Shown: piece by piece, positions 1-64,000 of the stretch
How positions within the stretch are numbered: the stretch's first letter is position 1
Layout of the letters: each line of letters begins with the position of its first letter
IMG/VR virus record: IMGVR_UViG_3300012667_001143
Span: 1 to 64,000 of that record
Origin: a virus
Taxonomy: Duplodnaviria > Caudoviricetes
Strand: one strand, 5' to 3'
Length of the DNA: 64,000 nucleotides
Program-made: the position numbers and the translations under genes
Notes under the pieces: model-generated
What the model was told of the DNA's origin: nothing
Database searches by the model: none
The model's input: only the letters and a program-made list of their open reading frames with translations

Positions 1-4
1 ATTT

Positions 5-3000
5 ATGGCATCATCAGTTCAAATACCAGTAACACAAACAGGTTTAGAAGCAAGCGTTCAAGCTGCATTAAAAAGCGTTGGCAAAAATGCTCAAATTAAT
101 TTGGGTACAAATGCTCGTCAGATCAATGCTTTAGCTCAACCTCTTGGTCGCATCACTGGACAAGCTGATGAATTTACAAAATCCATGGAAGCTGCAAATG
201 CTCGCGTATTTGCTTTCGGTGCTTCTGTTGGTATTATCAACAATATTTCTAAAGCTTTCGGCGCTCTCGTTAAGAATACAATTGCTGTAGAAAAATCTCT
301 TGTAGAAATTAATTCTGTTTTAGGAAAAAGCTCTTCTGAATTAGATAAGTTTGGATCTGATCTTTTTAAGATAGCTAAAAATACAGGACAATCTTTTGAA
401 GCTGTTTCTAAAGGAGCTTTAGAACTGGCTCGTCAGGGTCTTAAACCAGCAGAAACTCTTGAAAGACTCAATGACGCACTCATTCTAACTAGATTATCTG
501 GATTAGGTGCTGAAAAATCTGTAGAAGGTTTAACCGCAGCAGTAAACTCATTTAAAAGCACTGGTATCACTACTTCAGAAGTATTAAACAAGCTCGTCAA
601 TGTTTCTCAAAAATACGCCGTTTCCGAAAAGGATTTGATCGAAGGTTTAAAAAGATCTTCTTCTGTAGCTAAACAAGCTGGTGTTTCATTCGATGAACTT
701 GTTGGTGTTATAACAGCAGTCCAAGAAAAATCCGCTGTCGGTGGTGCAGTTATTGGTACATCGTTTAAAACCATTTTCTCTAGATTACAAAAAAGAGACA
801 CGCTGGATGCTCTGCAACAGTTGGGTGTAGAAGTCACTGATGTTCAAGGAAAAATATTACCAGCAACAAGACTCTTAGAAAATTTAGCTGTAAAAATCAA
901 AAGCCTTGATCAGATACAAATAGCGCAGATCACTGAAAAAGTTGGTGGTGGATATCAAATTGATAAATTGATTTCTGCATTGGACGATATGGGATCTAAA
1001 GGCTCTATTGCTTTTGACGCTACAAAAATTTCTGCCGAATCTGCAAATCAAGCTTATGCTAAAAATGCAGCGCTCAATAAAACACTCGCAAATTTAATCA
1101 ATCAAACTACATTAAGCGCTCAAGAACTTGGAGCGACACTTGGTAAGCTTGGAATCACTGATAGCGCCAAAAATCTACTTGGTTTCTTTAATAATCTTTT
1201 GGAAAGTATTCAAAAAATTCTTGGCGAAGAAAGTGCGCTTGGTGATGTTTTCAGAGGTCTTGCAAAAGGCATCGGTAACTTAGTTACAGGTCCAGGTTTA
1301 GCATTGTTTGGTGCTATTATTCTTAAACTGTCTAAGGATCTTGCTCAATTTGGTTTTGCAAGCTTGAAAAGTTTCTTTGGAATTGGTAAAGCAGCGAAAG
1401 AAGTTGAGACTCTTGAAAAATCTATTAATCAAGCTCTTACTTCTAATGTCAGATTACAACAGCAACTGTTCAACTTAGAGGGAAATAGAGCGGCACAGAT
1501 TCAGTTAATGGCACAAGCTGTCGTTCAGCAAGAAACTGCAATGAGAAGAATGGCTTCGATTTCAAGCTCATTGACTGGCCCTCTTTATCAAGCTGGTATA
1601 AGAGGAACAAGCGCTGGATTAAGAACCTCTCCTCCTAGAGCTGCTGGTGGATATATGCCAGCAGTTGCAAAAGAAAGCTCTGACATCAATCGCGGGGTTG
1701 GTGGAGCTAAATCTGGAGATCGTCCTGTTGTTATTCCTAATTTTAATTTTGGTGGTGGTAGAAAAGGTTCGATGGTTGCTCATACTGGTGAATATGCCGT
1801 TCCTAACTTTGCTGGAAGTGGTGGTACTGCAATTTTCAACAGAGACATGGTTCGTTCTATGGGCTTGCCATCTGGAGCCAAGAAGATCAATGCTGCTGGT
1901 GGATTGATTCCTAATTTTGCAAAGGTTTCCGACGTAACAAGATATTTTGCTTCTACTTTAGCTTCTCAAGTTAATAAGTCTCAATCTTCAGATGGGAGGT
2001 TATCTCCAGATGATTCCGTTAATTTAATTGGTAATAGATATAAAAAATTATATGTTCCTATTGGGAAAGGAGAGTCAAAAAAAGCTTATGAAGACAGAAT
2101 TATCAAACATTTTGGATACAGCACAGCAGGAATGGCTCGCGACGACCAATCAGCAGTAGATGGATATAAAAGCCCAACTTCTTTGTTGGAAGTTAAGGGT
2201 GGAAAATTCGACAAAAGCGATACAAAAATAAAATTTTTAAGAGCGAATATAGAAAATTACAATAAAAATAATCCTTTAGATTCTGTCTGGACTAAAAATA
2301 AAGACAATGTTAAAGTAGATGGTTTACTGGTTCATAGTAACAAAAAAGATGCAGAAAATTCATCAATACCAAACATATTTATTAAAGATCTAATCCAATC
2401 TGATAAATATAGAGCGAATAAACAACAAAAATCTAGAAAACTAGATAATACTGGAAAGTATATACAAAACCTAGCTTCTGGTTTCATCCCTAATTTCGCA
2501 GCTAGACCTAACGCCTCGGCTGATACTATACGCGCCGCCATCGACGAAGGAATTGAGGGATATAGAAGGCCAGGTCTAAATGAATACGGTCAGCCATTTA
2601 AAACTTACTGGTTTCCTGATGGAAGTCAAGCATCGCAAGGTCAAGTTGAAAAAGCTTTAAAACACAATCCATCTGTTGCGAGTGCTAAAAAGAAAGAAGA
2701 TGCGACAAAAAGACAAAAAAAGATTGATGAAAAAGGAGTCATGGACTTCACTATTGATGCCAATACTCTTGGAGGTATTGCTCTTGTAACCCCAGCTAGA
2801 GGAGGTTCTTCTGGAACGCTTTCTGCGCAAAGTTTGATGCAGAATCTTCCTAAAAAACCAGAAGGGTTTTTAATGGATGATAAGCTCATTATTAATAATA
2901 TTCAAAGCACTGGAGTCCCAACCCAAAAAGACTTTGAACAAATTTCAAGCGAAATCAATAAACGTTTTGCTGGTCCAATAGTCGATCTTGCTCAAAGCTT

Positions 3001-6000
3001 ATATGGAAAATTATATTCTGGAGCGAGTGGATCAGAGTTTGCGTCTCAGTTAGGACAGTTAAGATCAACATCAAAAGGTGGTATCTTGCCTCCAGGTGCT
3101 GAAGGTCAAATTTTTGAAGCTGCTGGTAAAGCGGCTTTGACAAGCATGAATCAAATAGCTTCTGCATTTGATCCTAGTAAGGAAAACAGACCATTTGACT
3201 TCACAAATGCAGCATCAATGAAAGAGATGTTGGGAGTAAAAGCTGTTAGAGGCGATGCTAAAAGAGCTGGAGGTTCGAATCGCCAATTCCAAGAAACAGT
3301 CAATGGATTAATTAAAAAATCAATTAACGATGAATCATTAAGACCTAAAATCTTTAGCCAAATCAAACAGCAAGCCAGTGGAAGAAAGCTTGCTGAAAAT
3401 GCTGCTGGAGGATACGTTCCAAACTTTGCTGATCCACTCAAAGAGGCTATAGGTCGTGAAATAGCTGCTGGTGTGCCAGCATCTCAAATCTACATCGACA
3501 AAAATCAGTCGCTGAAGAGCGCTGCAAACCCAATGGGGTTGATGGTTGCAAATCGTCGTGATGAACCTGCTGGTGGTCATCAAGGTATCAGCAGAGCAAT
3601 CAGAGAAGGTCGCGATCCAAAGACGTACGGTGCTGCGCGTGGATTCATGCCAAATTATGCTCCTCAAATTGGAGAAGTAGTAAGGGCAGATGTTGGAAAA
3701 ACACGAATTAGTGATATAGCAATAAATGATTTCAACAGTGCTTTAAAACAAATTTCAGATCAATTAAGAAAAGGATCGATGTCATTCGCTGATGTTGATG
3801 CTGAAATTAGAAAATTAGCAGTAGCTTCTGGAGCATCTAAGGGAGCGCAGCAAAAATTACGTACTGTTGGCGAATCTCTAGTAAGTGCATATAACAATGA
3901 ACTTATCGCTAGAAATGAAAAAGCAAAAGAACTCAAGCAACAAAGAGCAAATGATAGAATCAAAGAAGCTCCGTCAAAAGGAGGATCAGATATGCTTGGA
4001 ACTATTTTTGCAGTTCAGGGTGCCATGACCGCTTTAACAGGAGCAACAGAAGGAGCGACTAATGGATTTGCAAAATTCACAAATAGTTTTGCATCTTCTT
4101 TAGGAACAATAGCAACTACCGTTTTTGCAGTTCAAGGCATATCACAAGCTATTGGAAAAGAGGGAACTAAATTGGGAGCTGCAATAAAGGGAGTCGGAAC
4201 TGGATTGATTGGATTGACGGTTGCTCTTCAAGGTGTTTCTTTATTTTATTCGACACTAAAAAATATACGCAACGATTATCAAAAATCTAGCGAAGCATTA
4301 GCGGTATTTAATGATACAGCTCTTAAATTTGCAGATTATTTAGAAAATTCAGAAATTTTTAAAACTCAATCAACCAACACAGCCAAAAATATAACTAAAG
4401 ATGCTGAATATGAATTTTATAAGTCTAAGGGATTTAATGTTACAGGAGCTGCTTTGGATAAGCTTTCTGGCGATCAATTATCTGGTCGCGATGATGTATT
4501 GCAATATGTAGATAGAATTAGAAAAAGTGGCTTAATGTCAGATGAAGAATTAAAAGCAGCAATAACAAATATTAAAGAAGTTTCTGGCAATAATGCAGAA
4601 TTAGCCTCTGCAAAATTAGCTGAAATTGCCGCTAATTTAACTGAACAATCAAACTTCATTTTTAAAGATACTGAAAACTTCTTCAAAAAAGAAAGAACAC
4701 CGCAGGAAAGAGAAGATTTTACTAAAAAATATGAAAGAGCTGGAATTTCACAAAAAACAATAACTGGATACGTTGAAGCTTTCGAGAGAAAACGTAATGA
4801 ACAAGCAGAAGATAAACTTAGAATAGAAAGTGAAACGGTAGAGCAAATCAATATCTCTATTGCGCAAGATAAATTAAGAAATTCTATTGCAGAGGCAATT
4901 GCTAACTCAAGACGTTTTGAAAATGATTTATTAAATCAATCCCTATTGAGAGCCAGAGAATTGGGAAATCTTGATGAAAAAGGTTTGCGCGAACTAGAAG
5001 ATAAAATTGCATTACGCGACATTGATAGAAAACTAGAAGACGAAGCCGTTTCTTTAATTCAATCCCAAATTGATAAAGCCAAAGATATTGTAGCAAAAAA
5101 AGAAGAAGCTGTAAAACTGGAAGAAAAATTAAACAGCTTAACACCAGAACAACTGAGAAATAGCCAAGATGTTTTAAATATACTAAATGAAACAAATCAA
5201 CTATTATCTCAGGGGGCTAATTTATCGAATGCGGAGATTGATGCTGCTAAGGATAAATTAGCGAATTTATTAAAAAATTATGATTTGGATAAAAAATCTC
5301 TAATAGCAAATCAAGCGACAACGGAAGAGTACAAAGAACAAAATCGCCAACTTAATCTAATCAGTCAAGCTTCAAGAAGGGTATTAGAGGCACAGTCTTT
5401 TAGCAGAGAAATCGGAACAACAAGATCTGTCAATGCTAATGATTTGCGAGTTAGCGCACTCGAATCTTCTAAACTTGGTGCGTCTGATTCTCAAATTAGG
5501 CAGATTGATAAACAAATAGCCGCAATTAACGCCAATACAGTAGCTTTAGAGCAATCTCTTGCAAGAGAAAAAATATTTGACGACATGAAAAAAGAGTTGT
5601 CGGAAAATAATAAAATTACTGACGAAAATACTAAGGTACAGGTAGATAATCAAATAAAAGAAGCCAAAACAATAGATCAACTAGAAGGCTTAGCTTCTCT
5701 TATATTTATGTCAAGAGGAGGAATAGATCAAGCGTCTAATATAAGCGCAATGAATGATTTTTTTCAAAAATACCGACAGGATTTAGAGAGACAAGGCGAA
5801 GCTGACAAGCAAGCTAATGCAAAAGCCTCTGCCGATCTTCTTAATACGGGAAGAATATCTCCAGTTGTTAGTGCATTAGAAATGTTTAGGCGCTCTCTAC
5901 TTGAGACTTCTCAAATTATTGATCAAAAAATTCAAGATTTGGAATTAGAAAAATTAACCTCCATATCTGGAAGGAGAAACGCCGAAATTGCTTACGAAAT

Positions 6001-7651
6001 AGAAACTCTTAATCAGCAAAAAGGGCAAAGCCCAGAAGAGGCCGCAAGAATCGCAAGAGATAGACAAAACAAACCTTTAACTCAATTATTAAGCGAAGCT
6101 TTTTCTACCACAGAACAAGAAAGATCTATGAATTTGAAAAATTCAATTGTAGACGCTTCTGTTCAGTTTAAAAACAACATGATTGATGGTATCTCTGAAG
6201 CCATTGAAGGTGGAAAATCTCTTGGAGATGTTCTTCAAAGTTCTGCTTATGAATTCGTCAAAGCTATCAACAAACAATTAATGAGCAACGCTGTTGATAG
6301 TCTTGTTGGAGCTGGCAAGCAAGCTTCATCAGGTGGGTCTGGCTTCTTGGGCAATATAATGTCTTCTATTGGTTTTGCTTCTGGAGGAATGATTTCTGGA
6401 GGATCAGGAACAAAAGACGATGTTCCAGCGATGCTTATGGGTGGCGAATACGTCATCAATAAAAAGTCTGTTCAGAAATATGGCCCACAATTCTTAGAAG
6501 CATTGAACAAGGGAACAATTGGCGGATATGCTAAAGGCGGAAGAGTTCAAAGTGGAAAAGGAGGATTCTTTACTCCAGGAACTTATGGATTAGGTGGTAT
6601 TGAAGGAACAGGTAATTTATTAAAGTTTGCAACTCAAGCTTATACTTCTGGAAGTAGAGATTCAATCATAAATGCTGGCAATTATGCATCGATTGCTTTA
6701 GAGCCAGAAAGTGTTAGATTGACCAATTTCGGAAGAATGAATAGTCCTCAAGCAGCAGCCACAAGAGCTGCAAAAGAACAAGCTTTTGGTCTTTATTCTC
6801 AAGAAATGCAAGCTCAAGCAGAAGCAAAAAAACAAGCAGAAGCTGAAAAAGATGCATTCAAGAAACAGTTGATTATGCTTGGTATCAGCGTTGTTGGTGG
6901 AGCTGTTATGAAAGCTGGATCTGCTGGATTCAGCAATGCTATTAGATCAGGAGGAAGTTTAACAGAAGCGTTCAAAGGAGTTTGGAGCGGCAGTGGAGAC
7001 TTTGGAGGATTAAAGAATCTATTCAGCGGTAATTTCGCAGAATCTCAAGTTGGAAGCAATAAAGAATTAGCGGAGTATATCTTTAATAACTCCGATCTTG
7101 ATGCGAGGGAAGCATTGGAATACGCTTCTCAATTAACTGGAGAGCCGCTTGAATACAAAACACCATCATCAAGTTTCAATCCAGTGGGAACTGGACCATT
7201 CGATGCCCAAGGAAATTATATCGAAGCATGGGCCGATGATCCTTCTAAATGGAGAAAACAAGCTACTGGTGGAACAATTCCATCTATGGGTGGAGTCGAT
7301 ACAATTCCAGCAATGCTTTCTGGTGGCGAATTCATCATGAATCGCTCTGCTGCCCAAAACATCGGAGCTGGTAATCTTCAAGCTCTCAATGCGGGCGCAG
7401 GAAGCATCGTTACAGAAGAGAAGACTGAAGAGTTGAACGACAAGCTTATAGCTAAGCTCGACGAGCTTATCGAGGCTTCTGGAGGATCTGGTGGAATAAC
7501 CATCAACGTCGAAGGATCAACTGGCACAGCATCAGAAGAAAAAAGCGGCAATCCATCAGACCAAAAGCAACAGCTCGCTCGCCAAATCAGAGACGCTGTT
7601 CTCAAAGTTATTCAAGAAGAAAAGAGATTGGGAGGCTCATTGAGAAGATAA
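5..7651 (+). CDS. Phage tail tape measure protein (TP901-family N-terminal domain) with internal repeat-delimited modules
   Basis: 2548 aa. N-terminal Ala/Gly-rich helical TMP pattern (FKIAKNTGQSF..ELARQG..ALILTRLSGL), hydrophobic segments, long coiled coil, and the C-terminal TMP motif GG..D.(V/I)PAML.GGE twice. Followed by tail genes. Confidence 0.9.
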   Translation: MASSVQIPVTQTGLEASVQAALKSVGKNAQINLGTNARQINALAQPLGRITGQADEFTKSMEAANARVFAFGASVGIINNISKAFGALVKNTIAVEKSLVEINSVLGKSSSELDKFGSDLFKIAKNTGQSFEAVSKGALELARQGLKPAETLERLNDALILTRLSGLGAEKSVEGLTAAVNSFKSTGITTSEVLNKLVNVSQKYAVSEKDLIEGLKRSSSVAKQAGVSFDELVGVITAVQEKSAVGGAVIGTSFKTIFSRLQKRDTLDALQQLGVEVTDVQGKILPATRLLENLAVKIKSLDQIQIAQITEKVGGGYQIDKLISALDDMGSKGSIAFDATKISAESANQAYAKNAALNKTLANLINQTTLSAQELGATLGKLGITDSAKNLLGFFNNLLESIQKILGEESALGDVFRGLAKGIGNLVTGPGLALFGAIILKLSKDLAQFGFASLKSFFGIGKAAKEVETLEKSINQALTSNVRLQQQLFNLEGNRAAQIQLMAQAVVQQETAMRRMASISSSLTGPLYQAGIRGTSAGLRTSPPRAAGGYMPAVAKESSDINRGVGGAKSGDRPVVIPNFNFGGGRKGSMVAHTGEYAVPNFAGSGGTAIFNRDMVRSMGLPSGAKKINAAGGLIPNFAKVSDVTRYFASTLASQVNKSQSSDGRLSPDDSVNLIGNRYKKLYVPIGKGESKKAYEDRIIKHFGYSTAGMARDDQSAVDGYKSPTSLLEVKGGKFDKSDTKIKFLRANIENYNKNNPLDSVWTKNKDNVKVDGLLVHSNKKDAENSSIPNIFIKDLIQSDKYRANKQQKSRKLDNTGKYIQNLASGFIPNFAARPNASADTIRAAIDEGIEGYRRPGLNEYGQPFKTYWFPDGSQASQGQVEKALKHNPSVASAKKKEDATKRQKKIDEKGVMDFTIDANTLGGIALVTPARGGSSGTLSAQSLMQNLPKKPEGFLMDDKLIINNIQSTGVPTQKDFEQISSEINKRFAGPIVDLAQSLYGKLYSGASGSEFASQLGQLRSTSKGGILPPGAEGQIFEAAGKAALTSMNQIASAFDPSKENRPFDFTNAASMKEMLGVKAVRGDAKRAGGSNRQFQETVNGLIKKSINDESLRPKIFSQIKQQASGRKLAENAAGGYVPNFADPLKEAIGREIAAGVPASQIYIDKNQSLKSAANPMGLMVANRRDEPAGGHQGISRAIREGRDPKTYGAARGFMPNYAPQIGEVVRADVGKTRISDIAINDFNSALKQISDQLRKGSMSFADVDAEIRKLAVASGASKGAQQKLRTVGESLVSAYNNELIARNEKAKELKQQRANDRIKEAPSKGGSDMLGTIFAVQGAMTALTGATEGATNGFAKFTNSFASSLGTIATTVFAVQGISQAIGKEGTKLGAAIKGVGTGLIGLTVALQGVSLFYSTLKNIRNDYQKSSEALAVFNDTALKFADYLENSEIFKTQSTNTAKNITKDAEYEFYKSKGFNVTGAALDKLSGDQLSGRDDVLQYVDRIRKSGLMSDEELKAAITNIKEVSGNNAELASAKLAEIAANLTEQSNFIFKDTENFFKKERTPQEREDFTKKYERAGISQKTITGYVEAFERKRNEQAEDKLRIESETVEQINISIAQDKLRNSIAEAIANSRRFENDLLNQSLLRARELGNLDEKGLRELEDKIALRDIDRKLEDEAVSLIQSQIDKAKDIVAKKEEAVKLEEKLNSLTPEQLRNSQDVLNILNETNQLLSQGANLSNAEIDAAKDKLANLLKNYDLDKKSLIANQATTEEYKEQNRQLNLISQASRRVLEAQSFSREIGTTRSVNANDLRVSALESSKLGASDSQIRQIDKQIAAINANTVALEQSLAREKIFDDMKKELSENNKITDENTKVQVDNQIKEAKTIDQLEGLASLIFMSRGGIDQASNISAMNDFFQKYRQDLERQGEADKQANAKASADLLNTGRISPVVSALEMFRRSLLETSQIIDQKIQDLELEKLTSISGRRNAEIAYEIETLNQQKGQSPEEAARIARDRQNKPLTQLLSEAFSTTEQERSMNLKNSIVDASVQFKNNMIDGISEAIEGGKSLGDVLQSSAYEFVKAINKQLMSNAVDSLVGAGKQASSGGSGFLGNIMSSIGFASGGMISGGSGTKDDVPAMLMGGEYVINKKSVQKYGPQFLEALNKGTIGGYAKGGRVQSGKGGFFTPGTYGLGGIEGTGNLLKFATQAYTSGSRDSIINAGNYASIALEPESVRLTNFGRMNSPQAAATRAAKEQAFGLYSQEMQAQAEAKKQAEAEKDAFKKQLIMLGISVVGGAVMKAGSAGFSNAIRSGGSLTEAFKGVWSGSGDFGGLKNLFSGNFAESQVGSNKELAEYIFNNSDLDAREALEYASQLTGEPLEYKTPSSSFNPVGTGPFDAQGNYIEAWADDPSKWRKQATGGTIPSMGGVDTIPAMLSGGEFIMNRSAAQNIGAGNLQALNAGAGSIVTEEKTEELNDKLIAKLDELIEASGGSGGITINVEGSTGTASEEKSGNPSDQKQQLARQIRDAVLKVIQEEKRLGGSLRR
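1640..3661 (+). repeat. Five copies of peptide motif (A/L)A(G/S/R)G-x-x-PN(F/Y)A within the TMP
   Basis: AAGGYMPAVA 1640 (degenerate), AAGGLIPNFA 1892, LASGFIPNFA 2471, AAGGYVPNFA 3401, AARGFMPNYA 3632. Confidence 0.9.
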
Positions 7652-7652
7652 T

Positions 7653-8444
7653 ATGTTTGAACAAATCTCAAATGACGAAAACCAATTCTATATCTCTGGG
7701 CAACCATTGATTGGTGTTGAGAGCGCAGAAATCTCATACTCTCATTCCTCAAACATATTGAAGCCGCTTGGTTTTGGAATTGGATTTACAGTTGTTTCTG
7801 GACCCCAGCAGCAAACAGTATCGATATCTCAGAATATGATACATTCTGGCGGATTGATTAATTATACTGGTTCAAACAATATAAGCGGCAGTATCAATTA
7901 TAATGGAAATAACTATGGATTTCAAAGCGGTTACTTAACTAATTATTTAGTCAATTGTGCTGTTGGATCTATCCCAAAAATAACAAGCAATGTCACCGTT
8001 TATGATACTATGGTTACTGGCACAAAAAACGCGAGTGGTTCTGTTCCAGTTCCAACTGTTTATGTTCCAACACAAGGATCTATATCTTTAACTTGTGATA
8101 ATAGTACAACAAATAGAGTTGTAGGATTTGATTATTCAATTAAAATAGATAGAAGGCCAATTTATTCAATAGGCTCTATACTTCCAAAAGAAATAGTAAC
8201 AATGCCAGTTATTGAGTATTCTGCCAGTGTTCAGATAGATGTTGACGATGCATTTTTATCAGATAGCACTGGCTTTTTATCAGCGAGGCAAAATAAAGGT
8301 GTATCGTTTACTATAAAATCAAGAGACAACGCGCAAACGCTTCAGACACTAATTATACCAAAAGCTTCTTTAATATCTGAATCTTTATCAAGCTCTGCTG
8401 ACGGAGGAGTGAAGTTAACACTAAACTATATTGGACACTCATGA
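7653..8444 (+). CDS. Virion structural protein, tail tube-like
   Basis: Directly follows the TMP; beta-rich; shares a VGFDYSIKIDRRPIYSIG / LQSFSLDLDLARTDLYGLG motif with 9391..10602. Confidence 0.55.
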   Translation: MFEQISNDENQFYISGQPLIGVESAEISYSHSSNILKPLGFGIGFTVVSGPQQQTVSISQNMIHSGGLINYTGSNNISGSINYNGNNYGFQSGYLTNYLVNCAVGSIPKITSNVTVYDTMVTGTKNASGSVPVPTVYVPTQGSISLTCDNSTTNRVVGFDYSIKIDRRPIYSIGSILPKEIVTMPVIEYSASVQIDVDDAFLSDSTGFLSARQNKGVSFTIKSRDNAQTLQTLIIPKASLISESLSSSADGGVKLTLNYIGHS

Positions 8445-9394
8445 GTACATTTTACGATAGAAGCAATAATATAGATATTGCCAGTGGAGATAGATTAACT
8501 GGTTTAACTTATAATCCTGTTTATGGATCTAGAGTTAGCTTTTCGTCTAAAGCCAACACGTATGAAACACAAAACGGATATTATAATTTAATACCTTTAT
8601 CTATCAACAGCTTAGATGCAAAGTTTGATCTTAGATTTGATTTGAATGAATCTGGAGCGCAAAAGTTAGTAGATTTTATAGAAAGTAAATCTGGCTGCAA
8701 TCTTTATGGATTTACAGACGCTTCGAATTTCTATAAAACAATCAGTGGTGTCACTGATAATTATGCAGTAAATCACATAAACAAAAACCACTACGAAGTC
8801 GCACTATCTATTGAAGTCAATCAGGCCCCGACTTTATTTAACTGGTCTGGAATGAGTTTTATAAACAGTGGATTAACACATTGGAGCGTTGGACAGCAGT
8901 ATAAAAAATACGACGTTATATACAGTGGCATCAGCAGTAATAAGCTAAACAACTATTACTACTGCTCTGGAGATCACACTTCATCGAGTAGCGCAGTTGA
9001 CGGTCCAACTGGATCTAATTCACAATGGACACAAAAGTTCTTTTTTGAGCCTGATGTTGGCTTGCAGAACGATGTAAATATCAAGGTTGATAAACTGGAA
9101 TTCAAAAATTCATTTACACAAAGAACAAAAACAAAATATCAGAAACACCTTGCGCCAATTAATTTAACATATAAGTTTTCTAACATACCAACTATTGAAG
9201 CTAAATCAATTATGCACTTTTTAGAGAACAAAGGTGGCTATAGAAGATTCCTTCATTCAATTCCTTCTGTTTATAACAGAGACAAAGTTTACTATTCTCC
9301 AAGTTGGACTCACTCATGGAAATACGAAAATTCCCATGATATAGAAGTTACGTTAATCGAAGACCCATTGGGTGTAATACCTACAGGAACATGA
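8441..9394 (+). CDS. Distal tail protein (lambda gpM/Dit-like), two tandem domains with a CBM-like insertion
   Basis: Both halves resemble gpM (AQKLVDFIESKSG; KLEFKNSFTQR..EAKSIMHFLENKGGYRRF). The middle segment WSVGQQYKKYDVIY..YYYC..W is CBM5/12-like. Confidence 0.7.
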   Translation: MSTFYDRSNNIDIASGDRLTGLTYNPVYGSRVSFSSKANTYETQNGYYNLIPLSINSLDAKFDLRFDLNESGAQKLVDFIESKSGCNLYGFTDASNFYKTISGVTDNYAVNHINKNHYEVALSIEVNQAPTLFNWSGMSFINSGLTHWSVGQQYKKYDVIYSGISSNKLNNYYYCSGDHTSSSSAVDGPTGSNSQWTQKFFFEPDVGLQNDVNIKVDKLEFKNSFTQRTKTKYQKHLAPINLTYKFSNIPTIEAKSIMHFLENKGGYRRFLHSIPSVYNRDKVYYSPSWTHSWKYENSHDIEVTLIEDPLGVIPTGT

Positions 9395-10602
9395 ATCGAC
9401 AAATACTAAAAAGCAACTCCGCGTTTGTCGCGATGGGTGATTCTCCAGCTTGGAAAACTGGACAAGAAACAGGTCGTCTTTTTCCATTGGTTCAGAATTG
9501 CAGTTTTTCAATTACAAATGAACGTCAAAAACTAAAGCAGATAGGCAGTCAGTCATATGCCGTAAATGATTTAGTTAGAGCGCCGAATGCTTCTTTGGAT
9601 TTAACTTATTATTTAAATCCTTATTGCAGTAATGAAATACTCGCTGGATTCAACGCTAGTGGAAGCGGATATGCGCCGTGTTTAAGTGGTCTAAAAAATA
9701 GAGACCAAAACATATATATCATAATAGATCCAGAGGATAGTAAAGATGCATTTGATGATTTTAAAAGAGATCCGTCGTCGGTGAATTTTAGCGGAATGCA
9801 AGCTTTGACTTTCGGCAATTGTTTCTTGAATAAGTATTCTGTATCTTTTGAATTAAACAGCGTTCCAACTGTAGATGTTGGATTTGCTGCTTCAAATGTT
9901 AGATTTGAATCTATCACTGGTGGCAGAATATCTATTCCAGCAATCAACAGTGTATCTGGAAACAACACAAACTCTGGTTCATTAAACTTAAGTGGATTAT
10001 ACTCTAGTTTGAGAAGCGGTTATATTTATAACGATCCAAGACTAAAAGACGAATTCAATGCTCCAGCAGCACTTTCTAATTCAAGCAGCTTCGCTTTACA
10101 GAACTTACAAGTCGGGGGTGTTGGATTAAATGCATCAGCTAATCCCATTTTACAAAGTTTCTCTTTGGACTTAGATTTAGCTAGAACAGATCTATATGGA
10201 CTTGGAAGCAATTATGTATATTCTAGAAAGTTAGAAATGCCAGTTAATGGATCTGTTTCTATTTCCTGTTTAGTTTCTGGAATTTCACAAGGAGAATTTC
10301 AATCTATTATAACAAATGAAAGCGGTTATAGTTTTGAAGTATCTTTCTGCGATCAAGATAAAATCGTCACTGGTTTTTATAAAATAGAAAACGCTAAACT
10401 AGAAAGCGTTAATTATAGTATGCAGGTAAATAATACTTTAAACTTCAATGCATCTTTTTCTTTTCAAGCAAATGAAACTGGTGGATTTTTCATGAAGAGA
10501 AGCATTGCTGATCAACCTTCGTGGAATAATATTAGCAATATATGGAGTTCGATAAATCTAAGATGGATTGATAATTTCTCTGGTTATACAGTTGATTTTT
10601 AA
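9391..10602 (+). CDS. Tail tube-like structural protein
   Basis: In the tail operon (ATGA overlap), beta-rich, similar motifs to 7653..8444. Confidence 0.55.
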   Translation: MNRQILKSNSAFVAMGDSPAWKTGQETGRLFPLVQNCSFSITNERQKLKQIGSQSYAVNDLVRAPNASLDLTYYLNPYCSNEILAGFNASGSGYAPCLSGLKNRDQNIYIIIDPEDSKDAFDDFKRDPSSVNFSGMQALTFGNCFLNKYSVSFELNSVPTVDVGFAASNVRFESITGGRISIPAINSVSGNNTNSGSLNLSGLYSSLRSGYIYNDPRLKDEFNAPAALSNSSSFALQNLQVGGVGLNASANPILQSFSLDLDLARTDLYGLGSNYVYSRKLEMPVNGSVSISCLVSGISQGEFQSIITNESGYSFEVSFCDQDKIVTGFYKIENAKLESVNYSMQVNNTLNFNASFSFQANETGGFFMKRSIADQPSWNNISNIWSSINLRWIDNFSGYTVDF

Positions 10603-10608
10603 AAAAAA

Positions 10609-10616
10609 GTGTAAAT
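10609..10616 (+). promoter_or_regulatory. GTGTAAAT putative phage (late) promoter motif
   Basis: 9 nt upstream of ATG 10626; the motif recurs before five other genes. Confidence 0.6.
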
Positions 10617-10625
10617 AACAAATAT

Positions 10626-11357
10626 ATGAATTTAGGCCCAAATACAGTAAGTGGAACATATCGATATATATTGAATCAAAGTGGTACTTCTATTACTTTG
10701 GGGGACAATAGTACTGTGAATTGGGATGGAGGAGGGGTTGTAACGAAAGCTGGTAGTCAAACAATTAATGGAAGCAAAACTTTTTCATCTATATTAACTG
10801 CGACAAATCAGGTCTCATTAGGCAGTAATTCGTCAGCGTCTAACATTTTTGGAAGAAATGCTTTAGTAAACGAATTCGCATATACTGCTAGTTTTAATTC
10901 ATTTGGAGATGCCGCGATTGAGAATTATTTTGGAGAATCTTCTAGCTATAATGCTTTTGGACACGATAGCATTTCAAATGATTTTGGAACTCATTACTCT
11001 TTTAATATAGATACGTCTAATAGTTTTGGAAGACGTGCTGGATCAAATTCATTTGCGGAGGAGGCTGGTGATAATTTTTTTGGAAGACAATCTATTTACA
11101 ACGAATTTGGATCAACGGCTAGTGAAAATCATTTTGGAAAAGAAGCATCTTTAAATACTTTTGGATCTACAACTGGAGTAAATTCTTGCGTTGGAACATT
11201 TATTATTCAAGATACTGGAAGAATTAGATTGGCTGATTTTAATGGCCCATCATCTCAAACTGGACTTAGAGGAGAAGCAAGAGTTAGTGGTGCATTTCTC
11301 TATGTATGTACTGGAGCAACTTCTGGTTGGGGTAGAATTCTGCTTGGAACATTTTAA
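10626..11357 (+). CDS. Small tail fibre/spike-like protein with 9-aa NxFG beta-helix repeats
   Basis: GSQTINGSKTF fibre motif, about 12 N-x-F-(G/A) repeats, C-terminal G..GE.R....LYVC....W.R cap. Confidence 0.55.
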   Translation: MNLGPNTVSGTYRYILNQSGTSITLGDNSTVNWDGGGVVTKAGSQTINGSKTFSSILTATNQVSLGSNSSASNIFGRNALVNEFAYTASFNSFGDAAIENYFGESSSYNAFGHDSISNDFGTHYSFNIDTSNSFGRRAGSNSFAEEAGDNFFGRQSIYNEFGSTASENHFGKEASLNTFGSTTGVNSCVGTFIIQDTGRIRLADFNGPSSQTGLRGEARVSGAFLYVCTGATSGWGRILLGTF

Positions 11358-11368
11358 TATAAAATCAT

Positions 11369-11659
11369 ATGCCTATCACAAACACACAACCAATCACTGT
11401 ACCAGCTTCTTCAGAAAAAACCTTCGATTCTATATGGATCAAAAGAGTTATAATTAATACTCCAACACCATCTGGTAGATCATTTGCTGAAATTTTAGTA
11501 TGCCCATACTCAACGCAAGATCAATCTATTTATGAGGGTCAGCAGAAAAGATTAGAAATTCCAAACATTCTCGAAAAAGCTCAAACTAATCCAAAAATCG
11601 CGGCAGCAATGCAAGCAATTATAGAAGCTGTTGATTCAATTATAAACGAGCAGCCATAA
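11369..11659 (+). CDS. Hypothetical protein (possible fibre assembly chaperone)
   Basis: 96-aa ORF after the fibre gene and before a terminator. Confidence 0.45.
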   Translation: MPITNTQPITVPASSEKTFDSIWIKRVIINTPTPSGRSFAEILVCPYSTQDQSIYEGQQKRLEIPNILEKAQTNPKIAAAMQAIIEAVDSIINEQP

Positions 11660-11663
11660 AAGT

Positions 11664-11690
11664 AAAAAACCCTCCAAATGGAGGGTTTTT
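11664..11690. terminator. Bidirectional intrinsic terminator
   Basis: AAAAAACCCTCC-AAAT-GGAGGGTTTTT hairpin between convergent genes. Confidence 0.85.
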
Positions 11691-11691
11691 A

Positions 11692-12087
11692 TTACTTCTT
11701 CCCGAAGTCTACTTTGATTTTATTGTTCTCAAATGTTTTCATTTGATCTGGATGTTTAGCTCCTCTTCGTTTGGCGGAATAGTCCGAGAAGTACTTCTCT
11801 TTAATTGGATCTTTTCCACCAGCAAGCGAGGCTCTTTTATCGCTCATTTCAGCGCTCCTATCAAGGAGGTCTCCATATGTTCCTTTTTTGTTTTGGGTTT
11901 TATCAACGAATTGCTTCGAACTAAAAGGATCAACTTGAGAATCAATAGAGGCATTTGGAACAGTAAAAACACGCTTCCAACAATCTTCATCTCCAGAGAC
12001 GCCTGAATACTGATGAACATCGTTCATACCTTGGAAGATTTCAACGTACTCGTCAGTTTCGGTGTTATGATAAATATAAACTGGCAT
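11692..12087 (-). CDS. FmdB-family-like small protein (zinc-ribbon Cys residues mostly lost)
   Basis: MPVYIYHN..EYVEIFQGM..WKRVF pattern. Confidence 0.55.
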   Translation of the reverse strand: MPVYIYHNTETDEYVEIFQGMNDVHQYSGVSGDEDCWKRVFTVPNASIDSQVDPFSSKQFVDKTQNKKGTYGDLLDRSAEMSDKRASLAGGKDPIKEKYFSDYSAKRRGAKHPDQMKTFENNKIKVDFGKK

Positions 12088-12088
12088 T

Positions 12089-13162
12089 TTAATAAGAAGC
12101 TAATATATAATTAACAGTATTTGAATATGTCAAACTCTTTCCAAGAGCGACACCAGAAGCATTTAAAGATTTGGCTTTAGAAGCAGCGGTTTCCATTGCA
12201 GAAACAACATTTTCCTCATTCCAATCAAACATAATTCCTTGATTGTATTCAGATCCCTTAGAAAAGAAGAAGTTATCATAAATCGGGATTTCTCCAGAAG
12301 GTTCAATCAACAAACAATTGTCTTGATTTGCCCAATCCTTATGAGAAGTAGCATTTAGAACGATGCTCCACTTACCCAAGCAAGTAGCGTTGAAGCTTGG
12401 AAGATTCCATCCTTCTGCGCCACTAAGACCAGTAAGATCGATATCAATCGCATTCAAGAATTCATTAACCTCAGAGTTCTTCTTTAGATAAGGAAGGAAG
12501 TTAATGTTTGTATATCTCTTTCCATCAAGAACAGAAGCAATGACTGCTTGCATCTGCTCTGGCTTGAAAAATGGATTCGTAATGCAGCAAGAAAGTTGAT
12601 AACGATTATCATTGCCAAAGCGCTTGAGCCACGCCTTGATAATTTTTTCAGTATGCTTTCTTTTTTCAAACTTCCCCATCAAACCAAAATGAACGACACC
12701 TTCTAGGTAAGTCTTAGAAGTTCTGCCAAAATCCTGATCGAACCCCATAGGAACAAAATGACAATTGTCGCATCCACTCTGTTCGAATAAAGACTTAGCG
12801 TAATTTGAGCTAAAGAGAGTTGCATCCTGAGACTTGCAGACAGAAATCTCTTGAGCTGTAGGTTCGCTTGTTTCATAAAAAGTTAAAAGATTTTGACGAT
12901 TAGACTTCCGATTTTCACCACCGTTCAAATGCCATAGTTTAAAAGATGGAGCTTTTGATGCCAAAATATCCCAACGCTTATTAATAGCTTGCTGAAGCCA
13001 TGAGGAAAATTGATCATCTTTTTCATACGCCGAAAGATCAACATTTCCAGTAGGAAACAAGCCAACTTCAATATCCCTCTTTGAGAATTCGCGAAGGATA
13101 TTGTAAGCGACATTCCCGAAACTCAGGGAATTTAATGGAGCTTCAACAATAAGATTTTTCAT
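12089..13162 (-). CDS. Glycosyltransferase (GT-B, GT4-like)
   Basis: GKFEKRKH, LSGAEGWNLPSFNATCLGK (EGFxLP-like) motifs. Confidence 0.8.
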   Translation of the reverse strand: MKNLIVEAPLNSLSFGNVAYNILREFSKRDIEVGLFPTGNVDLSAYEKDDQFSSWLQQAINKRWDILASKAPSFKLWHLNGGENRKSNRQNLLTFYETSEPTAQEISVCKSQDATLFSSNYAKSLFEQSGCDNCHFVPMGFDQDFGRTSKTYLEGVVHFGLMGKFEKRKHTEKIIKAWLKRFGNDNRYQLSCCITNPFFKPEQMQAVIASVLDGKRYTNINFLPYLKKNSEVNEFLNAIDIDLTGLSGAEGWNLPSFNATCLGKWSIVLNATSHKDWANQDNCLLIEPSGEIPIYDNFFFSKGSEYNQGIMFDWNEENVVSAMETAASKAKSLNASGVALGKSLTYSNTVNYILASY

Positions 13163-13545
13163 CAGAAAGGAATGTCTTCGTCGGCATCATCAGAATCAAC
13201 GCTGTTCGATGCTGGAGCAGATGCGGTCTTTTCTTGCTTTTGACCTCCGCTAAGGAACTTGACTTTATTTGCCTTGATAAAGTTCTTGCTTTGAGTGGAA
13301 CCATCCTTGCCAGTCCAGCTAGACATTGAAAGTTCTCCTTCAACTAGAGCTTCACGACCCTTAACTAGATACTTTTGGCAGACTTCCGCTGTTCTCTCCC
13401 AAGTTTCAACGTCGATAAAGCATTTGTTCTTTGCTTGTCCTTCAGAAATGCAGATTCTGAATGTACAGATTGCCTTTCCAGTGGAAGTAGTGCGAGTTTC
13501 TGGATCTTTTACAAGATGACCGAGTGCGATAATTGTGTTATACAT
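13162..13545 (-). CDS. ssb: Single-stranded DNA-binding protein
   Basis: MYNTIIALGHLVKDPETR..KG..ALVEGEL OB fold; acidic tail ending DEDIPF. Start reassigned to ATG 13545. Confidence 0.93.
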   Translation of the reverse strand: MYNTIIALGHLVKDPETRTTSTGKAICTFRICISEGQAKNKCFIDVETWERTAEVCQKYLVKGREALVEGELSMSSWTGKDGSTQSKNFIKANKVKFLSGGQKQEKTASAPASNSVDSDDADEDIPF

Positions 13546-14107
13546 TTTTAATTTCGTTTTTTGCTTTATTAATGAACTTGTTGTGAATATCAATACAACC
13601 TTGAATACTCATGTTGAGTTCGTTGGAAATCTCTTTCCATGAATGAGGCTTATTGTAACCGAAACAATACCTCATGTCAATAATCTTTTTCACTCTTGAG
13701 TCTGGATTTTTTTTAGCCATCTCAAGTACATTTTTAATAATTTCATTGGATTGAATTTCAACTAAAAAATCTTCATGGCTAGATTTCTCCTTGAGTGAAT
13801 CGCTCAGTGGTTCTTCTATCATTTTTTTATTTTTATTATAAAGATTCAAGCACCTCCAGCGAGTTTCGTTTGCAAGATAAGTTGGGAACTTGGTGTTTCT
13901 ATCTGGCTGATATTTTAAAGCTGCTGTATAGATATAATAGTCCTTATCCATAAGTATCTCATTTTTATTCATAAAGACACAAGAGTCTGAGACTGTCTTA
14001 TTGACCATATCAAGATAAATGCCAGAATGTCTATTGATAAGCTCTTTTAGACTATCGCTATCATTATCATCTTTTATTTTATTTATAAGGGATAAGTCTG
14101 TGTCCAT
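13538..14107 (-). CDS. Phage RNA polymerase sigma factor (sigma70 regions 2 and 4)
   Basis: LKELINRH..AALKYQPDRNTKFPTYL (region 2); IIDMRY..SWKEISNELNMS (region 4 HTH). Confidence 0.8.
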   Translation of the reverse strand: MDTDLSLINKIKDDNDSDSLKELINRHSGIYLDMVNKTVSDSCVFMNKNEILMDKDYYIYTAALKYQPDRNTKFPTYLANETRWRCLNLYNKNKKMIEEPLSDSLKEKSSHEDFLVEIQSNEIIKNVLEMAKKNPDSRVKKIIDMRYCFGYNKPHSWKEISNELNMSIQGCIDIHNKFINKAKNEIKNV

Positions 14108-14670
14108 GATTTTATTTCTTCTTCAGAAGCGAGCTTAATAAGAGTTTCATAAGCAACAGCAGTGAGCCAATCTAAGTTATCAACAGTGTTCCAAGACAAT
14201 TGGAAATCAGAACGATTAATCAGAGATTGATTATTTTCTTTTTCTGTTTCATTCGCTGGCGGAACTACAGATCCATCTTTAAGCTGCCTGCTAATAAAGA
14301 CAGAATAACCTTCTTTCTCTTTCAGCCAGTCCATTTCGTTTTCGAATCGAACATCAGTGATGATATTCACACAATCATCCTGCAATTGCTTCTCAACACT
14401 CTCAATCCAAATATTCGGATTCTGCTTACGACGAACTTCAGTTCCCCAAGTAACCAAGAACGGACGAATAATCTTCTTTTCTTCGTCGTCTTGAGTAAAC
14501 GCATCGATTCCAATAGTTTGCCGCAAAAAGTCTCTCACCTCCAACTTCAATTGATTGGCGAAAGACATCTTCTTGGCTTTGATGCCATTTTGATTCAAGA
14601 TATCAATCAAGCAATCAGCGAATGTGTCTTTTCCGCTTCTAGCGGCTCCAGAGATTCCAATAATTTTCAT
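14083..14670 (-). CDS. Deoxynucleoside monophosphate kinase
   Basis: IIGISGAARSGKDT P-loop, SFA..LK, WGTEVRR, IITDVRFENE. Confidence 0.88.
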   Translation of the reverse strand: MKIIGISGAARSGKDTFADCLIDILNQNGIKAKKMSFANQLKLEVRDFLRQTIGIDAFTQDDEEKKIIRPFLVTWGTEVRRKQNPNIWIESVEKQLQDDCVNIITDVRFENEMDWLKEKEGYSVFISRQLKDGSVVPPANETEKENNQSLINRSDFQLSWNTVDNLDWLTAVAYETLIKLASEEEIKSWTQTYPL

Positions 14671-15173
14671 ACTTGTGTAGATCCAAAGCCTCCAGTGTTT
14701 CTAGTTGTTTCAGCAAAAGAATCAACAATATTTAATTCAGGTTCAAGAGTTTTAGCGAAAACTAACTGACCGATTCTATCACCTTTCTTATAGATCTTCG
14801 ATTCATCGATCTGAACTAAGAGTCTGTTGTTGATAGACACATAATCGTCGGGTTGAGCGATATACTTATATCTAAACTTAATAGTGCCACGATACTTATT
14901 ATCGATAAGTCCGATACTATTAGCCATAACCAAGTTAGTCTTAGAAATAGAAGATCTTGGAAAAGCAAGAGTATGATATCCTACTTCTGGCTCGATAATA
15001 ACATCTGTATCATATTCTATATAATCGATAGAACTATAATAGATACCAAGCTGCTTCTTGCCAACTATAATTGGATCTGACGAAGCGATAATATCATATC
15101 CAGCGTCACCTTCGTGTTGCGGCTTCAATAAGCCGCTTAAGTTATTTAAGTTTAAGTTATTCATCTTGATCAA
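14667..15173 (-). CDS. dut: dUTPase (trimeric)
   Basis: GDAGYD, PRSS, GLIDNKYRG, GDRIGQL, RNTGGFGST motifs. Confidence 0.95.
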   Translation of the reverse strand: MIKMNNLNLNNLSGLLKPQHEGDAGYDIIASSDPIIVGKKQLGIYYSSIDYIEYDTDVIIEPEVGYHTLAFPRSSISKTNLVMANSIGLIDNKYRGTIKFRYKYIAQPDDYVSINNRLLVQIDESKIYKKGDRIGQLVFAKTLEPELNIVDSFAETTRNTGGFGSTQV

Positions 15174-15438
15174 TATGTTTGATTAAATCAGCAGCATACT
15201 TATGCATTCCGATATCGGCCAAAACAGATGGAGCATAAATCAATCTGGTTTCTGAGAGGTTCTTCTTAATCGGAACTACGGAAATCACAGCTCCAACTGA
15301 AAATTTATCACCGTCTGTGTCCAAGAGTTTTTCCAAAGCTAGTGCGGCAGCATTTTCGTAAGAAATACAATTGTCTATGACGACCTCCCAGTCTGCACTG
15401 GAACACAAAAATGATTGAATGATATCTTCTTCTGGCAT
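15157..15438 (-). CDS. Hypothetical protein
   Basis: 93-aa ORF heading the minus-strand operon, downstream of a sigma70-like promoter. Confidence 0.6.
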   Translation of the reverse strand: MPEEDIIQSFLCSSADWEVVIDNCISYENAAALALEKLLDTDGDKFSVGAVISVVPIKKNLSETRLIYAPSVLADIGMHKYAADLIKHIDQDE

Positions 15439-15447
15439 GTTGAATTA

Positions 15448-15476
15448 TTTATATCACAGATTGCTATGAATGTCAA
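15448..15476 (-). promoter_or_regulatory. sigma70-type promoter
   Basis: Minus strand TTGACA-17 nt-TATAAA, about 10 nt upstream of ATG 15438. Confidence 0.75.
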
Positions 15477-15651
15477 TGATCAAAAAAAATCTGCTATTAA
15501 ATTAATTTTGGAATACTTTTGATTACAAAAACCGATAAAGACAAGAACAACTTCACTTAAAATTAATTTAATCGTATTCGTAGTATATTAATCGTTGTTT
15601 GTTATTGGCTCATCCAAAGTTCTTTGTTTGTAATCGAAAAGCAACTACGTA

Positions 15652-15679
15652 ATCGTAAGGTATTTTTTCTAGTTGTCAA
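15652..15679 (-). promoter_or_regulatory. sigma70-type promoter facing a non-coding stretch
   Basis: Minus strand TTGACA-16 nt-TACGAT. Confidence 0.5.
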
Positions 15680-15731
15680 GAAAAAAATTCGACTAAATTT
15701 TCAATTGCTTTTGGGATTGATATCGACTATC

Positions 15732-15739
15732 GTGTAAAT
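15732..15739 (+). promoter_or_regulatory. GTGTAAAT putative phage promoter motif
   Basis: 9 nt upstream of the nrdB ATG. Confidence 0.55.
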
Positions 15740-15748
15740 CATACTACT

Positions 15749-16720
15749 ATGATTTTTGAAGAACAGATATCGAGAAAACCAAACCATTACCCGTGGACTG
15801 AGGATTTTATTGAGGCAATGCATAATGGATTTTGGACAGACAAAGAATTCTCTTTCAAGTCTGATGTGCAGCAATTTAAGGTGGATCTCTCGGAAAGAGA
15901 TCGCGAAGTGGTCGTCAGAACTCTTTCTGCGATTGGCCAAATCGAAGTGGCAGTGAAGACCTTTTGGGCAAAGCTCGGAGACAATCTTCCTCATCCATCG
16001 CTGCAAGACTTGGGCTACGTAATGGCGAACATTGAAGTCATTCACAATAATGCTTATGAGAGATTGCTTACCGTTTTGGATCTTGAGGATGTCTTCGATC
16101 AAAACCTCAAGCTTGATTGGATTCAGGGAAGAGTGAAGTACCTAAAGAAATATACTCACAGATTCTACAAGGATAGCAAAAAGCAATATCTTTACGCATT
16201 GATTCTTTTTACTCTTTTCGTTGAGAACGTTTCTTTGTTTAGTCAGTTTTACATCATTAATTGGTTCTCTTCTTTCAAAAATGTCTTGAAAGATACCGAT
16301 CAACAGGTAAAATACACGCGCAATGAAGAGTTGATTCATGCTCTTGTTGGAATGAAGATCGTAAACACGATCAGGGAGGAGTATCCAGATCTGATTGATG
16401 ATGAGTTTTCTCAGAGGATTGCTAACGAAGCCAAGGAGGCTTTTGACGCAGAATCTAAGATTATCGATTGGATGGTAAACGGAATTGATGAAAAAGGGTT
16501 GTCCGCTCCAATCTTGAAAGAGTTCGTTAAAAATAGAATTAACGAGTCCCTCGTTCAAATTGGATTTGATAAGGTTTTTGATGTTGATCAGGAACTTATC
16601 GGTGAGACCCTTTGGTTTCAAGAACAGCTGCTTGGAAATAATATGACAGATTTTTTCCATGGTAGACCCGTTGAGTACAGCAAGAAGAATCAATCATTCG
16701 ACGAAGACGATTTATTTTAA
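15749..16720 (+). CDS. nrdB: Ribonucleotide reductase beta subunit (class Id/NrdBi-like)
   Basis: Ferritin-like ligands QIEVAVK, EVIHNNAY, VENVSLFSQF, EELIH. Confidence 0.93.
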   Translation: MIFEEQISRKPNHYPWTEDFIEAMHNGFWTDKEFSFKSDVQQFKVDLSERDREVVVRTLSAIGQIEVAVKTFWAKLGDNLPHPSLQDLGYVMANIEVIHNNAYERLLTVLDLEDVFDQNLKLDWIQGRVKYLKKYTHRFYKDSKKQYLYALILFTLFVENVSLFSQFYIINWFSSFKNVLKDTDQQVKYTRNEELIHALVGMKIVNTIREEYPDLIDDEFSQRIANEAKEAFDAESKIIDWMVNGIDEKGLSAPILKEFVKNRINESLVQIGFDKVFDVDQELIGETLWFQEQLLGNNMTDFFHGRPVEYSKKNQSFDEDDLF

Positions 16721-16721
16721 T

Positions 16722-18374
16722 ATGAGCAAAGATATTTATTGGTTAAACAAGGACTCTAGAAAGTTCCTCGAAAGAGGATACCTTCTTGAAGGTGAAACGG
16801 CAGAAGGTAGAATTCGCGATATTTCGGAGCATGCAGAAGCTTTGCTTGGAATAAAAGGATTCGCTGATAAATTCGAGCGTTACATGCATCTTGGATTTTA
16901 TTCATTGTCTTCTCCTATTTGGTCTAATTTTTCAAGAAAGAGGGGTCTTCCAATTTCTTGTTTCGGAAGTTATATCGAGGATACTCTTGAGTCCATTACT
17001 GGTCACAAGTATTCAGAAGTTTCCATGATGACTAAAGCTGGAGGTGGTACCAGCGCTTATTTTGGTGCGATCCGTGGTAGGGGAGCAGAAATTTCCAGCG
17101 GTGGAAAATCAACAGGATCTGTGCATTTCATGGAGCTTTATGAAAAGCTTATGAATGTTGTTTCCCAAGGAAATGTTCGTCGTGGCAGTTTCGCGGCTTA
17201 TCTTCCCATCGACCATCCAGACATCGAAGAATTCTTAAAAATTCGTGGGGATGGAAACAGCATCCAAGATATGTCTATTGGTGTTTGTGTGTCTAATGAG
17301 TGGATGAAAAAAATGATCGATGGCGACAAAGATTGCCGTAAGATTTGGGGTCTAGTTATTAAAAAGCGGTTTGAAAGTGGATACCCTTATATTTTCTTTT
17401 CTGACAACGCAAATAATCAAGCTCCACAAGTTTATAAGGACAAGGGATTAACTATTCATAATAGCAATCTCTGTAATGAAATTATGCTTTCTAATTCCGC
17501 TGATGAGTCTTTTGTTTGCAACCTTTCATCGCTTAATTTAGAAAAGTGGGAAGATATTGAAAAGACAGATGCTGTAGAAACACTTGTGTTTTTCTTGGAC
17601 GCTGTAATGACTGAGTTTATTGATAAAACAGAGTCTATGCCTTTCATGGATGCTCCTAGAAAATTTGCAATCAATCAACGCGCATTGGGAGTTGGAATTC
17701 TTGGTTGGCACTCTTATCTTCAATCAAAGATGGTTTCATTCGAATCTATGGATGCCAAGATTGAAAACATTAGTATCTGGAAAACTATTAGAGAGCGTTG
17801 CGACAAAGCTAGTGAATACCTTGCTTCTCTATTTGGCGAAGCTCCGCTTCTTGAAGGATACGGCAGAAGAAACTCAACAACTATTGCTGTTGCTCCAACC
17901 ACTTCGAGTTCGTTTATTCTTGGGCAAGTGTCTCCATCTATTGAGCCACTTAACAGCAATTACTTTGTAAAAGACTTGGCGAAGGGTAAGTTCACTTATC
18001 GTAATCCACATCTTGAAAAACTGTTAGACTCTAAGGGTAAAAATGATCAAGAAACATGGATGAAGATTCTTGTTAGCGGCGGAAGCGTTCAGTCTCTTGA
18101 TTTTCTTTCTGAAGAAGAAAAAGATGTATTCAAGACATTCGGGGAGATTTCTCAAAAAGAGATTATTATTCAAGCGGCTCAACGTCAAAAGTATATTGAT
18201 CAAGGCCAAAGCTTAAATATCATGGTTCCTCCAATGGCAAAACCAAAAGATGTGAATGAGTTAATGATCTTTGCTTGGGAAAATGGAATCAAGGGTTTGT
18301 ATTATCAACGCAGTGCAAATCCAGCTCAAGAGCTTGCAAGATCAATTCTTTCATGTAAAAGTTGCGAAGCTTAA
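16722..18374 (+). CDS. nrdA: Ribonucleotide reductase alpha subunit (no ATP cone)
   Basis: PISCF, SNLCNEI, VCNLSSLNL, APTTSSS, GLYYQRS, C-terminal CKSCEA. Start at MSKDIYW. Confidence 0.95.
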   Translation: MSKDIYWLNKDSRKFLERGYLLEGETAEGRIRDISEHAEALLGIKGFADKFERYMHLGFYSLSSPIWSNFSRKRGLPISCFGSYIEDTLESITGHKYSEVSMMTKAGGGTSAYFGAIRGRGAEISSGGKSTGSVHFMELYEKLMNVVSQGNVRRGSFAAYLPIDHPDIEEFLKIRGDGNSIQDMSIGVCVSNEWMKKMIDGDKDCRKIWGLVIKKRFESGYPYIFFSDNANNQAPQVYKDKGLTIHNSNLCNEIMLSNSADESFVCNLSSLNLEKWEDIEKTDAVETLVFFLDAVMTEFIDKTESMPFMDAPRKFAINQRALGVGILGWHSYLQSKMVSFESMDAKIENISIWKTIRERCDKASEYLASLFGEAPLLEGYGRRNSTTIAVAPTTSSSFILGQVSPSIEPLNSNYFVKDLAKGKFTYRNPHLEKLLDSKGKNDQETWMKILVSGGSVQSLDFLSEEEKDVFKTFGEISQKEIIIQAAQRQKYIDQGQSLNIMVPPMAKPKDVNELMIFAWENGIKGLYYQRSANPAQELARSILSCKSCEA

Positions 18375-18381
18375 TTTTTTA

Positions 18382-18389
18382 GTGTAATA
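18382..18389 (+). promoter_or_regulatory. GTGTAATA putative phage promoter motif
   Basis: Intergenic, 17 nt upstream of ATG 18407. Confidence 0.55.
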
Positions 18390-18406
18390 AAATATACAAC
18401 ATATTT

Positions 18407-19381
18407 ATGGAAATCGACTTCTCCGAAAGAATTAAGCAATTGTTTGACGCTTCTGAAGCAGCAGAAAGATCAGGACCAAAAAGCGCTGCTCAAACGCCAG
18501 CGCCGAAAGAAGATCAAAGAAAAGGATCTTCAAAAAATCCTAAAGGTTCTGCTGGAGAAGATGGTGGCAAGATAGAGTTTTCTGAAAAGATTGTTAATTC
18601 TTTAGAAGAGAAAGTCAGATCCCATAATGAAAAGTACGATAAAAAAGTCTCACTATCTCAGTTGAAGAAAATTTATAGAAGAGGTTTGGGGGCTTTTTCC
18701 TCTTCTCATCGCCCAGGTCAAACCAGAGGAAGCTGGGCGATGGCTCGCGTTAACATGTTCTTAAAAATGGTTCGCGGCGGCAAAGTTAAAGACTCCTATC
18801 GAGCAGCAGATCAAGATGTTGCTTCTGGAAGCGAGCTTTACTATGAGCAAAAAGCAGAAGATGTTTTTTGGGAATTTGATTCTATTGATTTTGATCTAGC
18901 AAGAATCGATCTAATCAAAGCTAATGTGGATCTTCATGAAGAGGCTAATATCGACTTATTTGATATCGAATATTCAGAAGCGGAAAAGAAGACGTTAAAT
19001 AAGCCCTTCAGGCTTCCCAGCGGCTCCAAAAAGAAGTTCGGTGTATATGTCAAGAACGACAAGGGAAACACCGTGATGGTTAAATTTGGAGATCCAAATA
19101 TGGAGATCAGAAGAGACGATCCAGATCGTCGTCGTAACTTTAGAGCTAGACATCAGTGCGATACTAATGTCGGACCAAAGTGGAAAGCTAGATATTGGAG
19201 CTGTAAGTTTTGGAGCAAGAAGCCTGTTTCATCTATGGCTTCAGAAGATTTTCTTTTGAGTGATGATGATGGCATGGACTGGGATTGGGATGATTCTACA
19301 TTCGTAGAGCAAGATGATATTTTTGCCGCTGATCCAGAATTGAAAAATATTGAAATTGAGATTGAAGAAGAGGATCTGTAA
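18407..19381 (+). CDS. Conserved viral protein with two basic domains and acidic linkers (possible head/core protein)
   Basis: LKKIYRRGLGAFSSSHRPG..WAMARVN and KKFGVYV..VKFGDPNM..RRRNFRARH.C..ARYWSCKFW domains recognisable from phage and giant-virus hypotheticals. Confidence 0.55.
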   Translation: MEIDFSERIKQLFDASEAAERSGPKSAAQTPAPKEDQRKGSSKNPKGSAGEDGGKIEFSEKIVNSLEEKVRSHNEKYDKKVSLSQLKKIYRRGLGAFSSSHRPGQTRGSWAMARVNMFLKMVRGGKVKDSYRAADQDVASGSELYYEQKAEDVFWEFDSIDFDLARIDLIKANVDLHEEANIDLFDIEYSEAEKKTLNKPFRLPSGSKKKFGVYVKNDKGNTVMVKFGDPNMEIRRDDPDRRRNFRARHQCDTNVGPKWKARYWSCKFWSKKPVSSMASEDFLLSDDDGMDWDWDDSTFVEQDDIFAADPELKNIEIEIEEEDL

Positions 19382-19401
19382 GTTTATAATCATGCATTCG
19401 C

Positions 19402-20274
19402 ATGAATGTACTTTTTATATCAGACTTTAACTTAAATCAAAATTCTGGTGGAGCGCAGGTCAGCAATAACGAAATAATTAAAAAGGGGATTGAGCTTGGA
19501 CATAATATTACTGTCCATAATTATGACTCGTCCCCATTAAATTTTATTTATAAATACGATCTAGTTATCAGCTCTAATTTGGAGGTTATTAATTACAAAT
19601 CTCCACATATTATTGATTTTATCATAAATCATGATAATCACGTTAGGCTTGAACATGACTCTTGTTATTATTTTGATAGAGAAACACGCAAAAAATTATT
19701 CACATCGAGTAAAATTAATTTCTTTTTATCTAACTTTCATATCGCTTTTTTTAGAGAATTATATGGAGACTATTTCACCAATGTAGAAATTGTATATGAT
19801 CCAGTAAATTGCTCAGCGATTTCTAATGAAACAAAAGAAAAAATATACGATATAACTTACGCTGGATTTTTGCATGAACTAAAGGGGTCCAATAATTTGT
19901 ACGAATTTGCTAAAGAAAATTCAAACCGACAGATTAATATTTTCGGCTGGTCCGAGAATGAAAGTATTATTCAAAGATTATCTTCTCTTGATAATGTAAC
20001 TTTTCATGGCAAAAAAAGTTATTCTGAAATTTTAGAAATATACTCTCAATCTAAATACATTTACCACAATCCAATTGTTAATGAGCCATTTTGCAGAATG
20101 GTGGCTGAAGCTATTTTATGTGGATGCAATTTTATAGGTGACAAAAGTAAAATAGGTAGTATTCAAGAATTTGAAAAAAATGGATATAATAAATTTGCAG
20201 AAAATTGTCAAAATGCCGCCAAAATTTTTTGGAATAAATTAACACAACATACAATATATGAACAATCCATTTGA
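19402..20274 (+). CDS. Glycosyltransferase (GT4-like)
   Basis: GGAQ N-terminal motif, YAGFLHELKG, NEPFCRMVAEAILCGC. Confidence 0.8.
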   Translation: MNVLFISDFNLNQNSGGAQVSNNEIIKKGIELGHNITVHNYDSSPLNFIYKYDLVISSNLEVINYKSPHIIDFIINHDNHVRLEHDSCYYFDRETRKKLFTSSKINFFLSNFHIAFFRELYGDYFTNVEIVYDPVNCSAISNETKEKIYDITYAGFLHELKGSNNLYEFAKENSNRQINIFGWSENESIIQRLSSLDNVTFHGKKSYSEILEIYSQSKYIYHNPIVNEPFCRMVAEAILCGCNFIGDKSKIGSIQEFEKNGYNKFAENCQNAAKIFWNKLTQHTIYEQSI

Positions 20275-20962
20275 TTTTTTTGATGCTATTTTTTGTATAA
20301 ATTTAGATTCTCGCCCAGATCGTTGGCAAGAATGTTTAGAAAAATTTAAAATATTAAACATAGAAGATAAAGTTCAAAGATTTTCTGCTATTAGAATTGT
20401 TGATAGCAATAACATGTCTAATAAATTTCTTGCTCGATGCGGATGCTCATTGTCTCATTTCGAAATTTGCAGAATAGCCAAATTAAAAGGATATAAAAAC
20501 TATCTTGTTCTTGAAGATGATTTTGAACTCAATCTAAAAAAAGAAGAAATTTTTGACTTACTTAACAAAGCAGTCTCAGAACTGCCATATAGCTGGGATA
20601 TGTTTTATCTTGGAGGAAATTTAACTGATGAATATGGAACCTTTCCTATTGAAAATTTTTCTGATAACTTATTTAAATTAAATTCTTGCCACACAACACA
20701 TGCAATGGCATTTAATCAAAAATTTTATGATCAATACTTGGAAAATGCTCCAGATTTTAATAGCATTTTTGAATGGACACATAAAAATGAAGTGATAGAT
20801 GTTTTTTTAACTAAAGAGTTTTTAAGAAAAATTAACTGCTTTATCAATAAAAAACTAGTAATTAATCAAGCTGTTGGATTTTCTGATATAGAAAATGCAT
20901 CTTATGATTATCGCGATTGGATGTCTCATAATTTCGAAATTTTTAAAAATAAAATTATATGA
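20258..20962 (+). CDS. Glycosyltransferase family 25 (LgtB/Lic2A-like)
   Basis: CINLDSRPDRW, RFSAI, GCSLSH, LVLEDD. Confidence 0.88.
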   Translation: MNNPFDFFDAIFCINLDSRPDRWQECLEKFKILNIEDKVQRFSAIRIVDSNNMSNKFLARCGCSLSHFEICRIAKLKGYKNYLVLEDDFELNLKKEEIFDLLNKAVSELPYSWDMFYLGGNLTDEYGTFPIENFSDNLFKLNSCHTTHAMAFNQKFYDQYLENAPDFNSIFEWTHKNEVIDVFLTKEFLRKINCFINKKLVINQAVGFSDIENASYDYRDWMSHNFEIFKNKII

Positions 20963-21573
20963 ATGATTTAAGTTTATTTAGAGAATCAATAACTAGGTGG
21001 TTTGCTGATATTGGAGACAGTACTCATAATATTACGCACGACCTTAATGAACATTCTATTGTCATGGATATTGGTGGATATAATGGAACTTGGGTTGATT
21101 CGATTATTTCTAAATACAATCCAAATATTTATATAGTAGAACCAATAAAAGATTTTTATTTGGGCATGGTTAATAAATTTTCCAATAATAAAAAAGTAAG
21201 ATTACTTAATGTTGGTATTTCAACTCAAGATAAAAATGGATTTATATTTTTAAATGGAGACGCTAGTTCTTCAAATATTAATAACTCTCAATCAATTGAA
21301 GTTGAATTTAATACGATTGAGACTATTTTCAAAAAGTTTAAATTAAACAGTGTTGATTTAGTGCAGATCAATATAGAAGGAGATGAGTATTCAATTATGG
21401 AATATATGATAGATAATAAATTTATCAATAGATTTAAAAACATACAAATTCAATTTCATTGTAATATAGAAAATAATATCATTAGAAGAGAAGAGATACG
21501 AAAAGCTCTTGAGCTTAATGGCTTTAAAATAAAATTTGATTATCCTTTTGTTTGGGAAGGATGGGGGAAATGA
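20959..21573 (+). CDS. FkbM-family SAM methyltransferase
   Basis: MDIGGYNG, VEP, DLVQINIEGDEY, IQIQFH. Confidence 0.85.
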   Translation: MNDLSLFRESITRWFADIGDSTHNITHDLNEHSIVMDIGGYNGTWVDSIISKYNPNIYIVEPIKDFYLGMVNKFSNNKKVRLLNVGISTQDKNGFIFLNGDASSSNINNSQSIEVEFNTIETIFKKFKLNSVDLVQINIEGDEYSIMEYMIDNKFINRFKNIQIQFHCNIENNIIRREEIRKALELNGFKIKFDYPFVWEGWGK

Positions 21574-22367
21574 TTGCTATTAATTTAAAAGGTGGACTTG
21601 GAAATATATTATTTCAAATTGCCGCTGGAATATCAATTTCAAAAAAAATAAATTGTGATGTTACATTTCCGAATTTAATCAATCATCTTGATTATTTAAC
21701 AAATGAATTGACTTACAATCCAAAACTCTCTCATGGCGCAGAATATCTTAAACTTAATTTTTTAAAAAATTTAAATACATTTCCTATTAAAACCGATAAA
21801 AATTATTATTATCCATTTTGTTTTGCAGATTTTTTACCTGATAAAAATTCATTTATTGACGGTTTTTTTCAAAGTGAAATGTATTTTACTGATTGTCGAG
21901 AATTGATTATTTCTTATTTTGAATCCGATTTAGAAATAAAAAATTACATTAAATTCAAATATTCTTCTATATTGGAAAACGCTACATCGCTACATGTAAG
22001 AAGGGGCGATTATCTTAATTTTTCAAATATGCATAAAATTCAAAATTATAAATATTTTCAAAAAGCCATATCTATATTGCGTGATACAACGAGTAAATTT
22101 CTAATACACAGCGATGATATAGAATGGTGCAAATCTGTATTTATTGGAGATGAATTCGTATTTATTGAAAATGAAAAAGACTATATTGAACTTCATATTA
22201 TGTCTATGTGCAAAAACAATATTATTTCAAATTCTAGTTTTAGTTGGTGGGGAGCTTGGTTAAATAATAATTCAGATAAGATTGTCGTCGCTCCCAGCAA
22301 TTGGTTTGGGCCAGATAAAGATCTTCCTGAAACAGATATAATTCCACATAATTGGATGAAAATATAA
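21570..22367 (+). CDS. Alpha-1,2-fucosyltransferase (GT11)
   Basis: GGLGNILFQ, GFFQSE, SLHVRRGDY, SDDIEWC, NSSFSWWGAWL. Confidence 0.92.
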   Translation: MIAINLKGGLGNILFQIAAGISISKKINCDVTFPNLINHLDYLTNELTYNPKLSHGAEYLKLNFLKNLNTFPIKTDKNYYYPFCFADFLPDKNSFIDGFFQSEMYFTDCRELIISYFESDLEIKNYIKFKYSSILENATSLHVRRGDYLNFSNMHKIQNYKYFQKAISILRDTTSKFLIHSDDIEWCKSVFIGDEFVFIENEKDYIELHIMSMCKNNIISNSSFSWWGAWLNNNSDKIVVAPSNWFGPDKDLPETDIIPHNWMKI

Positions 22368-22409
22368 TATTGAAAATACAAAACCTTAATTTATATTTAA
22401 ATAAATAAT

Positions 22410-22820
22410 ATGGAAAAAATATATTCTAAAATAGAGCCAGGTAAATTACTGCACTTTGTCCGTAGAAATAAAGAGGCTATTCTTCAAAGACAAGATTTAG
22501 TTGATCCAGAAAACTTTATTCAATGCTCTCATTTAAAACTTAATGCTGGTCAAACATTCAAGGCTCACAAGCATATTTGGAAACATCGAGCAATTAATAC
22601 TATAGCACAAGAATCATGGGTAGTTATTAGCGGTAGTGTAGAATGCTATTTTTATGATCTTGATGACTCATTATTAGAGATAATTACATTAAAAGCTGGA
22701 GATGCTTCATTTACTCTTGAAGGAGGTCATAATTATTTAATTCTTGAAGACGACACTGTTGTTTATGAATATAAAACTGGACCATACGAAGGTCAAGCCT
22801 TAGATAAAACTTTTATTTGA
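22410..22820 (+). CDS. WbuC-like cupin (sugar isomerase/epimerase)
   Basis: H-x-H..QESWVVISG..GGHNY..EYKTGPY. Confidence 0.75.
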   Translation: MEKIYSKIEPGKLLHFVRRNKEAILQRQDLVDPENFIQCSHLKLNAGQTFKAHKHIWKHRAINTIAQESWVVISGSVECYFYDLDDSLLEIITLKAGDASFTLEGGHNYLILEDDTVVYEYKTGPYEGQALDKTFI

Positions 22821-22897
22821 AATAACCAGAATTGTTAAAATGCAAAGGCTGTTCGCAAATATAGGGGTATATTCATTACATAAAATATAAACATACT

Positions 22898-23440
22898 ATG
22901 GTTGAAGCATTAGGGAGCGACATAATAATTGATAACGATATTGTTGTAAAACAAAAATTATCAATAAATGGTTCGCATATAGCAATAGATAAAGGTTTTT
23001 ATTGTACAGCAAATGCTAGTATTGGTAGTTATGTTCATATTGGACCTTATGTAACCGTAATAGGTGGTAAAGAAAGTCATTTTAAAGCTATTGGCTTTAA
23101 TAATATAATGGCTGGCGCTAGAATTATATGCGGGTCTGATAGATTTGATGACAGCGGTTTATTTGGCGCTATGATTCCAAAAGAATTAAAAGGAACTCAA
23201 GTAATTAAACCCATAATTATGGAAGAGCTTTCAAATATAGGTACAAATGCAATAGTTTTACCTGGATCTACATTAAGAAAAGGTGTCCTACTAACCGCTG
23301 GAAGCTTATTAATAGGAGATACGGAAGAATGGGGAATTTACAAAGGTAATCCAGCTATTCTGATTAAAAAAATTAATCCAAAAAAAATAATTGAAAATTA
23401 TGAAAAATTAATCTATAATGACTCGAAATATGAACTTTGA
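22898..23440 (+). CDS. Hexapeptide-repeat acyl/acetyltransferase
   Basis: IGSYVHIGPYVTVIG, IGTNAIVLPGSTL, GNPA. Confidence 0.85.
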   Translation: MVEALGSDIIIDNDIVVKQKLSINGSHIAIDKGFYCTANASIGSYVHIGPYVTVIGGKESHFKAIGFNNIMAGARIICGSDRFDDSGLFGAMIPKELKGTQVIKPIIMEELSNIGTNAIVLPGSTLRKGVLLTAGSLLIGDTEEWGIYKGNPAILIKKINPKKIIENYEKLIYNDSKYEL

Positions 23441-24020
23441 ATCTGTTACTTTATTAGAAAATCAAATTGCTAAATTTTTTAATGCTCCCTATGCAGTTGC
23501 GACAGATAGCTGCACCCACGGTATAGAGATTTGTTTAAGATTGAAAAATGCTAAAAAAATAAAAGTTCCATCCAGAACTTATTTATCAATACCTTTTTTA
23601 TCTAAAAAATTAAATATTGAAATGGAATGGACAGATACCGAGTGGAAAGATTACTATCATTTAACAGATGAAATTATTGACGCTGCCGTTCTTTGGAAAG
23701 AGGGATCTTATATTCCAAAAACTATGATGAGTATTTCTTTTCAGTTCCAAAAACATTTAAGTTTGGGCAGGGGAGGAATGATTTTGCTAGATGATAAAGA
23801 AGACGCTTTAGCTTTAAAAAAAATGTCTTATGACGGAAGGCTGCCAAGTATTCCATGGAGAGATCAAAATATCAACTCTATTGGCTATCATTACTATATG
23901 ACACCAGAAACAGCGAATTTGGGATTACAAAAAATTGAAAAAGCAATAAAAGAAAAACCAAGACAGTGGAATTACTTAGATTGGCCAGATTTAACACAAA
24001 TGGATATTTTTAAAAAATAA
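23418..24020 (+). CDS. Short DegT/DnrJ/EryC1-family PLP sugar aminotransferase
   Basis: YAVATDSCTHG, IIDAA, SFQFQKHL..GRGG; only about 200 aa. Confidence 0.8.
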   Translation: MTRNMNFESVTLLENQIAKFFNAPYAVATDSCTHGIEICLRLKNAKKIKVPSRTYLSIPFLSKKLNIEMEWTDTEWKDYYHLTDEIIDAAVLWKEGSYIPKTMMSISFQFQKHLSLGRGGMILLDDKEDALALKKMSYDGRLPSIPWRDQNINSIGYHYYMTPETANLGLQKIEKAIKEKPRQWNYLDWPDLTQMDIFKK

Positions 24021-24029
24021 TAAAATTAT

Positions 24030-25004
24030 ATGAAAAAAGCATTTATAACAGGAATAAATGGACAAGATGGATCTTATCTTGCTGAATACTTGCTCTCTAT
24101 CGGGTATGAAGTTCATGGGATTATTCGGCGCAATTCTACTACAGAAAGCCAACAAGATAGATTTTCTGAAGAAGTAAGAAAAAGAATTCACATTAGATAT
24201 GGAGATCTTCTTGATATATCATCGCTACATCAAGCATTAAGAGAAATCCAACCTGATGAGATTTATAATTTGGCGGCACAAAGCCATGTGCGCATTAGTT
24301 ACGACATACCTCAATTTACAGCAAATGCCAATGCTATTGGCGTTTTAAATCTTTTAGAAGCATACAAACAAGAATGTCCCACTGCTAGATTTTATCAAGC
24401 CAGTTCTTCAGAAATGTTTGGAAATTCTGTTGATAACGATGGATTTCAAAGAGAAAGTACACCACTTACTCCCGTAAGTCCTTATGGATGCTCTAAAGTT
24501 TTTGGATTTAATATTACTAAAAATTATAGGAATGCCCATAAATTACATATCTGTAATGGAATTTTATTTAATCACGAATCTCCAAGGAGAGGATCTAACT
24601 TTGTCACTAACAAAGTAGTAAAAACAGCTGTAGAGATTAAGCTCGGAATTTCAAACAAGCTTGAACTCGGTAATATGGACTCCTATAGAGATTGGGGTCA
24701 TTCATATGATTATGTTCGTGCAATGCACTTAATTTTGAACGCTGAAAAAGCTGACGACTTCGTTGTTTCGACAATGCAAACCCACTCTGTCAGAGAAATG
24801 GTTGATTATGTATTCAATAAGCTAGAATTGAATCCCGATCATTATGTCATTCAAAATTCTAAATTTATTCGACCAGAAGAATTAAAATACCTAAAAGGAG
24901 ATTCTAGCAAAATAAGGCAGACTCTTGGTTGGTCGCCAAAATACTCATTTGAAGAACTGATGGACGAAATGATAAACCATTGGATGGATGTTTTAAAAAA
25001 GTAA
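24030..25004 (+). CDS. gmd: GDP-mannose 4,6-dehydratase (copy 1)
   Basis: ITGINGQDGSYL, NLAAQSHV, QASSSEMFG, SPYGCSK, FNHESPRRG, RDWGH. Confidence 0.95.
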   Translation: MKKAFITGINGQDGSYLAEYLLSIGYEVHGIIRRNSTTESQQDRFSEEVRKRIHIRYGDLLDISSLHQALREIQPDEIYNLAAQSHVRISYDIPQFTANANAIGVLNLLEAYKQECPTARFYQASSSEMFGNSVDNDGFQRESTPLTPVSPYGCSKVFGFNITKNYRNAHKLHICNGILFNHESPRRGSNFVTNKVVKTAVEIKLGISNKLELGNMDSYRDWGHSYDYVRAMHLILNAEKADDFVVSTMQTHSVREMVDYVFNKLELNPDHYVIQNSKFIRPEELKYLKGDSSKIRQTLGWSPKYSFEELMDEMINHWMDVLKK

Positions 25005-25005
25005 T

Positions 25006-26136
25006 ATGAAAAAAGTTATTATTACAGGCGTAACTGGTCAAGACGGCAGCTTCATGGCTGACTATCTATTAAAAAATACAGATCATACTATTGTCGCTGG
25101 AGCGCGAAGGCTTAGTGTGATCAATCATAAAAATATTAATCATCTTAAAAATCATCCTAGATTTAAGTTGATTGATCTTGATGTCGCAGATTCACAGAAT
25201 GTCGAAGATGTAATTCGTACAGAGAAACCAGATTATTTTATCAACTTTGCCGCAAACTCTTTCGTTGGCAACAGTTGGACTATGCCAGTCAATCATATGA
25301 ACACTAATTGTATGGCAGTATTGTATCAGCTTGAAGCCATTCGCAAGTTTGCGCCACATTGCAGATACTACAATGCAGGCTCCTCAGAGGAATTTGGCGA
25401 CGTTGTTACAGCCCCACAGTCAGAGAGTCATCCATTGCGTCCTAGAAGTCCATATGGAGCTTCTAAAGCCGCTGCCAGACATCTTGTAAAAGTCTACAGA
25501 GATTCATATGATTTATATGCAATCCAAGGATGGTTGTTCAACCATGAAGGAACTCGCAGAGGAGTCGAGTTTGTCACTAGGAAAATCACCACAAACATTG
25601 CAAGAATTAAAAAAGCAATTGATGCAGAAGAATCTTACATGCCGCTGGAACTTGGCAATATCGACTCCAAAAGAGATTGGAGCGATGCCGAAGATTTTGT
25701 CGAAGGCGTTTGGTTAATGTTGAACCAAGAGTTTTACAACAAAGACCTTACAACAAGGTTCAAGACTCGCGGTAGAATCACAGCCCCATTTGAGACTGCT
25801 GATGATATCAAATGGCTTTCCAACAATATAAAGGAATATGTGCTTAGTTCCAACGAAACACATACAATTCGTGAATTCGTAGAACTAGCTTTCTCTGCTG
25901 CTGGAATTCAAGGCTATTGGCAGGGTTCAGGTTTAAATGAAGTGTTTCTCCAAAAAGAAACTGGAAGAGTGTTGATGGTTATTAATGAAAAGTTTTATCG
26001 CCCAGCAGAGGTTGATCTCTTGCTTGGTGATTCCACAAAAGCTCGCGAAGAGCTTGCTTGGTCTCCAAAAACTTCCTTCAAAGAATTGGTTGACAAAATG
26101 GTTGAGTATGATATACTCGAATATGGCCAAGGCTAA
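25006..26136 (+). CDS. gmd: GDP-mannose 4,6-dehydratase (copy 2, with ~35-aa insertion)
   Basis: ITGVTGQDGS, SSEEFG, SPYGASK, FNHEGTRRG, YRPAEVDLLLGD. Confidence 0.92.
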   Translation: MKKVIITGVTGQDGSFMADYLLKNTDHTIVAGARRLSVINHKNINHLKNHPRFKLIDLDVADSQNVEDVIRTEKPDYFINFAANSFVGNSWTMPVNHMNTNCMAVLYQLEAIRKFAPHCRYYNAGSSEEFGDVVTAPQSESHPLRPRSPYGASKAAARHLVKVYRDSYDLYAIQGWLFNHEGTRRGVEFVTRKITTNIARIKKAIDAEESYMPLELGNIDSKRDWSDAEDFVEGVWLMLNQEFYNKDLTTRFKTRGRITAPFETADDIKWLSNNIKEYVLSSNETHTIREFVELAFSAAGIQGYWQGSGLNEVFLQKETGRVLMVINEKFYRPAEVDLLLGDSTKAREELAWSPKTSFKELVDKMVEYDILEYGQG

Positions 26137-26467
26137 AATCAATAAAAAACACATCCTCGCCAGACTCACGCTTGTTCCAACTAGGGACAAGCGTTTGTTT
26201 TACATGCGTGAAATGAAATTTTTGAATGACCTTTGCGAAAGGTATTCTTTAGAATTCATGAATATCGTTTCTTTTGATAAAAAATTTGATTCGCTTGCTT
26301 ATATAGTCTGCGACAAACTGAAAGAAGTCATGGATCAAAAGTTTCGAGCTTTTAATTATTGTGTTGATCTTTCTAAGTACGAGAGTTATAATCTTGGCGA
26401 TAAGGTCGGAGAAGATGTCCTTCTCGACAAAAAAAATAAAACAATCAAAGACTTTCTAAATGAGTAA
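26123..26467 (+). CDS. Hypothetical protein
   Basis: Start MAKAKINK at 26123, coupled to the following RecA-like gene. Confidence 0.6.
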   Translation: MAKAKINKKHILARLTLVPTRDKRLFYMREMKFLNDLCERYSLEFMNIVSFDKKFDSLAYIVCDKLKEVMDQKFRAFNYCVDLSKYESYNLGDKVGEDVLLDKKNKTIKDFLNE

Positions 26468-27590
26468 ACTAAAAGAAAAAGAACTACAAAAATCAAGCGA
26501 CATTTTAGGTTCGTTCTTGAAGCAAAATTCAAGCGATCATTACAACTTCGAAGAGGCTATTGAATATAAAGTGTCAAGTGGATCTCTACAGCTAGATCTT
26601 CATCTTGGCGGCGGGCTTGGGCCAGGTCTTCATCGATTCGTTGGAATGAATGAGGGAGGTAAAACTTCCGCAGCTTTGTCTTTCATGAAGAACTTTTTGG
26701 AGAAAACTCCAAAAGCAAAGGGTTTTTATATCAAGGCTGAAGGTAGGCTTTCTCAGGAAATGAGAGAAAGATCAGGTATCAAGTTTGTTTTTAGTGCCGA
26801 TGAATGGGAACAGGGAACTTGTTTCGTTTTTGAGAGCAATATTTATGAAACTGTTGTTGACGTAATGAGACAGCTTGTTGCGAAGAATGATGAAGGTAAT
26901 CTTTATTACTTTCTGTTAGACTCTGTTGACGGATTGATTTCTAAAGGCGACTTGGATAAGAGTTTTGAGGATTCTAATAAGGTTGCTGGTGGCGCTGTTA
27001 TTGCTGCAAACTTTATGAAAAGACTCTCGATTGGTTTGGCTAAGAGAGGACATATTGCTGTTTTCATTAGTCAGGTCCGAGCGGACATCAAGCTCGATCC
27101 ATATTCTAAAGCTCCAGTTCGACAAACCTCCGCAACTGGAGGCAATGCTTTATTGCACTTTGCTAATTGGATTCTTGAGTTCGAGTCAAGAAATAAGGGA
27201 GATCTAATTCTTAAGAGTTCGACAGAAAGAATCGATCCAGTTACTAATCCTATCGTTGGTCATTTTGCGAAGGTCACTGTCAAGAAGTCTCCAAATGAAA
27301 AAACAAATCTAACAATTCCATATCCAATTAAATATGGAAGAACAAACGGAAGTTCTATTTGGGTTGAAAAGGAAATAGTCGATCTTCTCATGCTTTGGGA
27401 ATTCTTGACAAAGAAGGGTTCTTGGTTGTCTGCAACTGAAGAGTTTGATGAACTCCTCGTCGAAAATGGTTTCCCAAGATTTGAAAAAATTCAAGGTCAA
27501 GAAGCGTTGTTCAACTTTATCGAATCTGATAAAAACCTGTCCAACTTCTTGATCAGCTATTTTAAGAAAACAATCGCAAATGAAGTTTAA
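26460..27590 (+). CDS. recA: RecA/UvsX-like recombinase
   Basis: SSGSLQLDLHLGGG, GMNEGGKT, LDSV, FISQVR, TGGNALLH. Confidence 0.88.
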   Translation: MSKLKEKELQKSSDILGSFLKQNSSDHYNFEEAIEYKVSSGSLQLDLHLGGGLGPGLHRFVGMNEGGKTSAALSFMKNFLEKTPKAKGFYIKAEGRLSQEMRERSGIKFVFSADEWEQGTCFVFESNIYETVVDVMRQLVAKNDEGNLYYFLLDSVDGLISKGDLDKSFEDSNKVAGGAVIAANFMKRLSIGLAKRGHIAVFISQVRADIKLDPYSKAPVRQTSATGGNALLHFANWILEFESRNKGDLILKSSTERIDPVTNPIVGHFAKVTVKKSPNEKTNLTIPYPIKYGRTNGSSIWVEKEIVDLLMLWEFLTKKGSWLSATEEFDELLVENGFPRFEKIQGQEALFNFIESDKNLSNFLISYFKKTIANEV

Positions 27591-27987
27591 AACTCTTTCT
27601 GGATCTACCGCTGAACTAAAAAACGCTAAAAGGTATTTGGTGAAGTGGGATGCCGAAAGCAGAAGCAAGTTTCAGTTCTCTGTTAAGGAATTCCTTTATC
27701 CTTACTGGAGAACTGATATTGTTTTTGAGGAGTTTCGGATTGTCGGCACTCGCCTTTCCTTTGATCTATACAATGCTAATAAAAAAATAGCAATAGAAGT
27801 TCAAGGAGCGCAGCATACTAAATACGTTAAATTCTTTCATGGAAATCGCATGAAATATCTTGATCAGTTGAAAAGGGATGACAAGAAGCTCAGGTTCTGC
27901 GAAATCAATGATATAAAATTGGTTGAAATATATCCAAACGACAAAGTAAATATCGAGCTTTTTGAAAGCTTTGGAGTCGTTTTATAA
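27580..27987 (+). CDS. Vsr/DUF559-like PD-(D/E)xK endonuclease
   Basis: FDLYN..KIAIEVQGAQH..Q..RD..K..FC..N.I.LVEI. Confidence 0.75.
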   Translation: MKFKTLSGSTAELKNAKRYLVKWDAESRSKFQFSVKEFLYPYWRTDIVFEEFRIVGTRLSFDLYNANKKIAIEVQGAQHTKYVKFFHGNRMKYLDQLKRDDKKLRFCEINDIKLVEIYPNDKVNIELFESFGVVL

Positions 27988-27989
27988 AC

Positions 27990-28017
27990 TTGACACCTCA
28001 AAAAATACAGCAATAAT
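27990..28017 (+). promoter_or_regulatory. sigma70-type promoter
   Basis: TTGACA-16 nt-AATAAT just upstream of dnaB. Confidence 0.55.
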
Positions 28018-28022
28018 CAAGC

Positions 28023-29531
28023 ATGATCTATAATCTCGAATTGGAAAAGCAGCTTCTCGCCGCTTTGATTAAGGAGCCTGAGAGCTATTCTGAAATTTCT
28101 AATTTCATTAGTTCTAAAGATTTTTATTCAGAAGACTCGAATCTACACAGCACTATTTTTACAATCATCAAGCAGTCTATTGATGCTGGCGAGCAACTTG
28201 ATGAAGTCATCATCGCTCAGCGCATCAATACTTTGAATCTGTCTTTTGAAGATAGGGTGAATCCATCTGATTACATTCGCTCTCTTGCACTTCGTAAGGT
28301 GCCAAAAGGCAATCTGATTAAGACTGCCAAGGAACTGAAAAAGTTCACTATTCGTCGTGAGATTTTTGAGTCTGCTCAAGAAATCGCTAAAAAAATGAAG
28401 TCGGTTGCTCCAGAGACTCCTTACTCTCAAATTATCGAGCAAGCTGACAATGTTTACAATTCCAGAATCAATCTCTATGAGATTGGCAACGATGTTCCAG
28501 AAAACATCTATGATGAAATGGAAGCTCTTATCGAAGAGCGCGGCAATAATCCTATCAAGGAATTCGGCATGATGGGACCGCACCCAAAGATTAATCAGAT
28601 TTATGGATCTCTTCTTCGACCTGGTAATATCACAGTTATTGTTGCTCGTTCTGGTGTTGGTAAGACTCAATGGTGCATGGATTATAGCACTAAAGTAGGA
28701 ATTAAATACAACGTTCCAGTTCTTCACTTCGATAACGGAGAAATGAGTAAAGAAGAACTTATTATGCGTCAGTGTGCTGCAATTACTGGTGTGCCTATGC
28801 ATCTTCTAGAAACTGGTGATTGGAGAAGGGCTGGTCAAACTGTCGTTGATAAAGTTCGTGAGGCTTGGCCCAAGATCAAGGCTATGAAATTTTATTACTA
28901 CAATGTCGGCGGCATGGATGTTGATTCCATGATCAAGACTTTGAAGAGGTTTTACTATGGAAAAGTTGGGCGAGGAAATCAAATGATTTTTTCTTTCGAC
29001 TATATCAAGACCACATCAGAAGCATCTGGCGGCAAAAACGAATGGCAGATTGTTGGTGAGATGGTTGACAAGTTTAAAAAGTGCATTCAGAAAGAAATAC
29101 TTCATGATGGCAATCCAGTTATTCCCATGATTACTTCTGTTCAATCTAACAGAAGCGGTATCACTAATAACCGTCAATCTCAGAATGTCGTTGACGATGA
29201 AAGTATCGTTTCACTTTCTGATAGAATTACTCAGTTTTGTTCTCATATGTTTATTCTTCGAAATAAGACTACCGATGAGATTGAAACAGAGGGTCCAAGC
29301 TTTGGCACTCATAAGCTAATCAACGTAAAGGCTCGTCACCTTGGTAAAGATATTGCTGGAGCTGTAGAACCTGTTAGAATTGGAGATACACTTAGGAAGA
29401 ATTTTATTAATCTTGAATTTAAAAACTTCTGTATTTCTGAAAGAGGAGATTTGCGAGACATTGCCTCTGTCGCAGAAGGAAATTTTGAACTAGATGAAAA
29501 TGACAGCGACTCAATCCCAAACTTCGGTTAA
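28023..29531 (+). CDS. dnaB: Replicative DNA helicase
   Basis: N-terminal LEKQLLAAL..DFY..H..IF, ARSGVGKT, GEMS, FDYI, QSNR. Confidence 0.93.
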   Translation: MIYNLELEKQLLAALIKEPESYSEISNFISSKDFYSEDSNLHSTIFTIIKQSIDAGEQLDEVIIAQRINTLNLSFEDRVNPSDYIRSLALRKVPKGNLIKTAKELKKFTIRREIFESAQEIAKKMKSVAPETPYSQIIEQADNVYNSRINLYEIGNDVPENIYDEMEALIEERGNNPIKEFGMMGPHPKINQIYGSLLRPGNITVIVARSGVGKTQWCMDYSTKVGIKYNVPVLHFDNGEMSKEELIMRQCAAITGVPMHLLETGDWRRAGQTVVDKVREAWPKIKAMKFYYYNVGGMDVDSMIKTLKRFYYGKVGRGNQMIFSFDYIKTTSEASGGKNEWQIVGEMVDKFKKCIQKEILHDGNPVIPMITSVQSNRSGITNNRQSQNVVDDESIVSLSDRITQFCSHMFILRNKTTDEIETEGPSFGTHKLINVKARHLGKDIAGAVEPVRIGDTLRKNFINLEFKNFCISERGDLRDIASVAEGNFELDENDSDSIPNFG

Positions 29532-30576
29532 TCCAGAACAGATTCAATCTACGTTAGAGAGCATTGGTTACTCTCTCGTCGATTTCGGCAATCATTGGAG
29601 GACCAATGCTTTGTATCGAGGTGGAGATAATAAAATGTCTGTCCGTATTTATAAAAATACGGGGGTATGGACTGACTTTGTAAATGGCAGCAAGTCTCTT
29701 CCGTTCGAAAGACTTCTTCAATTAACCATTGGCACAGATTATAAAAAACTAAAAGAAATAACATCTTCTCTTCAAAAGAGTGATGAGTTCGTTTATACAA
29801 AAAAAGAAACTATTGAAATGGAAGAAATTTATCCAAAAGAAATCCTACAGAAGCTATTCCCAAACTATAACTTTTATACAAAAAGAGGTTTTTCCGAAGA
29901 GACTTTGAAGTTTTATAAAACTGGTCTTGCTGGAGCTGGCAAGATGTATCGTCGAATGGTTTTCCCAATATTCAACGAACATCAACAGATCATTGGTTTC
30001 AGTGGAAGAAAAATTGACGAAGGTAATGATCAGTCTCCAAAATGGAAGCATTTGGGCAAGAGAAAGAATTGGGTTTATCCAGCTTGTATCCCCAATGAAA
30101 CTACAGTTGATTCTATTATCAAGCAGAAGCAAGAGGTTGTTCTAGTCGAGAGCATTGGAGATAGCATGGCTCTTTTTGATTCTGGTATTAAAAATAATCT
30201 AGTTACTTTCGGGATTGGTTGCAGCCCATCGATAATTAATTATTTGAATTCAATGCCAATCAAGAAAATCATAATCTCTACAAACAACGATTTTCAATCT
30301 TCTATAAATCACGGATACAATGGATCTATCAAGATTTTAATGGCTCTTCAACCTTACTTTGATTTTGATTGTTTGGAAATTCGAATGCCTCCAGATGGAT
30401 TCAATGATCTATCTGATGCTTATGAAAGTGGACATAACTTAGAATCTTGGTATAATAAAGAGATTAATAAGAAAGAATATCTTGCAAATTTGCATACTTA
30501 TGTTAAAAAGTACATGAACCTTTTTAAGCAAAAGGAAGCTTCTTCGTTGATCAAATTGATTGAAAATTATGAGTAA
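29494..30576 (+). CDS. dnaG: DNA primase (TOPRIM)
   Basis: RRMVFPI..IIGFSGR..PKWKH, LVESIGD, TNND..G, NDLSD. Confidence 0.88.
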   Translation: MKMTATQSQTSVNPEQIQSTLESIGYSLVDFGNHWRTNALYRGGDNKMSVRIYKNTGVWTDFVNGSKSLPFERLLQLTIGTDYKKLKEITSSLQKSDEFVYTKKETIEMEEIYPKEILQKLFPNYNFYTKRGFSEETLKFYKTGLAGAGKMYRRMVFPIFNEHQQIIGFSGRKIDEGNDQSPKWKHLGKRKNWVYPACIPNETTVDSIIKQKQEVVLVESIGDSMALFDSGIKNNLVTFGIGCSPSIINYLNSMPIKKIIISTNNDFQSSINHGYNGSIKILMALQPYFDFDCLEIRMPPDGFNDLSDAYESGHNLESWYNKEINKKEYLANLHTYVKKYMNLFKQKEASSLIKLIENYE

Positions 30577-31651
30577 TCCAGTAACGCCATTATCTGCTAG
30601 TAGAATCAAAACAGCTCAATCTTGCAGTTGGCTTTATCATGCAAAGTATGTTCTTGGATTGCCCGATTCATCAAATGATGGAGCAAAGCGTGGTAGTATT
30701 TGTCACTTAGTTTTTGAGCTTCTCGGTGAGCCGAGGCGCAATGCTATTTATCAAAAAATCATTGAAGAAGAAGACATCTTCGCAAGTGAATCAGTGAAGA
30801 GGCTTGTTCTCAAGCACGCTAAAAAGTCTGGGGTCGATGATCCAGAAAATATTGAAATGATCAAGGAAATGACTCTAAATGGTTTAGAGTATGATTTCTA
30901 TGGCAAAAAAATTGATGATCCAACTGAAGCTATTTCCGAAAAAGATTTCGAGATTGTTCACGAATCCGAATGTGGAGAAATTAAATATAAAATCAAAGGA
31001 TTCATCGATAAACTCTTTCTTTATGAAAACAAGAGCTTCGCTTTGATTCGCGACTTCAAAAGCAGCAAGCAAGTATTCAAGGGTAAGGAAATCACAGATA
31101 ACCTTCAGGATTATATGTACAGCTTGGCTGTTAAGCATTTATATCCAGAGTATAAGAATCGTCAAAGTGAATTCCTGTTTTTGAAGTTTAATTTGGATGA
31201 TGAATCCAAGCTTAGAAACAGTCCCAACAGTCTTTTACAGAAGAAAGAGAAGTCTTCTGGCGTTGTGTCTATGGCTTCTATTTCCGAAGATGATCTAGAG
31301 GGTTTCGAATATCAATTGAGTGCTATGCAGAATTATCTTGATAATTTCTCTGCAAAAGACGCTGTGAATAATTTAGCTGCAAAACAACCATTTCCATCTG
31401 ATAATTCATTCAGTGGTCCACTTCAATGCGGATTTGCGAAGGTAAAAGGTCAACTCAAGAAAGACGGATCTCCAATGTGGCATTGTTTCGCGAAGTTTCC
31501 GTTTGATTATTATGTAGTTTTAAACAAGGACGGAAAGATGATCAAGTCTTATAATGAGGGAGATTTCGATCCATCTTGCGTTAAAGAAGATCAGACTTTC
31601 GAGAAGCGTCACTATGCTGGATGTCCAGCTTTTAATAAAAAATCTTATTGA
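30569..31651 (+). CDS. PD-(D/E)xK exonuclease (RecB/Cas4-like)
   Basis: LSASRIK..C, RGSICHLVFE, KGFIDKL, IRDFKSS, QDYMY. Confidence 0.85.
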   Translation: MSNPVTPLSASRIKTAQSCSWLYHAKYVLGLPDSSNDGAKRGSICHLVFELLGEPRRNAIYQKIIEEEDIFASESVKRLVLKHAKKSGVDDPENIEMIKEMTLNGLEYDFYGKKIDDPTEAISEKDFEIVHESECGEIKYKIKGFIDKLFLYENKSFALIRDFKSSKQVFKGKEITDNLQDYMYSLAVKHLYPEYKNRQSEFLFLKFNLDDESKLRNSPNSLLQKKEKSSGVVSMASISEDDLEGFEYQLSAMQNYLDNFSAKDAVNNLAAKQPFPSDNSFSGPLQCGFAKVKGQLKKDGSPMWHCFAKFPFDYYVVLNKDGKMIKSYNEGDFDPSCVKEDQTFEKRHYAGCPAFNKKSY

Positions 31652-31679
31652 TTGACAATCTGGAATTTCATGATAGGAT
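31652..31679 (+). promoter_or_regulatory. sigma70-type promoter
   Basis: TTGACA-16 nt-TAGGAT upstream of the Pol III gene trio. Confidence 0.6.
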
Positions 31680-31687
31680 CATGGTAG

Positions 31688-32425
31688 ATGATTCCTCTTT
31701 TCAAATCGACATACTCAATTGGGAAAAGTATTCTAACTCTCGATCATCCCGACAAGAATCGGGACGATGGATCTGATAGTATTTTTTCGATAGCTCAAGA
31801 AGCCTCTTTGGATACTCTCTATTTAGTAGAGGATTCGATGATCGGCTTCTTTGATGCGTTTAAAAAATCAAAAGAGTTTGGAATGAAGCTCGTTTTTGGT
31901 TATAGGTTCACATGCTGCACAGATTTAGAATCTACCGATTCTTATCACAAGCTCATTGCTTTTGCTCGCAATGATGATGGATGCAAAGACTTGAATAGAT
32001 TTTATAGCTATATCAATACTCAATCCAATTCTGTTATTTCGAACGATGATTTGGTGCGCCTTTGGACTGACAATATGCTTTTGGCTGTTCCATTTTATGA
32101 TTCATTCATTTTTAAAAATCATTTGTCTTTGAGCAACTGCACACCAGATTTTAAATCCATCAAGCCTGTTTATTTTATTGAGAATAATAATCTTCCGTTT
32201 GATGCTATGGTGGCAGAAGCTGTTAAGAGTTATGCTTCTCTAACAAATTGCAGAGTTGAGCTTGCCAAGTCTATCTATTACCGTTATAAATCTGATTGCG
32301 AAGCTTTGCAAACATACAAGGTCATTTGCAACAGAAGCTTTGGCAGGCAAGCCACGCTGTCTTCGCCAAATCTAAATCACTTCGGAAGTGATGAATTTTG
32401 CTGGGAATCATTTCAAGAACAATGA
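31688..32425 (+). CDS. Stand-alone PHP domain of DNA polymerase III alpha (metal ligands degenerate)
   Basis: STYSIGKSIL, LVEDSMIGF, MKLVFG, HKLIAFARNDDGCKDL match the DnaE PHP. Confidence 0.8.
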   Translation: MIPLFKSTYSIGKSILTLDHPDKNRDDGSDSIFSIAQEASLDTLYLVEDSMIGFFDAFKKSKEFGMKLVFGYRFTCCTDLESTDSYHKLIAFARNDDGCKDLNRFYSYINTQSNSVISNDDLVRLWTDNMLLAVPFYDSFIFKNHLSLSNCTPDFKSIKPVYFIENNNLPFDAMVAEAVKSYASLTNCRVELAKSIYYRYKSDCEALQTYKVICNRSFGRQATLSSPNLNHFGSDEFCWESFQEQ

Positions 32426-33054
32426 AAGAAGAACTACTTAGGTTTCAAAGAAACCAAAAATATCTAATCATCGATACTGAGACCGAAGGGCTTAACTTGG
32501 TTAAGTCTCGACCTTGGCAATGCGCTTGGATTACTACTGTCGGCAAGAACATCGTTGAAAAGAACGATAGATATATCAAATGGGACAACCTTCAGGTCTC
32601 AGAAGGTGCCGCCAAGATCACTGGATTTTCTGAAGAACAGTATCTCCGCAGGGCGGAAGATCCAAAGAAGGTTTGGAGAGATCTTTCTAAATATCTGTTC
32701 GATCCAGAATATATCGTTATTGGCCAAAACATTTTGGGCTTCGATGTTTATATGTTGAATATTTGGCTGAAGGGTATTGGTCAAAACAGTGATTATTCTT
32801 ATTTGCCAAGAGTGATTGATACGAAGTCTTTATCTACAGCTATTTTTAAAAATATCTTGCCAGATCGTCAAAACTTTTTATCTTGGCAGTATAAACTACT
32901 CAATCATAAAGAAAAAGGCTTGAAGACATCTCAGGCTAGTATGCTTAAGCATTACAATATTCCTCATGATCCCAAAAAACTGCACGATGCTCTTTATGAC
33001 ATCGAAATGACTTTCCAAATTTTCCTAAAACAAATCTACGATATCGAAGTATGA
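32422..33054 (+). CDS. DEDDh 3'-5' exonuclease (DnaQ/epsilon-like)
   Basis: IIDTETEGL, GQNILGFD, IDT, LHDALYD. Confidence 0.88.
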   Translation: MKEELLRFQRNQKYLIIDTETEGLNLVKSRPWQCAWITTVGKNIVEKNDRYIKWDNLQVSEGAAKITGFSEEQYLRRAEDPKKVWRDLSKYLFDPEYIVIGQNILGFDVYMLNIWLKGIGQNSDYSYLPRVIDTKSLSTAIFKNILPDRQNFLSWQYKLLNHKEKGLKTSQASMLKHYNIPHDPKKLHDALYDIEMTFQIFLKQIYDIEV

Positions 33055-35609
33055 AAGAGCTATTTACTGAATACCAAAATCCATTTCCAGCGGGCGTTAA
33101 ACTGCCAACTATTCACATCGAGCAGAAGTATTACGACTTGCTTGGTTGTAGTTCTGAAATCAGCAATTTCAACTTCTTGAGAAAGCTTTGTTTTTGGGGT
33201 GTTAAGAATCGTAGTATTGACAAGCTGAAAAACAAACAAGAATACTATGATCGTCTCACTATGGAGCTTTCTGTGTTTGAAGAACTAGGTTTCGTGGACT
33301 ATGTTCTTTTGAATTGGGACGTTCTTAATTTCTGTCACGAATCTGGAATTCCTACTGGTGCTGGTCGAGGCAGTGCCGCTGGTTCTCTTGTTCTTTATGT
33401 GGTTGGCGTAACTAATATCGATCCAATCAAATACGATCTATTCTTCGAAAGATTTGTTTCTAAGAGTCGAGCCAAAAAGATCTTCTCTAATGGGGAAGAA
33501 TTCCTTGATGGAAGTCTTGCTCCAGACGTAGACAACGACATCAGCTATGATCGTCGTCAAGAAGTTATCGATTATATTAATAATAAATACAAAGGCAAAA
33601 CATCCAAGATCCTCACTCTCAATACCCTTAGTAGCAAATTGTGCATTAAGGAGTGTGGCAAGATTGTCGGAGAAATGTCTGAATCTTCTGTAAACGAAGT
33701 TAGTGATACTATTCCAAAGAAGTTCGGAAAAGTCGCTAAGTTGAGCGATGCCTTTGCTGAAAGCGAATCCTTTAAAAGCTTCGCTTTGCAGAACAAAAAG
33801 ATTTATAGTATTGCTAAGAAAATCGAAGGACTAACAAAGAATACTGGTGTTCATCCTTCTGGTATCGCAATCAGCTATTATAAAATGGATGATATTATGC
33901 CGATGCAAAGCACTGGCGAAGGAGCCATTATGTCTGGATACGACATGAATAACGTTTCAGAGCTTTCTGTTAAATTTGATATTCTTGGGCTTAGAACTCT
34001 CTCTGTCGTTCACGACGTATGCCGCCAGATCGGTATAAAGGCATCAGAAATCGATGTAGACCATCCGAGTATCTATGCCGCACTACAGACTCTCAAAGCG
34101 CCTAGCGGGCTGTTCCAGATCGAAGCTGATACCAATTTTAAGGTAGCTCAGAAAGTTGCTCCAAAAAACCTTGAGCAGTTGTCTGCTGTGGTTGCTATTG
34201 CAAGACCAGGCGCTCTTGATTTCATGGATCGGTATGCTGATTATGCTCGCAATGGAGAGTTCCAATCTGTTCATCCATTCTTCGACGATGTTCTCAGTTA
34301 TACAGGAGGAATTCCTCTTTATCAGGAACAGTTGATGAAGATGGCAACAAAGGTTGGATTCAGCTTGGATGAATCTGAGCAGCTTCGTCGAATTGTTGGC
34401 AAAAAGAAGGTCGATCAAATGGTTGCTTGGCAGCAAAAAATCAGAGACAAGGTTCTTGAGAATAATCTAGATCCAGTCATTGCTGACGTTCTTTGGAAAG
34501 TCGCAGAAGACTCTGCAAATTATTCTTTCAATAAGAGCCATAGTATCTCATATGCCAATCTTGCGGCTATTACTCTTTATTTGAAATTTAATTATCCTCA
34601 AGAATTCTTCCTTAGCTTGTTGAAGTATGCTCAGTTCGAGCCTAATCCTCACGAAGAAATTCATAAGATTACACAGGAGCTTAGTTATTTCGACATTAAG
34701 CTTTTACCTCCAGATCTTTCTAAGTCTCAAATTGACTTCTGTATCGAAGGCAAGGATATTCGTTATGGACTGAATACAATCAAGGGTGTGTCAACTAAGG
34801 TTCTAGAGTCTCTTCTAGAATTTAGAGAGTCTGAATTCGCGAATAAATACGAAGTCTTTATTGCCGCTAAGCAAGTTGGTGTAAATATTGGTGTTCTTTC
34901 TGCGCTTATTCAAGCAGGTGTGCTAGACGCTTTTGTTAAGAAAGATCGTTGCCGTCTTGTGTTAGAAGCTCAAACCTTCAACACTCTAACAGATAGAGAA
35001 AAAAGAAACTTTATCTCACTTGGCGAAAAATACGATTTCGATATTCTTGAATCAATCAGCGCTTCGGTGAAAGATTCTTTGATTGGAGACGATAACAAAA
35101 AGATCTTTTCTGAGAAAAGATTTGAGACCTTTAAAAAGAAATACAATCCATATAAAGAAATCTACGAGAAGAACAAAAAGCATTTGAAGTTTGCTAATTG
35201 GCATTTCGAATCAAAGCTTCTTGGCTATAGCTATTCGCAGAATATTCGGGAGATTTTCAAAAATGAAATTGGTGGAGATCTCGTTTCGTCTAACACTGTT
35301 TCCAATCAGGAAAATAATAGCGTCGTGAGATTTGTCGGCACTGTCTTGGATGTGATTTCCAGAACAAGCGCCAACGGAAATAAATATGCTAGAATTGAAC
35401 TTTCGGATGAAACTGGAAATCTAACAGCCCTGCTACTGGATTCTGCGCGTGAGGCAAAATACTCTCAATATATTCAATCTGGTAAAACGCTGCCCAAAAA
35501 AGGAGGAATCGTTATTTTGATTGGCAAGAAAAACAACGATATTGTCATTATCGATAAAATGTCCTTGCTTGAAGACAAAATCTATATGAAACTTTCGGAA
35601 GTCAAATAA
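33051..35609 (+). CDS. dnaE: DNA polymerase III alpha catalytic core (lacks PHP)
   Basis: GRGSAAGSLV, FERF, PDVDND, GVHPSG, KFDILGL, YQEQLM, YSFNKSH, C-terminal OB fold. Confidence 0.95.
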   Translation: MKELFTEYQNPFPAGVKLPTIHIEQKYYDLLGCSSEISNFNFLRKLCFWGVKNRSIDKLKNKQEYYDRLTMELSVFEELGFVDYVLLNWDVLNFCHESGIPTGAGRGSAAGSLVLYVVGVTNIDPIKYDLFFERFVSKSRAKKIFSNGEEFLDGSLAPDVDNDISYDRRQEVIDYINNKYKGKTSKILTLNTLSSKLCIKECGKIVGEMSESSVNEVSDTIPKKFGKVAKLSDAFAESESFKSFALQNKKIYSIAKKIEGLTKNTGVHPSGIAISYYKMDDIMPMQSTGEGAIMSGYDMNNVSELSVKFDILGLRTLSVVHDVCRQIGIKASEIDVDHPSIYAALQTLKAPSGLFQIEADTNFKVAQKVAPKNLEQLSAVVAIARPGALDFMDRYADYARNGEFQSVHPFFDDVLSYTGGIPLYQEQLMKMATKVGFSLDESEQLRRIVGKKKVDQMVAWQQKIRDKVLENNLDPVIADVLWKVAEDSANYSFNKSHSISYANLAAITLYLKFNYPQEFFLSLLKYAQFEPNPHEEIHKITQELSYFDIKLLPPDLSKSQIDFCIEGKDIRYGLNTIKGVSTKVLESLLEFRESEFANKYEVFIAAKQVGVNIGVLSALIQAGVLDAFVKKDRCRLVLEAQTFNTLTDREKRNFISLGEKYDFDILESISASVKDSLIGDDNKKIFSEKRFETFKKKYNPYKEIYEKNKKHLKFANWHFESKLLGYSYSQNIREIFKNEIGGDLVSSNTVSNQENNSVVRFVGTVLDVISRTSANGNKYARIELSDETGNLTALLLDSAREAKYSQYIQSGKTLPKKGGIVILIGKKNNDIVIIDKMSLLEDKIYMKLSEVK

Positions 35610-35613
35610 CTCT

Positions 35614-35621
35614 GTGTAAAT
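35614..35621 (+). promoter_or_regulatory. GTGTAAAT putative phage promoter motif
   Basis: 7 nt upstream of ATG 35629. Confidence 0.55.
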
Positions 35622-35628
35622 TAATATA

Positions 35629-37893
35629 ATGGATATTCAAAAAATCAACTTTACTTCTAGTGCTTCTAGATCTATTGATCAACTAGAAGATTATGCAAAT
35701 CTTAAGCATCATGCATATCCAGATGCTGTTCACTTGTTCTACTTGTGTTTCAAAAATTCTAGCGGGTGCTTTTTAAACTTTCTTGTCAGCAGGGGCATTG
35801 ATATTTCATTTCTCAAGCTAGAAAAGTGTTTGGAGAAATTTGTCAAAGAATCAGGCGCAAATGAAAAGCCAAGTAAAAACACAAAGATCTCAAAAAATTT
35901 AGAAAAGCTTATAAAAGCATCCTATTCTCTTTGCAAGAAATATGAACACGCTTACGTTGGAACTGAGCATATTATTTACGGCTTTTTAGAAAACACTGAT
36001 AAGTTTTGTGATATGCTTCTGTCAATGGATATTGACACTGAGCATTTGAAGCTTTCTGTCTTGGCGTTTCTTGCTGGAGAAAATCCAAACACTGGATTTG
36101 GCGACGAAGGATTTGCTTTTGATGAGGATGAAGAAGACGAAGATGAATTTGCCGAATCTGATGTAAGCCACTTAAATAAGTATTGCTTGCTTTTGAATGA
36201 GCATGTAAAAAATCCATCGTTCCCAATTATTTCTGGTAGAGACAAAGAAATCAATCTGATGCAGGAGGTTCTGTGTCGTAAACAAAAAAGCAATTGTATT
36301 TTAATTGGCGAAGCTGGAACAGGCAAAACAACAATCGTCGAAGGATTGACTCAGTTGATTGAAAGCCCAAATTACGATGGTCCACTACTCAATAAAAAGG
36401 TATATTCACTTGATTTGGGTTCTTTGATTGCAGGAACTAAATACCGAGGGCAATTCGAAGCTCGATTCAGTAAGCTTCTTTCTGAGTTAAAGGAAACACC
36501 AAACAGTATTTTATTCATTGATGAAATTCACACTATTATTGGAGCTGGCGGCAAAGAAGGTTCTCAGGATTTTGCCAATATGATTAAGCCAGCTTTGGCT
36601 AGAGGAGAAATCAAATGCATTGGAGCCACGACATCTGCTGAATATAAAAAGCATTTTGAAAAGGATGCCGCTTTGACTCGACGATTTCATCCTGTCTACG
36701 TAGAAGAACCTTCGATTGAAGATGTTGCTTCAATGGTCAAGGGCGCTCTTCCTAGCTATGAATCTCATCATAATGTAAAGTTTTCGCCTTCGCTTGCTTC
36801 TTTGTCTATTAAGCTTTGTGAAACTTATTTGCCGAATCAGCGTTTCCCAGATAAAGTTTTTGATGTGATTGATCAATCCTCTTCAAAAGCTAGAATTAGA
36901 AATAAAAAGAAATCCGCCAAGGTATTGATTGATGATGTTTATTCTGTCATCGCTGATAAAATCAACGTTGATGTTCAAACGATCAAAGAGTCCAATAATA
37001 AAAAATTCCACACATTCGAGTCTTCTTTGAACGATAGTATTTTCGGTCAGAAGAATAACGTTTCTAAGATTTATGATTTGTTGGCTTGTGCAAAAGCTGG
37101 ACTGCAAAATCCAGACAAGCCTATTGCCAGTTTCTTCTTCGTTGGACCAACAAGCGTTGGAAAAACCTTTACTGCAAAACAAATAGCTAAGCAGTTCTAT
37201 GGAAACGAAAAAAGCTTTTTGCAATTGAATATGAGCGAGTATCAAGAGCAGGCTTCTATCTCTAGGCTCATTGGAGCAAGTGCTGGCTATGTTGGTTATG
37301 AAGAAGGAGGTATTCTAACAGAATTTGTTCGAAAGAATCCGAACAGTCTTATTCTTTTTGATGAAGCTGAAAAATGCAATCCAAACGTTCTTAATTTACT
37401 GCTTCAGATTTTGGACGAAGCTTGCTTGAACGATAACCTTAATCGCTCTATCGATTTTTCTAGATGCATTGTCGTAATGACTAGCAACATCGGTGTCGCG
37501 CAGGCAGATTCTCCTCAATTAGGCTTTGCTCCGCAGCAGATTGATAAAGAGCAGTCTTACAAGGATTCCGTGAAGAAGTCTCTGCCTCCAGAGCTTATTT
37601 CCAGAATCGATGAGCTTATTGTTTTTGACTCTCTCGACAAAGAATCTATTTGCAAGATCTTTCAATCAAGACTGAATGATATCAGCAAAAAAACTGAATT
37701 AAATAACATCAAGCTCAATTTTGAGATCAGTGCTTCTGATTTTATTGATTTTAATATGAATGATCACGCTAGAGACATCAAAAAAATCGTTCGCCAAGGA
37801 ATCGAGATTCCCCTCGCAAAATTCTTGGTTCAGAATTCGAAACTGAGCGAAGTCTCTGTGAAAATGCTTGACGGAAAGCTGAACATCTGCTAA
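35629..37893 (+). CDS. ClpA/ClpC-family AAA+ unfoldase
   Basis: Clp_N (YVGTEHI), GEAGTGKT, AGTKYRGQFE, FIDEIH, GPTSVGKT, GYVGYEEGG, LFDEAEK, LGF loop. Confidence 0.93.
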   Translation: MDIQKINFTSSASRSIDQLEDYANLKHHAYPDAVHLFYLCFKNSSGCFLNFLVSRGIDISFLKLEKCLEKFVKESGANEKPSKNTKISKNLEKLIKASYSLCKKYEHAYVGTEHIIYGFLENTDKFCDMLLSMDIDTEHLKLSVLAFLAGENPNTGFGDEGFAFDEDEEDEDEFAESDVSHLNKYCLLLNEHVKNPSFPIISGRDKEINLMQEVLCRKQKSNCILIGEAGTGKTTIVEGLTQLIESPNYDGPLLNKKVYSLDLGSLIAGTKYRGQFEARFSKLLSELKETPNSILFIDEIHTIIGAGGKEGSQDFANMIKPALARGEIKCIGATTSAEYKKHFEKDAALTRRFHPVYVEEPSIEDVASMVKGALPSYESHHNVKFSPSLASLSIKLCETYLPNQRFPDKVFDVIDQSSSKARIRNKKKSAKVLIDDVYSVIADKINVDVQTIKESNNKKFHTFESSLNDSIFGQKNNVSKIYDLLACAKAGLQNPDKPIASFFFVGPTSVGKTFTAKQIAKQFYGNEKSFLQLNMSEYQEQASISRLIGASAGYVGYEEGGILTEFVRKNPNSLILFDEAEKCNPNVLNLLLQILDEACLNDNLNRSIDFSRCIVVMTSNIGVAQADSPQLGFAPQQIDKEQSYKDSVKKSLPPELISRIDELIVFDSLDKESICKIFQSRLNDISKKTELNNIKLNFEISASDFIDFNMNDHARDIKKIVRQGIEIPLAKFLVQNSKLSEVSVKMLDGKLNIC

Positions 37894-37898
37894 TATAC
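37868..37898 (+). promoter_or_regulatory. sigma70-type promoter
   Basis: TTGACG-17 nt-TAATAT(ACT) before ATG 37905. Confidence 0.55.
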
Positions 37899-37904
37899 TC
37901 GTAT

Positions 37905-38120
37905 ATGAATAATACTGAAACCAACATCGTTAATGCAATGCGTCAGAGCAAGGGTCGCTTCTTCAGCCTCTCCACCAAGAACGGAAGCGTTTTTAATGCT
38001 CAGTTCTCTTATGAAACTCCAAAGACCGTTGTTATTTATGACCGAAACAACTTCTCCCATCGTCGATTGAATAAGTCGAGTTTGACCCGCCTCGGAATGG
38101 GTAAGATTCAAGTCGGTTAA
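37905..38120 (+). CDS. Small basic hypothetical protein
   Basis: 71 aa, with its own promoter and terminator. Confidence 0.65.
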   Translation: MNNTETNIVNAMRQSKGRFFSLSTKNGSVFNAQFSYETPKTVVIYDRNNFSHRRLNKSSLTRLGMGKIQVG

Positions 38121-38133
38121 TAAATTCTTAACG

Positions 38134-38161
38134 ACCCCAGTCGAAAGACTGGGGTTTTTTT
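38134..38161 (+). terminator. Intrinsic terminator
   Basis: ACCCCAGTC-GAAA-GACTGGGGT followed by a T-run. Confidence 0.9.
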
Positions 38162-38173
38162 GTATCATAAAAT

Positions 38174-39241
38174 ATGAATTCAGACTCCATTTATAAACAT
38201 CAGCCGTATTTTTTTGAAATAGAAAAAGACCAATTCGAGAATAATGGAGAAATCGTTAAAAGTATTTTAGATGAGGTGTCTATTGGAGGAAGAGACGTTT
38301 CCGTTTCTTTCTTGGCTTCAAATTATAATCACGATGTATATAAAGCCATCGTTGATGGAAAGTTTTATTGCGTTAAATACAGCTTAGATCCAAACAATAC
38401 GGGTTTAAAAACAGAGTTCAATATCATTAAACAACTCTCAAATGATTGTTCGTGCAAAGCGTTTCATTATGGACGGGAGCTTTTTGGGGAAAAGATTCAT
38501 TATTTAGTATCCTCTTATGAGAAAGGTGAGAGCTTGAAAAATTCTGGAGCTTTTTCTTTCATGAATAACATTGACGAGTTTTTCTTCAAATACTCTTTGA
38601 TTCAAAATGGAAAAGCAGATGCTGTATTTTTCAATGAATACATCAACGACTTTCTGAATTCGGCGCGTCTAGATCAGTTTCCAGAGGATGGTATTGAGGC
38701 AATGAGCGCTCACACAGACATTGAAATTATTAAAGAAACAATAAAATCAATAGAACTGGAAATATTTTCTCTTTGCAGCCCAAAAGTAATTAAAAAGAAT
38801 CAGTTATGCCACGGTAAATTAAAACCGTCTAATGTATTGTTTAAGAATGAAACTTTTAAATTTATAGATTTTACCGAATCTTATATTGGAAACATTTATT
38901 TAGACATTGCTGGTTTATGCATTTACTATGGATTTGACGAGCAAAAAGAAAAGTTTGTTCTAGATAAGTTCATGCAAATCAATGGCATTGATCCAACTCA
39001 AGATCAATACGCCGAGTATGAAGTTTGTAGCCAGATAATGAGAAGAAAAATCTTTTTAGATATTCTCACTGAATACTTAAAAGAGGTTTACGTTTTCTCG
39101 TCTTCTAGGCCGATGAGAATTGCCGAAATAATTAATTTGTTTGCAATGAACAGTAAGAAATTTTTTAGAATACCAACGGTTAATAAACACTATGAGTTTT
39201 TGTATAAGTGTATATTAGAACCGATTACTTCTGAAAATTAA
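38174..39241 (+). CDS. APH/choline-kinase-like fold protein with degenerate catalytic motif
   Basis: VYK..YCVK..E; LCHGKLKPSNVLF (HGD to HGK); FIDF; DIA. Confidence 0.7.
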   Translation: MNSDSIYKHQPYFFEIEKDQFENNGEIVKSILDEVSIGGRDVSVSFLASNYNHDVYKAIVDGKFYCVKYSLDPNNTGLKTEFNIIKQLSNDCSCKAFHYGRELFGEKIHYLVSSYEKGESLKNSGAFSFMNNIDEFFFKYSLIQNGKADAVFFNEYINDFLNSARLDQFPEDGIEAMSAHTDIEIIKETIKSIELEIFSLCSPKVIKKNQLCHGKLKPSNVLFKNETFKFIDFTESYIGNIYLDIAGLCIYYGFDEQKEKFVLDKFMQINGIDPTQDQYAEYEVCSQIMRRKIFLDILTEYLKEVYVFSSSRPMRIAEIINLFAMNSKKFFRIPTVNKHYEFLYKCILEPITSEN

Positions 39242-39432
39242 CCAAAAACAATAGAAGCTAATATCAAAGAAGAATCGTTGACATTTATAGAGCCGCCACC
39301 TCCTCCCTCTAGAGCTAATCCAGTTCCATTGACTGTTGGAATTTCATTGAAACTAACTGGTTTATTAAAAGGAATCCCAGTTAAAGAATTTAATCCAAAA
39401 AGTTGTAAATTTTCGCTCTGTTGTTGTGGCAT
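39238..39432 (-). CDS. Small virion-associated protein
   Basis: 64 aa; PTVNGTG motif; C-terminus LILASIVFG resembles that of 42381..42704. Confidence 0.5.
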   Translation of the reverse strand: MPQQQSENLQLFGLNSLTGIPFNKPVSFNEIPTVNGTGLALEGGGGGSINVNDSSLILASIVFG

Positions 39433-39438
39433 AATGGT

Positions 39439-39615
39439 TTATTGGTTTTTGTAAAACTCTTCCGCTGCTTCTAAACTATCGAACCAATACCATTCATCTA
39501 TTGGGTATTCGTATACATCTTTATCCTGAATTACCAATACATAACCATTACCCTCTACGTAATTGGGGGCATGCAGTAGTTCACCGTTTTGTTGTTTATA
39601 AAATCCCTCTGTCAT
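39439..39615 (-). CDS. 58-aa protein absent from the ORF track (fibre-associated, paralog of the N-terminus of 42708..43091)
   Basis: MTEGFYKQQNGELLHAPNYVEGNGYVLVIQDKDVYEYPIDEWYWFDSLEAAEEFYKNQ; fills the gap exactly. Confidence 0.8.
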   Translation of the reverse strand: MTEGFYKQQNGELLHAPNYVEGNGYVLVIQDKDVYEYPIDEWYWFDSLEAAEEFYKNQ

Positions 39616-39619
39616 AAAA

Positions 39620-41995
39620 TTAGCCTGTTACTGCCCAGCCTTTTAATAGTGCTGTTCCTGTTCTTAATTGTCTAAATGATAATGAACTAGCAGTACCGCT
39701 TGTCATTGGTCTAGACACTGTAACACTTGTATTTGTAAGAATACTTTCAACTTGTGTTCTATAGCGCAATGTTCCACTTCCGTTTGTCGTTAGTGCTAGA
39801 GCTGGTCCTCCAACGGTAGCAGCTACTCGAAATGTATCTGTAGCGCTATTCACTACGTAGTATATTCTATTTGCTACTATACCAGTTGTAGTAGTAATTG
39901 TCGCAAATGAAACTTCGTCACCATTTTGTAAGCCATGCCCCCCTAGAGTTACTGTATCTCCAGTGTCTTGAAATGTTACTGATCTTACTGTTGTCAACGG
40001 TGAGCCAGTTCCTGTAACTTGCATACCAGCAATAATTCCAGTAGTGTCGGCCATTGTTATTGTTTTCCCGCCAACTGATGGAGTGCCTGTTCGTGTTACT
40101 GGTGTAGGAGCGCCCCAATTGTTTGTAATAGTCAGGGTTTGAGATGCCGCGCCAATTGTATCAAGATTGTCGAATACGCTTTCAAGCTCTTCTCTTGATA
40201 ATTTACAACCGCTATAAGATAATGTGTATTCGGCATTTTTTAACACACCCCTTGTTAAAGAAGGACAAGCTGTAAATATATTTGAAAATTTACTAGTCAA
40301 CGTGCCAGCGCCTGTTGTATTTGTAAAATTAACGGTAATTAAAGAAGCACAAAATCTAAACATGCTAGTCATATTTGTCACAGATGTTGTATTGAACAAT
40401 GGAACCGAGATTAATGAGATACAACCGTCAAACATAAAAGACATATCTGTTACTGCATCTGTGACAAATGTTGTTGGTGTTGTCGGAAGCGAAATCAAAG
40501 ATGTACAATTGCTAAACATGGCGGACATATTTATCACAGAAGCCGTGTTAAATAACGGAACTGAGGTTAATACGGAGCAAGTGTTAAACGTAGCATTCAT
40601 ATTTGTCACAGATGCAGTGTTAAAATGTGGAACTGATGTTAATGCGGTACAATTGCTAAACATAGTAGACATATTTTGCACAGATGTGGTATTGAACAAT
40701 GGCACTGATGATAAAGACCTGCAATTATTAAACATGCTAGACATATTTGTCACAGATGCAGTGTTAAAATGTGGAACTGAGGTTAATGCGGAACAGTTAT
40801 TAAATATGCCATTCATATTTGTCACAGATGCGGTATTGAACAATGGCACTGATGTTAATGCGGTACAACCGTTAAACATACTAGACATATCTGTCACAGA
40901 TCCCGTGTTAAATAACGGAACTGAGGTTAAAGATAAGCAAGCGGTTAACATACTAGACATACTTGTCACGGATTTTGTGTCGAACAATGGTACCGAGCTT
41001 AAAGATAAGCAAGAGTTAAACATTTGAATCATACTTGTCACAGACTTAGTATTAAATAGTGGTACTAATGTTAAAGATCTACAAGCGTTAAACATAAAAG
41101 ACATATTTATCACAGAAGCCGTGTTAAATAACGGAACTGATGTTAATGAGGAGCAAGCGCTAAACATAGCAGTCATATTTGTCACAGATGCAGTGTTAAA
41201 ATGTGGAACTGATTTTAATGCGGTACAACTGCTAAACATACTAGTCATATTTTGCACAGATGCGGTATTGAACAATGGCACTGACTGTAAAGATGTACAA
41301 CTATTAAACATGCTTTCCATGCTCGTTACAGTAGATGGGATATTTAATGAAATATTTTCGAGAGATCTTAAGTTTGCAAATAGACCAGCGGCACTAGCCA
41401 TATTTCCTAAATTTAAACCTACAAAATTAATTAAATTTTTGCAAAAAACAGCAGATTCTGTAGTATTTCCTAAAAATATACTAGTACTTGATTGAAGATT
41501 CGGGCAAGATAATATTATCTCAAGTATTGGAGATACATTAGGAAATGTAGATCCAGTTAAAGCATACTTTTGATTAAAGTCAATCGATATTATATTATTA
41601 CCTACTTGTGGAGTAATAACAACAATTGCCATTTTATAACCATCTGATGTTTCGTCTTGGCTATCAAAATATGCGTTTGTAAAAGAATATTCATGTTGAG
41701 CTTTTTGAAGACTTGCAAAGTTTTCAGGTGCGCTACCATCACCCCAATCGACAGTGTAACTACCGCTGACATTGAAAGCTAAGAAATTTGAGCCTTGTGG
41801 GAAAATAGGCATTAATAATGCTATTTTCTGTTCAGATGGTGTTATGGTTGGCATTGTAAGCCAATCAGCAGGACGTGTCCAAGCTGACTTATTAATTGGC
41901 TGTTTAATTCTCAATCGATCAAACCTATCTTTCTTAAAGAAAGACGATTTTTGTGTCACCAATGGACCTACTTTGTTTCCATATCTAGCGCTCAT
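39620..41995 (-). CDS. BspA/DUF285-type LRR-repeat virion surface protein A
   Basis: PKD-like YTVDWGDG, about 14 x 24-aa SVTNMS.MF..C.SL.SVPLFNT repeats, beta-rich C-terminal insert, KGW terminus. Confidence 0.8.
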   Translation of the reverse strand: MSARYGNKVGPLVTQKSSFFKKDRFDRLRIKQPINKSAWTRPADWLTMPTITPSEQKIALLMPIFPQGSNFLAFNVSGSYTVDWGDGSAPENFASLQKAQHEYSFTNAYFDSQDETSDGYKMAIVVITPQVGNNIISIDFNQKYALTGSTFPNVSPILEIILSCPNLQSSTSIFLGNTTESAVFCKNLINFVGLNLGNMASAAGLFANLRSLENISLNIPSTVTSMESMFNSCTSLQSVPLFNTASVQNMTSMFSSCTALKSVPHFNTASVTNMTAMFSACSSLTSVPLFNTASVINMSFMFNACRSLTLVPLFNTKSVTSMIQMFNSCLSLSSVPLFDTKSVTSMSSMLTACLSLTSVPLFNTGSVTDMSSMFNGCTALTSVPLFNTASVTNMNGIFNNCSALTSVPHFNTASVTNMSSMFNNCRSLSSVPLFNTTSVQNMSTMFSNCTALTSVPHFNTASVTNMNATFNTCSVLTSVPLFNTASVINMSAMFSNCTSLISLPTTPTTFVTDAVTDMSFMFDGCISLISVPLFNTTSVTNMTSMFRFCASLITVNFTNTTGAGTLTSKFSNIFTACPSLTRGVLKNAEYTLSYSGCKLSREELESVFDNLDTIGAASQTLTITNNWGAPTPVTRTGTPSVGGKTITMADTTGIIAGMQVTGTGSPLTTVRSVTFQDTGDTVTLGGHGLQNGDEVSFATITTTTGIVANRIYYVVNSATDTFRVAATVGGPALALTTNGSGTLRYRTQVESILTNTSVTVSRPMTSGTASSLSFRQLRTGTALLKGWAVTG
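40330..41333 (-). repeat. 72-bp coding tandem repeat array (about 14 units)
   Basis: Encodes the 24-aa LRR units; boundaries approximate. Confidence 0.85.
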
Positions 41996-41999
41996 AATA

Positions 42000-42365
42000 T
42001 TAACTGATTCTATTTACATAACCGAAGATATTGACTCCGCTTGGAACGGAAACATTGCCATAAATAGGAAATTCGGAAGATCCATCCCCTTTGGCTATTA
42101 AACCTGGGCAAATCAAAACGTTTCCAGCATATGCTTCTATAACGCCTTCAAATAATATATCTGTTGTAAAATTTGTTCCTCCATATAAAATGTTCAACAT
42201 TACATCTGAAGTTGTTGGGTTTGAAGCATATAACCAAACTTCGTCAATTATACCACTGTTAGTTTCAGTGCTATGAATTAGTGTGGTGTTTGTGCCAGTT
42301 GCTGTTATAGTTATTGATTTACCGTTGTTACTTTGTGATAAGAGTTGTTTTGTATAAGTTGCCAT
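42000..42365 (-). CDS. Conserved small virion protein
   Basis: TYTKQLLSQS.NGK..DEVWLYASN..VNIFGYVNRI. Confidence 0.6.
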   Translation of the reverse strand: MATYTKQLLSQSNNGKSITITATGTNTTLIHSTETNSGIIDEVWLYASNPTTSDVMLNILYGGTNFTTDILFEGVIEAYAGNVLICPGLIAKGDGSSEFPIYGNVSVPSGVNIFGYVNRIS

Positions 42366-42380
42366 AATATTATTATTTTA

Positions 42381-42704
42381 TTATATAAACATCGAAATTC
42401 CAATTATTGAACTAACATTATCAGCTATGTAGTATCTTTCGTCAGCTAATTGGAGTGTGAGAATGCTATCTGATGTATTTACTGTTTGATTTGGTAATCT
42501 ATTAGCAGTACCATTACCTACAATATTGTCGCTAAATGTTTTTACACCAGCAATCGATTGATCGCCTGTATTATAAACTAAGTTATTAGCAGTTACTGTT
42601 CCACTAGCGCTAATATTACCAGAAACAGTTAAACGTTCATTTGGAGTTGCCGTACCAATGCCGACATTTCCAGCATTTAAAGATGGTATAGGTTTATGAG
42701 ACAT
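42381..42704 (-). CDS. Short tail-fibre-like fragment
   Basis: GNVGIGTATPNERLTVSGNISASG and GDQSIAGVKTF fibre motifs. Confidence 0.65.
   Translation of the reverse strand: MSHKPIPSLNAGNVGIGTATPNERLTVSGNISASGTVTANNLVYNTGDQSIAGVKTFSDNIVGNGTANRLPNQTVNTSDSILTLQLADERYYIADNVSSIIGISMFI
42601..42675. repeat. 75-bp imperfect direct repeat, copy 1 (copy 2 at 45513-45587)
   Basis: CCACTAGCGCTAATATTACCAGAAAC..GTTAAACGTTCATT..GTACCAATGCCGACATTTCCAGCA in both places. Confidence 0.9.
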
Positions 42705-42707
42705 GTT

Positions 42708-43091
42708 TTATAAATTTTTTGCTTGGTTGAAGATCTCGTTGACATCATCTTCTGTTTTATTCAGTGCATCAGCTAATACATAAATCAACGGATTACTCTT
42801 AGATATACTCGTAGTGTATTCCCATTCAATAAGAGCAGATTCGTTGTCTTTCAACATATCTGTTATTACACTTGGATTTATACCATTATTTAATAAACTC
42901 AATCTAAATTGACGAGGAGTTACATCATCAGTTGAGTTGCTGAAATAAGCATATGCTGCTTCAGGAGTATCAAACCATTTCCAACCATCGTGTGATTGAT
43001 CGATTGTAGTTTCATCCAGTGTGAAATCAGGACCATAAATAGTTTCACCCACTGATACGGAATTGTCTTGTTGTTTTTTATAGTAACTCAT
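42708..43091 (-). CDS. Tail fibre assembly/chaperone-like protein
   Basis: N-terminal DGWKWFD..AA module plus VTPRQFRLSL..IEWEY..F.QA.NL domain typical of fibre-adjacent proteins. Confidence 0.6.
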   Translation of the reverse strand: MSYYKKQQDNSVSVGETIYGPDFTLDETTIDQSHDGWKWFDTPEAAYAYFSNSTDDVTPRQFRLSLLNNGINPSVITDMLKDNESALIEWEYTTSISKSNPLIYVLADALNKTEDDVNEIFNQAKNL

Positions 43092-43095
43092 ATAT

Positions 43096-44703
43096 TTATC
43101 CAATTATTGTCCATCCTTTTGATGTGGCTATTAGTCGATCAGTGGCAGTTAAGTTTGTTACACCGATGTTGCCAGTTATTGTGATTGTAGCACCAGATGC
43201 TGCTGTTCCTAGATTATTAAATATTTTTACAATTTCAGGTGTTCCTAGATTACAGTTGATATAAGATATCGTCTGAGTAGTACCAGATAAAGCTGCATCT
43301 GCTAGTGATCGACATGTGTTAAATATACTTGCATTATCAGCAGATGTTACAACAGCACTTACATTTAACGAAGGAACACTTTGTAATACGGTACACCCGT
43401 TGAACATAGAAGTCATAATTATAACATTTTGTGTATTGAACAATGGAACACTTTGTAGAGAATAGCAGCTTTGAAACATAGAAGTCATAATTGTGACATT
43501 TTGTGTATTAAACAGTGGTACGCTTTGTAGAGAAAAGCAGTTTAGAAACATAGCTTGCATATTGGTAACACTTTGTGTATTAAACAGTGGTACGCTTTGT
43601 AATGCAAGACAAGCGTTGAACATAGAACTCATGTTCGTAACACTTTGTGTATTAAACAGTGGTACGCTTTGTAATGAACGGCAACCGTCAAATGTTTGAC
43701 TCATGTTCGTAACACTTTGTGTATTAAACAGTGGTACGCTTTGTAGAGAATAGCAGTTAACAAACATTTGACTCATACTAGTAACACTCTGTGTATTGAA
43801 CAGAGGTACGCTTTGTAGAGGATAGCAGTTAACAAACATTTGACTCATACTAGTAACATTCTGTGTATTGAACAGAGGTACGCTTTGTAGAGGATAGCAG
43901 TTATTAAACATACCACTCATATTAGTAACATTCTGTGTATTAAAAAGTGGAATGCTTTGTAGAGAATAGCAGTTTTGAAACATATAACTCATATTAGTAA
44001 CACTCTGTGTATTAAAAAGTGGAATGCTTTGTAGAGAATAGCAGTTATTAAACATACCACTCATATTAGTAACATTCTGTGTATTAAAAAGTGGAATGCT
44101 TTGTAGAGAATTGCAGTTTTGAAACATATAACTCATATTAGTAACATTTCCAACACTCTTAATCTCACATCGTTCCATAAGAGAAGGTGATATAATAGTA
44201 TCACCGAATCTTAAAGATGTACAAGATGGTACGCTCATAACTATATCCAGTATTTTTGGTGTATAGTTTTGTGTAAATCCGCTATGTCTAACATTAAAAA
44301 TCACACTTGTTAAATTACTACCAGATTGTGGTGTAATTGTAATAATAACTTGTCTACAGATTTCGTTATTAATAACTGTTTCTGTGGATGGATCACATTC
44401 AGTAAATGTAAAATTACGTTCAGCTCTCACATTACTAGCATAGTTAGTAACAGTTCCTTGGCCCCAATCAACTGTATAGTTACCTTGCATTGTGAAGGCA
44501 ACTGGATTGGATTCGTAATTACCAACAGCAAACAATACAACTATTTTTTGCTCGGTTGATGTTACCGCTGGCATTGGTAGCCAATTTGAATCTCTCACCC
44601 ACCCTTGTGAGTATACATTCTCAGTAGAACTACGACGAACACCATTTAGTATGCTTGCTATAGTTCCAATGTTTTGTGTTCCTATTTTTAATTGAGTTGC
44701 CAT
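43096..44703 (-). CDS. BspA/DUF285-type LRR-repeat virion surface protein B
   Basis: Paralog of 39620..41995; 11 x 24-aa repeats; KGW terminus. Confidence 0.8.
   Translation of the reverse strand: MATQLKIGTQNIGTIASILNGVRRSSTENVYSQGWVRDSNWLPMPAVTSTEQKIVVLFAVGNYESNPVAFTMQGNYTVDWGQGTVTNYASNVRAERNFTFTECDPSTETVINNEICRQVIITITPQSGSNLTSVIFNVRHSGFTQNYTPKILDIVMSVPSCTSLRFGDTIISPSLMERCEIKSVGNVTNMSYMFQNCNSLQSIPLFNTQNVTNMSGMFNNCYSLQSIPLFNTQSVTNMSYMFQNCYSLQSIPLFNTQNVTNMSGMFNNCYPLQSVPLFNTQNVTSMSQMFVNCYPLQSVPLFNTQSVTSMSQMFVNCYSLQSVPLFNTQSVTNMSQTFDGCRSLQSVPLFNTQSVTNMSSMFNACLALQSVPLFNTQSVTNMQAMFLNCFSLQSVPLFNTQNVTIMTSMFQSCYSLQSVPLFNTQNVIIMTSMFNGCTVLQSVPSLNVSAVVTSADNASIFNTCRSLADAALSGTTQTISYINCNLGTPEIVKIFNNLGTAASGATITITGNIGVTNLTATDRLIATSKGWTIIG
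43357..44148 (-). repeat. 72-bp coding tandem repeat array (11 units)
   Basis: Near-identical units, e.g. period 72 between 43571 and 43643. Confidence 0.9.
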
Positions 44704-44704
44704 A

Positions 44705-47083
44705 TTATAGTATTATCCAGCCTACGCCGTCTGATTGAATCGTAAAACTTTCGTATTGTGTGTTTGAAGTCAATGTTGAAATACCGTCTATATTTTCACC
44801 AGCAGCAGCAGATACCGTAACGGTTCCAGTTGATACATTTTTAATGTTGTATAATCTCCCACCAGCTCCTATTGCTGTTGGAAGTGATAATGAAGCAGTT
44901 GTCGTAATTTTAAGTGTATAATCTTGCTCGGTTATCGTGTAATCTCCATTAATTGCTTTTATGGGGAATGATACTGGACCATATTGATCAGCATCTGTGA
45001 TTATGTAAAAAGTCGATGCATCAGGCGTTAAAGAGTCATATTCAGCTTGAGTTACTTGAGCTATTTCAGATATATCGTCTGATACAATTACGGGTTTGGA
45101 ATTTGAATAAATATCAGCGGCTGAAAGATTTCCACTAGCGCTGATATTACCTGATGCTGTTATATTCGTTAGAGAGATAGATCCACTTGTATCTCCCAAC
45201 ACACCATTTCCAATGGCTAGAACTCCTGCACTCAATCGGGTAATCCGTGTATCTATAGTGCCTGCATATACACTATCAGTGAAGGCTAACCCGCCACCAG
45301 AACCTACTCTAAACCCTAATGCAGGACCACCTACAGTTGTAGAATTGTTCCAACTCCACTGCCCTGCTAAATTAGCGTTATTGTTGTTGTAAAATTGATG
45401 ATTTCTTATGTTTATCGTTCCAGATGCAGTGATTCCTAAATCTCCCAATGAATTGTTTAAACTAGGAGCTTGCACGCCACTAATAGCGTTTAGATTGGTA
45501 GTATTAATATCTCCACTAGCGCTAATATTACCAGAAACTGTTAAACGTTCATTAGGTGTAGATGTACCAATGCCGACATTTCCAGCAACGATCAATCCAT
45601 TTGTTGGAGCTGCTATGTTTGAGTAAGGTGTTCCAATCGATGTATTTCCGTGAACTGTTAATTTTGAAGCGGGATTTCCTATAACTGTGCCTACACCGAT
45701 GTTTTGAGTTGGTTGAATTAAAAGATTTCCAGCTGCCCCTGTTCCAATATACAACGTGTTAAATGGATTCATGTGAGCAACACTTCTAGGTACTCCATTG
45801 TTATCTCTGACAGATATTGATCTATTATTATCTACAACAATTCCAGATGATGAACTAATGCTGCCAGTAGCACTGATGCTACCCTGAACTATTAAATTTC
45901 CATTTATAGTTCCTCCAGTTGTATATAATATATTTTCTATTCCAGTGATGAATCCACTTGGATTTGAACTTGAATAAAACTGACCACTTTCACTAGCTAA
46001 AACATAGCTTCCAGTTGCGCTGTTTAGCGTAGAAATTTGTGCTTGCAAACCACCACTGATACCAGTTACATCTTCAAAAGAAGCTATCGTATCTAAAACA
46101 CTCAAATCGCTTGCTCTAGTTCCAATGCCAAATTTAAATTTATCAGAATGATCAAAGCCAATAATCGCGCCAGAATCATTTATTCCAGTTAATCCAGATC
46201 CAGTGACAAAGAAAATACCACCATCAACTGCTCCACCAGTTAAGTTGAGCATCAAGTAGTTACTTGCGACGTTTGTGTTTGTTGTGTTTACTATCGTTTC
46301 AACACCAGTAACATACAAACTATTGATATATACTTTATCGTGGAAAGTTTTATCTCCAAGGATTGTTTCTGCGCCAGTTGTATTTACATATCTGGATTCA
46401 GATTCTGTTTTCGTATAGTAGTTGCCAGAGAATGATAAATCAACTCCAGTAATATAACCTGAAGGATTAGTTATAGGGTAAAAAGAACCAGTTTGATTAT
46501 TTAAAACAGTGATTTGATCTTGAAGATTGCCGCTCACTCCAGTCACGTAACCAGTTGGAGTATATCCACTTGGATTACTAGATGAATAAAACTGTCCTGT
46601 TTGGCTTTGCGTAATAAAGTTTCCAGTCTGAGACTTTAAAACATAATTGCCTGTTTGATTATTTAAATCTAATATTTGGTTCTGTAAAGAACCACTAATG
46701 CCAGTTGTGTAAGAAAGCGTGGCATAGTTTGATAAATCAACTCCAGTGATGAATCCACTAGGATTCGACGCTGCGTAAAACGCACCCGTTTCGTCTTTAG
46801 CGACAAAAACACCAGTTTCATTTGGTCTAACAACTTGACCAGTAACCAAGTTCGCATATTCGTCAGAGCTTAAATGATAAAATTGTCCAGAAACTCCTCC
46901 TTGTAAGCCTCCCAAAGAATTGTGAGACAATTCATCGCTGCCTCCACTGATATGAGTAACTGAGTGGTTTATGACTCCTTCATTTAATGATATAGGATTT
47001 ATATAAACGTTTTGATCCTGCTCTTCGACATTTAAATCAAAAGCAGGATCTGGCGTGATGTTTATTGTAATTTGATCACTCAT
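44705..47083 (-). CDS. Long tail fibre protein
   Basis: Repeats (T/S)G.FY...NPSG(F/Y)ITG and TG(I/V)SG.LQ.QI..LN; GNVGIGT motifs; C-terminal DYT..LP.A..G..YNIKN domain. Confidence 0.75.
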   Translation of the reverse strand: MSDQITINITPDPAFDLNVEEQDQNVYINPISLNEGVINHSVTHISGGSDELSHNSLGGLQGGVSGQFYHLSSDEYANLVTGQVVRPNETGVFVAKDETGAFYAASNPSGFITGVDLSNYATLSYTTGISGSLQNQILDLNNQTGNYVLKSQTGNFITQSQTGQFYSSSNPSGYTPTGYVTGVSGNLQDQITVLNNQTGSFYPITNPSGYITGVDLSFSGNYYTKTESESRYVNTTGAETILGDKTFHDKVYINSLYVTGVETIVNTTNTNVASNYLMLNLTGGAVDGGIFFVTGSGLTGINDSGAIIGFDHSDKFKFGIGTRASDLSVLDTIASFEDVTGISGGLQAQISTLNSATGSYVLASESGQFYSSSNPSGFITGIENILYTTGGTINGNLIVQGSISATGSISSSSGIVVDNNRSISVRDNNGVPRSVAHMNPFNTLYIGTGAAGNLLIQPTQNIGVGTVIGNPASKLTVHGNTSIGTPYSNIAAPTNGLIVAGNVGIGTSTPNERLTVSGNISASGDINTTNLNAISGVQAPSLNNSLGDLGITASGTINIRNHQFYNNNNANLAGQWSWNNSTTVGGPALGFRVGSGGGLAFTDSVYAGTIDTRITRLSAGVLAIGNGVLGDTSGSISLTNITASGNISASGNLSAADIYSNSKPVIVSDDISEIAQVTQAEYDSLTPDASTFYIITDADQYGPVSFPIKAINGDYTITEQDYTLKITTTASLSLPTAIGAGGRLYNIKNVSTGTVTVSAAAGENIDGISTLTSNTQYESFTIQSDGVGWIIL

Positions 47084-47415
47084 AGATTAGTAACATTTTT
47101 GATTAAATAAACAGGTCCGTACATCAACTTGTCTGGGCATTCATTTTCTTTAACGGCAAAAAGATCCCAACTGCAAGGAGCAAGATCTATTGCGGTTCCT
47201 TGATTACCACTTAAACTGATTTTCGCTGTGCCGCTTGGAATGCTTAATACTTCAGTTTTAAAAGTTGCTTGGAGAGCGTCGTCAAAATCTCTTCTGATTT
47301 GACCTGTCAATGTAACACCACTTAAATTATAAGTAGATCCATTTCTTGTAATGTTCAATGTCAAATTAAAACACTCTCCTTGTTCAATAGTTATACCTGT
47401 ATAAGCAGCACTCAT
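47080..47415 (-). CDS. Fibre-attachment/BppU-like structural protein
   Basis: ITIEQG..F..T..YNLSG..GQIR..G.AKISL pattern; heads the fibre operon. Confidence 0.6.
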   Translation of the reverse strand: MSAAYTGITIEQGECFNLTLNITRNGSTYNLSGVTLTGQIRRDFDDALQATFKTEVLSIPSGTAKISLSGNQGTAIDLAPCSWDLFAVKENECPDKLMYGPVYLIKNVTNL

Positions 47416-47422
47416 CTCTTTT

Positions 47423-47430
47423 TATTACAC
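47423..47430 (-). promoter_or_regulatory. GTGTAATA putative phage promoter motif
   Basis: 7 nt upstream of ATG 47415. Confidence 0.55.
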
Positions 47431-47832
47431 CCAATCAATCTCTTTGGGTAAATATTTACATGTCAACTCCTCGCCAATTGCTATGTTTTTTATAGCATGA
47501 AAAGTGTCTGTTTGTAAATCGTGATATAAATTTGGAGCATCGGAATGATTCACATAATAAGCGGGTCCGACTTTATTAATTGAGCAGTCGATCCAAAAAC
47601 CATAATCATCATGATTGCAAACACTTTTAATGTGCTTGTATATATTAGCTTCAATTCCCTTCAGACTTTCCCAAGGAATGAATTCGTTTTTTTCTGGTCG
47701 AAAAACTATCTCATCTTTTTCAATAGGCGTTAAAGTAAAAACTCCAACTCCAGCATTTTCTATTTTGCTTGGAGCTAATTTTACAACAATGTCGTATAGT
47801 ATTTCTTTTTCAATCTTCTGTTTTGATGTCAT
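47425..47832 (-). CDS. SET-domain protein-lysine methyltransferase
   Basis: SKI.NAGVGVF, YVNHS..PN, AIKNIAIGEELTCKY. Confidence 0.9.
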   Translation of the reverse strand: MTSKQKIEKEILYDIVVKLAPSKIENAGVGVFTLTPIEKDEIVFRPEKNEFIPWESLKGIEANIYKHIKSVCNHDDYGFWIDCSINKVGPAYYVNHSDAPNLYHDLQTDTFHAIKNIAIGEELTCKYLPKEIDWV

Positions 47833-48448
47833 AACTAAATTCGGTCATGTAACTATAATCTGTATACTGAATACTTTTATTTTCTACGCTATAGACGTTG
47901 GTGTCTATTTGGTATCCTGGGTTTTTTGATATAGGCTCATCAACCCAAGCATCATCGTGCCATATGATTCTATTGTTCGGGTATGCATAGAAATTACCAT
48001 TGTCCATTTTAAACAAGTGAGCGCATTTATGTTCGGGGGTTTCTGAGAAATTGGTATCTAAGATAGATTTGTTTTCCCATCCCCAATCTAAAGTAAACAT
48101 GTATTCGCCCCATTCTTTTTGATTGTCTCTATCAATCAACTGAGCTTTTAGTCCTGCCATTCTCGTTCTAATTTGAACATCAACATATGGACTGAAACAA
48201 TTCCAATACATGGCTTTTTCCAGTGGAACTGGATCACAAGGCTTCCAGCAAAAAGCTGTAATTGGTCGCCTAGTCCAATTGACACCATTCGTCAAAAATG
48301 CTTCAAATAAAGGAACTCTTTTCTCTATAGATGCGACACTATGAACATCGCAAGATGTATATTCTCCATGCCCCTTCTTATGATTATATAAAAATTCATT
48401 GCGAATGAAACATGTTATAGTTGGTATATTATGATTTAAATATGGCAC
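47810..48448 (-). CDS. Conserved phage hypothetical protein (GTG start)
   Basis: YLNHNIP..R.EFLY..GHGE..YMFTLDW..EHKCAH..GNFYAYPNNR, a family common in aquatic phages. Confidence 0.7.
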   Translation of the reverse strand: MPYLNHNIPTITCFIRNEFLYNHKKGHGEYTSCDVHSVASIEKRVPLFEAFLTNGVNWTRRPITAFCWKPCDPVPLEKAMYWNCFSPYVDVQIRTRMAGLKAQLIDRDNQKEWGEYMFTLDWGWENKSILDTNFSETPEHKCAHLFKMDNGNFYAYPNNRIIWHDDAWVDEPISKNPGYQIDTNVYSVENKSIQYTDYSYMTEFSYDIKTED

Positions 48449-48501
48449 AATAAATTTTACCTAAAAAATAGAATTTAACCAGTGATTTATTAACATACTT
48501 C

Positions 48502-48987
48502 ATGATTCAGCTATATAAGCCTAATTCAAAAAATCTTGGTTGCGCATTCTCTTTTAATCTTGGAACAACTGGTCGTGATAAAGAGCCATGTGTTTATATG
48601 AATGCCATTATGCAGCATTCTTGGAACGATAAAACAAAGAACGGCTCGTTTTCAGAAAACGTAAAAAATCCAGATAAAACAATTATCGTAAAGCTCAATG
48701 AGTTTGAGCTTGGTGGATTTATTAATGCAATTGAAAACTATGGAGAATATAACGCATTTCATAGTTTCGAAGAAAATAAAACATCAATCCAATTCAAGCC
48801 ATATACCAAGGCAAACGGTGCGAAAGCATTCTCACTGACTGTTACAAAAAACTCAGCTCTTAAATTCGGCATTGGATTGGAGATTGGAGAAGCTTATGCG
48901 ATAAGAGAGTTCTTCAAAATGGTTCTCGCAAAGACTTTTCAATTCCGCATTTCGAATGCTTTCAACAGTGGCAAGTCAAATGAATAA
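48502..48987 (+). CDS. Hypothetical protein, possibly Whirly/PC4-like ssDNA-binding
   Basis: YKP..AFSF..VKLNEFELG pattern; the fold call is tentative. Confidence 0.45.
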   Translation: MIQLYKPNSKNLGCAFSFNLGTTGRDKEPCVYMNAIMQHSWNDKTKNGSFSENVKNPDKTIIVKLNEFELGGFINAIENYGEYNAFHSFEENKTSIQFKPYTKANGAKAFSLTVTKNSALKFGIGLEIGEAYAIREFFKMVLAKTFQFRISNAFNSGKSNE

Positions 48988-50863
48988 AAAAACAGTACTC
49001 ATTCACAGCAATTTTTGCAAAGCTTTTACTGGTTTTGGAAAGAATAAGAAGAATATTCTTCGTTATCTATTCAAGACTGGAAAGTATAATATTGTTGAAC
49101 TGGCAAATGGTCGCCATTGGAATGATCCAGAGCTTCAGCAAATGCCGTGGAAGTGCGCAGGATCTCTTCCAGACGCTCAAACGCTCTCTTCCTTAAGAGA
49201 TGCAGCGGCACAGCGAAGCGCTGCCTACGGAGCCTACATGATCGATAATGCGATCAAGGAGTTTAAGCCTGATGTTTATATTGGCATCGAAGATATTTGG
49301 GCTTTTGATGGATTCGCTGAAAAGCCATGGTGGAATAAAATTAATTCCATGATTTGGACTACCCTCGATAGCTTGCCAATTTTGCAGAGTGCTATTGATG
49401 CGGCACCAAAAGTAGACAACTATTATGTATGGGCTTCATTTGCGGAAAAAGCAATGAAGAAGATTGGTTACGATCACGTTAAAACTCTTCGTGGAAGCGT
49501 TGATGCAAATCAATTTTATCGTTTGAGCGATGAAGAAAGAAAGTCTTTAAGACAAAGATTCAATTTGAGCGATGAATTTATCGTTGGCTTTGTTTTTAGA
49601 AATCAGCTTCGCAAAAGCGTTCCAAACATGCTTGAGGGATTCAAGAAGTTTAAAAAGGAAAACCCAAAAGCAAAACTTCTTCTTCACACTCATTGGTCAG
49701 AAGGATGGAATATCCCAGATTTATTAAAAGAAAAAGAAATCAATCCATCAGATATTCTAACAACTTATTTCTGTCACAAATGCAAGCAGTATGAAATCAA
49801 GTCATTTTCTGGACAAGAATTAAATTGTTCATATTGCAATAGCTCAAAATCAGTCAATACAACCAACATTAATCACGGAGTAAATGAAAACCAACTTAAC
49901 GAAATCTATAATCTTATGGACGTTTATTGTCACCCTTTCACTAGCGGTGGTCAAGAAATACCCATCCAAGAAGCAAAGCTCACGGAATTAATAACTTTAG
50001 TCACAAGTTATTCGTGCGGAGAAGATTACTGCACACAAGAAAGCGGCGGATTTGATCTTAACTGGAATGAGTATAGAGAACCAGGTACTCAATTTATTAA
50101 AGCTTCTACATGCGCAGACGATATTGCTTTAAAGTTGAAAATGGTGAGTGATATGTCTCATGAAGAAAGATCGTCTTTGGGGCAGATTGCTAGACAATTC
50201 GTTGTTGATAACTGCTCTATTGAGGCTATCGGCAAGCAGCTTGAAGAGATTATTGATTCAATGCCTTTTGTGGATCATGATTCAATTCCAAATGAAGCAC
50301 AGGTAAATCCAGAATACCAAATTAATACAACTCTTTCTTTAGACGATTTTATCGTTGACTGCTACAAAGGATTCTTAAATGAAAGAATAGACAAGAACAG
50401 TACTATTTTTAAACAATGGAAGAATATGTTCTCTAGTGGAACAGAACACTCCAAACTAATTGAGCATCTTAAAAATACAACATCTGCAAAAAACAAAAAA
50501 CCATTAGACTTTAGTGAAGTCTTGGATAAAGATGACGAAGGAAAAAGAATTGCGGTAGTCATTCCTCAATCAGAAACCGATGTGTTGTTGATTAATGGTT
50601 TGATGAGAGGTTTGAAAAAACAATATCCAAAGCATAATATTTATGTAATCACCCAGCCGAAATATTTTGAATATATTGAAGACAATGTTAATATCCATAA
50701 ATGTATTCCCTATGCCGAAAGCATCGACAATGCTTTCATATTAGAGGGAGCTGGAGAACACAAAGGCTATTTTGACTTGGCGTTTTTCCCAAATACAACA
50801 ACTCAAAAAACAATAACTTACGTCCACAACGGAAAAGACAAAATTCAATTTTCACTACAATGA
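48980..50863 (+). CDS. Glycosyltransferase (GT4-like with zinc ribbon, plus C-terminal GT9-like half)
   Basis: TGFG, RNQLRK, CHKC..CSYC, LNEIYNLMDVY..SGGQEIPIQEA; C-terminal DVLL..LKKQYP..IYVIT. Confidence 0.82.
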   Translation: MNKKTVLIHSNFCKAFTGFGKNKKNILRYLFKTGKYNIVELANGRHWNDPELQQMPWKCAGSLPDAQTLSSLRDAAAQRSAAYGAYMIDNAIKEFKPDVYIGIEDIWAFDGFAEKPWWNKINSMIWTTLDSLPILQSAIDAAPKVDNYYVWASFAEKAMKKIGYDHVKTLRGSVDANQFYRLSDEERKSLRQRFNLSDEFIVGFVFRNQLRKSVPNMLEGFKKFKKENPKAKLLLHTHWSEGWNIPDLLKEKEINPSDILTTYFCHKCKQYEIKSFSGQELNCSYCNSSKSVNTTNINHGVNENQLNEIYNLMDVYCHPFTSGGQEIPIQEAKLTELITLVTSYSCGEDYCTQESGGFDLNWNEYREPGTQFIKASTCADDIALKLKMVSDMSHEERSSLGQIARQFVVDNCSIEAIGKQLEEIIDSMPFVDHDSIPNEAQVNPEYQINTTLSLDDFIVDCYKGFLNERIDKNSTIFKQWKNMFSSGTEHSKLIEHLKNTTSAKNKKPLDFSEVLDKDDEGKRIAVVIPQSETDVLLINGLMRGLKKQYPKHNIYVITQPKYFEYIEDNVNIHKCIPYAESIDNAFILEGAGEHKGYFDLAFFPNTTTQKTITYVHNGKDKIQFSLQ

Positions 50864-52023
50864 GCCATTTAATCGAAGAGTATTCTAAGAATTTAGGAGT
50901 TAAAATATCGAAGCCTCTTGTGTCCAAACATTTTTGGCCAATGGTTCCAGATAAATATGTTACTATTTGTGCAGACTCGCAAATTCCTTCTAAAAATTAC
51001 AAGCACTATAATCTTGTTATTAATTTAATTAAAGAGTCTCTTGCGAAGAGAGGCATTAAAATAATTCAAATAGGAACATCCAGCAGTTTGAATCTGCAAA
51101 ATGTAGATCAGCAGTTGTTTGATTTGCCATTTAAAAACATGGCTTATATTATTTCAAAATCAATGCTTCATATTGGCGTTGACAATGTTTTTTCTCATTA
51201 TGCCAGCTCGATTGAAACTCCAATGGTAACTATCTTTGGCAATGTTTACGAAACTGTGGCAAATGGATATTGGAGCAAAAATCAAATCAAGATAGAAGCT
51301 CCGTGGAAAGTAAAGCCATGTTTAAGCGCAAACGATTCGGAAGACACAATCAATAAAATCAATCCAGAAGAAATAGCAAAAAAAATACTCGATCAATTAA
51401 AAATTCAAAACAAGATCAATATAAAAACAAAATTCATCGGTCGGTTTTACGACAATCAAGTGATTGAGCTTGTTCCAGATTTCTTTTCGCCAATCGAAAA
51501 GATTAGAAATCAGCATGTATTCATTCGCCCCGATTATGGCTTTGACGAACCAAGCTTTATGAATTGGTGCAATTATCTGCAAAGTTATTCCATATTCGCG
51601 AATAAAGAATTAGATCTTCAGTTTTGCAGTCACTTTGCTTCAAAAATAAAAAACATTTCTTATATTTTGCATAAAGATTCGGCGGTGAGCTTGGATCATT
51701 TAGAAAAAATTCAAAACCTAAATATAGGAATCACTATCCTCTGCGAAAAAGAAGAGGATCTTCCAGAAATGAGAGAAAGGTATTTTGATTTTAGTGTCCA
51801 TCTTTATTACAAGCCAAATAAAAAAATACTCGGAGACGATATAAAATTCGATAATTTGTTTTTTAATTCCTCGAAAATCATTCTTTCTAAGGGAAATCAA
51901 TACTCTTCTAAATACCATTTTCTTAATCAACAAAAAGATGTTGACAAAAACTTTAATTTAGAAGATAATGATGTCTTATTGGAAGAATTAGAACATTTTT
52001 ATATTTATGAGCGAACAAAATAA
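50860..52023 (+). CDS. GT9 (heptosyltransferase-like) domain protein
   Basis: SKNYKHY..IIQIG..AYIISKSMLHIGVDNVFSHYAS. Confidence 0.7.
   Translation: MSHLIEEYSKNLGVKISKPLVSKHFWPMVPDKYVTICADSQIPSKNYKHYNLVINLIKESLAKRGIKIIQIGTSSSLNLQNVDQQLFDLPFKNMAYIISKSMLHIGVDNVFSHYASSIETPMVTIFGNVYETVANGYWSKNQIKIEAPWKVKPCLSANDSEDTINKINPEEIAKKILDQLKIQNKINIKTKFIGRFYDNQVIELVPDFFSPIEKIRNQHVFIRPDYGFDEPSFMNWCNYLQSYSIFANKELDLQFCSHFASKIKNISYILHKDSAVSLDHLEKIQNLNIGITILCEKEEDLPEMRERYFDFSVHLYYKPNKKILGDDIKFDNLFFNSSKIILSKGNQYSSKYHFLNQQKDVDKNFNLEDNDVLLEELEHFYIYERTK
51941..51969 (+). promoter_or_regulatory. sigma70-type promoter
   Basis: TTGACA-17 nt-GATAAT upstream of 52007. Confidence 0.55.
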
Positions 52024-52849
52024 TCAAGAAGAAGCCGATCCACAGGTCGAAGATTCGAGCGAAACACTGAAGCCTTATCAAAAGTATCGTCGAAACGATA
52101 TCGGCTTAATTGATTCTGTGAATTACGTATTCAATGATGATGGTTCTGTTGATTGGAGAGCTATGATCAAGCCAGAGTTTCTTTACCCTAACAAAGATTG
52201 GTTCGAGCTTCGTAAGCTTGCCGTTCCAGCTTCTATAGAGGGTCTAGAAGACAAGCAGCTCCTAATCATGCTTGGTGGTATTAAAGAACTCGCAAAGCTC
52301 CGTGGCTTTCATTCTGTAAGCTACGATGTTCGCAACGAGCGTGAAAATTATGTTACTGCAAAATGCACAATTGAATGGATCGGTAATTATGAATCAGATC
52401 GCAAAATAGTTGTTTATGAAGACGTAGCGAATGCCACAGCATCAAATACAGATGATTTCTGCTTGAAGTTCTTGGAGAGTATTGCCTGCAATCGTGCATT
52501 TGTTCGATGCGTTAGAAACTTCTTGAATATCCATATTGTCGGAGCTGATGAAATTGATAAGTCAAAGAATCGCGTTGCTGAACCTATTGAAACTATTACG
52601 TCAAACGCTCTTCCTATTTCAGCACAGGGAACTCTTGAAAAAGCTGTTCATGAAAAGCTTAAGCTTGCAGATTTCGAAGCTTTTAAAGTTTACCTCAGAA
52701 CCTTATGGAAGAAGGCTCAAGAAACAGAAGATTCTTCGACCTTGGCTCTTCTTCAAGAAGCTAAAGATTGGAAGCAATTCAAGGATGTGTCGGCAAAATC
52801 AGCTCGCGTATTGTTGAAGATTGTAAATGAAAATACAAAGGATAACTAA
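52007..52849 (+). CDS. Rad52/Sak-like single-strand annealing protein (tentative)
   Basis: GIKELAKLRG..VTAKCTI..A.A.N..SIACNRAFVRCVRNFLNI..DEI. Confidence 0.55.
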   Translation: MSEQNNQEEADPQVEDSSETLKPYQKYRRNDIGLIDSVNYVFNDDGSVDWRAMIKPEFLYPNKDWFELRKLAVPASIEGLEDKQLLIMLGGIKELAKLRGFHSVSYDVRNERENYVTAKCTIEWIGNYESDRKIVVYEDVANATASNTDDFCLKFLESIACNRAFVRCVRNFLNIHIVGADEIDKSKNRVAEPIETITSNALPISAQGTLEKAVHEKLKLADFEAFKVYLRTLWKKAQETEDSSTLALLQEAKDWKQFKDVSAKSARVLLKIVNENTKDN

Positions 52850-53285
52850 TCCTACGGATTTTTGTAGGTTAATCGATGACTTGAGTGAGTTGTTCTCAGA
52901 AGAGGATTCTCACTCAGGTCACACCCTGCTTCGTCACAATGCAGAAACAATCAAAGCCTCTTTTGGTCATGCTCAATTATTGAATTGGGATTTGTTTGTT
53001 TGGGCTTGCGAGAACGGTGGTAAATTCGACTCAGCTATTATGTTCTTTAATGAAAAGTCTCCAAAGTTTGGGGCGAGAATCTTTTCAGAATTTTTATGGT
53101 TATCAAAGAATCCAAAAGCTGGATATAAACTCTTTAGCGCTGCTGTAAAATTCGCTAGACAAAATAAGTTCGATTATATAAGCATGTCAACGGTGACATC
53201 TCATCCTAAGCACGAAAAAATTAAATCATTCTATCAAAAAATGGGGTTTTTAAAAGACTCCGAAACTTACATATCAAAACTATGA
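52827..53285 (+). CDS. GNAT-family acetyltransferase
   Basis: AGYKLFSAAVKFAR..FYQKMGF. Confidence 0.7.
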   Translation: MKIQRITNPTDFCRLIDDLSELFSEEDSHSGHTLLRHNAETIKASFGHAQLLNWDLFVWACENGGKFDSAIMFFNEKSPKFGARIFSEFLWLSKNPKAGYKLFSAAVKFARQNKFDYISMSTVTSHPKHEKIKSFYQKMGFLKDSETYISKL

Positions 53286-53443
53286 ACCAAAGAAAAGCAA
53301 AAGAAATTAGATCAATTATTAATCCATCAGATCCTATCGGCAAGAGAAACTATCGTAGAGCTAAAAAGCGCTACGCTAAGTTATCGGCAGATGCAAAGCC
53401 TTTGTTTATTAAGTATCTTCGAGACATGATGAATCCATCATAA
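53282..53443 (+). CDS. 53-aa basic protein absent from the ORF track
   Basis: ATGA overlap with the GNAT stop; MNQRKAKEIRSIINPSDPIGKRNYRRAKKRYAKLSADAKPLFIKYLRDMMNPS. Confidence 0.65.
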   Translation: MNQRKAKEIRSIINPSDPIGKRNYRRAKKRYAKLSADAKPLFIKYLRDMMNPS

Positions 53444-54616
53444 TGTTGTTTTATATATTTTGTAGGAGCTTGAAATCGGCGCTCCACTAACATATAAAAA
53501 ATAATCATTCGCTACCTGGCCAACTGAGTAAATCAGTTGGCCAGTGTTTGTTATAGTGGACTCTAATAAAGTCTGAGGATTATTTAAAACAAGCTTTAAC
53601 TCTGAAGATATATAAGAATCTGTCCCTGTTTTTATTTGAGATGTATATAAAATAGTATGACAAGATCCACTAGGTATTGTATCAAGTATAGTACTTTGCG
53701 GAGAAGGAAGAGTAACAACTCCTGTTAAAAGAGAAAAATCTACAGATTCTGTGCCATTATTTATTTTAAATAAGTTTGTCTCTAAAAGAGTTTGAGGGTT
53801 TCTATCAGAGATTCCTGTAAATACTTTTGGGCCAAATTTTAAATGATTACCAGATCCAAATACAGAATATGGAACCACAGTGAAGTAATAATCTGTATCG
53901 TATTCAAGACCAATTGGTTTAATAATTACAGTGTCAATATCTTCATAATCCTTTACTGTTTGAGTATATAAAAAGTAAGGGTGATTTGCTGGATTTAATT
54001 CTAAAGAATTGAATGGCTCTATATCATTTTCTGTAGATGCGTATATATCATATTTGATTATGTCAATATAATTCAATGAGTTATCCAGCTGTACATTAAC
54101 TAATATCTGGTCTAGTTGTTGTATGTTTTGGTATACAACTAATCCTTCGGCTGGATCTGCTCCATATACAGGAGGAGTATAAAGTAAAGTTGCTGATCCA
54201 TCATATATAGTAGTAACTCCAGTATTTATTTGTGGAATATTGGCATAAAAATAAAACTCTGAAACATTTTTTGTTCCATCGTAAGCGGAGATAGTTGTTC
54301 TCACACCAAAATCTTTTTTATAAGATCCAAAAATACTGGCGTTTTCTATTTCTGTAAGCGTAAGGCTTCTACTTGTTGTTCCAGATTTATAGCCAGAAAA
54401 CGCTACGCTTCCATCTATATTCAAGATATCAAAGCATACTGAATCTGCCAATGGATTGCTTATAAAATCAGAATCAGAAACTATTAAATTTCCATTCATA
54501 TCCAATAAAGACAAAGAAAAAGTAACGTCTTTTTTTAGATGAACTCCACTGCCAGTATAAACTGCTCCTGTTAAATTGCCAGTATCTGGATTATAAACTG
54601 TTTCAAATTCGTACAT
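53438..54616 (-). CDS. Virion tail-tip associated protein (FN3-like domain)
   Basis: Follows gpJ; YDIYAS..LEYDTDYYFTVVPYSVFGSG. Confidence 0.6.
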   Translation of the reverse strand: MYEFETVYNPDTGNLTGAVYTGSGVHLKKDVTFSLSLLDMNGNLIVSDSDFISNPLADSVCFDILNIDGSVAFSGYKSGTTSRSLTLTEIENASIFGSYKKDFGVRTTISAYDGTKNVSEFYFYANIPQINTGVTTIYDGSATLLYTPPVYGADPAEGLVVYQNIQQLDQILVNVQLDNSLNYIDIIKYDIYASTENDIEPFNSLELNPANHPYFLYTQTVKDYEDIDTVIIKPIGLEYDTDYYFTVVPYSVFGSGNHLKFGPKVFTGISDRNPQTLLETNLFKINNGTESVDFSLLTGVVTLPSPQSTILDTIPSGSCHTILYTSQIKTGTDSYISSELKLVLNNPQTLLESTITNTGQLIYSVGQVANDYFLYVSGAPISSSYKIYKTTL

Positions 54617-54619
54617 ATA

Positions 54620-57600
54620 TTAAGAAATTGTAATGTTAGTTGTATAGACGGCAGAAAATTGGCGTTCCGAACCTGTTGGCGCTCTAAATATTCCAGATTT
54701 AGATGGATTTGATGTTAAGAATCTACCAGCATCTGATGGAGAAGCTTGAACAGAAAGATTCCAAGTTCCATCTTGATCTGTAAATCCTGTTGTGTCAAAA
54801 CTTGTTGAAGGCACTTCAAATTCTTTTTCTATGTAATAGTTAGAATTAGATATTTTGACTATATAAGAAGAAGCATTATCAACGCCACTCCAACTGCCAG
54901 TGAATCCAAAAACAGAACCAGCTTTAAAAGCGAAATTAGTTATAACTGGACTGCTTAATTGAGTCAAGTTAACAATAGGATTTTGGGTATTTGGCGAGGT
55001 TGCATAAAAAGTATCAGGAAGATAATCTGAAGTTATGTGCTTTTCTATTGATTCAAATTTACCAGTATCAAATTTTGAACAGTATACGCTGTATTCGTTT
55101 TGATTTTCTTCCCTAATGCTTATTATCTTGTATATTTGATCGCTCGCATTTTTCTTTTGAATGCGGTAAACGCCACCTTCAGGAATCATTGGAAGAAGAT
55201 TGATATTAATATCGTTTTCGTCTATAAATAATTCACTGCCATAATTTTGATTTTGATGACCTGTTACATTAAAAACAGTAATTTGTGGATTGTTTACAAC
55301 ATTAATTTCCTCGTTAAGAATGCCTTTGTAAGCATCAAACTCTACATCTATACGCCCACTTATTGCTGCGCTTGGAGTGGTTCTTTTATCGCTTGCAGCG
55401 GAACTATAACGATAGCCAGTTATTAATTCTGCGCCAGAAACTCTCACAGAAGTAATGTCACTAAATCCAGTATCGCATATTACTTTATTATAAGTATCAC
55501 TATCTATTCCGTATTCGCCAGTAGAAAAAACAAAACCAGTAGCTCCAGTATTGTAATAGCAAAATATCTTTTGTAAAGATGGATAATTTGTACCAGTATA
55601 CAAAGGAAACTGAACTGGTAATTTATTTATGTTTCCACTATTGTATCCTTGTGTGTATCTTGAGAAATAATATCTTCCAGTGAGTATATCGTCACTGCTA
55701 TTAATTAATCCAGTAGTGACATCAAAATAAGGAACTCTATTTCTATTTGAATACGCAATTTGTTCTATGTCTTCGCTTGAAGCAAAACCTGTTGGTGTAT
55801 AAACAGTAACTTTTCCAGTGAAAGATCCACTGTCATACAAACCATCAATTCTTAGACTTTTGTTATTTAAATCAACATCTAAAATTCTACCGTAATTATT
55901 CAAAAGACTTTTCATTTCGTCTTCCACAATAATTAAGTCGCCAGGTCGGCAAAGCAAAGCATCCAAGCCAGCCATAAACTCAACACTTTGGTTTTCTCTG
56001 ATTGTTTGATAAATCAAATGCTGCCCAATTCTTCTAGCCATAGCTCTAGAAGTAACACCGAGCGTGTTAATATCTGTTTTAAAAATACCTCTATTTCTTA
56101 TGTCTGTTTCGTCTTGGATGTATTCTATTTTTGTTTGATAGTTATCAAATCTATCCAAGTAAGCGACTTCCACAGTATTAAACTGTTGATCTCTACGATT
56201 GTTAATGTAATTAAATAGTCCGTCTTTGACGTTTGAATTTGTGAAGATAGCTATTGGATCTCTTGGTCTGTCATCCAAAAAGTGAATTTCTGAATTGCTG
56301 AAAAAGACGCTTCCTCTAAACAACGATGCTACGATATTAATAGCATCAAATATTTTAGTCTGCTCTTTAAACATTATATTACAAGAGTATCTTGGTTCTA
56401 AACCTCCGACACCATCAGAAACTCCAACGAAATATCCTTGTTCATCTACTGCATCACAAAATCTGCCAATTTTATAAAGCTCCCATTTATTGATTTGAGA
56501 CTCCTCTATATAAGATCCTAAGCCATATCTTTTGCTAGTTAAAAGATCATAAATAATCCAAGCTGGATTATCTGTCCAACCTTCTTCGAATGTTCCATTC
56601 CAATCTCCATCATAAATTAAATCTTGGGTTGTGTATTCGGTCGCTGATTTTATATATCTTTTGTCTTTGCCATTATCAAGAGGTTTGTAATTGCTAGGGA
56701 TTTTGATTTTTTTCAATCTGCAATCATATGTTCTCTCTGGAACAGATCCAAAAGTTCTTGCATCAATTTTTACTCCAACAACGCTAGAAAACGGATATGA
56801 TAAATTGTTTTCAATTATTTCTGTGACTTTGTAAAGAGATGCTTCTTTGCTCAATAGAATAGAATTCGTTTCCGCAGATAGTTTAGTTATTTTTATGTAT
56901 CTTTTAACAACAGATGGATCTTCATTGTTATTGAGTTTTGGCAATTTAAATGGCTTGTTCAACTCTGATTCTTCAAATTGACCACCGCTTATATCTCTAA
57001 CAGATTGCAAATCGCTCATTGGAGAATCTGGACTGCCAAAATCAATAAGCATTTGTCCCTCGACCATTCCTAAAATAGCAAACTTTTTCGTAACCTTGTC
57101 GGAGATTTTACCATTTGTGGTTTTCCCATATTCAACCTCAATCTCTAAAATTGCTGGCAATCTATCTTGAGTGCTTCGATTTTCATTCGGAAAGTCAGTA
57201 TGAGCCGTGTCTCTCAAAGAAGAAATAGCTAATGTAAAGAATACAGAAGAAACATTAGAGTTTTCAATAGTATGGGTTATTGGTATAGCGAGTTCATCAT
57301 ATATTTCTTCGTTATCGCTATTCCAATCTGAATAGTTAACATTTGTTTGAGTTCTTAAGTCTTGAGAACCTTCTGATTCAACAAGATCTTGATTCAATTC
57401 TGGATTGTTAGCTCCTCTTGTTTTATAACTACCTTGAATTCTTCTAACTCTTCCACTTGGAACAAAAGGCCCAATTAAAGATGTTCCATAATCAAAATCA
57501 ATATAAATATTTTTAAAATCATTGAGCGTCTCTTGGTATTCATCGCCATTTCTAAAATCGCAAGCAATATTTGAAAAGTTGTATTTAGAAGCGGTTGGAC

Positions 57601-58819
57601 CATCACTTGAATCTTCGACTCCCTTTTTGAAAATCAATTGTACGTTTTTTTCAGAGAAAGCTGACACGCTTTTTAATATCTGCCTATAATAATGATAGTC
57701 ATCGCTAATAATTGAGCTGGCTCTTTGAGTTCCAATTTTTTGTATAAACTCTTCTGTTCTAACTTCTGTTTTAAGCTCTATGACTAAGCATCCATACATT
57801 TGATTAAGATACACAGAATCACTGCTATCTAAAATAGGAATTAAAAATCTATGTATTTGATTTTGTCCAATAAATTGACTGAAATTTTTAATTTGAAAAG
57901 AGACTGGATTTGCTTTAAAATTTTTATTTTCTTGAAGACCATTGTCTAAAGCTACGGAATCTTGTGAAGAAGATCCGAACTTCATGACAACATAAACGCT
58001 ATTGGTTTTTTTCCAATCAAAAGACTTGTCTGCTAATGAACTTTGAAAATCAGATATCTTTGTTTGTATTGTAGAATTAATTGATTGTTGATTTGTCGCA
58101 GCTTTCGAATTTAAAGAATTTTGCAAGCTTCTTAATATTGAAGATTCTGAAAATAAGCTTATTGATGGGTTTTCATAGTGAACCTCCATCAGTAATTTAG
58201 TATCAATGGTTTTAAAGTATTTGGGAGAAGCAGGTTTATTTAAATCTCCAATCCACTGCCAACCATTTCCACTCGCACCAAGTTTTAAAGGTTTTTCGAC
58301 AATAGGTGAATAATAAGATTCAGTTTTCGCTCCAACGACTAACGCATTAGAAGCTAAAAGTCTAGCTTCTTGGAATAACTTAGTATTTTTAATTTTATCA
58401 CCAAGTTCTATGGTTTTTCCATCCTCTCCTCTGTGAAAGTCTAGAATATCTTTTCCATCTATTGGATCTCTATAAATATTTCCTAGTTGTTGTAGTCTAT
58501 CTGAAATATTTATAAGCCCAATTACATCGCTATCATTAATTGGGTTTTGAGAACTGACAGAAGTTTGCTCTACAGGGGTGTTATCTAAATAAACGCCTTG
58601 CAATATACTAGACATTCCATTTTCACCAAGTATTTGATTGTTTTGATTAACAAGTCCTTCTATCGGACCATCAGAAATCAAATCAACAATCTCCGCAACG
58701 CTGTAAGAGTTTAATAGCTTATAAGCTCCAAGTTTTGGGGGTTTGAGAATAGGTGGTTGTGGCTTTGGTTTATTTTTACCACCTCCCTGAAATAAGTTTT
58801 TATTTATTAAGTGTTTCAT
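54620..58819 (-). CDS. Tail tip / host specificity protein (lambda gpJ-like)
   Basis: DLISDGPIEGL, YLDNTPV, YPFSSVVG, WTDNPAWIIYDLLT..RYGLG, EPRYSCN, PGDLI; C-terminal FN3. Confidence 0.92.
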   Translation of the reverse strand: MKHLINKNLFQGGGKNKPKPQPPILKPPKLGAYKLLNSYSVAEIVDLISDGPIEGLVNQNNQILGENGMSSILQGVYLDNTPVEQTSVSSQNPINDSDVIGLINISDRLQQLGNIYRDPIDGKDILDFHRGEDGKTIELGDKIKNTKLFQEARLLASNALVVGAKTESYYSPIVEKPLKLGASGNGWQWIGDLNKPASPKYFKTIDTKLLMEVHYENPSISLFSESSILRSLQNSLNSKAATNQQSINSTIQTKISDFQSSLADKSFDWKKTNSVYVVMKFGSSSQDSVALDNGLQENKNFKANPVSFQIKNFSQFIGQNQIHRFLIPILDSSDSVYLNQMYGCLVIELKTEVRTEEFIQKIGTQRASSIISDDYHYYRQILKSVSAFSEKNVQLIFKKGVEDSSDGPTASKYNFSNIACDFRNGDEYQETLNDFKNIYIDFDYGTSLIGPFVPSGRVRRIQGSYKTRGANNPELNQDLVESEGSQDLRTQTNVNYSDWNSDNEEIYDELAIPITHTIENSNVSSVFFTLAISSLRDTAHTDFPNENRSTQDRLPAILEIEVEYGKTTNGKISDKVTKKFAILGMVEGQMLIDFGSPDSPMSDLQSVRDISGGQFEESELNKPFKLPKLNNNEDPSVVKRYIKITKLSAETNSILLSKEASLYKVTEIIENNLSYPFSSVVGVKIDARTFGSVPERTYDCRLKKIKIPSNYKPLDNGKDKRYIKSATEYTTQDLIYDGDWNGTFEEGWTDNPAWIIYDLLTSKRYGLGSYIEESQINKWELYKIGRFCDAVDEQGYFVGVSDGVGGLEPRYSCNIMFKEQTKIFDAINIVASLFRGSVFFSNSEIHFLDDRPRDPIAIFTNSNVKDGLFNYINNRRDQQFNTVEVAYLDRFDNYQTKIEYIQDETDIRNRGIFKTDINTLGVTSRAMARRIGQHLIYQTIRENQSVEFMAGLDALLCRPGDLIIVEDEMKSLLNNYGRILDVDLNNKSLRIDGLYDSGSFTGKVTVYTPTGFASSEDIEQIAYSNRNRVPYFDVTTGLINSSDDILTGRYYFSRYTQGYNSGNINKLPVQFPLYTGTNYPSLQKIFCYYNTGATGFVFSTGEYGIDSDTYNKVICDTGFSDITSVRVSGAELITGYRYSSAASDKRTTPSAAISGRIDVEFDAYKGILNEEINVVNNPQITVFNVTGHQNQNYGSELFIDENDININLLPMIPEGGVYRIQKKNASDQIYKIISIREENQNEYSVYCSKFDTGKFESIEKHITSDYLPDTFYATSPNTQNPIVNLTQLSSPVITNFAFKAGSVFGFTGSWSGVDNASSYIVKISNSNYYIEKEFEVPSTSFDTTGFTDQDGTWNLSVQASPSDAGRFLTSNPSKSGIFRAPTGSERQFSAVYTTNITIS

Positions 58820-58828
58820 GTCTTATTT

Positions 58829-59503
58829 CTAGTTTCTTCTAAATGATGCATTTCCCTTGTTGTTTCTTATGTCTCCAGTAAGAGCTTTTTTCGTTTGATA
58901 TTTTTGCGGATAAGATTTAATAGTGGATTGTATAATGTAACTTCCAACTCTCAATCTTCCATAACCAACTGGAACAGGAATACCTTGTTCTGCTAAGTTT
59001 CCTTTGGAGCTTATTAAAAATGATTCTTTTGTTCCACTGACAGTAGCTTCTGTTCTTTGTGGTTTTTCAGAGGGAGCTAATGCTTGTTGTATAACTGCCA
59101 TTGCGACAGAGTTAAGCACTGTTCCTATCAACGTGCTTGCCCAGCCAGCAGATCCAATAGTACCCAACGCTCCACCGATAACACCTAATGCTCCACCAGC
59201 TCCAGCAAGAGCGCTACCAATGGCAGTTAATAAGGTCACAAATCCACGACCACAGATTACTGGAGCAAAATCAATAACAGTGTTTTCTTTTTTTATCTCT
59301 AATTGATATTCGCTGACTATATTTTCACCATCGATCAAGATTGAATAATGTATTCCTTGTTGAGATAGTTCTAAAATTCTTTTTTTAAATAAAGCCTTGT
59401 TACACGTAATAGCGTCTATAACTTGTTTTGGTTTTTCAATTTCCATTAAAAACGAATCACCGAATTCGTGAGCCAATATTCCATGTAAGTTAACAACTGT
59501 CAT
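58829..59503 (-). CDS. Tail assembly protein I (ubiquitin-like)
   Basis: V.LHG.L..FG..PVICG, hydrophobic segment, N...QGIPVPVGYGRLRVGS. Confidence 0.88.
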   Translation of the reverse strand: MTVVNLHGILAHEFGDSFLMEIEKPKQVIDAITCNKALFKKRILELSQQGIHYSILIDGENIVSEYQLEIKKENTVIDFAPVICGRGFVTLLTAIGSALAGAGGALGVIGGALGTIGSAGWASTLIGTVLNSVAMAVIQQALAPSEKPQRTEATVSGTKESFLISSKGNLAEQGIPVPVGYGRLRVGSYIIQSTIKSYPQKYQTKKALTGDIRNNKGNASFRRN

Positions 59504-59910
59504 TTTAGTTTACCCTTAATCCTTTCTAATATACTTACATCATAATCTTTGTTTTGTGGTTCATAAATATTAAATTTGCGAGTATTTATCGAATAAATAA
59601 CAAAAGACAAGCAGCAAGCCTCTGACATTTTAACGTCGAATTCAGACTCAGTTTCATTTCCAAGAATATGACTGTGAAAAACAGAAACTAAAGAATAGCT
59701 ATTTTTAAATTTTAAATAACTCGCTGGATCAATAGAAAAGAAAGATTTCGTATCTGCTGCTTGATTTTTTTCAATAGTAGCTACGAAATCTTTTGATTCT
59801 TCATCATATCCAATAAACCCACATATTTCATTTATTGAGTTTCTGTTAGAGTGATTAATCAAAAAATCTTTAATTGCCGCAAATGATTTGTTTTTTATTT
59901 TATCTTCCAT
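59500..59910 (-). CDS. Tail assembly protein K, JAB/MPN domain only
   Basis: NEICG..FHSH......SEFD; no NlpC/P60 domain. Confidence 0.85.
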   Translation of the reverse strand: MEDKIKNKSFAAIKDFLINHSNRNSINEICGFIGYDEESKDFVATIEKNQAADTKSFFSIDPASYLKFKNSYSLVSVFHSHILGNETESEFDVKMSEACCLSFVIYSINTRKFNIYEPQNKDYDVSILERIKGKLK

Positions 59911-62263
59911 ATCTATCTGTTCCAGGGAACCCTCCAAATGGTAAAGAATTTTGCGATGTTTGAATTAATGTTGTTTCAAATTGCGTGATGTAATTTGTTT
60001 CTTGCAAATCTATACTTCCAGTATATTCTCCACTTAAGTTAATTTTTAAATTCTGATTATTAGAAGCTGATACACTGTATGAAGATGTTCCAGTAATGTC
60101 CATATCCCACCAAGCAAATAATCCAGTTTTTAAAATTGGTTTGTTTTGACTTACTCCTGTAAATTCTGCGTATGTTCTAGGAATTGGGAACTTAATTTCT
60201 TTATTGTCATCTTCCCTATTAAAGAATTCTTTTCTGGCATCAATACCATCGAATCCAGTCCATATAGCAGTTGCTCCTAATTTAATATTACTAGTTAATT
60301 TAATATTAGAATATACTCCAGAATTTCTAGGATTTGGTGTGAATGTATCGCCGCTTGAAAACTGCCAATCATTGATTCCGAACTTAAGACTTGTTGTAGA
60401 TCCAGTGTAACTTGGATTTTTAAACAAAAAGAATTCTCCAGAAAACTTTAATTGTGGATTTCTAGGTTTTAATATGTATTCTGCAAAAGTAGAGCTATCC
60501 GCTCCGTACATTTTTATATAACCTTCTGGAAAAGAAGTTACGCCTGTTCCGCTGGTTTGACCACCGAATGCCTCTAAATAAAACGGTTGATTTGTTTGGA
60601 AATCCCAAGGCATAGAAATAGACCTATTCACTGTTGTATATGAAGGGGTTGGCGCTCCAGAATATTGTCTTGTCGCAAAATCTAATACTAAATTACCTCC
60701 ACTTGCATAAAGATTCAAACCGCTATACTGACAATTTGTTTTTACATTGTGAAAAATATTAAGCAATTGATCGTTTCTAGTAACCCCATTTGGAAAACTA
60801 AAATATGAAGCGATATGTAAATCTTTCGAAGTTGCTATTCCGCTTGATAAAAAATCATCGTTATAAACAGCTAAACCAGAAGGCTCAAATATACATACTT
60901 CGCCAAGACCAGCATTGGTATCAGAACTTATACCACTAATAATTATTTGATCTATATATGAAGCGTTGAACACATTTGTACTTCTAGATCCACTATTATA
61001 CACTACAGATTCTAAGCTACCCTCTACATCTCCATTAAGAAGTAATTTTATAGATGCGTCTCCAAAATTGTTGTTTCCTTGCCTATCGTATAAATCGATT
61101 CTATTTATTAATCTTGGGCGATCCCAAGTGAATTGGATATAAGGATTTGCGGCTCCAGAACTAACCCATGAGTAAGCAGTATCAACGTTCTTAACGGATA
61201 CGCCAGTTAATCCATCTACAACGTTTCTGAAAGAAGAACCCGATAATACACTAGAACCAGTAATAGAAGCTTCTGAAGCAATGTTATTGCTATTGTATCT
61301 TGATTTGTGGGAGAAATTTATATAAGAATTTGTTATTGGGTAATTAGTAGTCTCTGAAGTTTGCAGTTCTCCGTTTGAAAATCTTTTTTTGCAACCATCT
61401 AATTTTTTATTGCATCCGTCTTTTAACCAGAATGTTTCATTATTATCTGGGGCATTATATTCTGTAGAGACATGTCCGCTTTGAGAGACATACCATATTT
61501 TTGCGGGCCTACTTTTTTCTTTGGTACCTGGTCTTGGATTTATTGTAATTTTATTATTAAAACGAAACGCTGGAGTTCCGCTCTCATAATAAATACCAGT
61601 ATCCCACTCACCAGTGCTGAAGATTGTATTCCATTTATTTTCAGAATCATTATTCAACTTTAAGGTTTGACCATATTCGGTTTCTATTGGAAGACCTTCA
61701 TAATTGCAACCATTTCCTCTGTAATACCATGAACAGTATCTAGCTATAATCAATCTATTATTGACTTCAAAGTTTTCTAAATCAAGAGGAGATGAAAGTT
61801 CGAATTCGACAAAAACTTTATTTTCTGCGGTTTTTTGACTGATAACAAAAGTATCTAAACTTAATTCTGCTGATGAGTCTGCTTGTCCCCACGGATTACC
61901 ACCATCAAAATTAATATCATCTAAGTATTTTACAAAAGTTCTTTTTCTGATTAATTTGCCAAATTGAAAATCCTTATTGTTTAATAAAGCTTGAGTGATA
62001 GCGTAATCTTTGTTGGATATTCTAATCTTTGGTCTTGGTAGTTGATTGCTTGCATTGACTTCAAAACCTTCAGATTCTACAGGCAGACTTCCATATTTTT
62101 TACCTTGCCATGAAATCTCTCCTTCAAATATAGCTCCTCCATGAAACATCAAGATAGCATCTGGTTTATCAATAGTATTGAAATGCAACTGAAATAACTC
62201 TACTATAGCAGTAGGCTGCAAATCAGTTAAACTTCTAGCAATTTTATCTTGTCCTTGTCCCAT
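59900..62263 (-). CDS. Minor tail protein L with large carbohydrate-binding-like insertions
   Basis: IVELFQL..PVESEGFE..PRPKIRISN, YCSWYYRG.GC..C.K.L.GC.KRF, terminal LPFGGFPG. Confidence 0.9.
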   Translation of the reverse strand: MGQGQDKIARSLTDLQPTAIVELFQLHFNTIDKPDAILMFHGGAIFEGEISWQGKKYGSLPVESEGFEVNASNQLPRPKIRISNKDYAITQALLNNKDFQFGKLIRKRTFVKYLDDINFDGGNPWGQADSSAELSLDTFVISQKTAENKVFVEFELSSPLDLENFEVNNRLIIARYCSWYYRGNGCNYEGLPIETEYGQTLKLNNDSENKWNTIFSTGEWDTGIYYESGTPAFRFNNKITINPRPGTKEKSRPAKIWYVSQSGHVSTEYNAPDNNETFWLKDGCNKKLDGCKKRFSNGELQTSETTNYPITNSYINFSHKSRYNSNNIASEASITGSSVLSGSSFRNVVDGLTGVSVKNVDTAYSWVSSGAANPYIQFTWDRPRLINRIDLYDRQGNNNFGDASIKLLLNGDVEGSLESVVYNSGSRSTNVFNASYIDQIIISGISSDTNAGLGEVCIFEPSGLAVYNDDFLSSGIATSKDLHIASYFSFPNGVTRNDQLLNIFHNVKTNCQYSGLNLYASGGNLVLDFATRQYSGAPTPSYTTVNRSISMPWDFQTNQPFYLEAFGGQTSGTGVTSFPEGYIKMYGADSSTFAEYILKPRNPQLKFSGEFFLFKNPSYTGSTTSLKFGINDWQFSSGDTFTPNPRNSGVYSNIKLTSNIKLGATAIWTGFDGIDARKEFFNREDDNKEIKFPIPRTYAEFTGVSQNKPILKTGLFAWWDMDITGTSSYSVSASNNQNLKINLSGEYTGSIDLQETNYITQFETTLIQTSQNSLPFGGFPGTDRYGR

Positions 62264-62269
62264 AAAGAA

Positions 62270-62277
62270 ATTTACAC
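62270..62277 (-). promoter_or_regulatory. GTGTAAAT putative phage promoter motif
   Basis: 6 nt upstream of the gpL ATG; heads the L-K-I-J operon. Confidence 0.6.
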
Positions 62278-62296
62278 TTTATAATAAATATTTAAC

Positions 62297-62731
62297 ATGA
62301 ACTTTACACTAATAAAAAGCTTGGAAAGCAATCAAGAAAAACAAATAATAAGTTTCTTTTTGAAATCCAAACCTTATTCGTTTTGTTCTCTGCCGTCTCA
62401 TTCTTTGTGCGTTTTTAAAATCAAAGAGTATTTGAATTTTCTTCTTGAAAATTGCGACGTATATATTTGCAAGGATTTTTTTGTGGCTGTTTCTATGGAA
62501 GCAGATACAGTGATTGTTGAATTTGTTTATGGATCACCTTTTAATGTCATAGGAGATTTTGAAAGATTTCGCAAATGGTTCAAATCAAAAAACAATCAAG
62601 TAACCCACTTCTATACAGAAATACAAAGAAAGCATAAACGCAAGTCTTTTCTGAAATTTATTGAGAAGCGAGACAGAAATGCTCAAATAAAGCTTGACAA
62701 TCAGAAAATCTGCGTATTATGGAATACATAA
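62297..62731 (+). CDS. Hypothetical protein
   Basis: 144-aa ORF divergent from gpL. Confidence 0.55.
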   Translation: MNFTLIKSLESNQEKQIISFFLKSKPYSFCSLPSHSLCVFKIKEYLNFLLENCDVYICKDFFVAVSMEADTVIVEFVYGSPFNVIGDFERFRKWFKSKNNQVTHFYTEIQRKHKRKSFLKFIEKRDRNAQIKLDNQKICVLWNT

Positions 62732-63243
62732 TGGCTTATAGAAATAAATACGATAAAGATGGCTCCTCATTTAATCTGGGGTTGAACGCAGAAAATAGCT
62801 TTGTCGCAGCCGCGAAGAAAAACGGTATGGAAGTGAAGCAATCCTCTAGGGAGGATGAATTCAATCATATTGATTTCTTTGTATCGAAGGACAACTTGAA
62901 GTTCTCTGTGGAAGTGAAGTCTCGCAAGAAAATCAAAAGAGCCGATTCTAAGGTTAACGATGATTTGATTTGGATCGAGTTCAAGAATGTTAGGGGATCG
63001 CGTGGGTGGCTTTATGGTCACGCAGACGCTGTAGCATTCGAACGAGAGGATCACTTTGTAATTGTGGATCGAAAGCTTCTTGCAAGGCTCTGTGAGCGCT
63101 TGTGTGACCTAACTAAGATGAACACTGATGTTAAGATGCCTCTTTATGTGGGATACCAACGTCGAGATCGCAAAGATGTTTTATCTTTGATTAAGATGAC
63201 TGACATCATGACAAACATCAAGCATGTCATTCTTCCTAAATGA
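62731..63243 (+). CDS. PD-(D/E)xK endonuclease-like protein
   Basis: G..AE..F, HIDFFV, VEVKSRK, WIEFKN..G..GWLYG. Confidence 0.75.
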   Translation: MAYRNKYDKDGSSFNLGLNAENSFVAAAKKNGMEVKQSSREDEFNHIDFFVSKDNLKFSVEVKSRKKIKRADSKVNDDLIWIEFKNVRGSRGWLYGHADAVAFEREDHFVIVDRKLLARLCERLCDLTKMNTDVKMPLYVGYQRRDRKDVLSLIKMTDIMTNIKHVILPK

Positions 63244-63905
63244 ATCCAGAAATCAGCTTCATACCAACCCAATCAAAACAGTGGGTTCTACATTTGATCT
63301 TTGTTCGCATTCCAAAAAATGCGAGCACTTCTATTTACCATCACTTAGGTAAATACAATTTGGTTAAAAAATACGAACCATATTTTAAAAACAACTGTAA
63401 CAATCCTCTGTATCGAAATTTCTTCGATACGACTCACGCCAAACCTGAAGAAATTAAAAAGATCATTCCAGCAAATGTAAATAATTACTTTTCTTTTTGT
63501 GTTGTTCGGAATCCGTGGGATCGGTTTGTTTCTATGTATTCCTTCTCTTTGAAGAATAAACTTTGGAAGCTTTTTGGTCTCGATGAAGAACCATCTTTTT
63601 TAGAGTTTTGTAAAATCTGTGAACAACGAAAAGAAGATGGAGATCCTTATTTCTTTCCAATTCAACAACAGTGTGAATGGCTTTCTGGTGGATTCGATGT
63701 TAAGAAAATTCTTACGTTTGAAAATTTAAAAACAGAATTCGCGGAAATGATTCAAGATATTAATGCTTGCCATATATCTCCTCACCTGCCTCACATGAAC
63801 GCGACAGATCATAAAAATTATCAACATTATTATAATGATTATACTAAAGATTTAGTCGCTGAACTTTATAATAAAGATATCGAACAATTTAATTACCAAT
63901 TTTAA
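63240..63905 (+). CDS. Sulfotransferase family 2 (carbohydrate sulfotransferase-like)
   Basis: 5'-PSB RIPKNASTS, 3'-PB VRNPWDRFVSMY, FENL, Y..D...F.Y. Confidence 0.88.
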   Translation: MNPEISFIPTQSKQWVLHLIFVRIPKNASTSIYHHLGKYNLVKKYEPYFKNNCNNPLYRNFFDTTHAKPEEIKKIIPANVNNYFSFCVVRNPWDRFVSMYSFSLKNKLWKLFGLDEEPSFLEFCKICEQRKEDGDPYFFPIQQQCEWLSGGFDVKKILTFENLKTEFAEMIQDINACHISPHLPHMNATDHKNYQHYYNDYTKDLVAELYNKDIEQFNYQF

Positions 63906-64000
63906 TGAAAATAAAAATCGCAGCTACAAACCCTGTTTTCGAAAATTTTTCTCTTGGACAAGAGGTTTCTTTTTCTATTTCTGTTCTTGAGGATGGAATG
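63905..64000 (+). CDS. Partial ORF running off the window
   Basis: TAATG coupling; MKIKIAATNPVF... open to the edge. Confidence 0.5.
   Translation, partial: MKIKIAATNPVFENFSLGQEVSFSISVLEDGM

Follow-up and report, generated by a model that had tools for sequence, protein, structure and literature searches.

Tape measure proteins (TMPs) are usually regarded as rulers and channel formers. The gene at the left end of the window, a stretch of 64,000 nucleotides of the viral record IMGVR_UViG_3300012667_001143, raises the question why such a protein should contain nuclease-like modules that are set off from one another by one repeated peptide. The contig begins 4 nt upstream of this gene, and its start codon and N-terminus agree with those of full-length relatives. 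The original prediction had taken the product for a TMP; this was borne out by the PF10145 match (E about 1e-30; 107.6 bits against a cut-off of 33.2) and by nine TMP PHROGs matching the reading frame, whose product, judged by its sequence, is a TP901-type tail length tape measure protein. The gene stands in the tail module immediately before the distal and minor tail genes: gpL-like minor tail genes lie downstream, the gene at 8441-9394 matches the minor tail protein phrog_14, and relatives carry PF05939 at the equivalent position. The C-terminal region of the protein, which includes two copies of a further motif, is common to many annotated TMPs.

Table 1. Features of the tape measure protein gene (positions in the window)
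Feature	Position	Strand	Basis or remark
Complete TMP gene, 2,548 aa	5..7651	+	ORF, PF10145, TMP PHROGs, full-length relatives
PhageMin_Tail (PF10145) domain	374..943	+	Pfam, E 9.7e-31
Hydrophobic segment, N-terminal side of the array	1265..1336	+	aa 421-444
Motif copy 1, variant AAGGYMPAVA	1640..1669	+	opens the array
Scaffold module m1, 74 aa	1670..1891	+	contains two half-motifs
Motif copy 2, AAGGLIPNFA	1892..1921	+	left junction of exchangeable slot A
Cassette 1 (family 2), 183 aa	1922..2470	+	PD-(D/E)xK-like nuclease candidate
Motif copy 3, LASGFIPNFA	2471..2500	+	right junction of slot A
Cassette 2 (family 1), 300 aa	2501..3400	+	
Motif copy 4, AAGGYVPNFA	3401..3430	+	
Terminal scaffold module (family 0), 67 aa	3431..3631	+	
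Motif copy 5, variant AARGFMPNYA	3632..3661	+	closes the array
Gly/Ala-rich hydrophobic segments, C-terminal side of the array	4085..4261	+	aa 1361-1419
C-terminal TMP motif, copy 1 of two	6423..6460	+	DDVPAMLMGGEYVIN
C-terminal TMP motif, copy 2	7305..7342	+	DTIPAMLSGGEFIMN; ATGGTIPSMGG just before

The array occupies residues 546-1219 of the TMP and consists of two cassettes between two small scaffold modules. Five copies of a peptide with the consensus [AS][AS]xG[FY][IVLM]P(N/A)[FYV]A divide it, exactly where they had been predicted, and the half-motifs IPNFNFGGG and VPNFAGSGG occur inside the short module m1. The exact string PNFA is found four times in the protein; at least one occurrence was obtained in just 1.4% of shuffles of the same sequence. 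The core G-[FY]-[IVL]-P-N-[FY] is found 3-11 times in each of 55 related TMPs, and all of 249 distinct instances (100%) have the glycine at position -1, on which the search pattern had not insisted. Copy 1 lies at a constant place (aa ~547-555) in all close relatives. In the structure model motif copy 3 has pLDDT values of 31-55, as compared to ~90 and 70-93 for the neighbouring domains; the motif is thus predicted to sit in a low-confidence, disordered linker between folded domains. The scaffold modules are strongly constrained: m1 is 74-97% identical in relatives (dN/dS 0.13), and the family 0 module is the most constrained portion of the gene (dN/dS 0.05). Both cassettes are likewise under purifying selection, with dN/dS values of 0.37 and 0.20, and evolve faster than the scaffold.

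What the motif may do is suggested by phage T5, whose TMP pb2 is cleaved during maturation after R1127 (NANSFVPR|AEGG) into pb2* and pb2C (Linares et al. 2023, PMC10038345). A position-specific scoring matrix (PSSM) made from the N-terminal half of the motif, a sub-motif picked after the fact, ranked the T5 cut site first of 1,204 positions in pb2, with a score of 7.8, the runner-up having 0.4; only 2.1% of shuffles contained any position scoring as high. The motif thus resembles the mapped T5 cleavage site in its N-terminal half, to which the likeness is limited (R-A in T5 versus N-F-A here). Both proteins are TMPs in which such a sequence (NANSFVPR|A compared to NAxG[FY][IV]P) has a hydrophobic stretch on one side and an enzymatic domain on the other. 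In contrast to the array described here, T5 pb2 has one site, near its C-terminus, which releases a peptidoglycan peptidase, and it possesses neither the N-F-A half nor an array. One may speculate, with the chances rather against it, that G[FY][IV]PN[FY]A is a cleavage signal akin to the cut of T5 pb2, and perhaps of lambda gpH. The TMPs of the whole clade would then be polyproteins with a cut at each motif; before the DNA, the tail would inject free enzymes in a reprogrammable assortment, comprising nucleases, acetyltransferases and many of unknown fold.

Alternatively, the motif could be a docking peptide whose copies bind, at intervals along the protein, a partner TMP chain, the tube lumen or the tail assembly chaperone. 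A TMP with globular domains in between could thereby still assemble, and the cassettes would remain covalently attached and work from the TMP channel in the envelope, to which they would be tethered. Selection on the peptide and its location in disordered linkers are what any short linear binding motif would show, and the RNA polymerase of gp96 from phage P23-45 is thought to act while fused (PMC10770324). Two hydrophobic segments flank the array and could leave it facing the cytoplasm once the TMP is inserted in a membrane. Furthermore, a protease gene adjoining the TMP gene was looked for and not found. However, the sole mapped TMP cleavage site, that of T5, matches the N-terminal half of the motif, and motif spacing among the TMPs surveyed is irregular (54-986 aa). 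Seven consecutive near-invariant residues in proteins whose aligned cassettes are ~20-40% identical are also more like a protease site than a chaperone contact. We consider docking unlikely, if a serious competitor.

Cassette 1 carries the signature YEDR..SAVDG..LLEVKG, with E at nt 2090, D at 2159, E at 2189 and K at 2195. The corresponding residues E57, D80, E90 and K92 are invariant in an alignment of 12 divergent sequences at 29-63% identity. In the AF2 model (pLDDT ~90 over the core) a helix comprising residues 53-63 bears E57, a strand (81-84) follows D80, and a second strand (87-92) bears E90 and K92; a helix (98-111) and a strand (129-138) come after the ExK strand. This modelled topology agrees with the alpha-beta-beta-beta-alpha-beta core in which the aspartate starts strand 2 and ExK lies in strand 3. 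VIA structural matches were weak; all of those covering model residues 37-156 were PD-(D/E)xK nucleases, namely FAN1, Hjc, two CdiA-CT toxins and arenavirus L endonucleases. Searches with Pfam, a VRR_NUC model and PDB profiles gave no match for this cassette. Cassette 1 thus fits a PD-(D/E)xK core by its conserved residues, its modelled topology and the nature of its weak structural matches, and is a putative nuclease. The AT-richness noted earlier for this module is real (GC 0.306 against 0.379 for the whole gene) and can be assigned to an amino acid composition rich in Lys, Asn and Ile. The dip is no sign of a foreign origin, since the conserved N-terminal part has a similar GC3 (0.211 against 0.197 in the cassette) and the gene is equally AT-rich over nt 4200-6000.

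For cassette 2, which occurs in 44 of the 55 TMPs, the signature IFEAA..PFDF..GDAKR places E at nt 3116, D at 3197, D at 3254 and K at 3260. Its C-terminal core has four residues (G24, E28, D55 and K76) that do not vary in 14 divergent sequences at 18-91% identity, all of which have either D or E at position 74. The model shows a helix between the strand with the aspartate and the [DE]xK strand, which is non-canonical for PD-(D/E)xK enzymes. The original prediction had read a PD-(D/E)xK signature and fold in both long modules: the quoted residues exist in both and are invariant in 12 and 14 homologues, save for the alternation of D and E at position 74 of cassette 2. Topology and structural matches agree with the fold in cassette 1; for cassette 2 the analysis assigned no fold.

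Among the cassettes of relatives, there are matches to GNAT above the Pfam cut-off and to SNase with an E value of 2.6e-5, and P-loop cassettes gave weak matches. A HExxH string spotted by eye in the relative P0011 has no Pfam support. Only 3 of 72 cassette family representatives had any Pfam match, and hence the notion of an enzyme payload is established for few cassettes only. The 69 representatives without a match would also suit structural cassettes, which serve as length or assembly spacers, as plugs or as aids to envelope penetration and use their acidic and Lys residues for folding or metal binding, with no nuclease action against the host. The near-universal occurrence of family 1 and of the scaffold modules would fit such a core virion function, and known TMP-embedded domains mostly target the cell wall (PMC12617516). 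Yet those cassettes that can be recognised are GNAT, SNase and PD-(D/E)xK-like and none is a cell-wall enzyme, while the lysozyme and GH19 domains of relatives lie elsewhere, in the C-terminal part of the TMP outside the array, an observation which counts for enzymes as the payload. A number of cassettes ranging from 1 to about 9 per TMP, with unrelated replacements in one slot, is also hard to square with a fixed role. A purely structural function is accordingly improbable.

In the 55 related TMPs the motif delimits 255 modules of 48 families arranged in a fixed grammar, and 80 further IMG/VR loci added 227 cassettes (72 families). The terminal module of family 0 is present in 52 of the 55 TMPs and on at least 158 IMG/VR contigs of ~12-200 kb. 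A close relative, P0019, is 90, 92, 92 and 96% identical to this TMP in the N-terminal part, m1, family 1 and family 0, respectively. Its slot A is filled by a cassette unrelated to cassette 1, and the breakpoints lie exactly at the motif. These alignments show that cassettes are gained, lost and replaced among related phages, the junctions coinciding precisely with the motif; as predicted, the flanks are kept and the inter-motif modules vary in number and identity.

The proposed role of the motif as a recombination boundary holds in so far as exchange junctions fall on it, but its conservation is that of a peptide and not of DNA. At the nucleotide level a repeat search returned one family of 32-nt direct repeats (at 1637, 1889, 2468, 3398 and 3629), the copies being 69-81% identical to the reference copy. 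Over 99 copies of the motif, Gly, Pro and Ala are each encoded by all four of their codons, and Asn and Phe by both of theirs. Codon usage therefore indicates a functional peptide in the first place and a convenient in-frame junction only in the second. The idea that the motif matters mainly as DNA, a ~30-nt recombination hotspot driving the shuffling without any peptide function, would account for the repeat family and for the coincidence of junctions with the motif, but it is very improbable given the free third codon positions, amino acids that stay invariant across TMPs of such low cassette identity, and the poor substrate that 70-80% identity over 30 nt offers to homologous recombination.

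As the best explanation, with a chance that we put at about even, we propose that this TMP contains a payload bay of motif-framed, swappable modules which are delivered to the host and released at the motif. Modules that fold independently would follow one another along residues 546-1219, and between them would lie disordered linkers, each bearing a near-invariant [AS][AS]xG[FY][IVL]PN[FY]A. Small, highly constrained modules would open (m1) and close (family 0) the bay, which here would hold a PD-(D/E)xK-type nuclease-like cassette and the near-universal 300-aa cassette with its E/D/[DE]xK constellation. The TMP presumably leaves the tail tube at infection, as other siphophage TMPs do, and would therefore bring the enzymes up to the host cell or inside it; if processing takes place at the motif, as a site related to the one cut in T5 pb2, the cassettes would be freed as separate proteins. 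By analogy, the tail probably delivers ready-made candidate enzymes into the host. As the same peptide surrounds every cassette, any in-frame exchange at the motif should yield a functional TMP, which would explain the cassette mosaic. Folded domains of 20-35 kDa in three copies have no obvious fit in the lumen of a tail tube, and this counts against the proposal, as does the negative search for a protease gene beside the TMP gene.

We found no published description of this architecture. The single earlier case of a TMP-borne enzyme, that of P23-45, was surprising; in the large uncultured clade described here, which comprises no fewer than 55 distinct TMPs and at least 158 IMG/VR contigs, the TMP appears to serve as a rack for exchangeable payloads with a fixed grammar. 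Should the cassettes be delivered, they would constitute a new and rich source of early-acting phage effectors, mostly without a known family, and if cleavage at the motif held throughout, non-contractile tails would have a general modular route of protein delivery. A motif acting as a cleavage site would also give a sequence handle on where and how TMPs are cut, a question dating from the 1970s, and would make it testable in T5. The framing peptide is also a natural in-frame junction at which further domains might be inserted into a TMP.

Polymorphic toxin systems (CdiA-CT, Rhs, MuF-toxin fusions) likewise combine a conserved delivery scaffold with variable payloads exchanged between relatives, and CdiA-CT nuclease toxins account for two of the weak structural matches of cassette 1. 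These systems carry a single C-terminal toxin and an adjacent immunity gene, whereas the cassettes described here are internal and multiple and imply no immunity gene; the genes after the TMP are conserved tail genes. The term polymorphic effector used in the original prediction is thus a loose fit: the modules vary, but no immunity gene takes part, and cassette 2 is not variable but near-universal. Sle1-type TMP-related effectors of actinobacterial contractile injection systems (Nagakubo et al. 2026, PMC13277306) share a TMP-derived scaffold with a reconfigurable functional domain which is packed in a tail-like tube and ejected, as presumed here. They belong to a bacterial injection system and have one C-terminal functional domain without a repeated motif.

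Polyvalent proteins of phages and conjugative elements are giant multi-enzyme polypeptides which are believed to accompany the DNA into the host and to undergo processing into units (Iyer et al. 2017, PMC5512222). They, too, unite several unrelated enzyme domains (nucleases, GNAT and others) in one giant polypeptide; in our case such effector-type domains are found across the family (PD-(D/E)xK-like, GNAT, SNase and weakly P-loop), the TMP in the window itself holding two nuclease-like candidate cassettes. Polyvalent proteins are head, internal or conjugation proteins, typically with a zincin-like peptidase for self-processing, and TMPs are not mentioned in that study (PMC5512222). Here, in contrast, the carrier is a TMP in which no zincin-like (MPTase) or other peptidase domain was detected by a Pfam search, and a conserved linker peptide frames the units. 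Another known system is gp96 of Thermus phage P23-45, a TMP fused to the virion RNA polymerase (Chaban et al. 2024, PMC10770324). Both are giant TMPs with a folded enzyme in the N-terminal part that is brought to the host with the tail contents, in our case presumably. Gp96 has a single fixed enzyme at its extreme N-terminus, without a delimiting motif, exchange or reported processing, whereas the TMP described here possesses an internal array of exchangeable modules, each set in the same peptide frame.

The tape measure protein (TMP) of this virus carries an exchangeable array of folded modules framed by a motif which is conserved as a peptide and lies in the linkers. The protein contains a PhageMin_Tail domain (PF10145, aa 125–314, E = 9.7e-31), matches nine TMP PHROGs and shares with hundreds of annotated TMPs a C-terminal region with the motif DDVPAMLMGGEYVIN; minor tail genes come directly after its gene. 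Although the contig starts only 4 nt upstream, the gene is complete, because its N-terminus, MASSVQIPV, agrees with that of full-length relatives such as the related TMP P0002. The viral contig in IMG/VR, of which the window represents the first 64 kb, is 96.6 kb long and an estimated 87% complete, and the genes found upstream of TMP in relatives are absent from it. As the lambda J-like fibre gene is located far from the TMP gene on the other strand, the tail genes fall into two distant blocks. The PHROG match of the encoded unfoldase is phrog_4871, 'ATP-dependent protease'. Searches of 50,697 GenBank phages by tblastn and megablast with nt 1601–3700 and nt 1–8000 gave no match, and a search for the host across 185,579 species genomes, with the terminal scaffold module (family 0) as query, revealed no prophage relative.

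Features of the window and enzyme domains in related TMPs (P handles) and related loci (L handles)
Feature	Location	Strand	Remarks
TMP ORF	window 5..7651	+	2,548 aa, no internal stops
C-terminal TMP motif G.D.[VI]PAML.GGE[FY][VI].N, two copies	window 6423-6460, 7305-7342	+	GG.I before each
Ribonucleotide reductase and DNA polymerase	window 16659-18374, 33051-35609	+	
ClpA/ClpB-type two-ring AAA+ unfoldase	window 35629-37893	+	754 aa; Clp_N, AAA, AAA_2, ClpB_D2-small
Lambda J-like central tail fibre gene	window 54620-58819	-	strand opposite to TMP
GNAT acetyltransferases (above Pfam cut-off) / weak P-loop NTPase matches, cassettes of distant relatives	L015:7291-7815, L017:4540-5652, L015:6760-7260, L012:5407-6528		
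Phage lysozyme and GH19 domains, C-terminal TMP part outside the PNFA array	P0046 aa 2448-2572; P0050 aa 2347-2398		

The original prediction placed five motif copies at nt 1640, 1892, 2471, 3401 and 3632, and all were found at exactly these positions, the first and the last as the variants PAVA and PNYA. Exact PNFA occurs four times in this TMP and at least once in just 1.4% of its shuffles. For comparison, 55 non-identical TMPs of 2,154–3,728 aa were collected from eight IMG/VR loci, a region search and an exhaustive search by HMMER in which cassette 1 (nt 1922–2470) was the query; each contains 3–11 copies of [FYLWM][IVMLF]PN[FY]. Among 249 distinct instances, the aromatic residue is preceded by glycine in 100%, a position left free by the pattern, while alanine follows the core in 75% and Ala-Ala precedes it in 65–71%. 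The motif is conserved at the peptide level, since the 99 copies with available DNA use all four codons for Gly, Pro and Ala and both for Asn and Phe. In an AF2 model, a single long stretch has low confidence (residues 173–194, pLDDT 31–55), and the motif lies there, flanked by two well-modelled domains; this two-domain model had no Foldseek match at E ≤ 0.001 in PDB or BFVD. Intein, 2A-like skipping and sortase-type readings were ruled out by sequence inspection because the defining residues are missing, and a full-text literature search for the motif gave nothing relevant. The opening scaffold module m1 contains the string GEYAVPNF, which is similar to the C-terminal TMP motif listed in the table; judged from this likeness, the PNFA motif may stem from the latter.

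The order of the array is fixed: 547 N-terminal residues, GGYMPAVA, m1 (74 aa), slot A, family 1 (cassette 2 of the window, nt 2501–3400), zero to four variable cassettes, family 0 (67 aa), G[FY]VPNYA and the C-terminal TMP part. Family 1 is present in 44 and family 0 in 52 of the 55 TMPs, at least seven unrelated families serve as alternative occupants of slot A, and the 255 inter-motif stretches form 48 families, 23 of them singletons. The family 0 profile matches at least 158 IMG/VR contigs, 80 of which yielded 227 additional cassettes in 72 families. Some TMPs of 3,199–3,728 aa, those of locus L005 (IMGVR_UViG_3300046000_006661), P0030, P0034 and P0042, carry an extra internal copy of family 0 and have the appearance of two whole arrays fused in tandem.

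Comparison of relatives confirmed that the flanks are conserved while the modules vary. P0019 is 90% identical to the TMP of the window in the N-terminal part, 92% in m1, 92% in family 1 and 96% in family 0; its slot A holds an unrelated cassette of 208 aa, with no homologue of cassette 1, and it carries two additional cassettes. P0022 shows the same pattern. Side by side, identity stops or restarts within 1–2 residues of the motif, which places the points of exchange there. Relative to P0002, dN/dS is 0.09 for the N-terminal part, 0.13 for m1 and 0.05 for family 0, versus 0.37 for cassette 1 and 0.20 for cassette 2; the cassettes are thus under purifying selection, yet evolve much faster than the scaffold.

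Both E...D...(D/E)xK strings that had suggested nuclease-like cassettes are present. Across 14 sequences with identities down to 18%, cassette 2 retains G, E, D and K together with an acidic residue two positions ahead of K; its modelled topology is non-canonical, with no prominent fold match. An AF2 model of cassette 2 from 5 sequences (pLDDT 45) was discarded, and hhalign found cassette 1 unrelated to the core of cassette 2. Searches of Pfam, PHROGs and PDB sequences gave nothing significant for either cassette, the VRR_NUC model (PF08774) did not match the contig, and an ESM Atlas feature search with cassette 1 gave no usable match. Homologues of cassette 1 occupy the same slot in giant TMPs, apart from two shorter entries, P0004 and P0005, which bear PNF-type motifs and appear to be TMP pieces; searches with profile A1 among proteins of near and longer length revealed no free-standing cassette 2 or shorter fusion. 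The AT-richness noted for nt 1922–2470 was reproduced (GC 0.306 versus 0.379 for the whole gene) and is compositional, as GC3 differs little between this cassette (0.197) and the conserved N-terminal part (0.211).

In relatives, two cassette families contain GNAT domains above the Pfam cut-off. Among the 72 further family representatives, GNAT and one staphylococcal nuclease (SNase) match were detected, and 69 had no Pfam match. HExxH, HAD-like and ParB-like motifs seen by eye in cassettes of the related TMP P0011 lacked Pfam support. With the lysozyme and GH19 domains located outside it, the array does not appear to be the portion of the TMP that breaches the envelope.

From established TMP biology, the TMP would exit the tube at infection and thereby bring the cassettes to the host envelope or cytoplasm. 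More tentatively, the motif might be a cleavage site that frees them. T5 pb2 is cleaved after R1127 (Linares et al., PMC10038345), between GIGNANSFVPR and AEGG, and when the motif instances were turned into a PSSM limited to positions −6 to +2, this site scored highest among the 1,204 positions of pb2 (7.8 bits versus 0.4 for the runner-up); an equally high score arose anywhere in 64 of 3,000 shuffles, and the full 16-column PSSM ranked the site third. The resemblance is suggestive rather than proof, because the sub-motif was selected after the fact. In lambda gpH (gene H, L022), the best match, KDSFGGMIPMFRGLAG (residues ~101–116), lies just ahead of a predicted N-terminal hydrophobic segment, has a low score of 5.2 and is distant from the known C-terminal cut. 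[quoted passage not shown] The main rival to cleavage is that the motif serves as a docking site and the cassettes work while still tethered.

The survey of polyvalent proteins (Iyer et al. 2017, PMC5512222) makes no mention of tape measure proteins, and a precedent for enzyme delivery by a TMP is provided by gp96 of phage P23-45 (PMC10770324).

What the first reader, a model, noticed from the sequence alone, without database searches (positions are those of the whole stretch)
7653..62263. Ser/Thr-Gly enrichment in exposed virion proteins: candidate sequon for a phage-encoded virion glycosylation system
Seen (hand counts, approximate; fraction of Gly preceded by S or T): 8441 Dit 11/20, 9391 16/30, 47080 5/9, 53438 14/27, gpL insertion 23/40, versus DnaB 5/33 and RecA 3/30. 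In gpJ the dipeptides cluster in the non-conserved insert (~55255-55835, e.g. YNTGATGFVFSTGEYG) and the C-terminal FN3. The fibre at 44705 is saturated with them. The same window encodes at least 6 GTs, two Gmd enzymes, and amino-, acetyl-, methyl- and sulfotransferases. Established: some actinophages and giant viruses glycosylate virions with their own GTs, and Ser-Gly is the acceptor motif of animal proteoglycans. Inference: unrelated surface domains converged on [S/T]G because it is the O-glycosylation acceptor, giving a dense, possibly fucosylated or sulfated glycan coat. Caveat: beta-rich, S/T/G-rich proteins inflate this dipeptide to some extent.
Basis: partly seen in the sequence, partly recalled or inferred. 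Interest (0 to 1): 0.85.

Follow-up and report, generated by a model that had tools for sequence, protein, structure and literature searches.

The report
Ser/Thr-Gly excess on phage tail add-ons
The outer, lineage-specific domains of this uncultured aquatic phage's tail proteins carry two to three times too many Ser-Gly and Thr-Gly pairs, a real and conserved signal that may mark attachment sites for a sugar coat made by the phage's own enzymes, although no chemistry shows this and a purely structural reading is nearly as likely.

Summary
After composition shuffling, [S/T]-Gly is 2-3 times over-represented in six tail proteins (z 4-6). The reverse order (Gly-[S/T]) is not enriched, and replication and metabolic proteins of the same phage are not enriched (O/E 1.08).

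The excess lies only in lineage-specific add-on domains: 148 observed against 60.7 expected (z 13). The conserved lambda-like cores of the same polypeptides are depleted: 6 against 15.8.

The excess holds across a large aquatic clade. Orthologue families pool at O/E 2.0-3.0, and the S/T and the Gly of a pair are kept more often than other S/T or Gly. Six phages without matches to the two commonest glycosyltransferase families, including low-GC Flavobacterium phage 11b and marine HTVC008M, show about 1.1-1.2.

The clade always carries soluble glycan genes: Gmd in 9 of 10 long relatives, and a GT4-like + GT9-like pair that stays adjacent down to 31% identity and is fused once.

The link to glycosylation is still inference. 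The sites sit at strand/loop junctions, as a turn motif would. The DUF285 proteins lack the excess, and no relative known to lack the glycosyltransferases could be found.

Verdict: O-glycosylation acceptor about 0.4; structural or chemical-stability motif about 0.35. This scan noted the same motif earlier on other aquatic phages.

The parts
8441..9034 (+). N-terminal extension (aa 1-198) of the gpM-like minor tail protein; enriched in [ST]G
   Evidence: 10 observed vs 3.2 expected, z 4.5. The conserved Phage_min_tail part (aa 199-317) has 1 vs 0.8. 70 orthologues pool at O/E 2.96.
9391..10602 (+). Duplicated tail-tube-fold protein (like T5 tail-tip and pb6 proteins); enriched in [ST]G
   Evidence: 16 vs 5.4, z 5.2. 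AF2 pLDDT 79.5; Foldseek hits 8xan, 7qg9_G and pb6 at E 1e-13 to 1e-10. 108 homologues have median O/E 2.30.
7653..8444 (+). Tail protein directly after the tape measure gene; weakly enriched
   Evidence: 9 vs 5.4, p 0.065. 60 orthologues pool at 1.28.
44705..47083 (-). Tail fibre; enriched, partly through internal repeats
   Evidence: 46 vs 22.4, z 6.0. 16 sites fall in 5 repeat motifs such as SNPSG[FY]ITG.
47080..47415 (-). Small fibre-associated protein (PHROG families include one annotated 'L-shaped tail fibre protein assembly')
   Evidence: 5 vs 1.6, z 3.2; phrog_1084 and phrog_3304.
53438..54616 (-). Protein encoded just downstream of gpJ, no family match; enriched
   Evidence: 14 vs 5.4, z 4.3. 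No Pfam, PHROG or phage-collection match.
54620..55849 (-). C-terminal add-on of gpJ (aa 991-1399); the strongest enrichment
   Evidence: 21 vs 6.7, z 6.4, [ND]G 0.48. 119 homologues pool at 2.92 with 21 conserved [ST]G columns.
55850..58819 (-). Conserved lambda-like core of gpJ (aa 1-990); depleted in [ST]G
   Evidence: 3 vs 9.1, z -2.2. The N-terminal parts of the homologues pool at 0.58. Phage-tail_3 domain at aa 819-969.
59900..61648 (-). Insertion/extension of gpL (aa 206-787, includes DUF7402); enriched
   Evidence: 27 vs 10.5, z 5.9. DUF7402 at aa 327-459.
61649..62263 (-). Conserved gpL domain (aa 1-205); no [ST]G
   Evidence: 0 vs 1.7. Phage_tail_L E 5e-41.
19402..26136 (+). Glycan gene cluster A: GT1-family, GT25, FkbM methyltransferase, GT11, hexapeptide acetyltransferase, short DegT ORF, two Gmd-family dehydratases
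   Evidence: Pfam and NCBIfam. No hydrophobic segments. Gmd present in 9 of 10 long relatives.
48956..53285 (+). Glycan gene cluster B, between the fibre and gpJ operons: 635-aa GT4-like enzyme with a Cys4 motif, 387-aa GT9-like partner, 280-aa unknown, acetyltransferase
   Evidence: phrog_2170 E 2e-20 and phrog_1249. GT9 E 1.5e-6. Pair conserved in G001, G004, G005 and G007, adjacent at 31% identity and fused in P0386. Best fold match is chlorovirus NY-2A GT 3oy2.
63240..63905 (+). Sulfotransferase-family gene
   Evidence: Sulfotransfer_2 E 5e-16. Orthologue at 51% identity in G006.

Best explanation
A hydrophobic-[Ser/Thr]-Gly loop motif has been planted and kept in the outward-facing, lineage-specific add-on domains of the tail-tip, collar/tube-like and fibre proteins. 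In a relative it also appears in a putative head cement protein. The most likely reason is that it is the acceptor site for cytoplasmic O-glycosylation of folded virion proteins by the phage's own soluble glycosyltransferases, using sugars supplied by its Gmd-family, aminotransferase, acetyl-, methyl- and perhaps sulfo-transferase genes.

Shown: the motif statistics, their confinement to add-on domains, their conservation across the clade, and the clade-wide presence of soluble glycan genes.

Inferred: that the glycan enzymes act on proteins, that [S/T]-Gly is where they act, and which enzyme makes the first link. The conserved GT4-like + GT9-like pair is my candidate, without direct support. 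The dipeptide cannot be sufficient on its own, because non-virion proteins carry it at the chance rate. Recognition would therefore need the loop context, as it does for autotransporter heptosyltransferases.
For: (1) Pooled add-on domains have 148 vs 60.7 (O/E 2.44, z 13). The conserved cores of the same proteins have 6 vs 15.8 (0.38, z -2.9) and non-virion proteins 1.08.

(2) The signal is directional and specific to S/T. GS and GT are about 1.1. At [ST]G columns with Gly retained, S/T occupy 90-94% and N+D 2-4%. This does not fit a generic Asx/ST turn.

(3) The pair is under selection as a unit. In gpJ C-parts, S/T before Gly is kept at 0.75 against 0.47 for other S/T, and Gly after S/T at 0.72 against 0.46. 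There is also turnover: 63 alignment columns of the 9391 family carry the pair in some member.

(4) It is not a DNA motif. Pro-Gly and Ala-Gly, which share the NCT-GG sequence, are depleted.

(5) Six phages without GT1/GT2-family matches show O/E about 1.1-1.2, with one very small protein at z 3.7 and the rest at or below 2.7: lambda, Almagne, H4907, Va_p41, 11b and HTVC008M.

(6) Glycan genes are clade-wide and have no membrane segments. No ThyA-type hydroxymethylase is present while ThyX is, which argues against glycosylated DNA bases.

(7) The best fold match of the 635-aa enzyme is a chlorovirus glycosyltransferase. Chloroviruses glycosylate their capsid with their own enzymes (my own knowledge).

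(8) Precedents: mycobacteriophage virion glycosylation (as cited in PMC12619734) and loop Ser heptosylation of beta-helices by TibC (PMC4358343).
Against: - There is no chemical evidence of any modification.
- Many sites are fixed in position, with a column-specific preference for S or for T. They sit at strand/loop junctions after a hydrophobic residue, which is what a turn motif looks like.
- The S/T-rich DUF285 proteins, probably the most distal parts, are not enriched (1.23). The TMP, expected to lie inside the tail tube, is mildly enriched (1.48).
- The putative major capsid protein of a complete relative has 1 vs 4.0.
- In a distant relative the glycosyltransferase pair follows the replication genes, not tail genes.
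- Two related lineages (P0079/L024 and P0090) lack the excess in their 8441 and 9391 orthologues. Their glycosyltransferase status is unknown because the contigs end too early.
- All clade members examined carry glycan genes, so the association is confounded with phylogeny.
Confidence: 0.4

Rival explanations
1. Structural or chemical-stability motif, unrelated to the glycan genes. [S/T]-Gly is the turn former of the beta-hairpins in these add-on domains (an ST-turn or type I turn plus G1-bulge type). This clade prefers it over Asn-Gly and Asp-Gly because those pairs deamidate or isomerise in long-lived extracellular particles. On this reading the glycan genes serve another purpose, such as changing the host surface.
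For: - The sites lie in loops or at strand edges of the 9391 model.
- A hydrophobic residue is enriched at -1 (z 3.2).
- Sites in the gpJ C-part are spaced about 10-20 residues apart, roughly one per loop.
- Many columns are fixed and specific for S or for T.
- [ND]G is 0.69 in add-on parts and 0.27 in the TMP, against 1.40 in control virion proteins. NG is about 0.5 in three orthologue families.
- If the total of [NDST]G were as in the controls (1.25) and all fell on S/T, an O/E of about 1.7-2.0 would follow. This is my own arithmetic.
Against: - The excess of [ST]G (+87) far exceeds the deficit of [ND]G (-12).
- NG/DG avoidance is strongest in the TMP, where [ST]G is only 1.48, so the two signals are uncoupled.
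- Asn-His, also labile, is enriched.
- Marine HTVC008M and cold-water 11b, equally exposed to long waits in water, do not show the pattern.
- This reading does not explain the depletion of [ST]G in the conserved cores (0.38).
- No homology among the add-on domains was detected that could explain a shared habit.
Confidence: 0.35
2. The motif marks another modification or interaction of the outer domains. Candidates are phosphorylation (an APH-family phosphotransferase gene lies at 38174-39241), another enzyme-made mark, or a shared contact motif for an assembly factor.
For: The window also encodes an APH-family phosphotransferase, a SET-domain methyltransferase inside the fibre operon, two acetyltransferases and a sulfotransferase. 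The selection on S/T plus Gly as a unit is shown, but its chemistry is not.
Against: No known phage system of this kind. SET enzymes act on lysine. No feature links these genes to the motif more closely than the glycosyltransferases.
Confidence: 0.08
3. Inherited habit of a hidden domain superfamily. The add-on domains are remote homologues drawn from a pool of fibre and decoration modules exchanged among aquatic phages, and the [S/T]-Gly turns are inherited rather than selected for in each domain.
For: Tail-fibre modules are exchanged widely among phages (general knowledge). The fibre and the 42381 protein share a segment (E 7e-12). The scan noted the same motif on other large aquatic phages (unchecked notes).
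Against: BLAST finds no similarity among the J C-part, the L insertion, the M extension, 9391 and 53438. 9391 has an old tail-tube fold, yet it is enriched. Ongoing turnover of sites within families points to continuing selection rather than mere inheritance.
Confidence: 0.1

Closest known systems
Mycobacteriophage virion O-glycosylation by phage-encoded glycosyltransferases (Freeman et al. 2023, Cell Host Microbe 31:1216; known here only through its citation in PMC12619734; the paper itself was not held)
   Same: A tailed phage that encodes its own soluble glycosyltransferases. The proposed target is its own virion proteins, modified in the host cytoplasm.
   Different: There the glycans sit on C-terminal ends of the capsid and tail-tube subunits. 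Here the candidate sites are scattered loop dipeptides in tail-tip, collar and fibre add-on domains. The putative capsid protein of a relative is not enriched. The host lineage is different, the glycan toolkit is much larger, and nothing here is shown chemically.
Bacterial autotransporter heptosyltransferases TibC/AAH acting on TibA and AIDA-I (PMC4358343)
   Same: A soluble cytoplasmic GT-B enzyme that modifies many serines in loops of a folded beta-rich surface protein. The family is related to GT9, and TibC uses a Cys4 'iron finger' to grip its substrate. The window has a GT9-like gene, and its GT4-like partner has a conserved Cys4 motif.
   Different: The GT9-like protein here has no Cys4 finger and only a weak match to half of the GT9 domain. 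The Cys4 motif lies in the GT4-like partner. No heptose-nucleotide genes were seen. Thr is used as often as Ser.
Chlorovirus (PBCV-1 / NY-2A) capsid glycosylation by virus-encoded enzymes
   Same: The virus encodes Gmd-family sugar-nucleotide enzymes and soluble glycosyltransferases. The best structural match of the 635-aa enzyme is the NY-2A glycosyltransferase 3oy2 (E 7e-19). Methylated sugars are plausible because an FkbM-family gene is present.
   Different: Chlorovirus glycans are N-linked to Asn of the major capsid protein (my own knowledge). That is a eukaryotic virus. Here an O-linkage to tail proteins is proposed.
Animal proteoglycan Ser-Gly xylosylation sequon
   Same: The Ser-Gly dipeptide.
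   Different: There are no acidic flanks. There is no GT14 xylosyltransferase or UDP-xylose synthase among the Pfam hits. Thr-Gly is as enriched as Ser-Gly. This is a resemblance in letters only.
ST-turn / type I turn plus G1 beta-bulge hairpin loops (a general structural motif of proteins)
   Same: S/T followed by Gly at strand/loop junctions after a hydrophobic strand residue.
   Different: In such turns Asn and Asp usually alternate with Ser and Thr. Here they make up only 2-4% at these columns. The frequency is far above that in other phages' beta-rich tail proteins.

Membership tests
Phage virion glycosylation system (mycobacteriophage type) | Phage-encoded glycosyltransferases | tested here: met
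   GT1-family, GT25, GT11, GT4-like and GT9-like genes, conserved in relatives.
Phage virion glycosylation system (mycobacteriophage type) | Glycans demonstrated on virion proteins | not testable with these tools
   Needs mass spectrometry or glycan staining of particles or of co-expressed proteins.
Phage virion glycosylation system (mycobacteriophage type) | Acceptor at the C-terminal ends of capsid and tail-tube subunits | tested here: inconclusive
   The contig lacks the head genes. In relative G007 the putative capsid protein has 1 vs 4.0 [ST]G, but its annotation rests on gene order only.
Bacterial autotransporter heptosyltransferases (BAHT: TibC/AAH) | Heptosyltransferase (GT9-related) catalytic domain | tested here: inconclusive
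   50860-52023 matches only the C-terminal half of GT9 (E 1.5e-6, 28 bits). PDB heptosyltransferases match at E 0.03.
Bacterial autotransporter heptosyltransferases (BAHT: TibC/AAH) | Cys4 iron finger inserted in the catalytic domain | tested here: not met
   The five cysteines of the GT9-like protein form no CxxC pairs. A conserved CxxC...CxxC motif is present in the GT4-like partner instead.
Bacterial autotransporter heptosyltransferases (BAHT: TibC/AAH) | Enzyme gene next to its substrate gene | tested here: inconclusive
   It is adjacent to tail genes in this window but follows replication genes in a 31%-identical relative.
Proteoglycan-type Ser-Gly xylosylation | GT14 xylosyltransferase and a UDP-xylose supply | tested here: not met
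   No such Pfam family among the 59 window proteins. The two SDR enzymes are of the Gmd family.
Proteoglycan-type Ser-Gly xylosylation | Acidic residues flanking Ser-Gly | tested here: not met
   D/E are at or below background at positions -6 to +7 around 102 sites.
Phage DNA base glycosylation (T4 type) | Hydroxymethylpyrimidine synthesis by a ThyA-family hydroxymethylase | tested here: not met
   No PF00303 match in G000, G004, G005 or G007. ThyX is present in three of them.
Membrane-linked O-antigen/capsule pathway (Wzx/Wzy or ABC type) | Membrane-embedded initiating transferase, flippase, polymerase or ligase | tested here: not met
   No hydrophobic segments in any window protein other than the TMP, gpI and one weak segment in PolIII, and no such Pfam families. 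Use of host membrane enzymes cannot be excluded.
Generic Asx/ST-turn structural motif | Interchange of S/T with N/D at the turn position | tested here: not met
   N+D are 2-4% and S/T 90-94% at [ST]G columns with Gly retained, in three families at 34-60% identity.
Generic Asx/ST-turn structural motif | Position at strand/loop junctions | tested here: met
   DSSP of the 9391 model puts nearly all 16 sites in loops or within two residues of a strand end. Hydrophobic residue at -1, z 3.2.

The most novel reading that the evidence does not exclude
An abundant clade of roughly 135-kb aquatic siphoviruses coats the outer add-on domains of its tail tip, collar, fibres and perhaps head cement protein with a phage-built glycan. 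More than 1500 gpJ homologues of this clade are present in public metagenomes. The glycan would be made of 6-deoxyhexose or amino sugars, methylated, acetylated and possibly sulfated. It would be attached at hydrophobic-[S/T]-Gly loops by soluble enzymes. The same dipeptide would be purged from the conserved core domains, where a glycan would block assembly. That would be a sequon-directed protein glycosylation system of a new kind in tailed phages, readable directly from sequence.
Probability: 0.35. Interest if true: 0.8.

Novelty: new variant of a known kind. Interest (0 to 1): 0.62.

Why it matters
Virion glycosylation by tailed phages has been shown only for mycobacteriophages. If [S/T]-Gly is a readable acceptor signal, glycosylated phage surfaces could be predicted from metagenomes alone. 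That would explain why large aquatic phages carry glycan gene islands. It would also point to glycan shields or glycan-mediated adhesion as factors in host recognition, particle survival and grazing or immune evasion in natural waters.

If the structural reading is right, the finding still matters. It documents a clade-specific rule of loop design in virion proteins (Ser/Thr-Gly instead of Asn/Asp-Gly), with an internal contrast between old cores and new add-on domains, and this bears on how exposed proteins are made durable. Either reading can be tested with one co-expression and mass-spectrometry experiment.

Tried and rejected
- Chance or composition: rejected by within-protein shuffles.
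The S/T-rich tail proteins of 11b and HTVC008M, and this phage's own DUF285 proteins, are at 0.8-1.6.
- Internal repeats: these explain only 16 of the fibre's 46 sites and none elsewhere.
- DNA-level motif or restriction avoidance: rejected for [ST]G, because Pro-Gly and Ala-Gly share the NCT-GG sequence and are depleted. CCNGG avoidance does explain the Pro-Gly deficit.
- Shared descent of the add-on domains: no BLAST similarity; remote homology was not excluded.
- An N-x-S/T sequon hidden in N-x-[ST]-G: Asn at -2 is only weakly enriched (z 2.2).
- A relative without glycosyltransferases as a negative control: G006 has none in 85 kb, but the contig ends 3 kb after the 9391 orthologue and lacks gpJ and gpL as well, so it says nothing. 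The P0079 and P0090 contigs also end too early.
- Single-protein searches of IMG/VR and of cultured phages with 9391, 53438 and the fibre gave nothing useful.
- The gpJ search returned only the same clade, so it gave no outside control.
- The head proteins of G007 could not be named by PHROGs or Pfam.

Full report
WHAT THE WINDOW IS. The window is the first 64 kb of a 96.6-kb contig of an uncultured phage, GC about 35%, which CheckV rates 87% complete.
- It starts with a 2548-aa tape measure gene, followed by 7653-8444, a gpM-like gene (8441-9394) and 9391-10602.
- 9391-10602 folds as a duplicated tail-tube domain. Its AF2 model has pLDDT 79.5, and the best Foldseek matches are the SH-Ab15497 major tail protein, a T5 tail-tip chain and pb6.
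- The other tail-tip genes (gpL with a 580-aa insertion, gpK, gpI, a 1399-aa gpJ and 53438-54616) lie 50 kb away on the other strand, next to a fibre operon with two DUF285 leucine-rich-repeat genes.
- Between them lie nucleotide-metabolism and replication genes and two groups of glycan genes.
- Cluster A (19402-26136) holds GT1-family, GT25, FkbM methyltransferase, GT11, a hexapeptide acetyltransferase, a short DegT ORF and two Gmd-family dehydratases.
- Cluster B (48956-53285) holds a 635-aa glycosyltransferase, a GT9-like protein, an unknown protein and an acetyltransferase. It sits between the fibre and gpJ operons.
- A sulfotransferase gene follows gpL.
- The head genes are not on the contig.

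Shuffling each protein 2000 times gives O/E 2.0-3.2 and z 3.2-6.0 for 8441, 9391, the fibre, 47080, 53438 and gpL. gpJ (1.54) and the tape measure protein (TMP, 1.49) give weaker signals, and 7653 gives none that is significant.
- Of all 400 dipeptides, TG and SG are among the four most enriched in virion proteins. GS and GT are at chance, and non-virion proteins are at chance.
- The signal is not a DNA motif. Pro-Gly and Ala-Gly share the NCT-GG sequence and are depleted.
- Repeats account for 16 of the fibre's 46 sites only.

THE SIGNAL LIES IN THE ADD-ON DOMAINS. Splitting proteins at the ends of their conserved Pfam domains gives a sharp contrast:
- gpJ: residues 991-1399 have 21 vs 6.7; residues 1-990 have 3 vs 9.1.
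- gpL: residues 206-787 have 27 vs 10.5; residues 1-205 have 0 vs 1.7.
- gpM-like: residues 1-198 have 10 vs 3.2; the conserved part has 1 vs 0.8.

Pooled values:
- add-on parts: 148 vs 60.7 (O/E 2.44, z 13)
- conserved cores plus gpI and gpK: 6 vs 15.8 (0.38, z -2.9)
- DUF285 proteins: 1.23
- TMP: 1.48
- non-virion proteins: 1.08

The add-on domains show no BLAST similarity to each other.

Around 102 sites outside the fibre, the only clear context is a hydrophobic residue at -1 (z 3.2). There is no acidic flank.

CONSERVATION ACROSS THE CLADE. The 9391 protein has 119 homologues. The 108 of full length have a median O/E of 2.30.
- In 80 IMG/VR loci, the 8441 orthologues pool at 2.96, 9391 at 2.02 and 7653 at 1.28. 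Neighbouring non-structural genes mostly lie at about 0.4-1.4.
- 119 gpJ homologues have 0.58 in the core and 2.92 in the C-part.
- Some sites are fixed and others turn over. In the 9391 family 63 alignment columns carry the pair in some member, and six columns carry it in at least half.
- At these columns, with Gly retained, S/T fill 90-94% and Asn+Asp 2-4%.
- In gpJ C-parts the S/T before Gly and the Gly after S/T are kept far more often than other S/T or Gly: 0.75 against 0.47, and 0.72 against 0.46.
- Two lineages (L024/P0079 and P0090) have lost the excess in their 8441 and 9391 orthologues.

OUTSIDE CONTROLS. I tested virion proteins of lambda, Pseudomonas phage Almagne, Halomonas phage H4907, Vibrio phage Va_p41 and low-GC Flavobacterium phage 11b.
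- They pool at 1.14 for [ST]G and 1.40 for [ND]G. Apart from the small lambda U protein (4 sites, z 3.7), no protein exceeds z 2.7.
- The marine, low-GC Pelagibacter phage HTVC008M gives about 1.2 in its large baseplate and fibre proteins (the pooling is my own arithmetic).
- Five of the six controls were searched for GT1- and GT2-family genes (Va_p41 was not). None has a match above threshold; HTVC008M has one sub-threshold GT2-like hit.
- So the excess is not a general property of beta-rich, S/T-rich tail proteins, of low GC content, or of life in water.

THE GLYCAN GENES.
- Gmd is present in 9 of 10 long relatives, including two complete genomes of 134 and 140 kb.
- The 635-aa and 387-aa genes are adjacent in all four near-complete relatives, at 64-75% and 41-70% identity.
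- The pair stays adjacent in relatives with only 31% identity and is fused in one protein, so the two work together.
- The 635-aa protein models as a GT-B enzyme with a further C-terminal domain (pLDDT 88). It has a conserved CxxC...CxxC motif. Its best structural match is the glycosyltransferase of chlorovirus NY-2A.
- None of the glycan proteins has a membrane segment.
- No ThyA-type hydroxymethylase is found in four genomes, while ThyX is present in three. This argues against glycosylated DNA bases.
- In one distant relative the pair follows the DNA polymerase genes rather than tail genes.

WEIGHING THE READINGS. Several points favour an acceptor site:
- The excess is confined to outer add-on domains, and the cores are depleted.
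- Only S/T are accepted before the Gly.
- The pair is under selection as a unit.
- Phages without these glycosyltransferase families lack the pattern.
- The clade has soluble glycan genes with no other obvious soluble acceptor.

Other points favour a structural or stability motif:
- The sites sit at strand/loop junctions.
- Columns prefer S or T specifically.
- Asn-Gly and Asp-Gly are avoided at the same time (0.69 in add-on parts, 0.27 in the TMP, against 1.40 in controls).

That avoidance could account for part of the excess. It cannot account for all of it: the surplus of [ST]G is 87 pairs and the deficit of [ND]G is 12. The avoidance is also strongest where the [ST]G excess is weakest.

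The unenriched DUF285 proteins and putative capsid protein, and the mildly enriched TMP, do not fit a simple 'coat on everything exposed'. The association with glycan genes is confounded with phylogeny, because no clade member known to lack them could be found.

I put the glycosylation-acceptor reading at about 0.4, the structural/stability reading at about 0.35, a hidden domain superfamily at about 0.1 and another modification at under 0.1.

COMPARISON WITH KNOWN SYSTEMS.
- The closest working analogues are mycobacteriophage virion glycosylation and the TibC/AAH heptosyltransferases, which modify loop serines of folded beta-helices.
- Membership of the BAHT family fails on the Cys4 finger of the GT9-like enzyme.
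- The proteoglycan comparison fails on enzyme family, sugar supply and flanking residues.

Earlier notes of this scan report the same Ser-Gly excess on other large aquatic phages with glycan islands. These are unchecked AI notes and I did not count them as evidence. They did prompt the HTVC008M control.

Noticed in passing
window 1-64000: CCNGG is strongly avoided: 17 sites against 53.6 expected (sd 7.8). All 17 are CCWGG; there is no CCCGG or CCGGG at all. This looks like restriction-site avoidance. It explains why the Pro-Gly dipeptide is depleted in both virion (0.22) and non-virion (0.43) proteins.
   Followed up: partly
window 2-7651 (tape measure protein): Asn-Gly and Asp-Gly are almost absent from the tape measure protein: 7 against 26.3 expected, z -4.2, with NG alone at 2 against 15.1. 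These are the most deamidation- and isomerisation-prone pairs, so this may reflect selection for chemical durability.
   Followed up: partly
window 47425-47832 (- strand): A SET-domain (lysine methyltransferase family) gene sits inside the fibre operon, between 47810-48448 and the small fibre-associated gene 47080-47415. It may methylate a virion or a host protein.
   Followed up: no
window 48956-50863; alignment A2: The 635-aa glycosyltransferase family has a conserved CxxC...CxxC motif (around residues 270-300) inserted in the GT-B fold, and a conserved ~200-aa C-terminal domain. There are 313 cluster representatives at E < 1e-30. The partner GT9-like gene stays adjacent at 31% identity and is fused to it in P0386 (855 aa).
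   Followed up: partly
window 2-10602 (+) versus 53438-62263 (-): The lambda-like tail-tip module is split. The tape measure and gpM-like genes lie on the + strand, while gpL, gpK, gpI and gpJ lie about 50 kb away on the - strand, with replication and glycan genes in between.
   Followed up: no
window 23418-24020: The DegT/aminotransferase ORF has only 200 residues and matches positions 165-237 of the 360-position Pfam model. It may be truncated or split, so an amino-sugar branch of the pathway is uncertain.
   Followed up: no
tail genes of the window: Ser/Thr codons before Gly end in T far more often than elsewhere: ACT+AGT+TCT are 76% against 47%, and TCA is 1% against 14%. This avoids A-GG, a Shine-Dalgarno-like sequence, at the codon junction.
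   Followed up: no
L090:17374-20148 (relative of the P0090 lineage): The large subunit of ribonucleotide reductase in this relative has 924 residues and carries an intein with a LAGLIDADG endonuclease, which is absent from the window's 571-aa gene.
   Followed up: no
L093:9399-10034 and L093:10058-11200 (complete relative G007): A 211-aa protein just before the putative major capsid gene weakly matches the phage cement-protein family (E 0.02) and has 10 [ST]G against 4.2 expected. The putative capsid protein has 1 against 4.0.
   Followed up: partly
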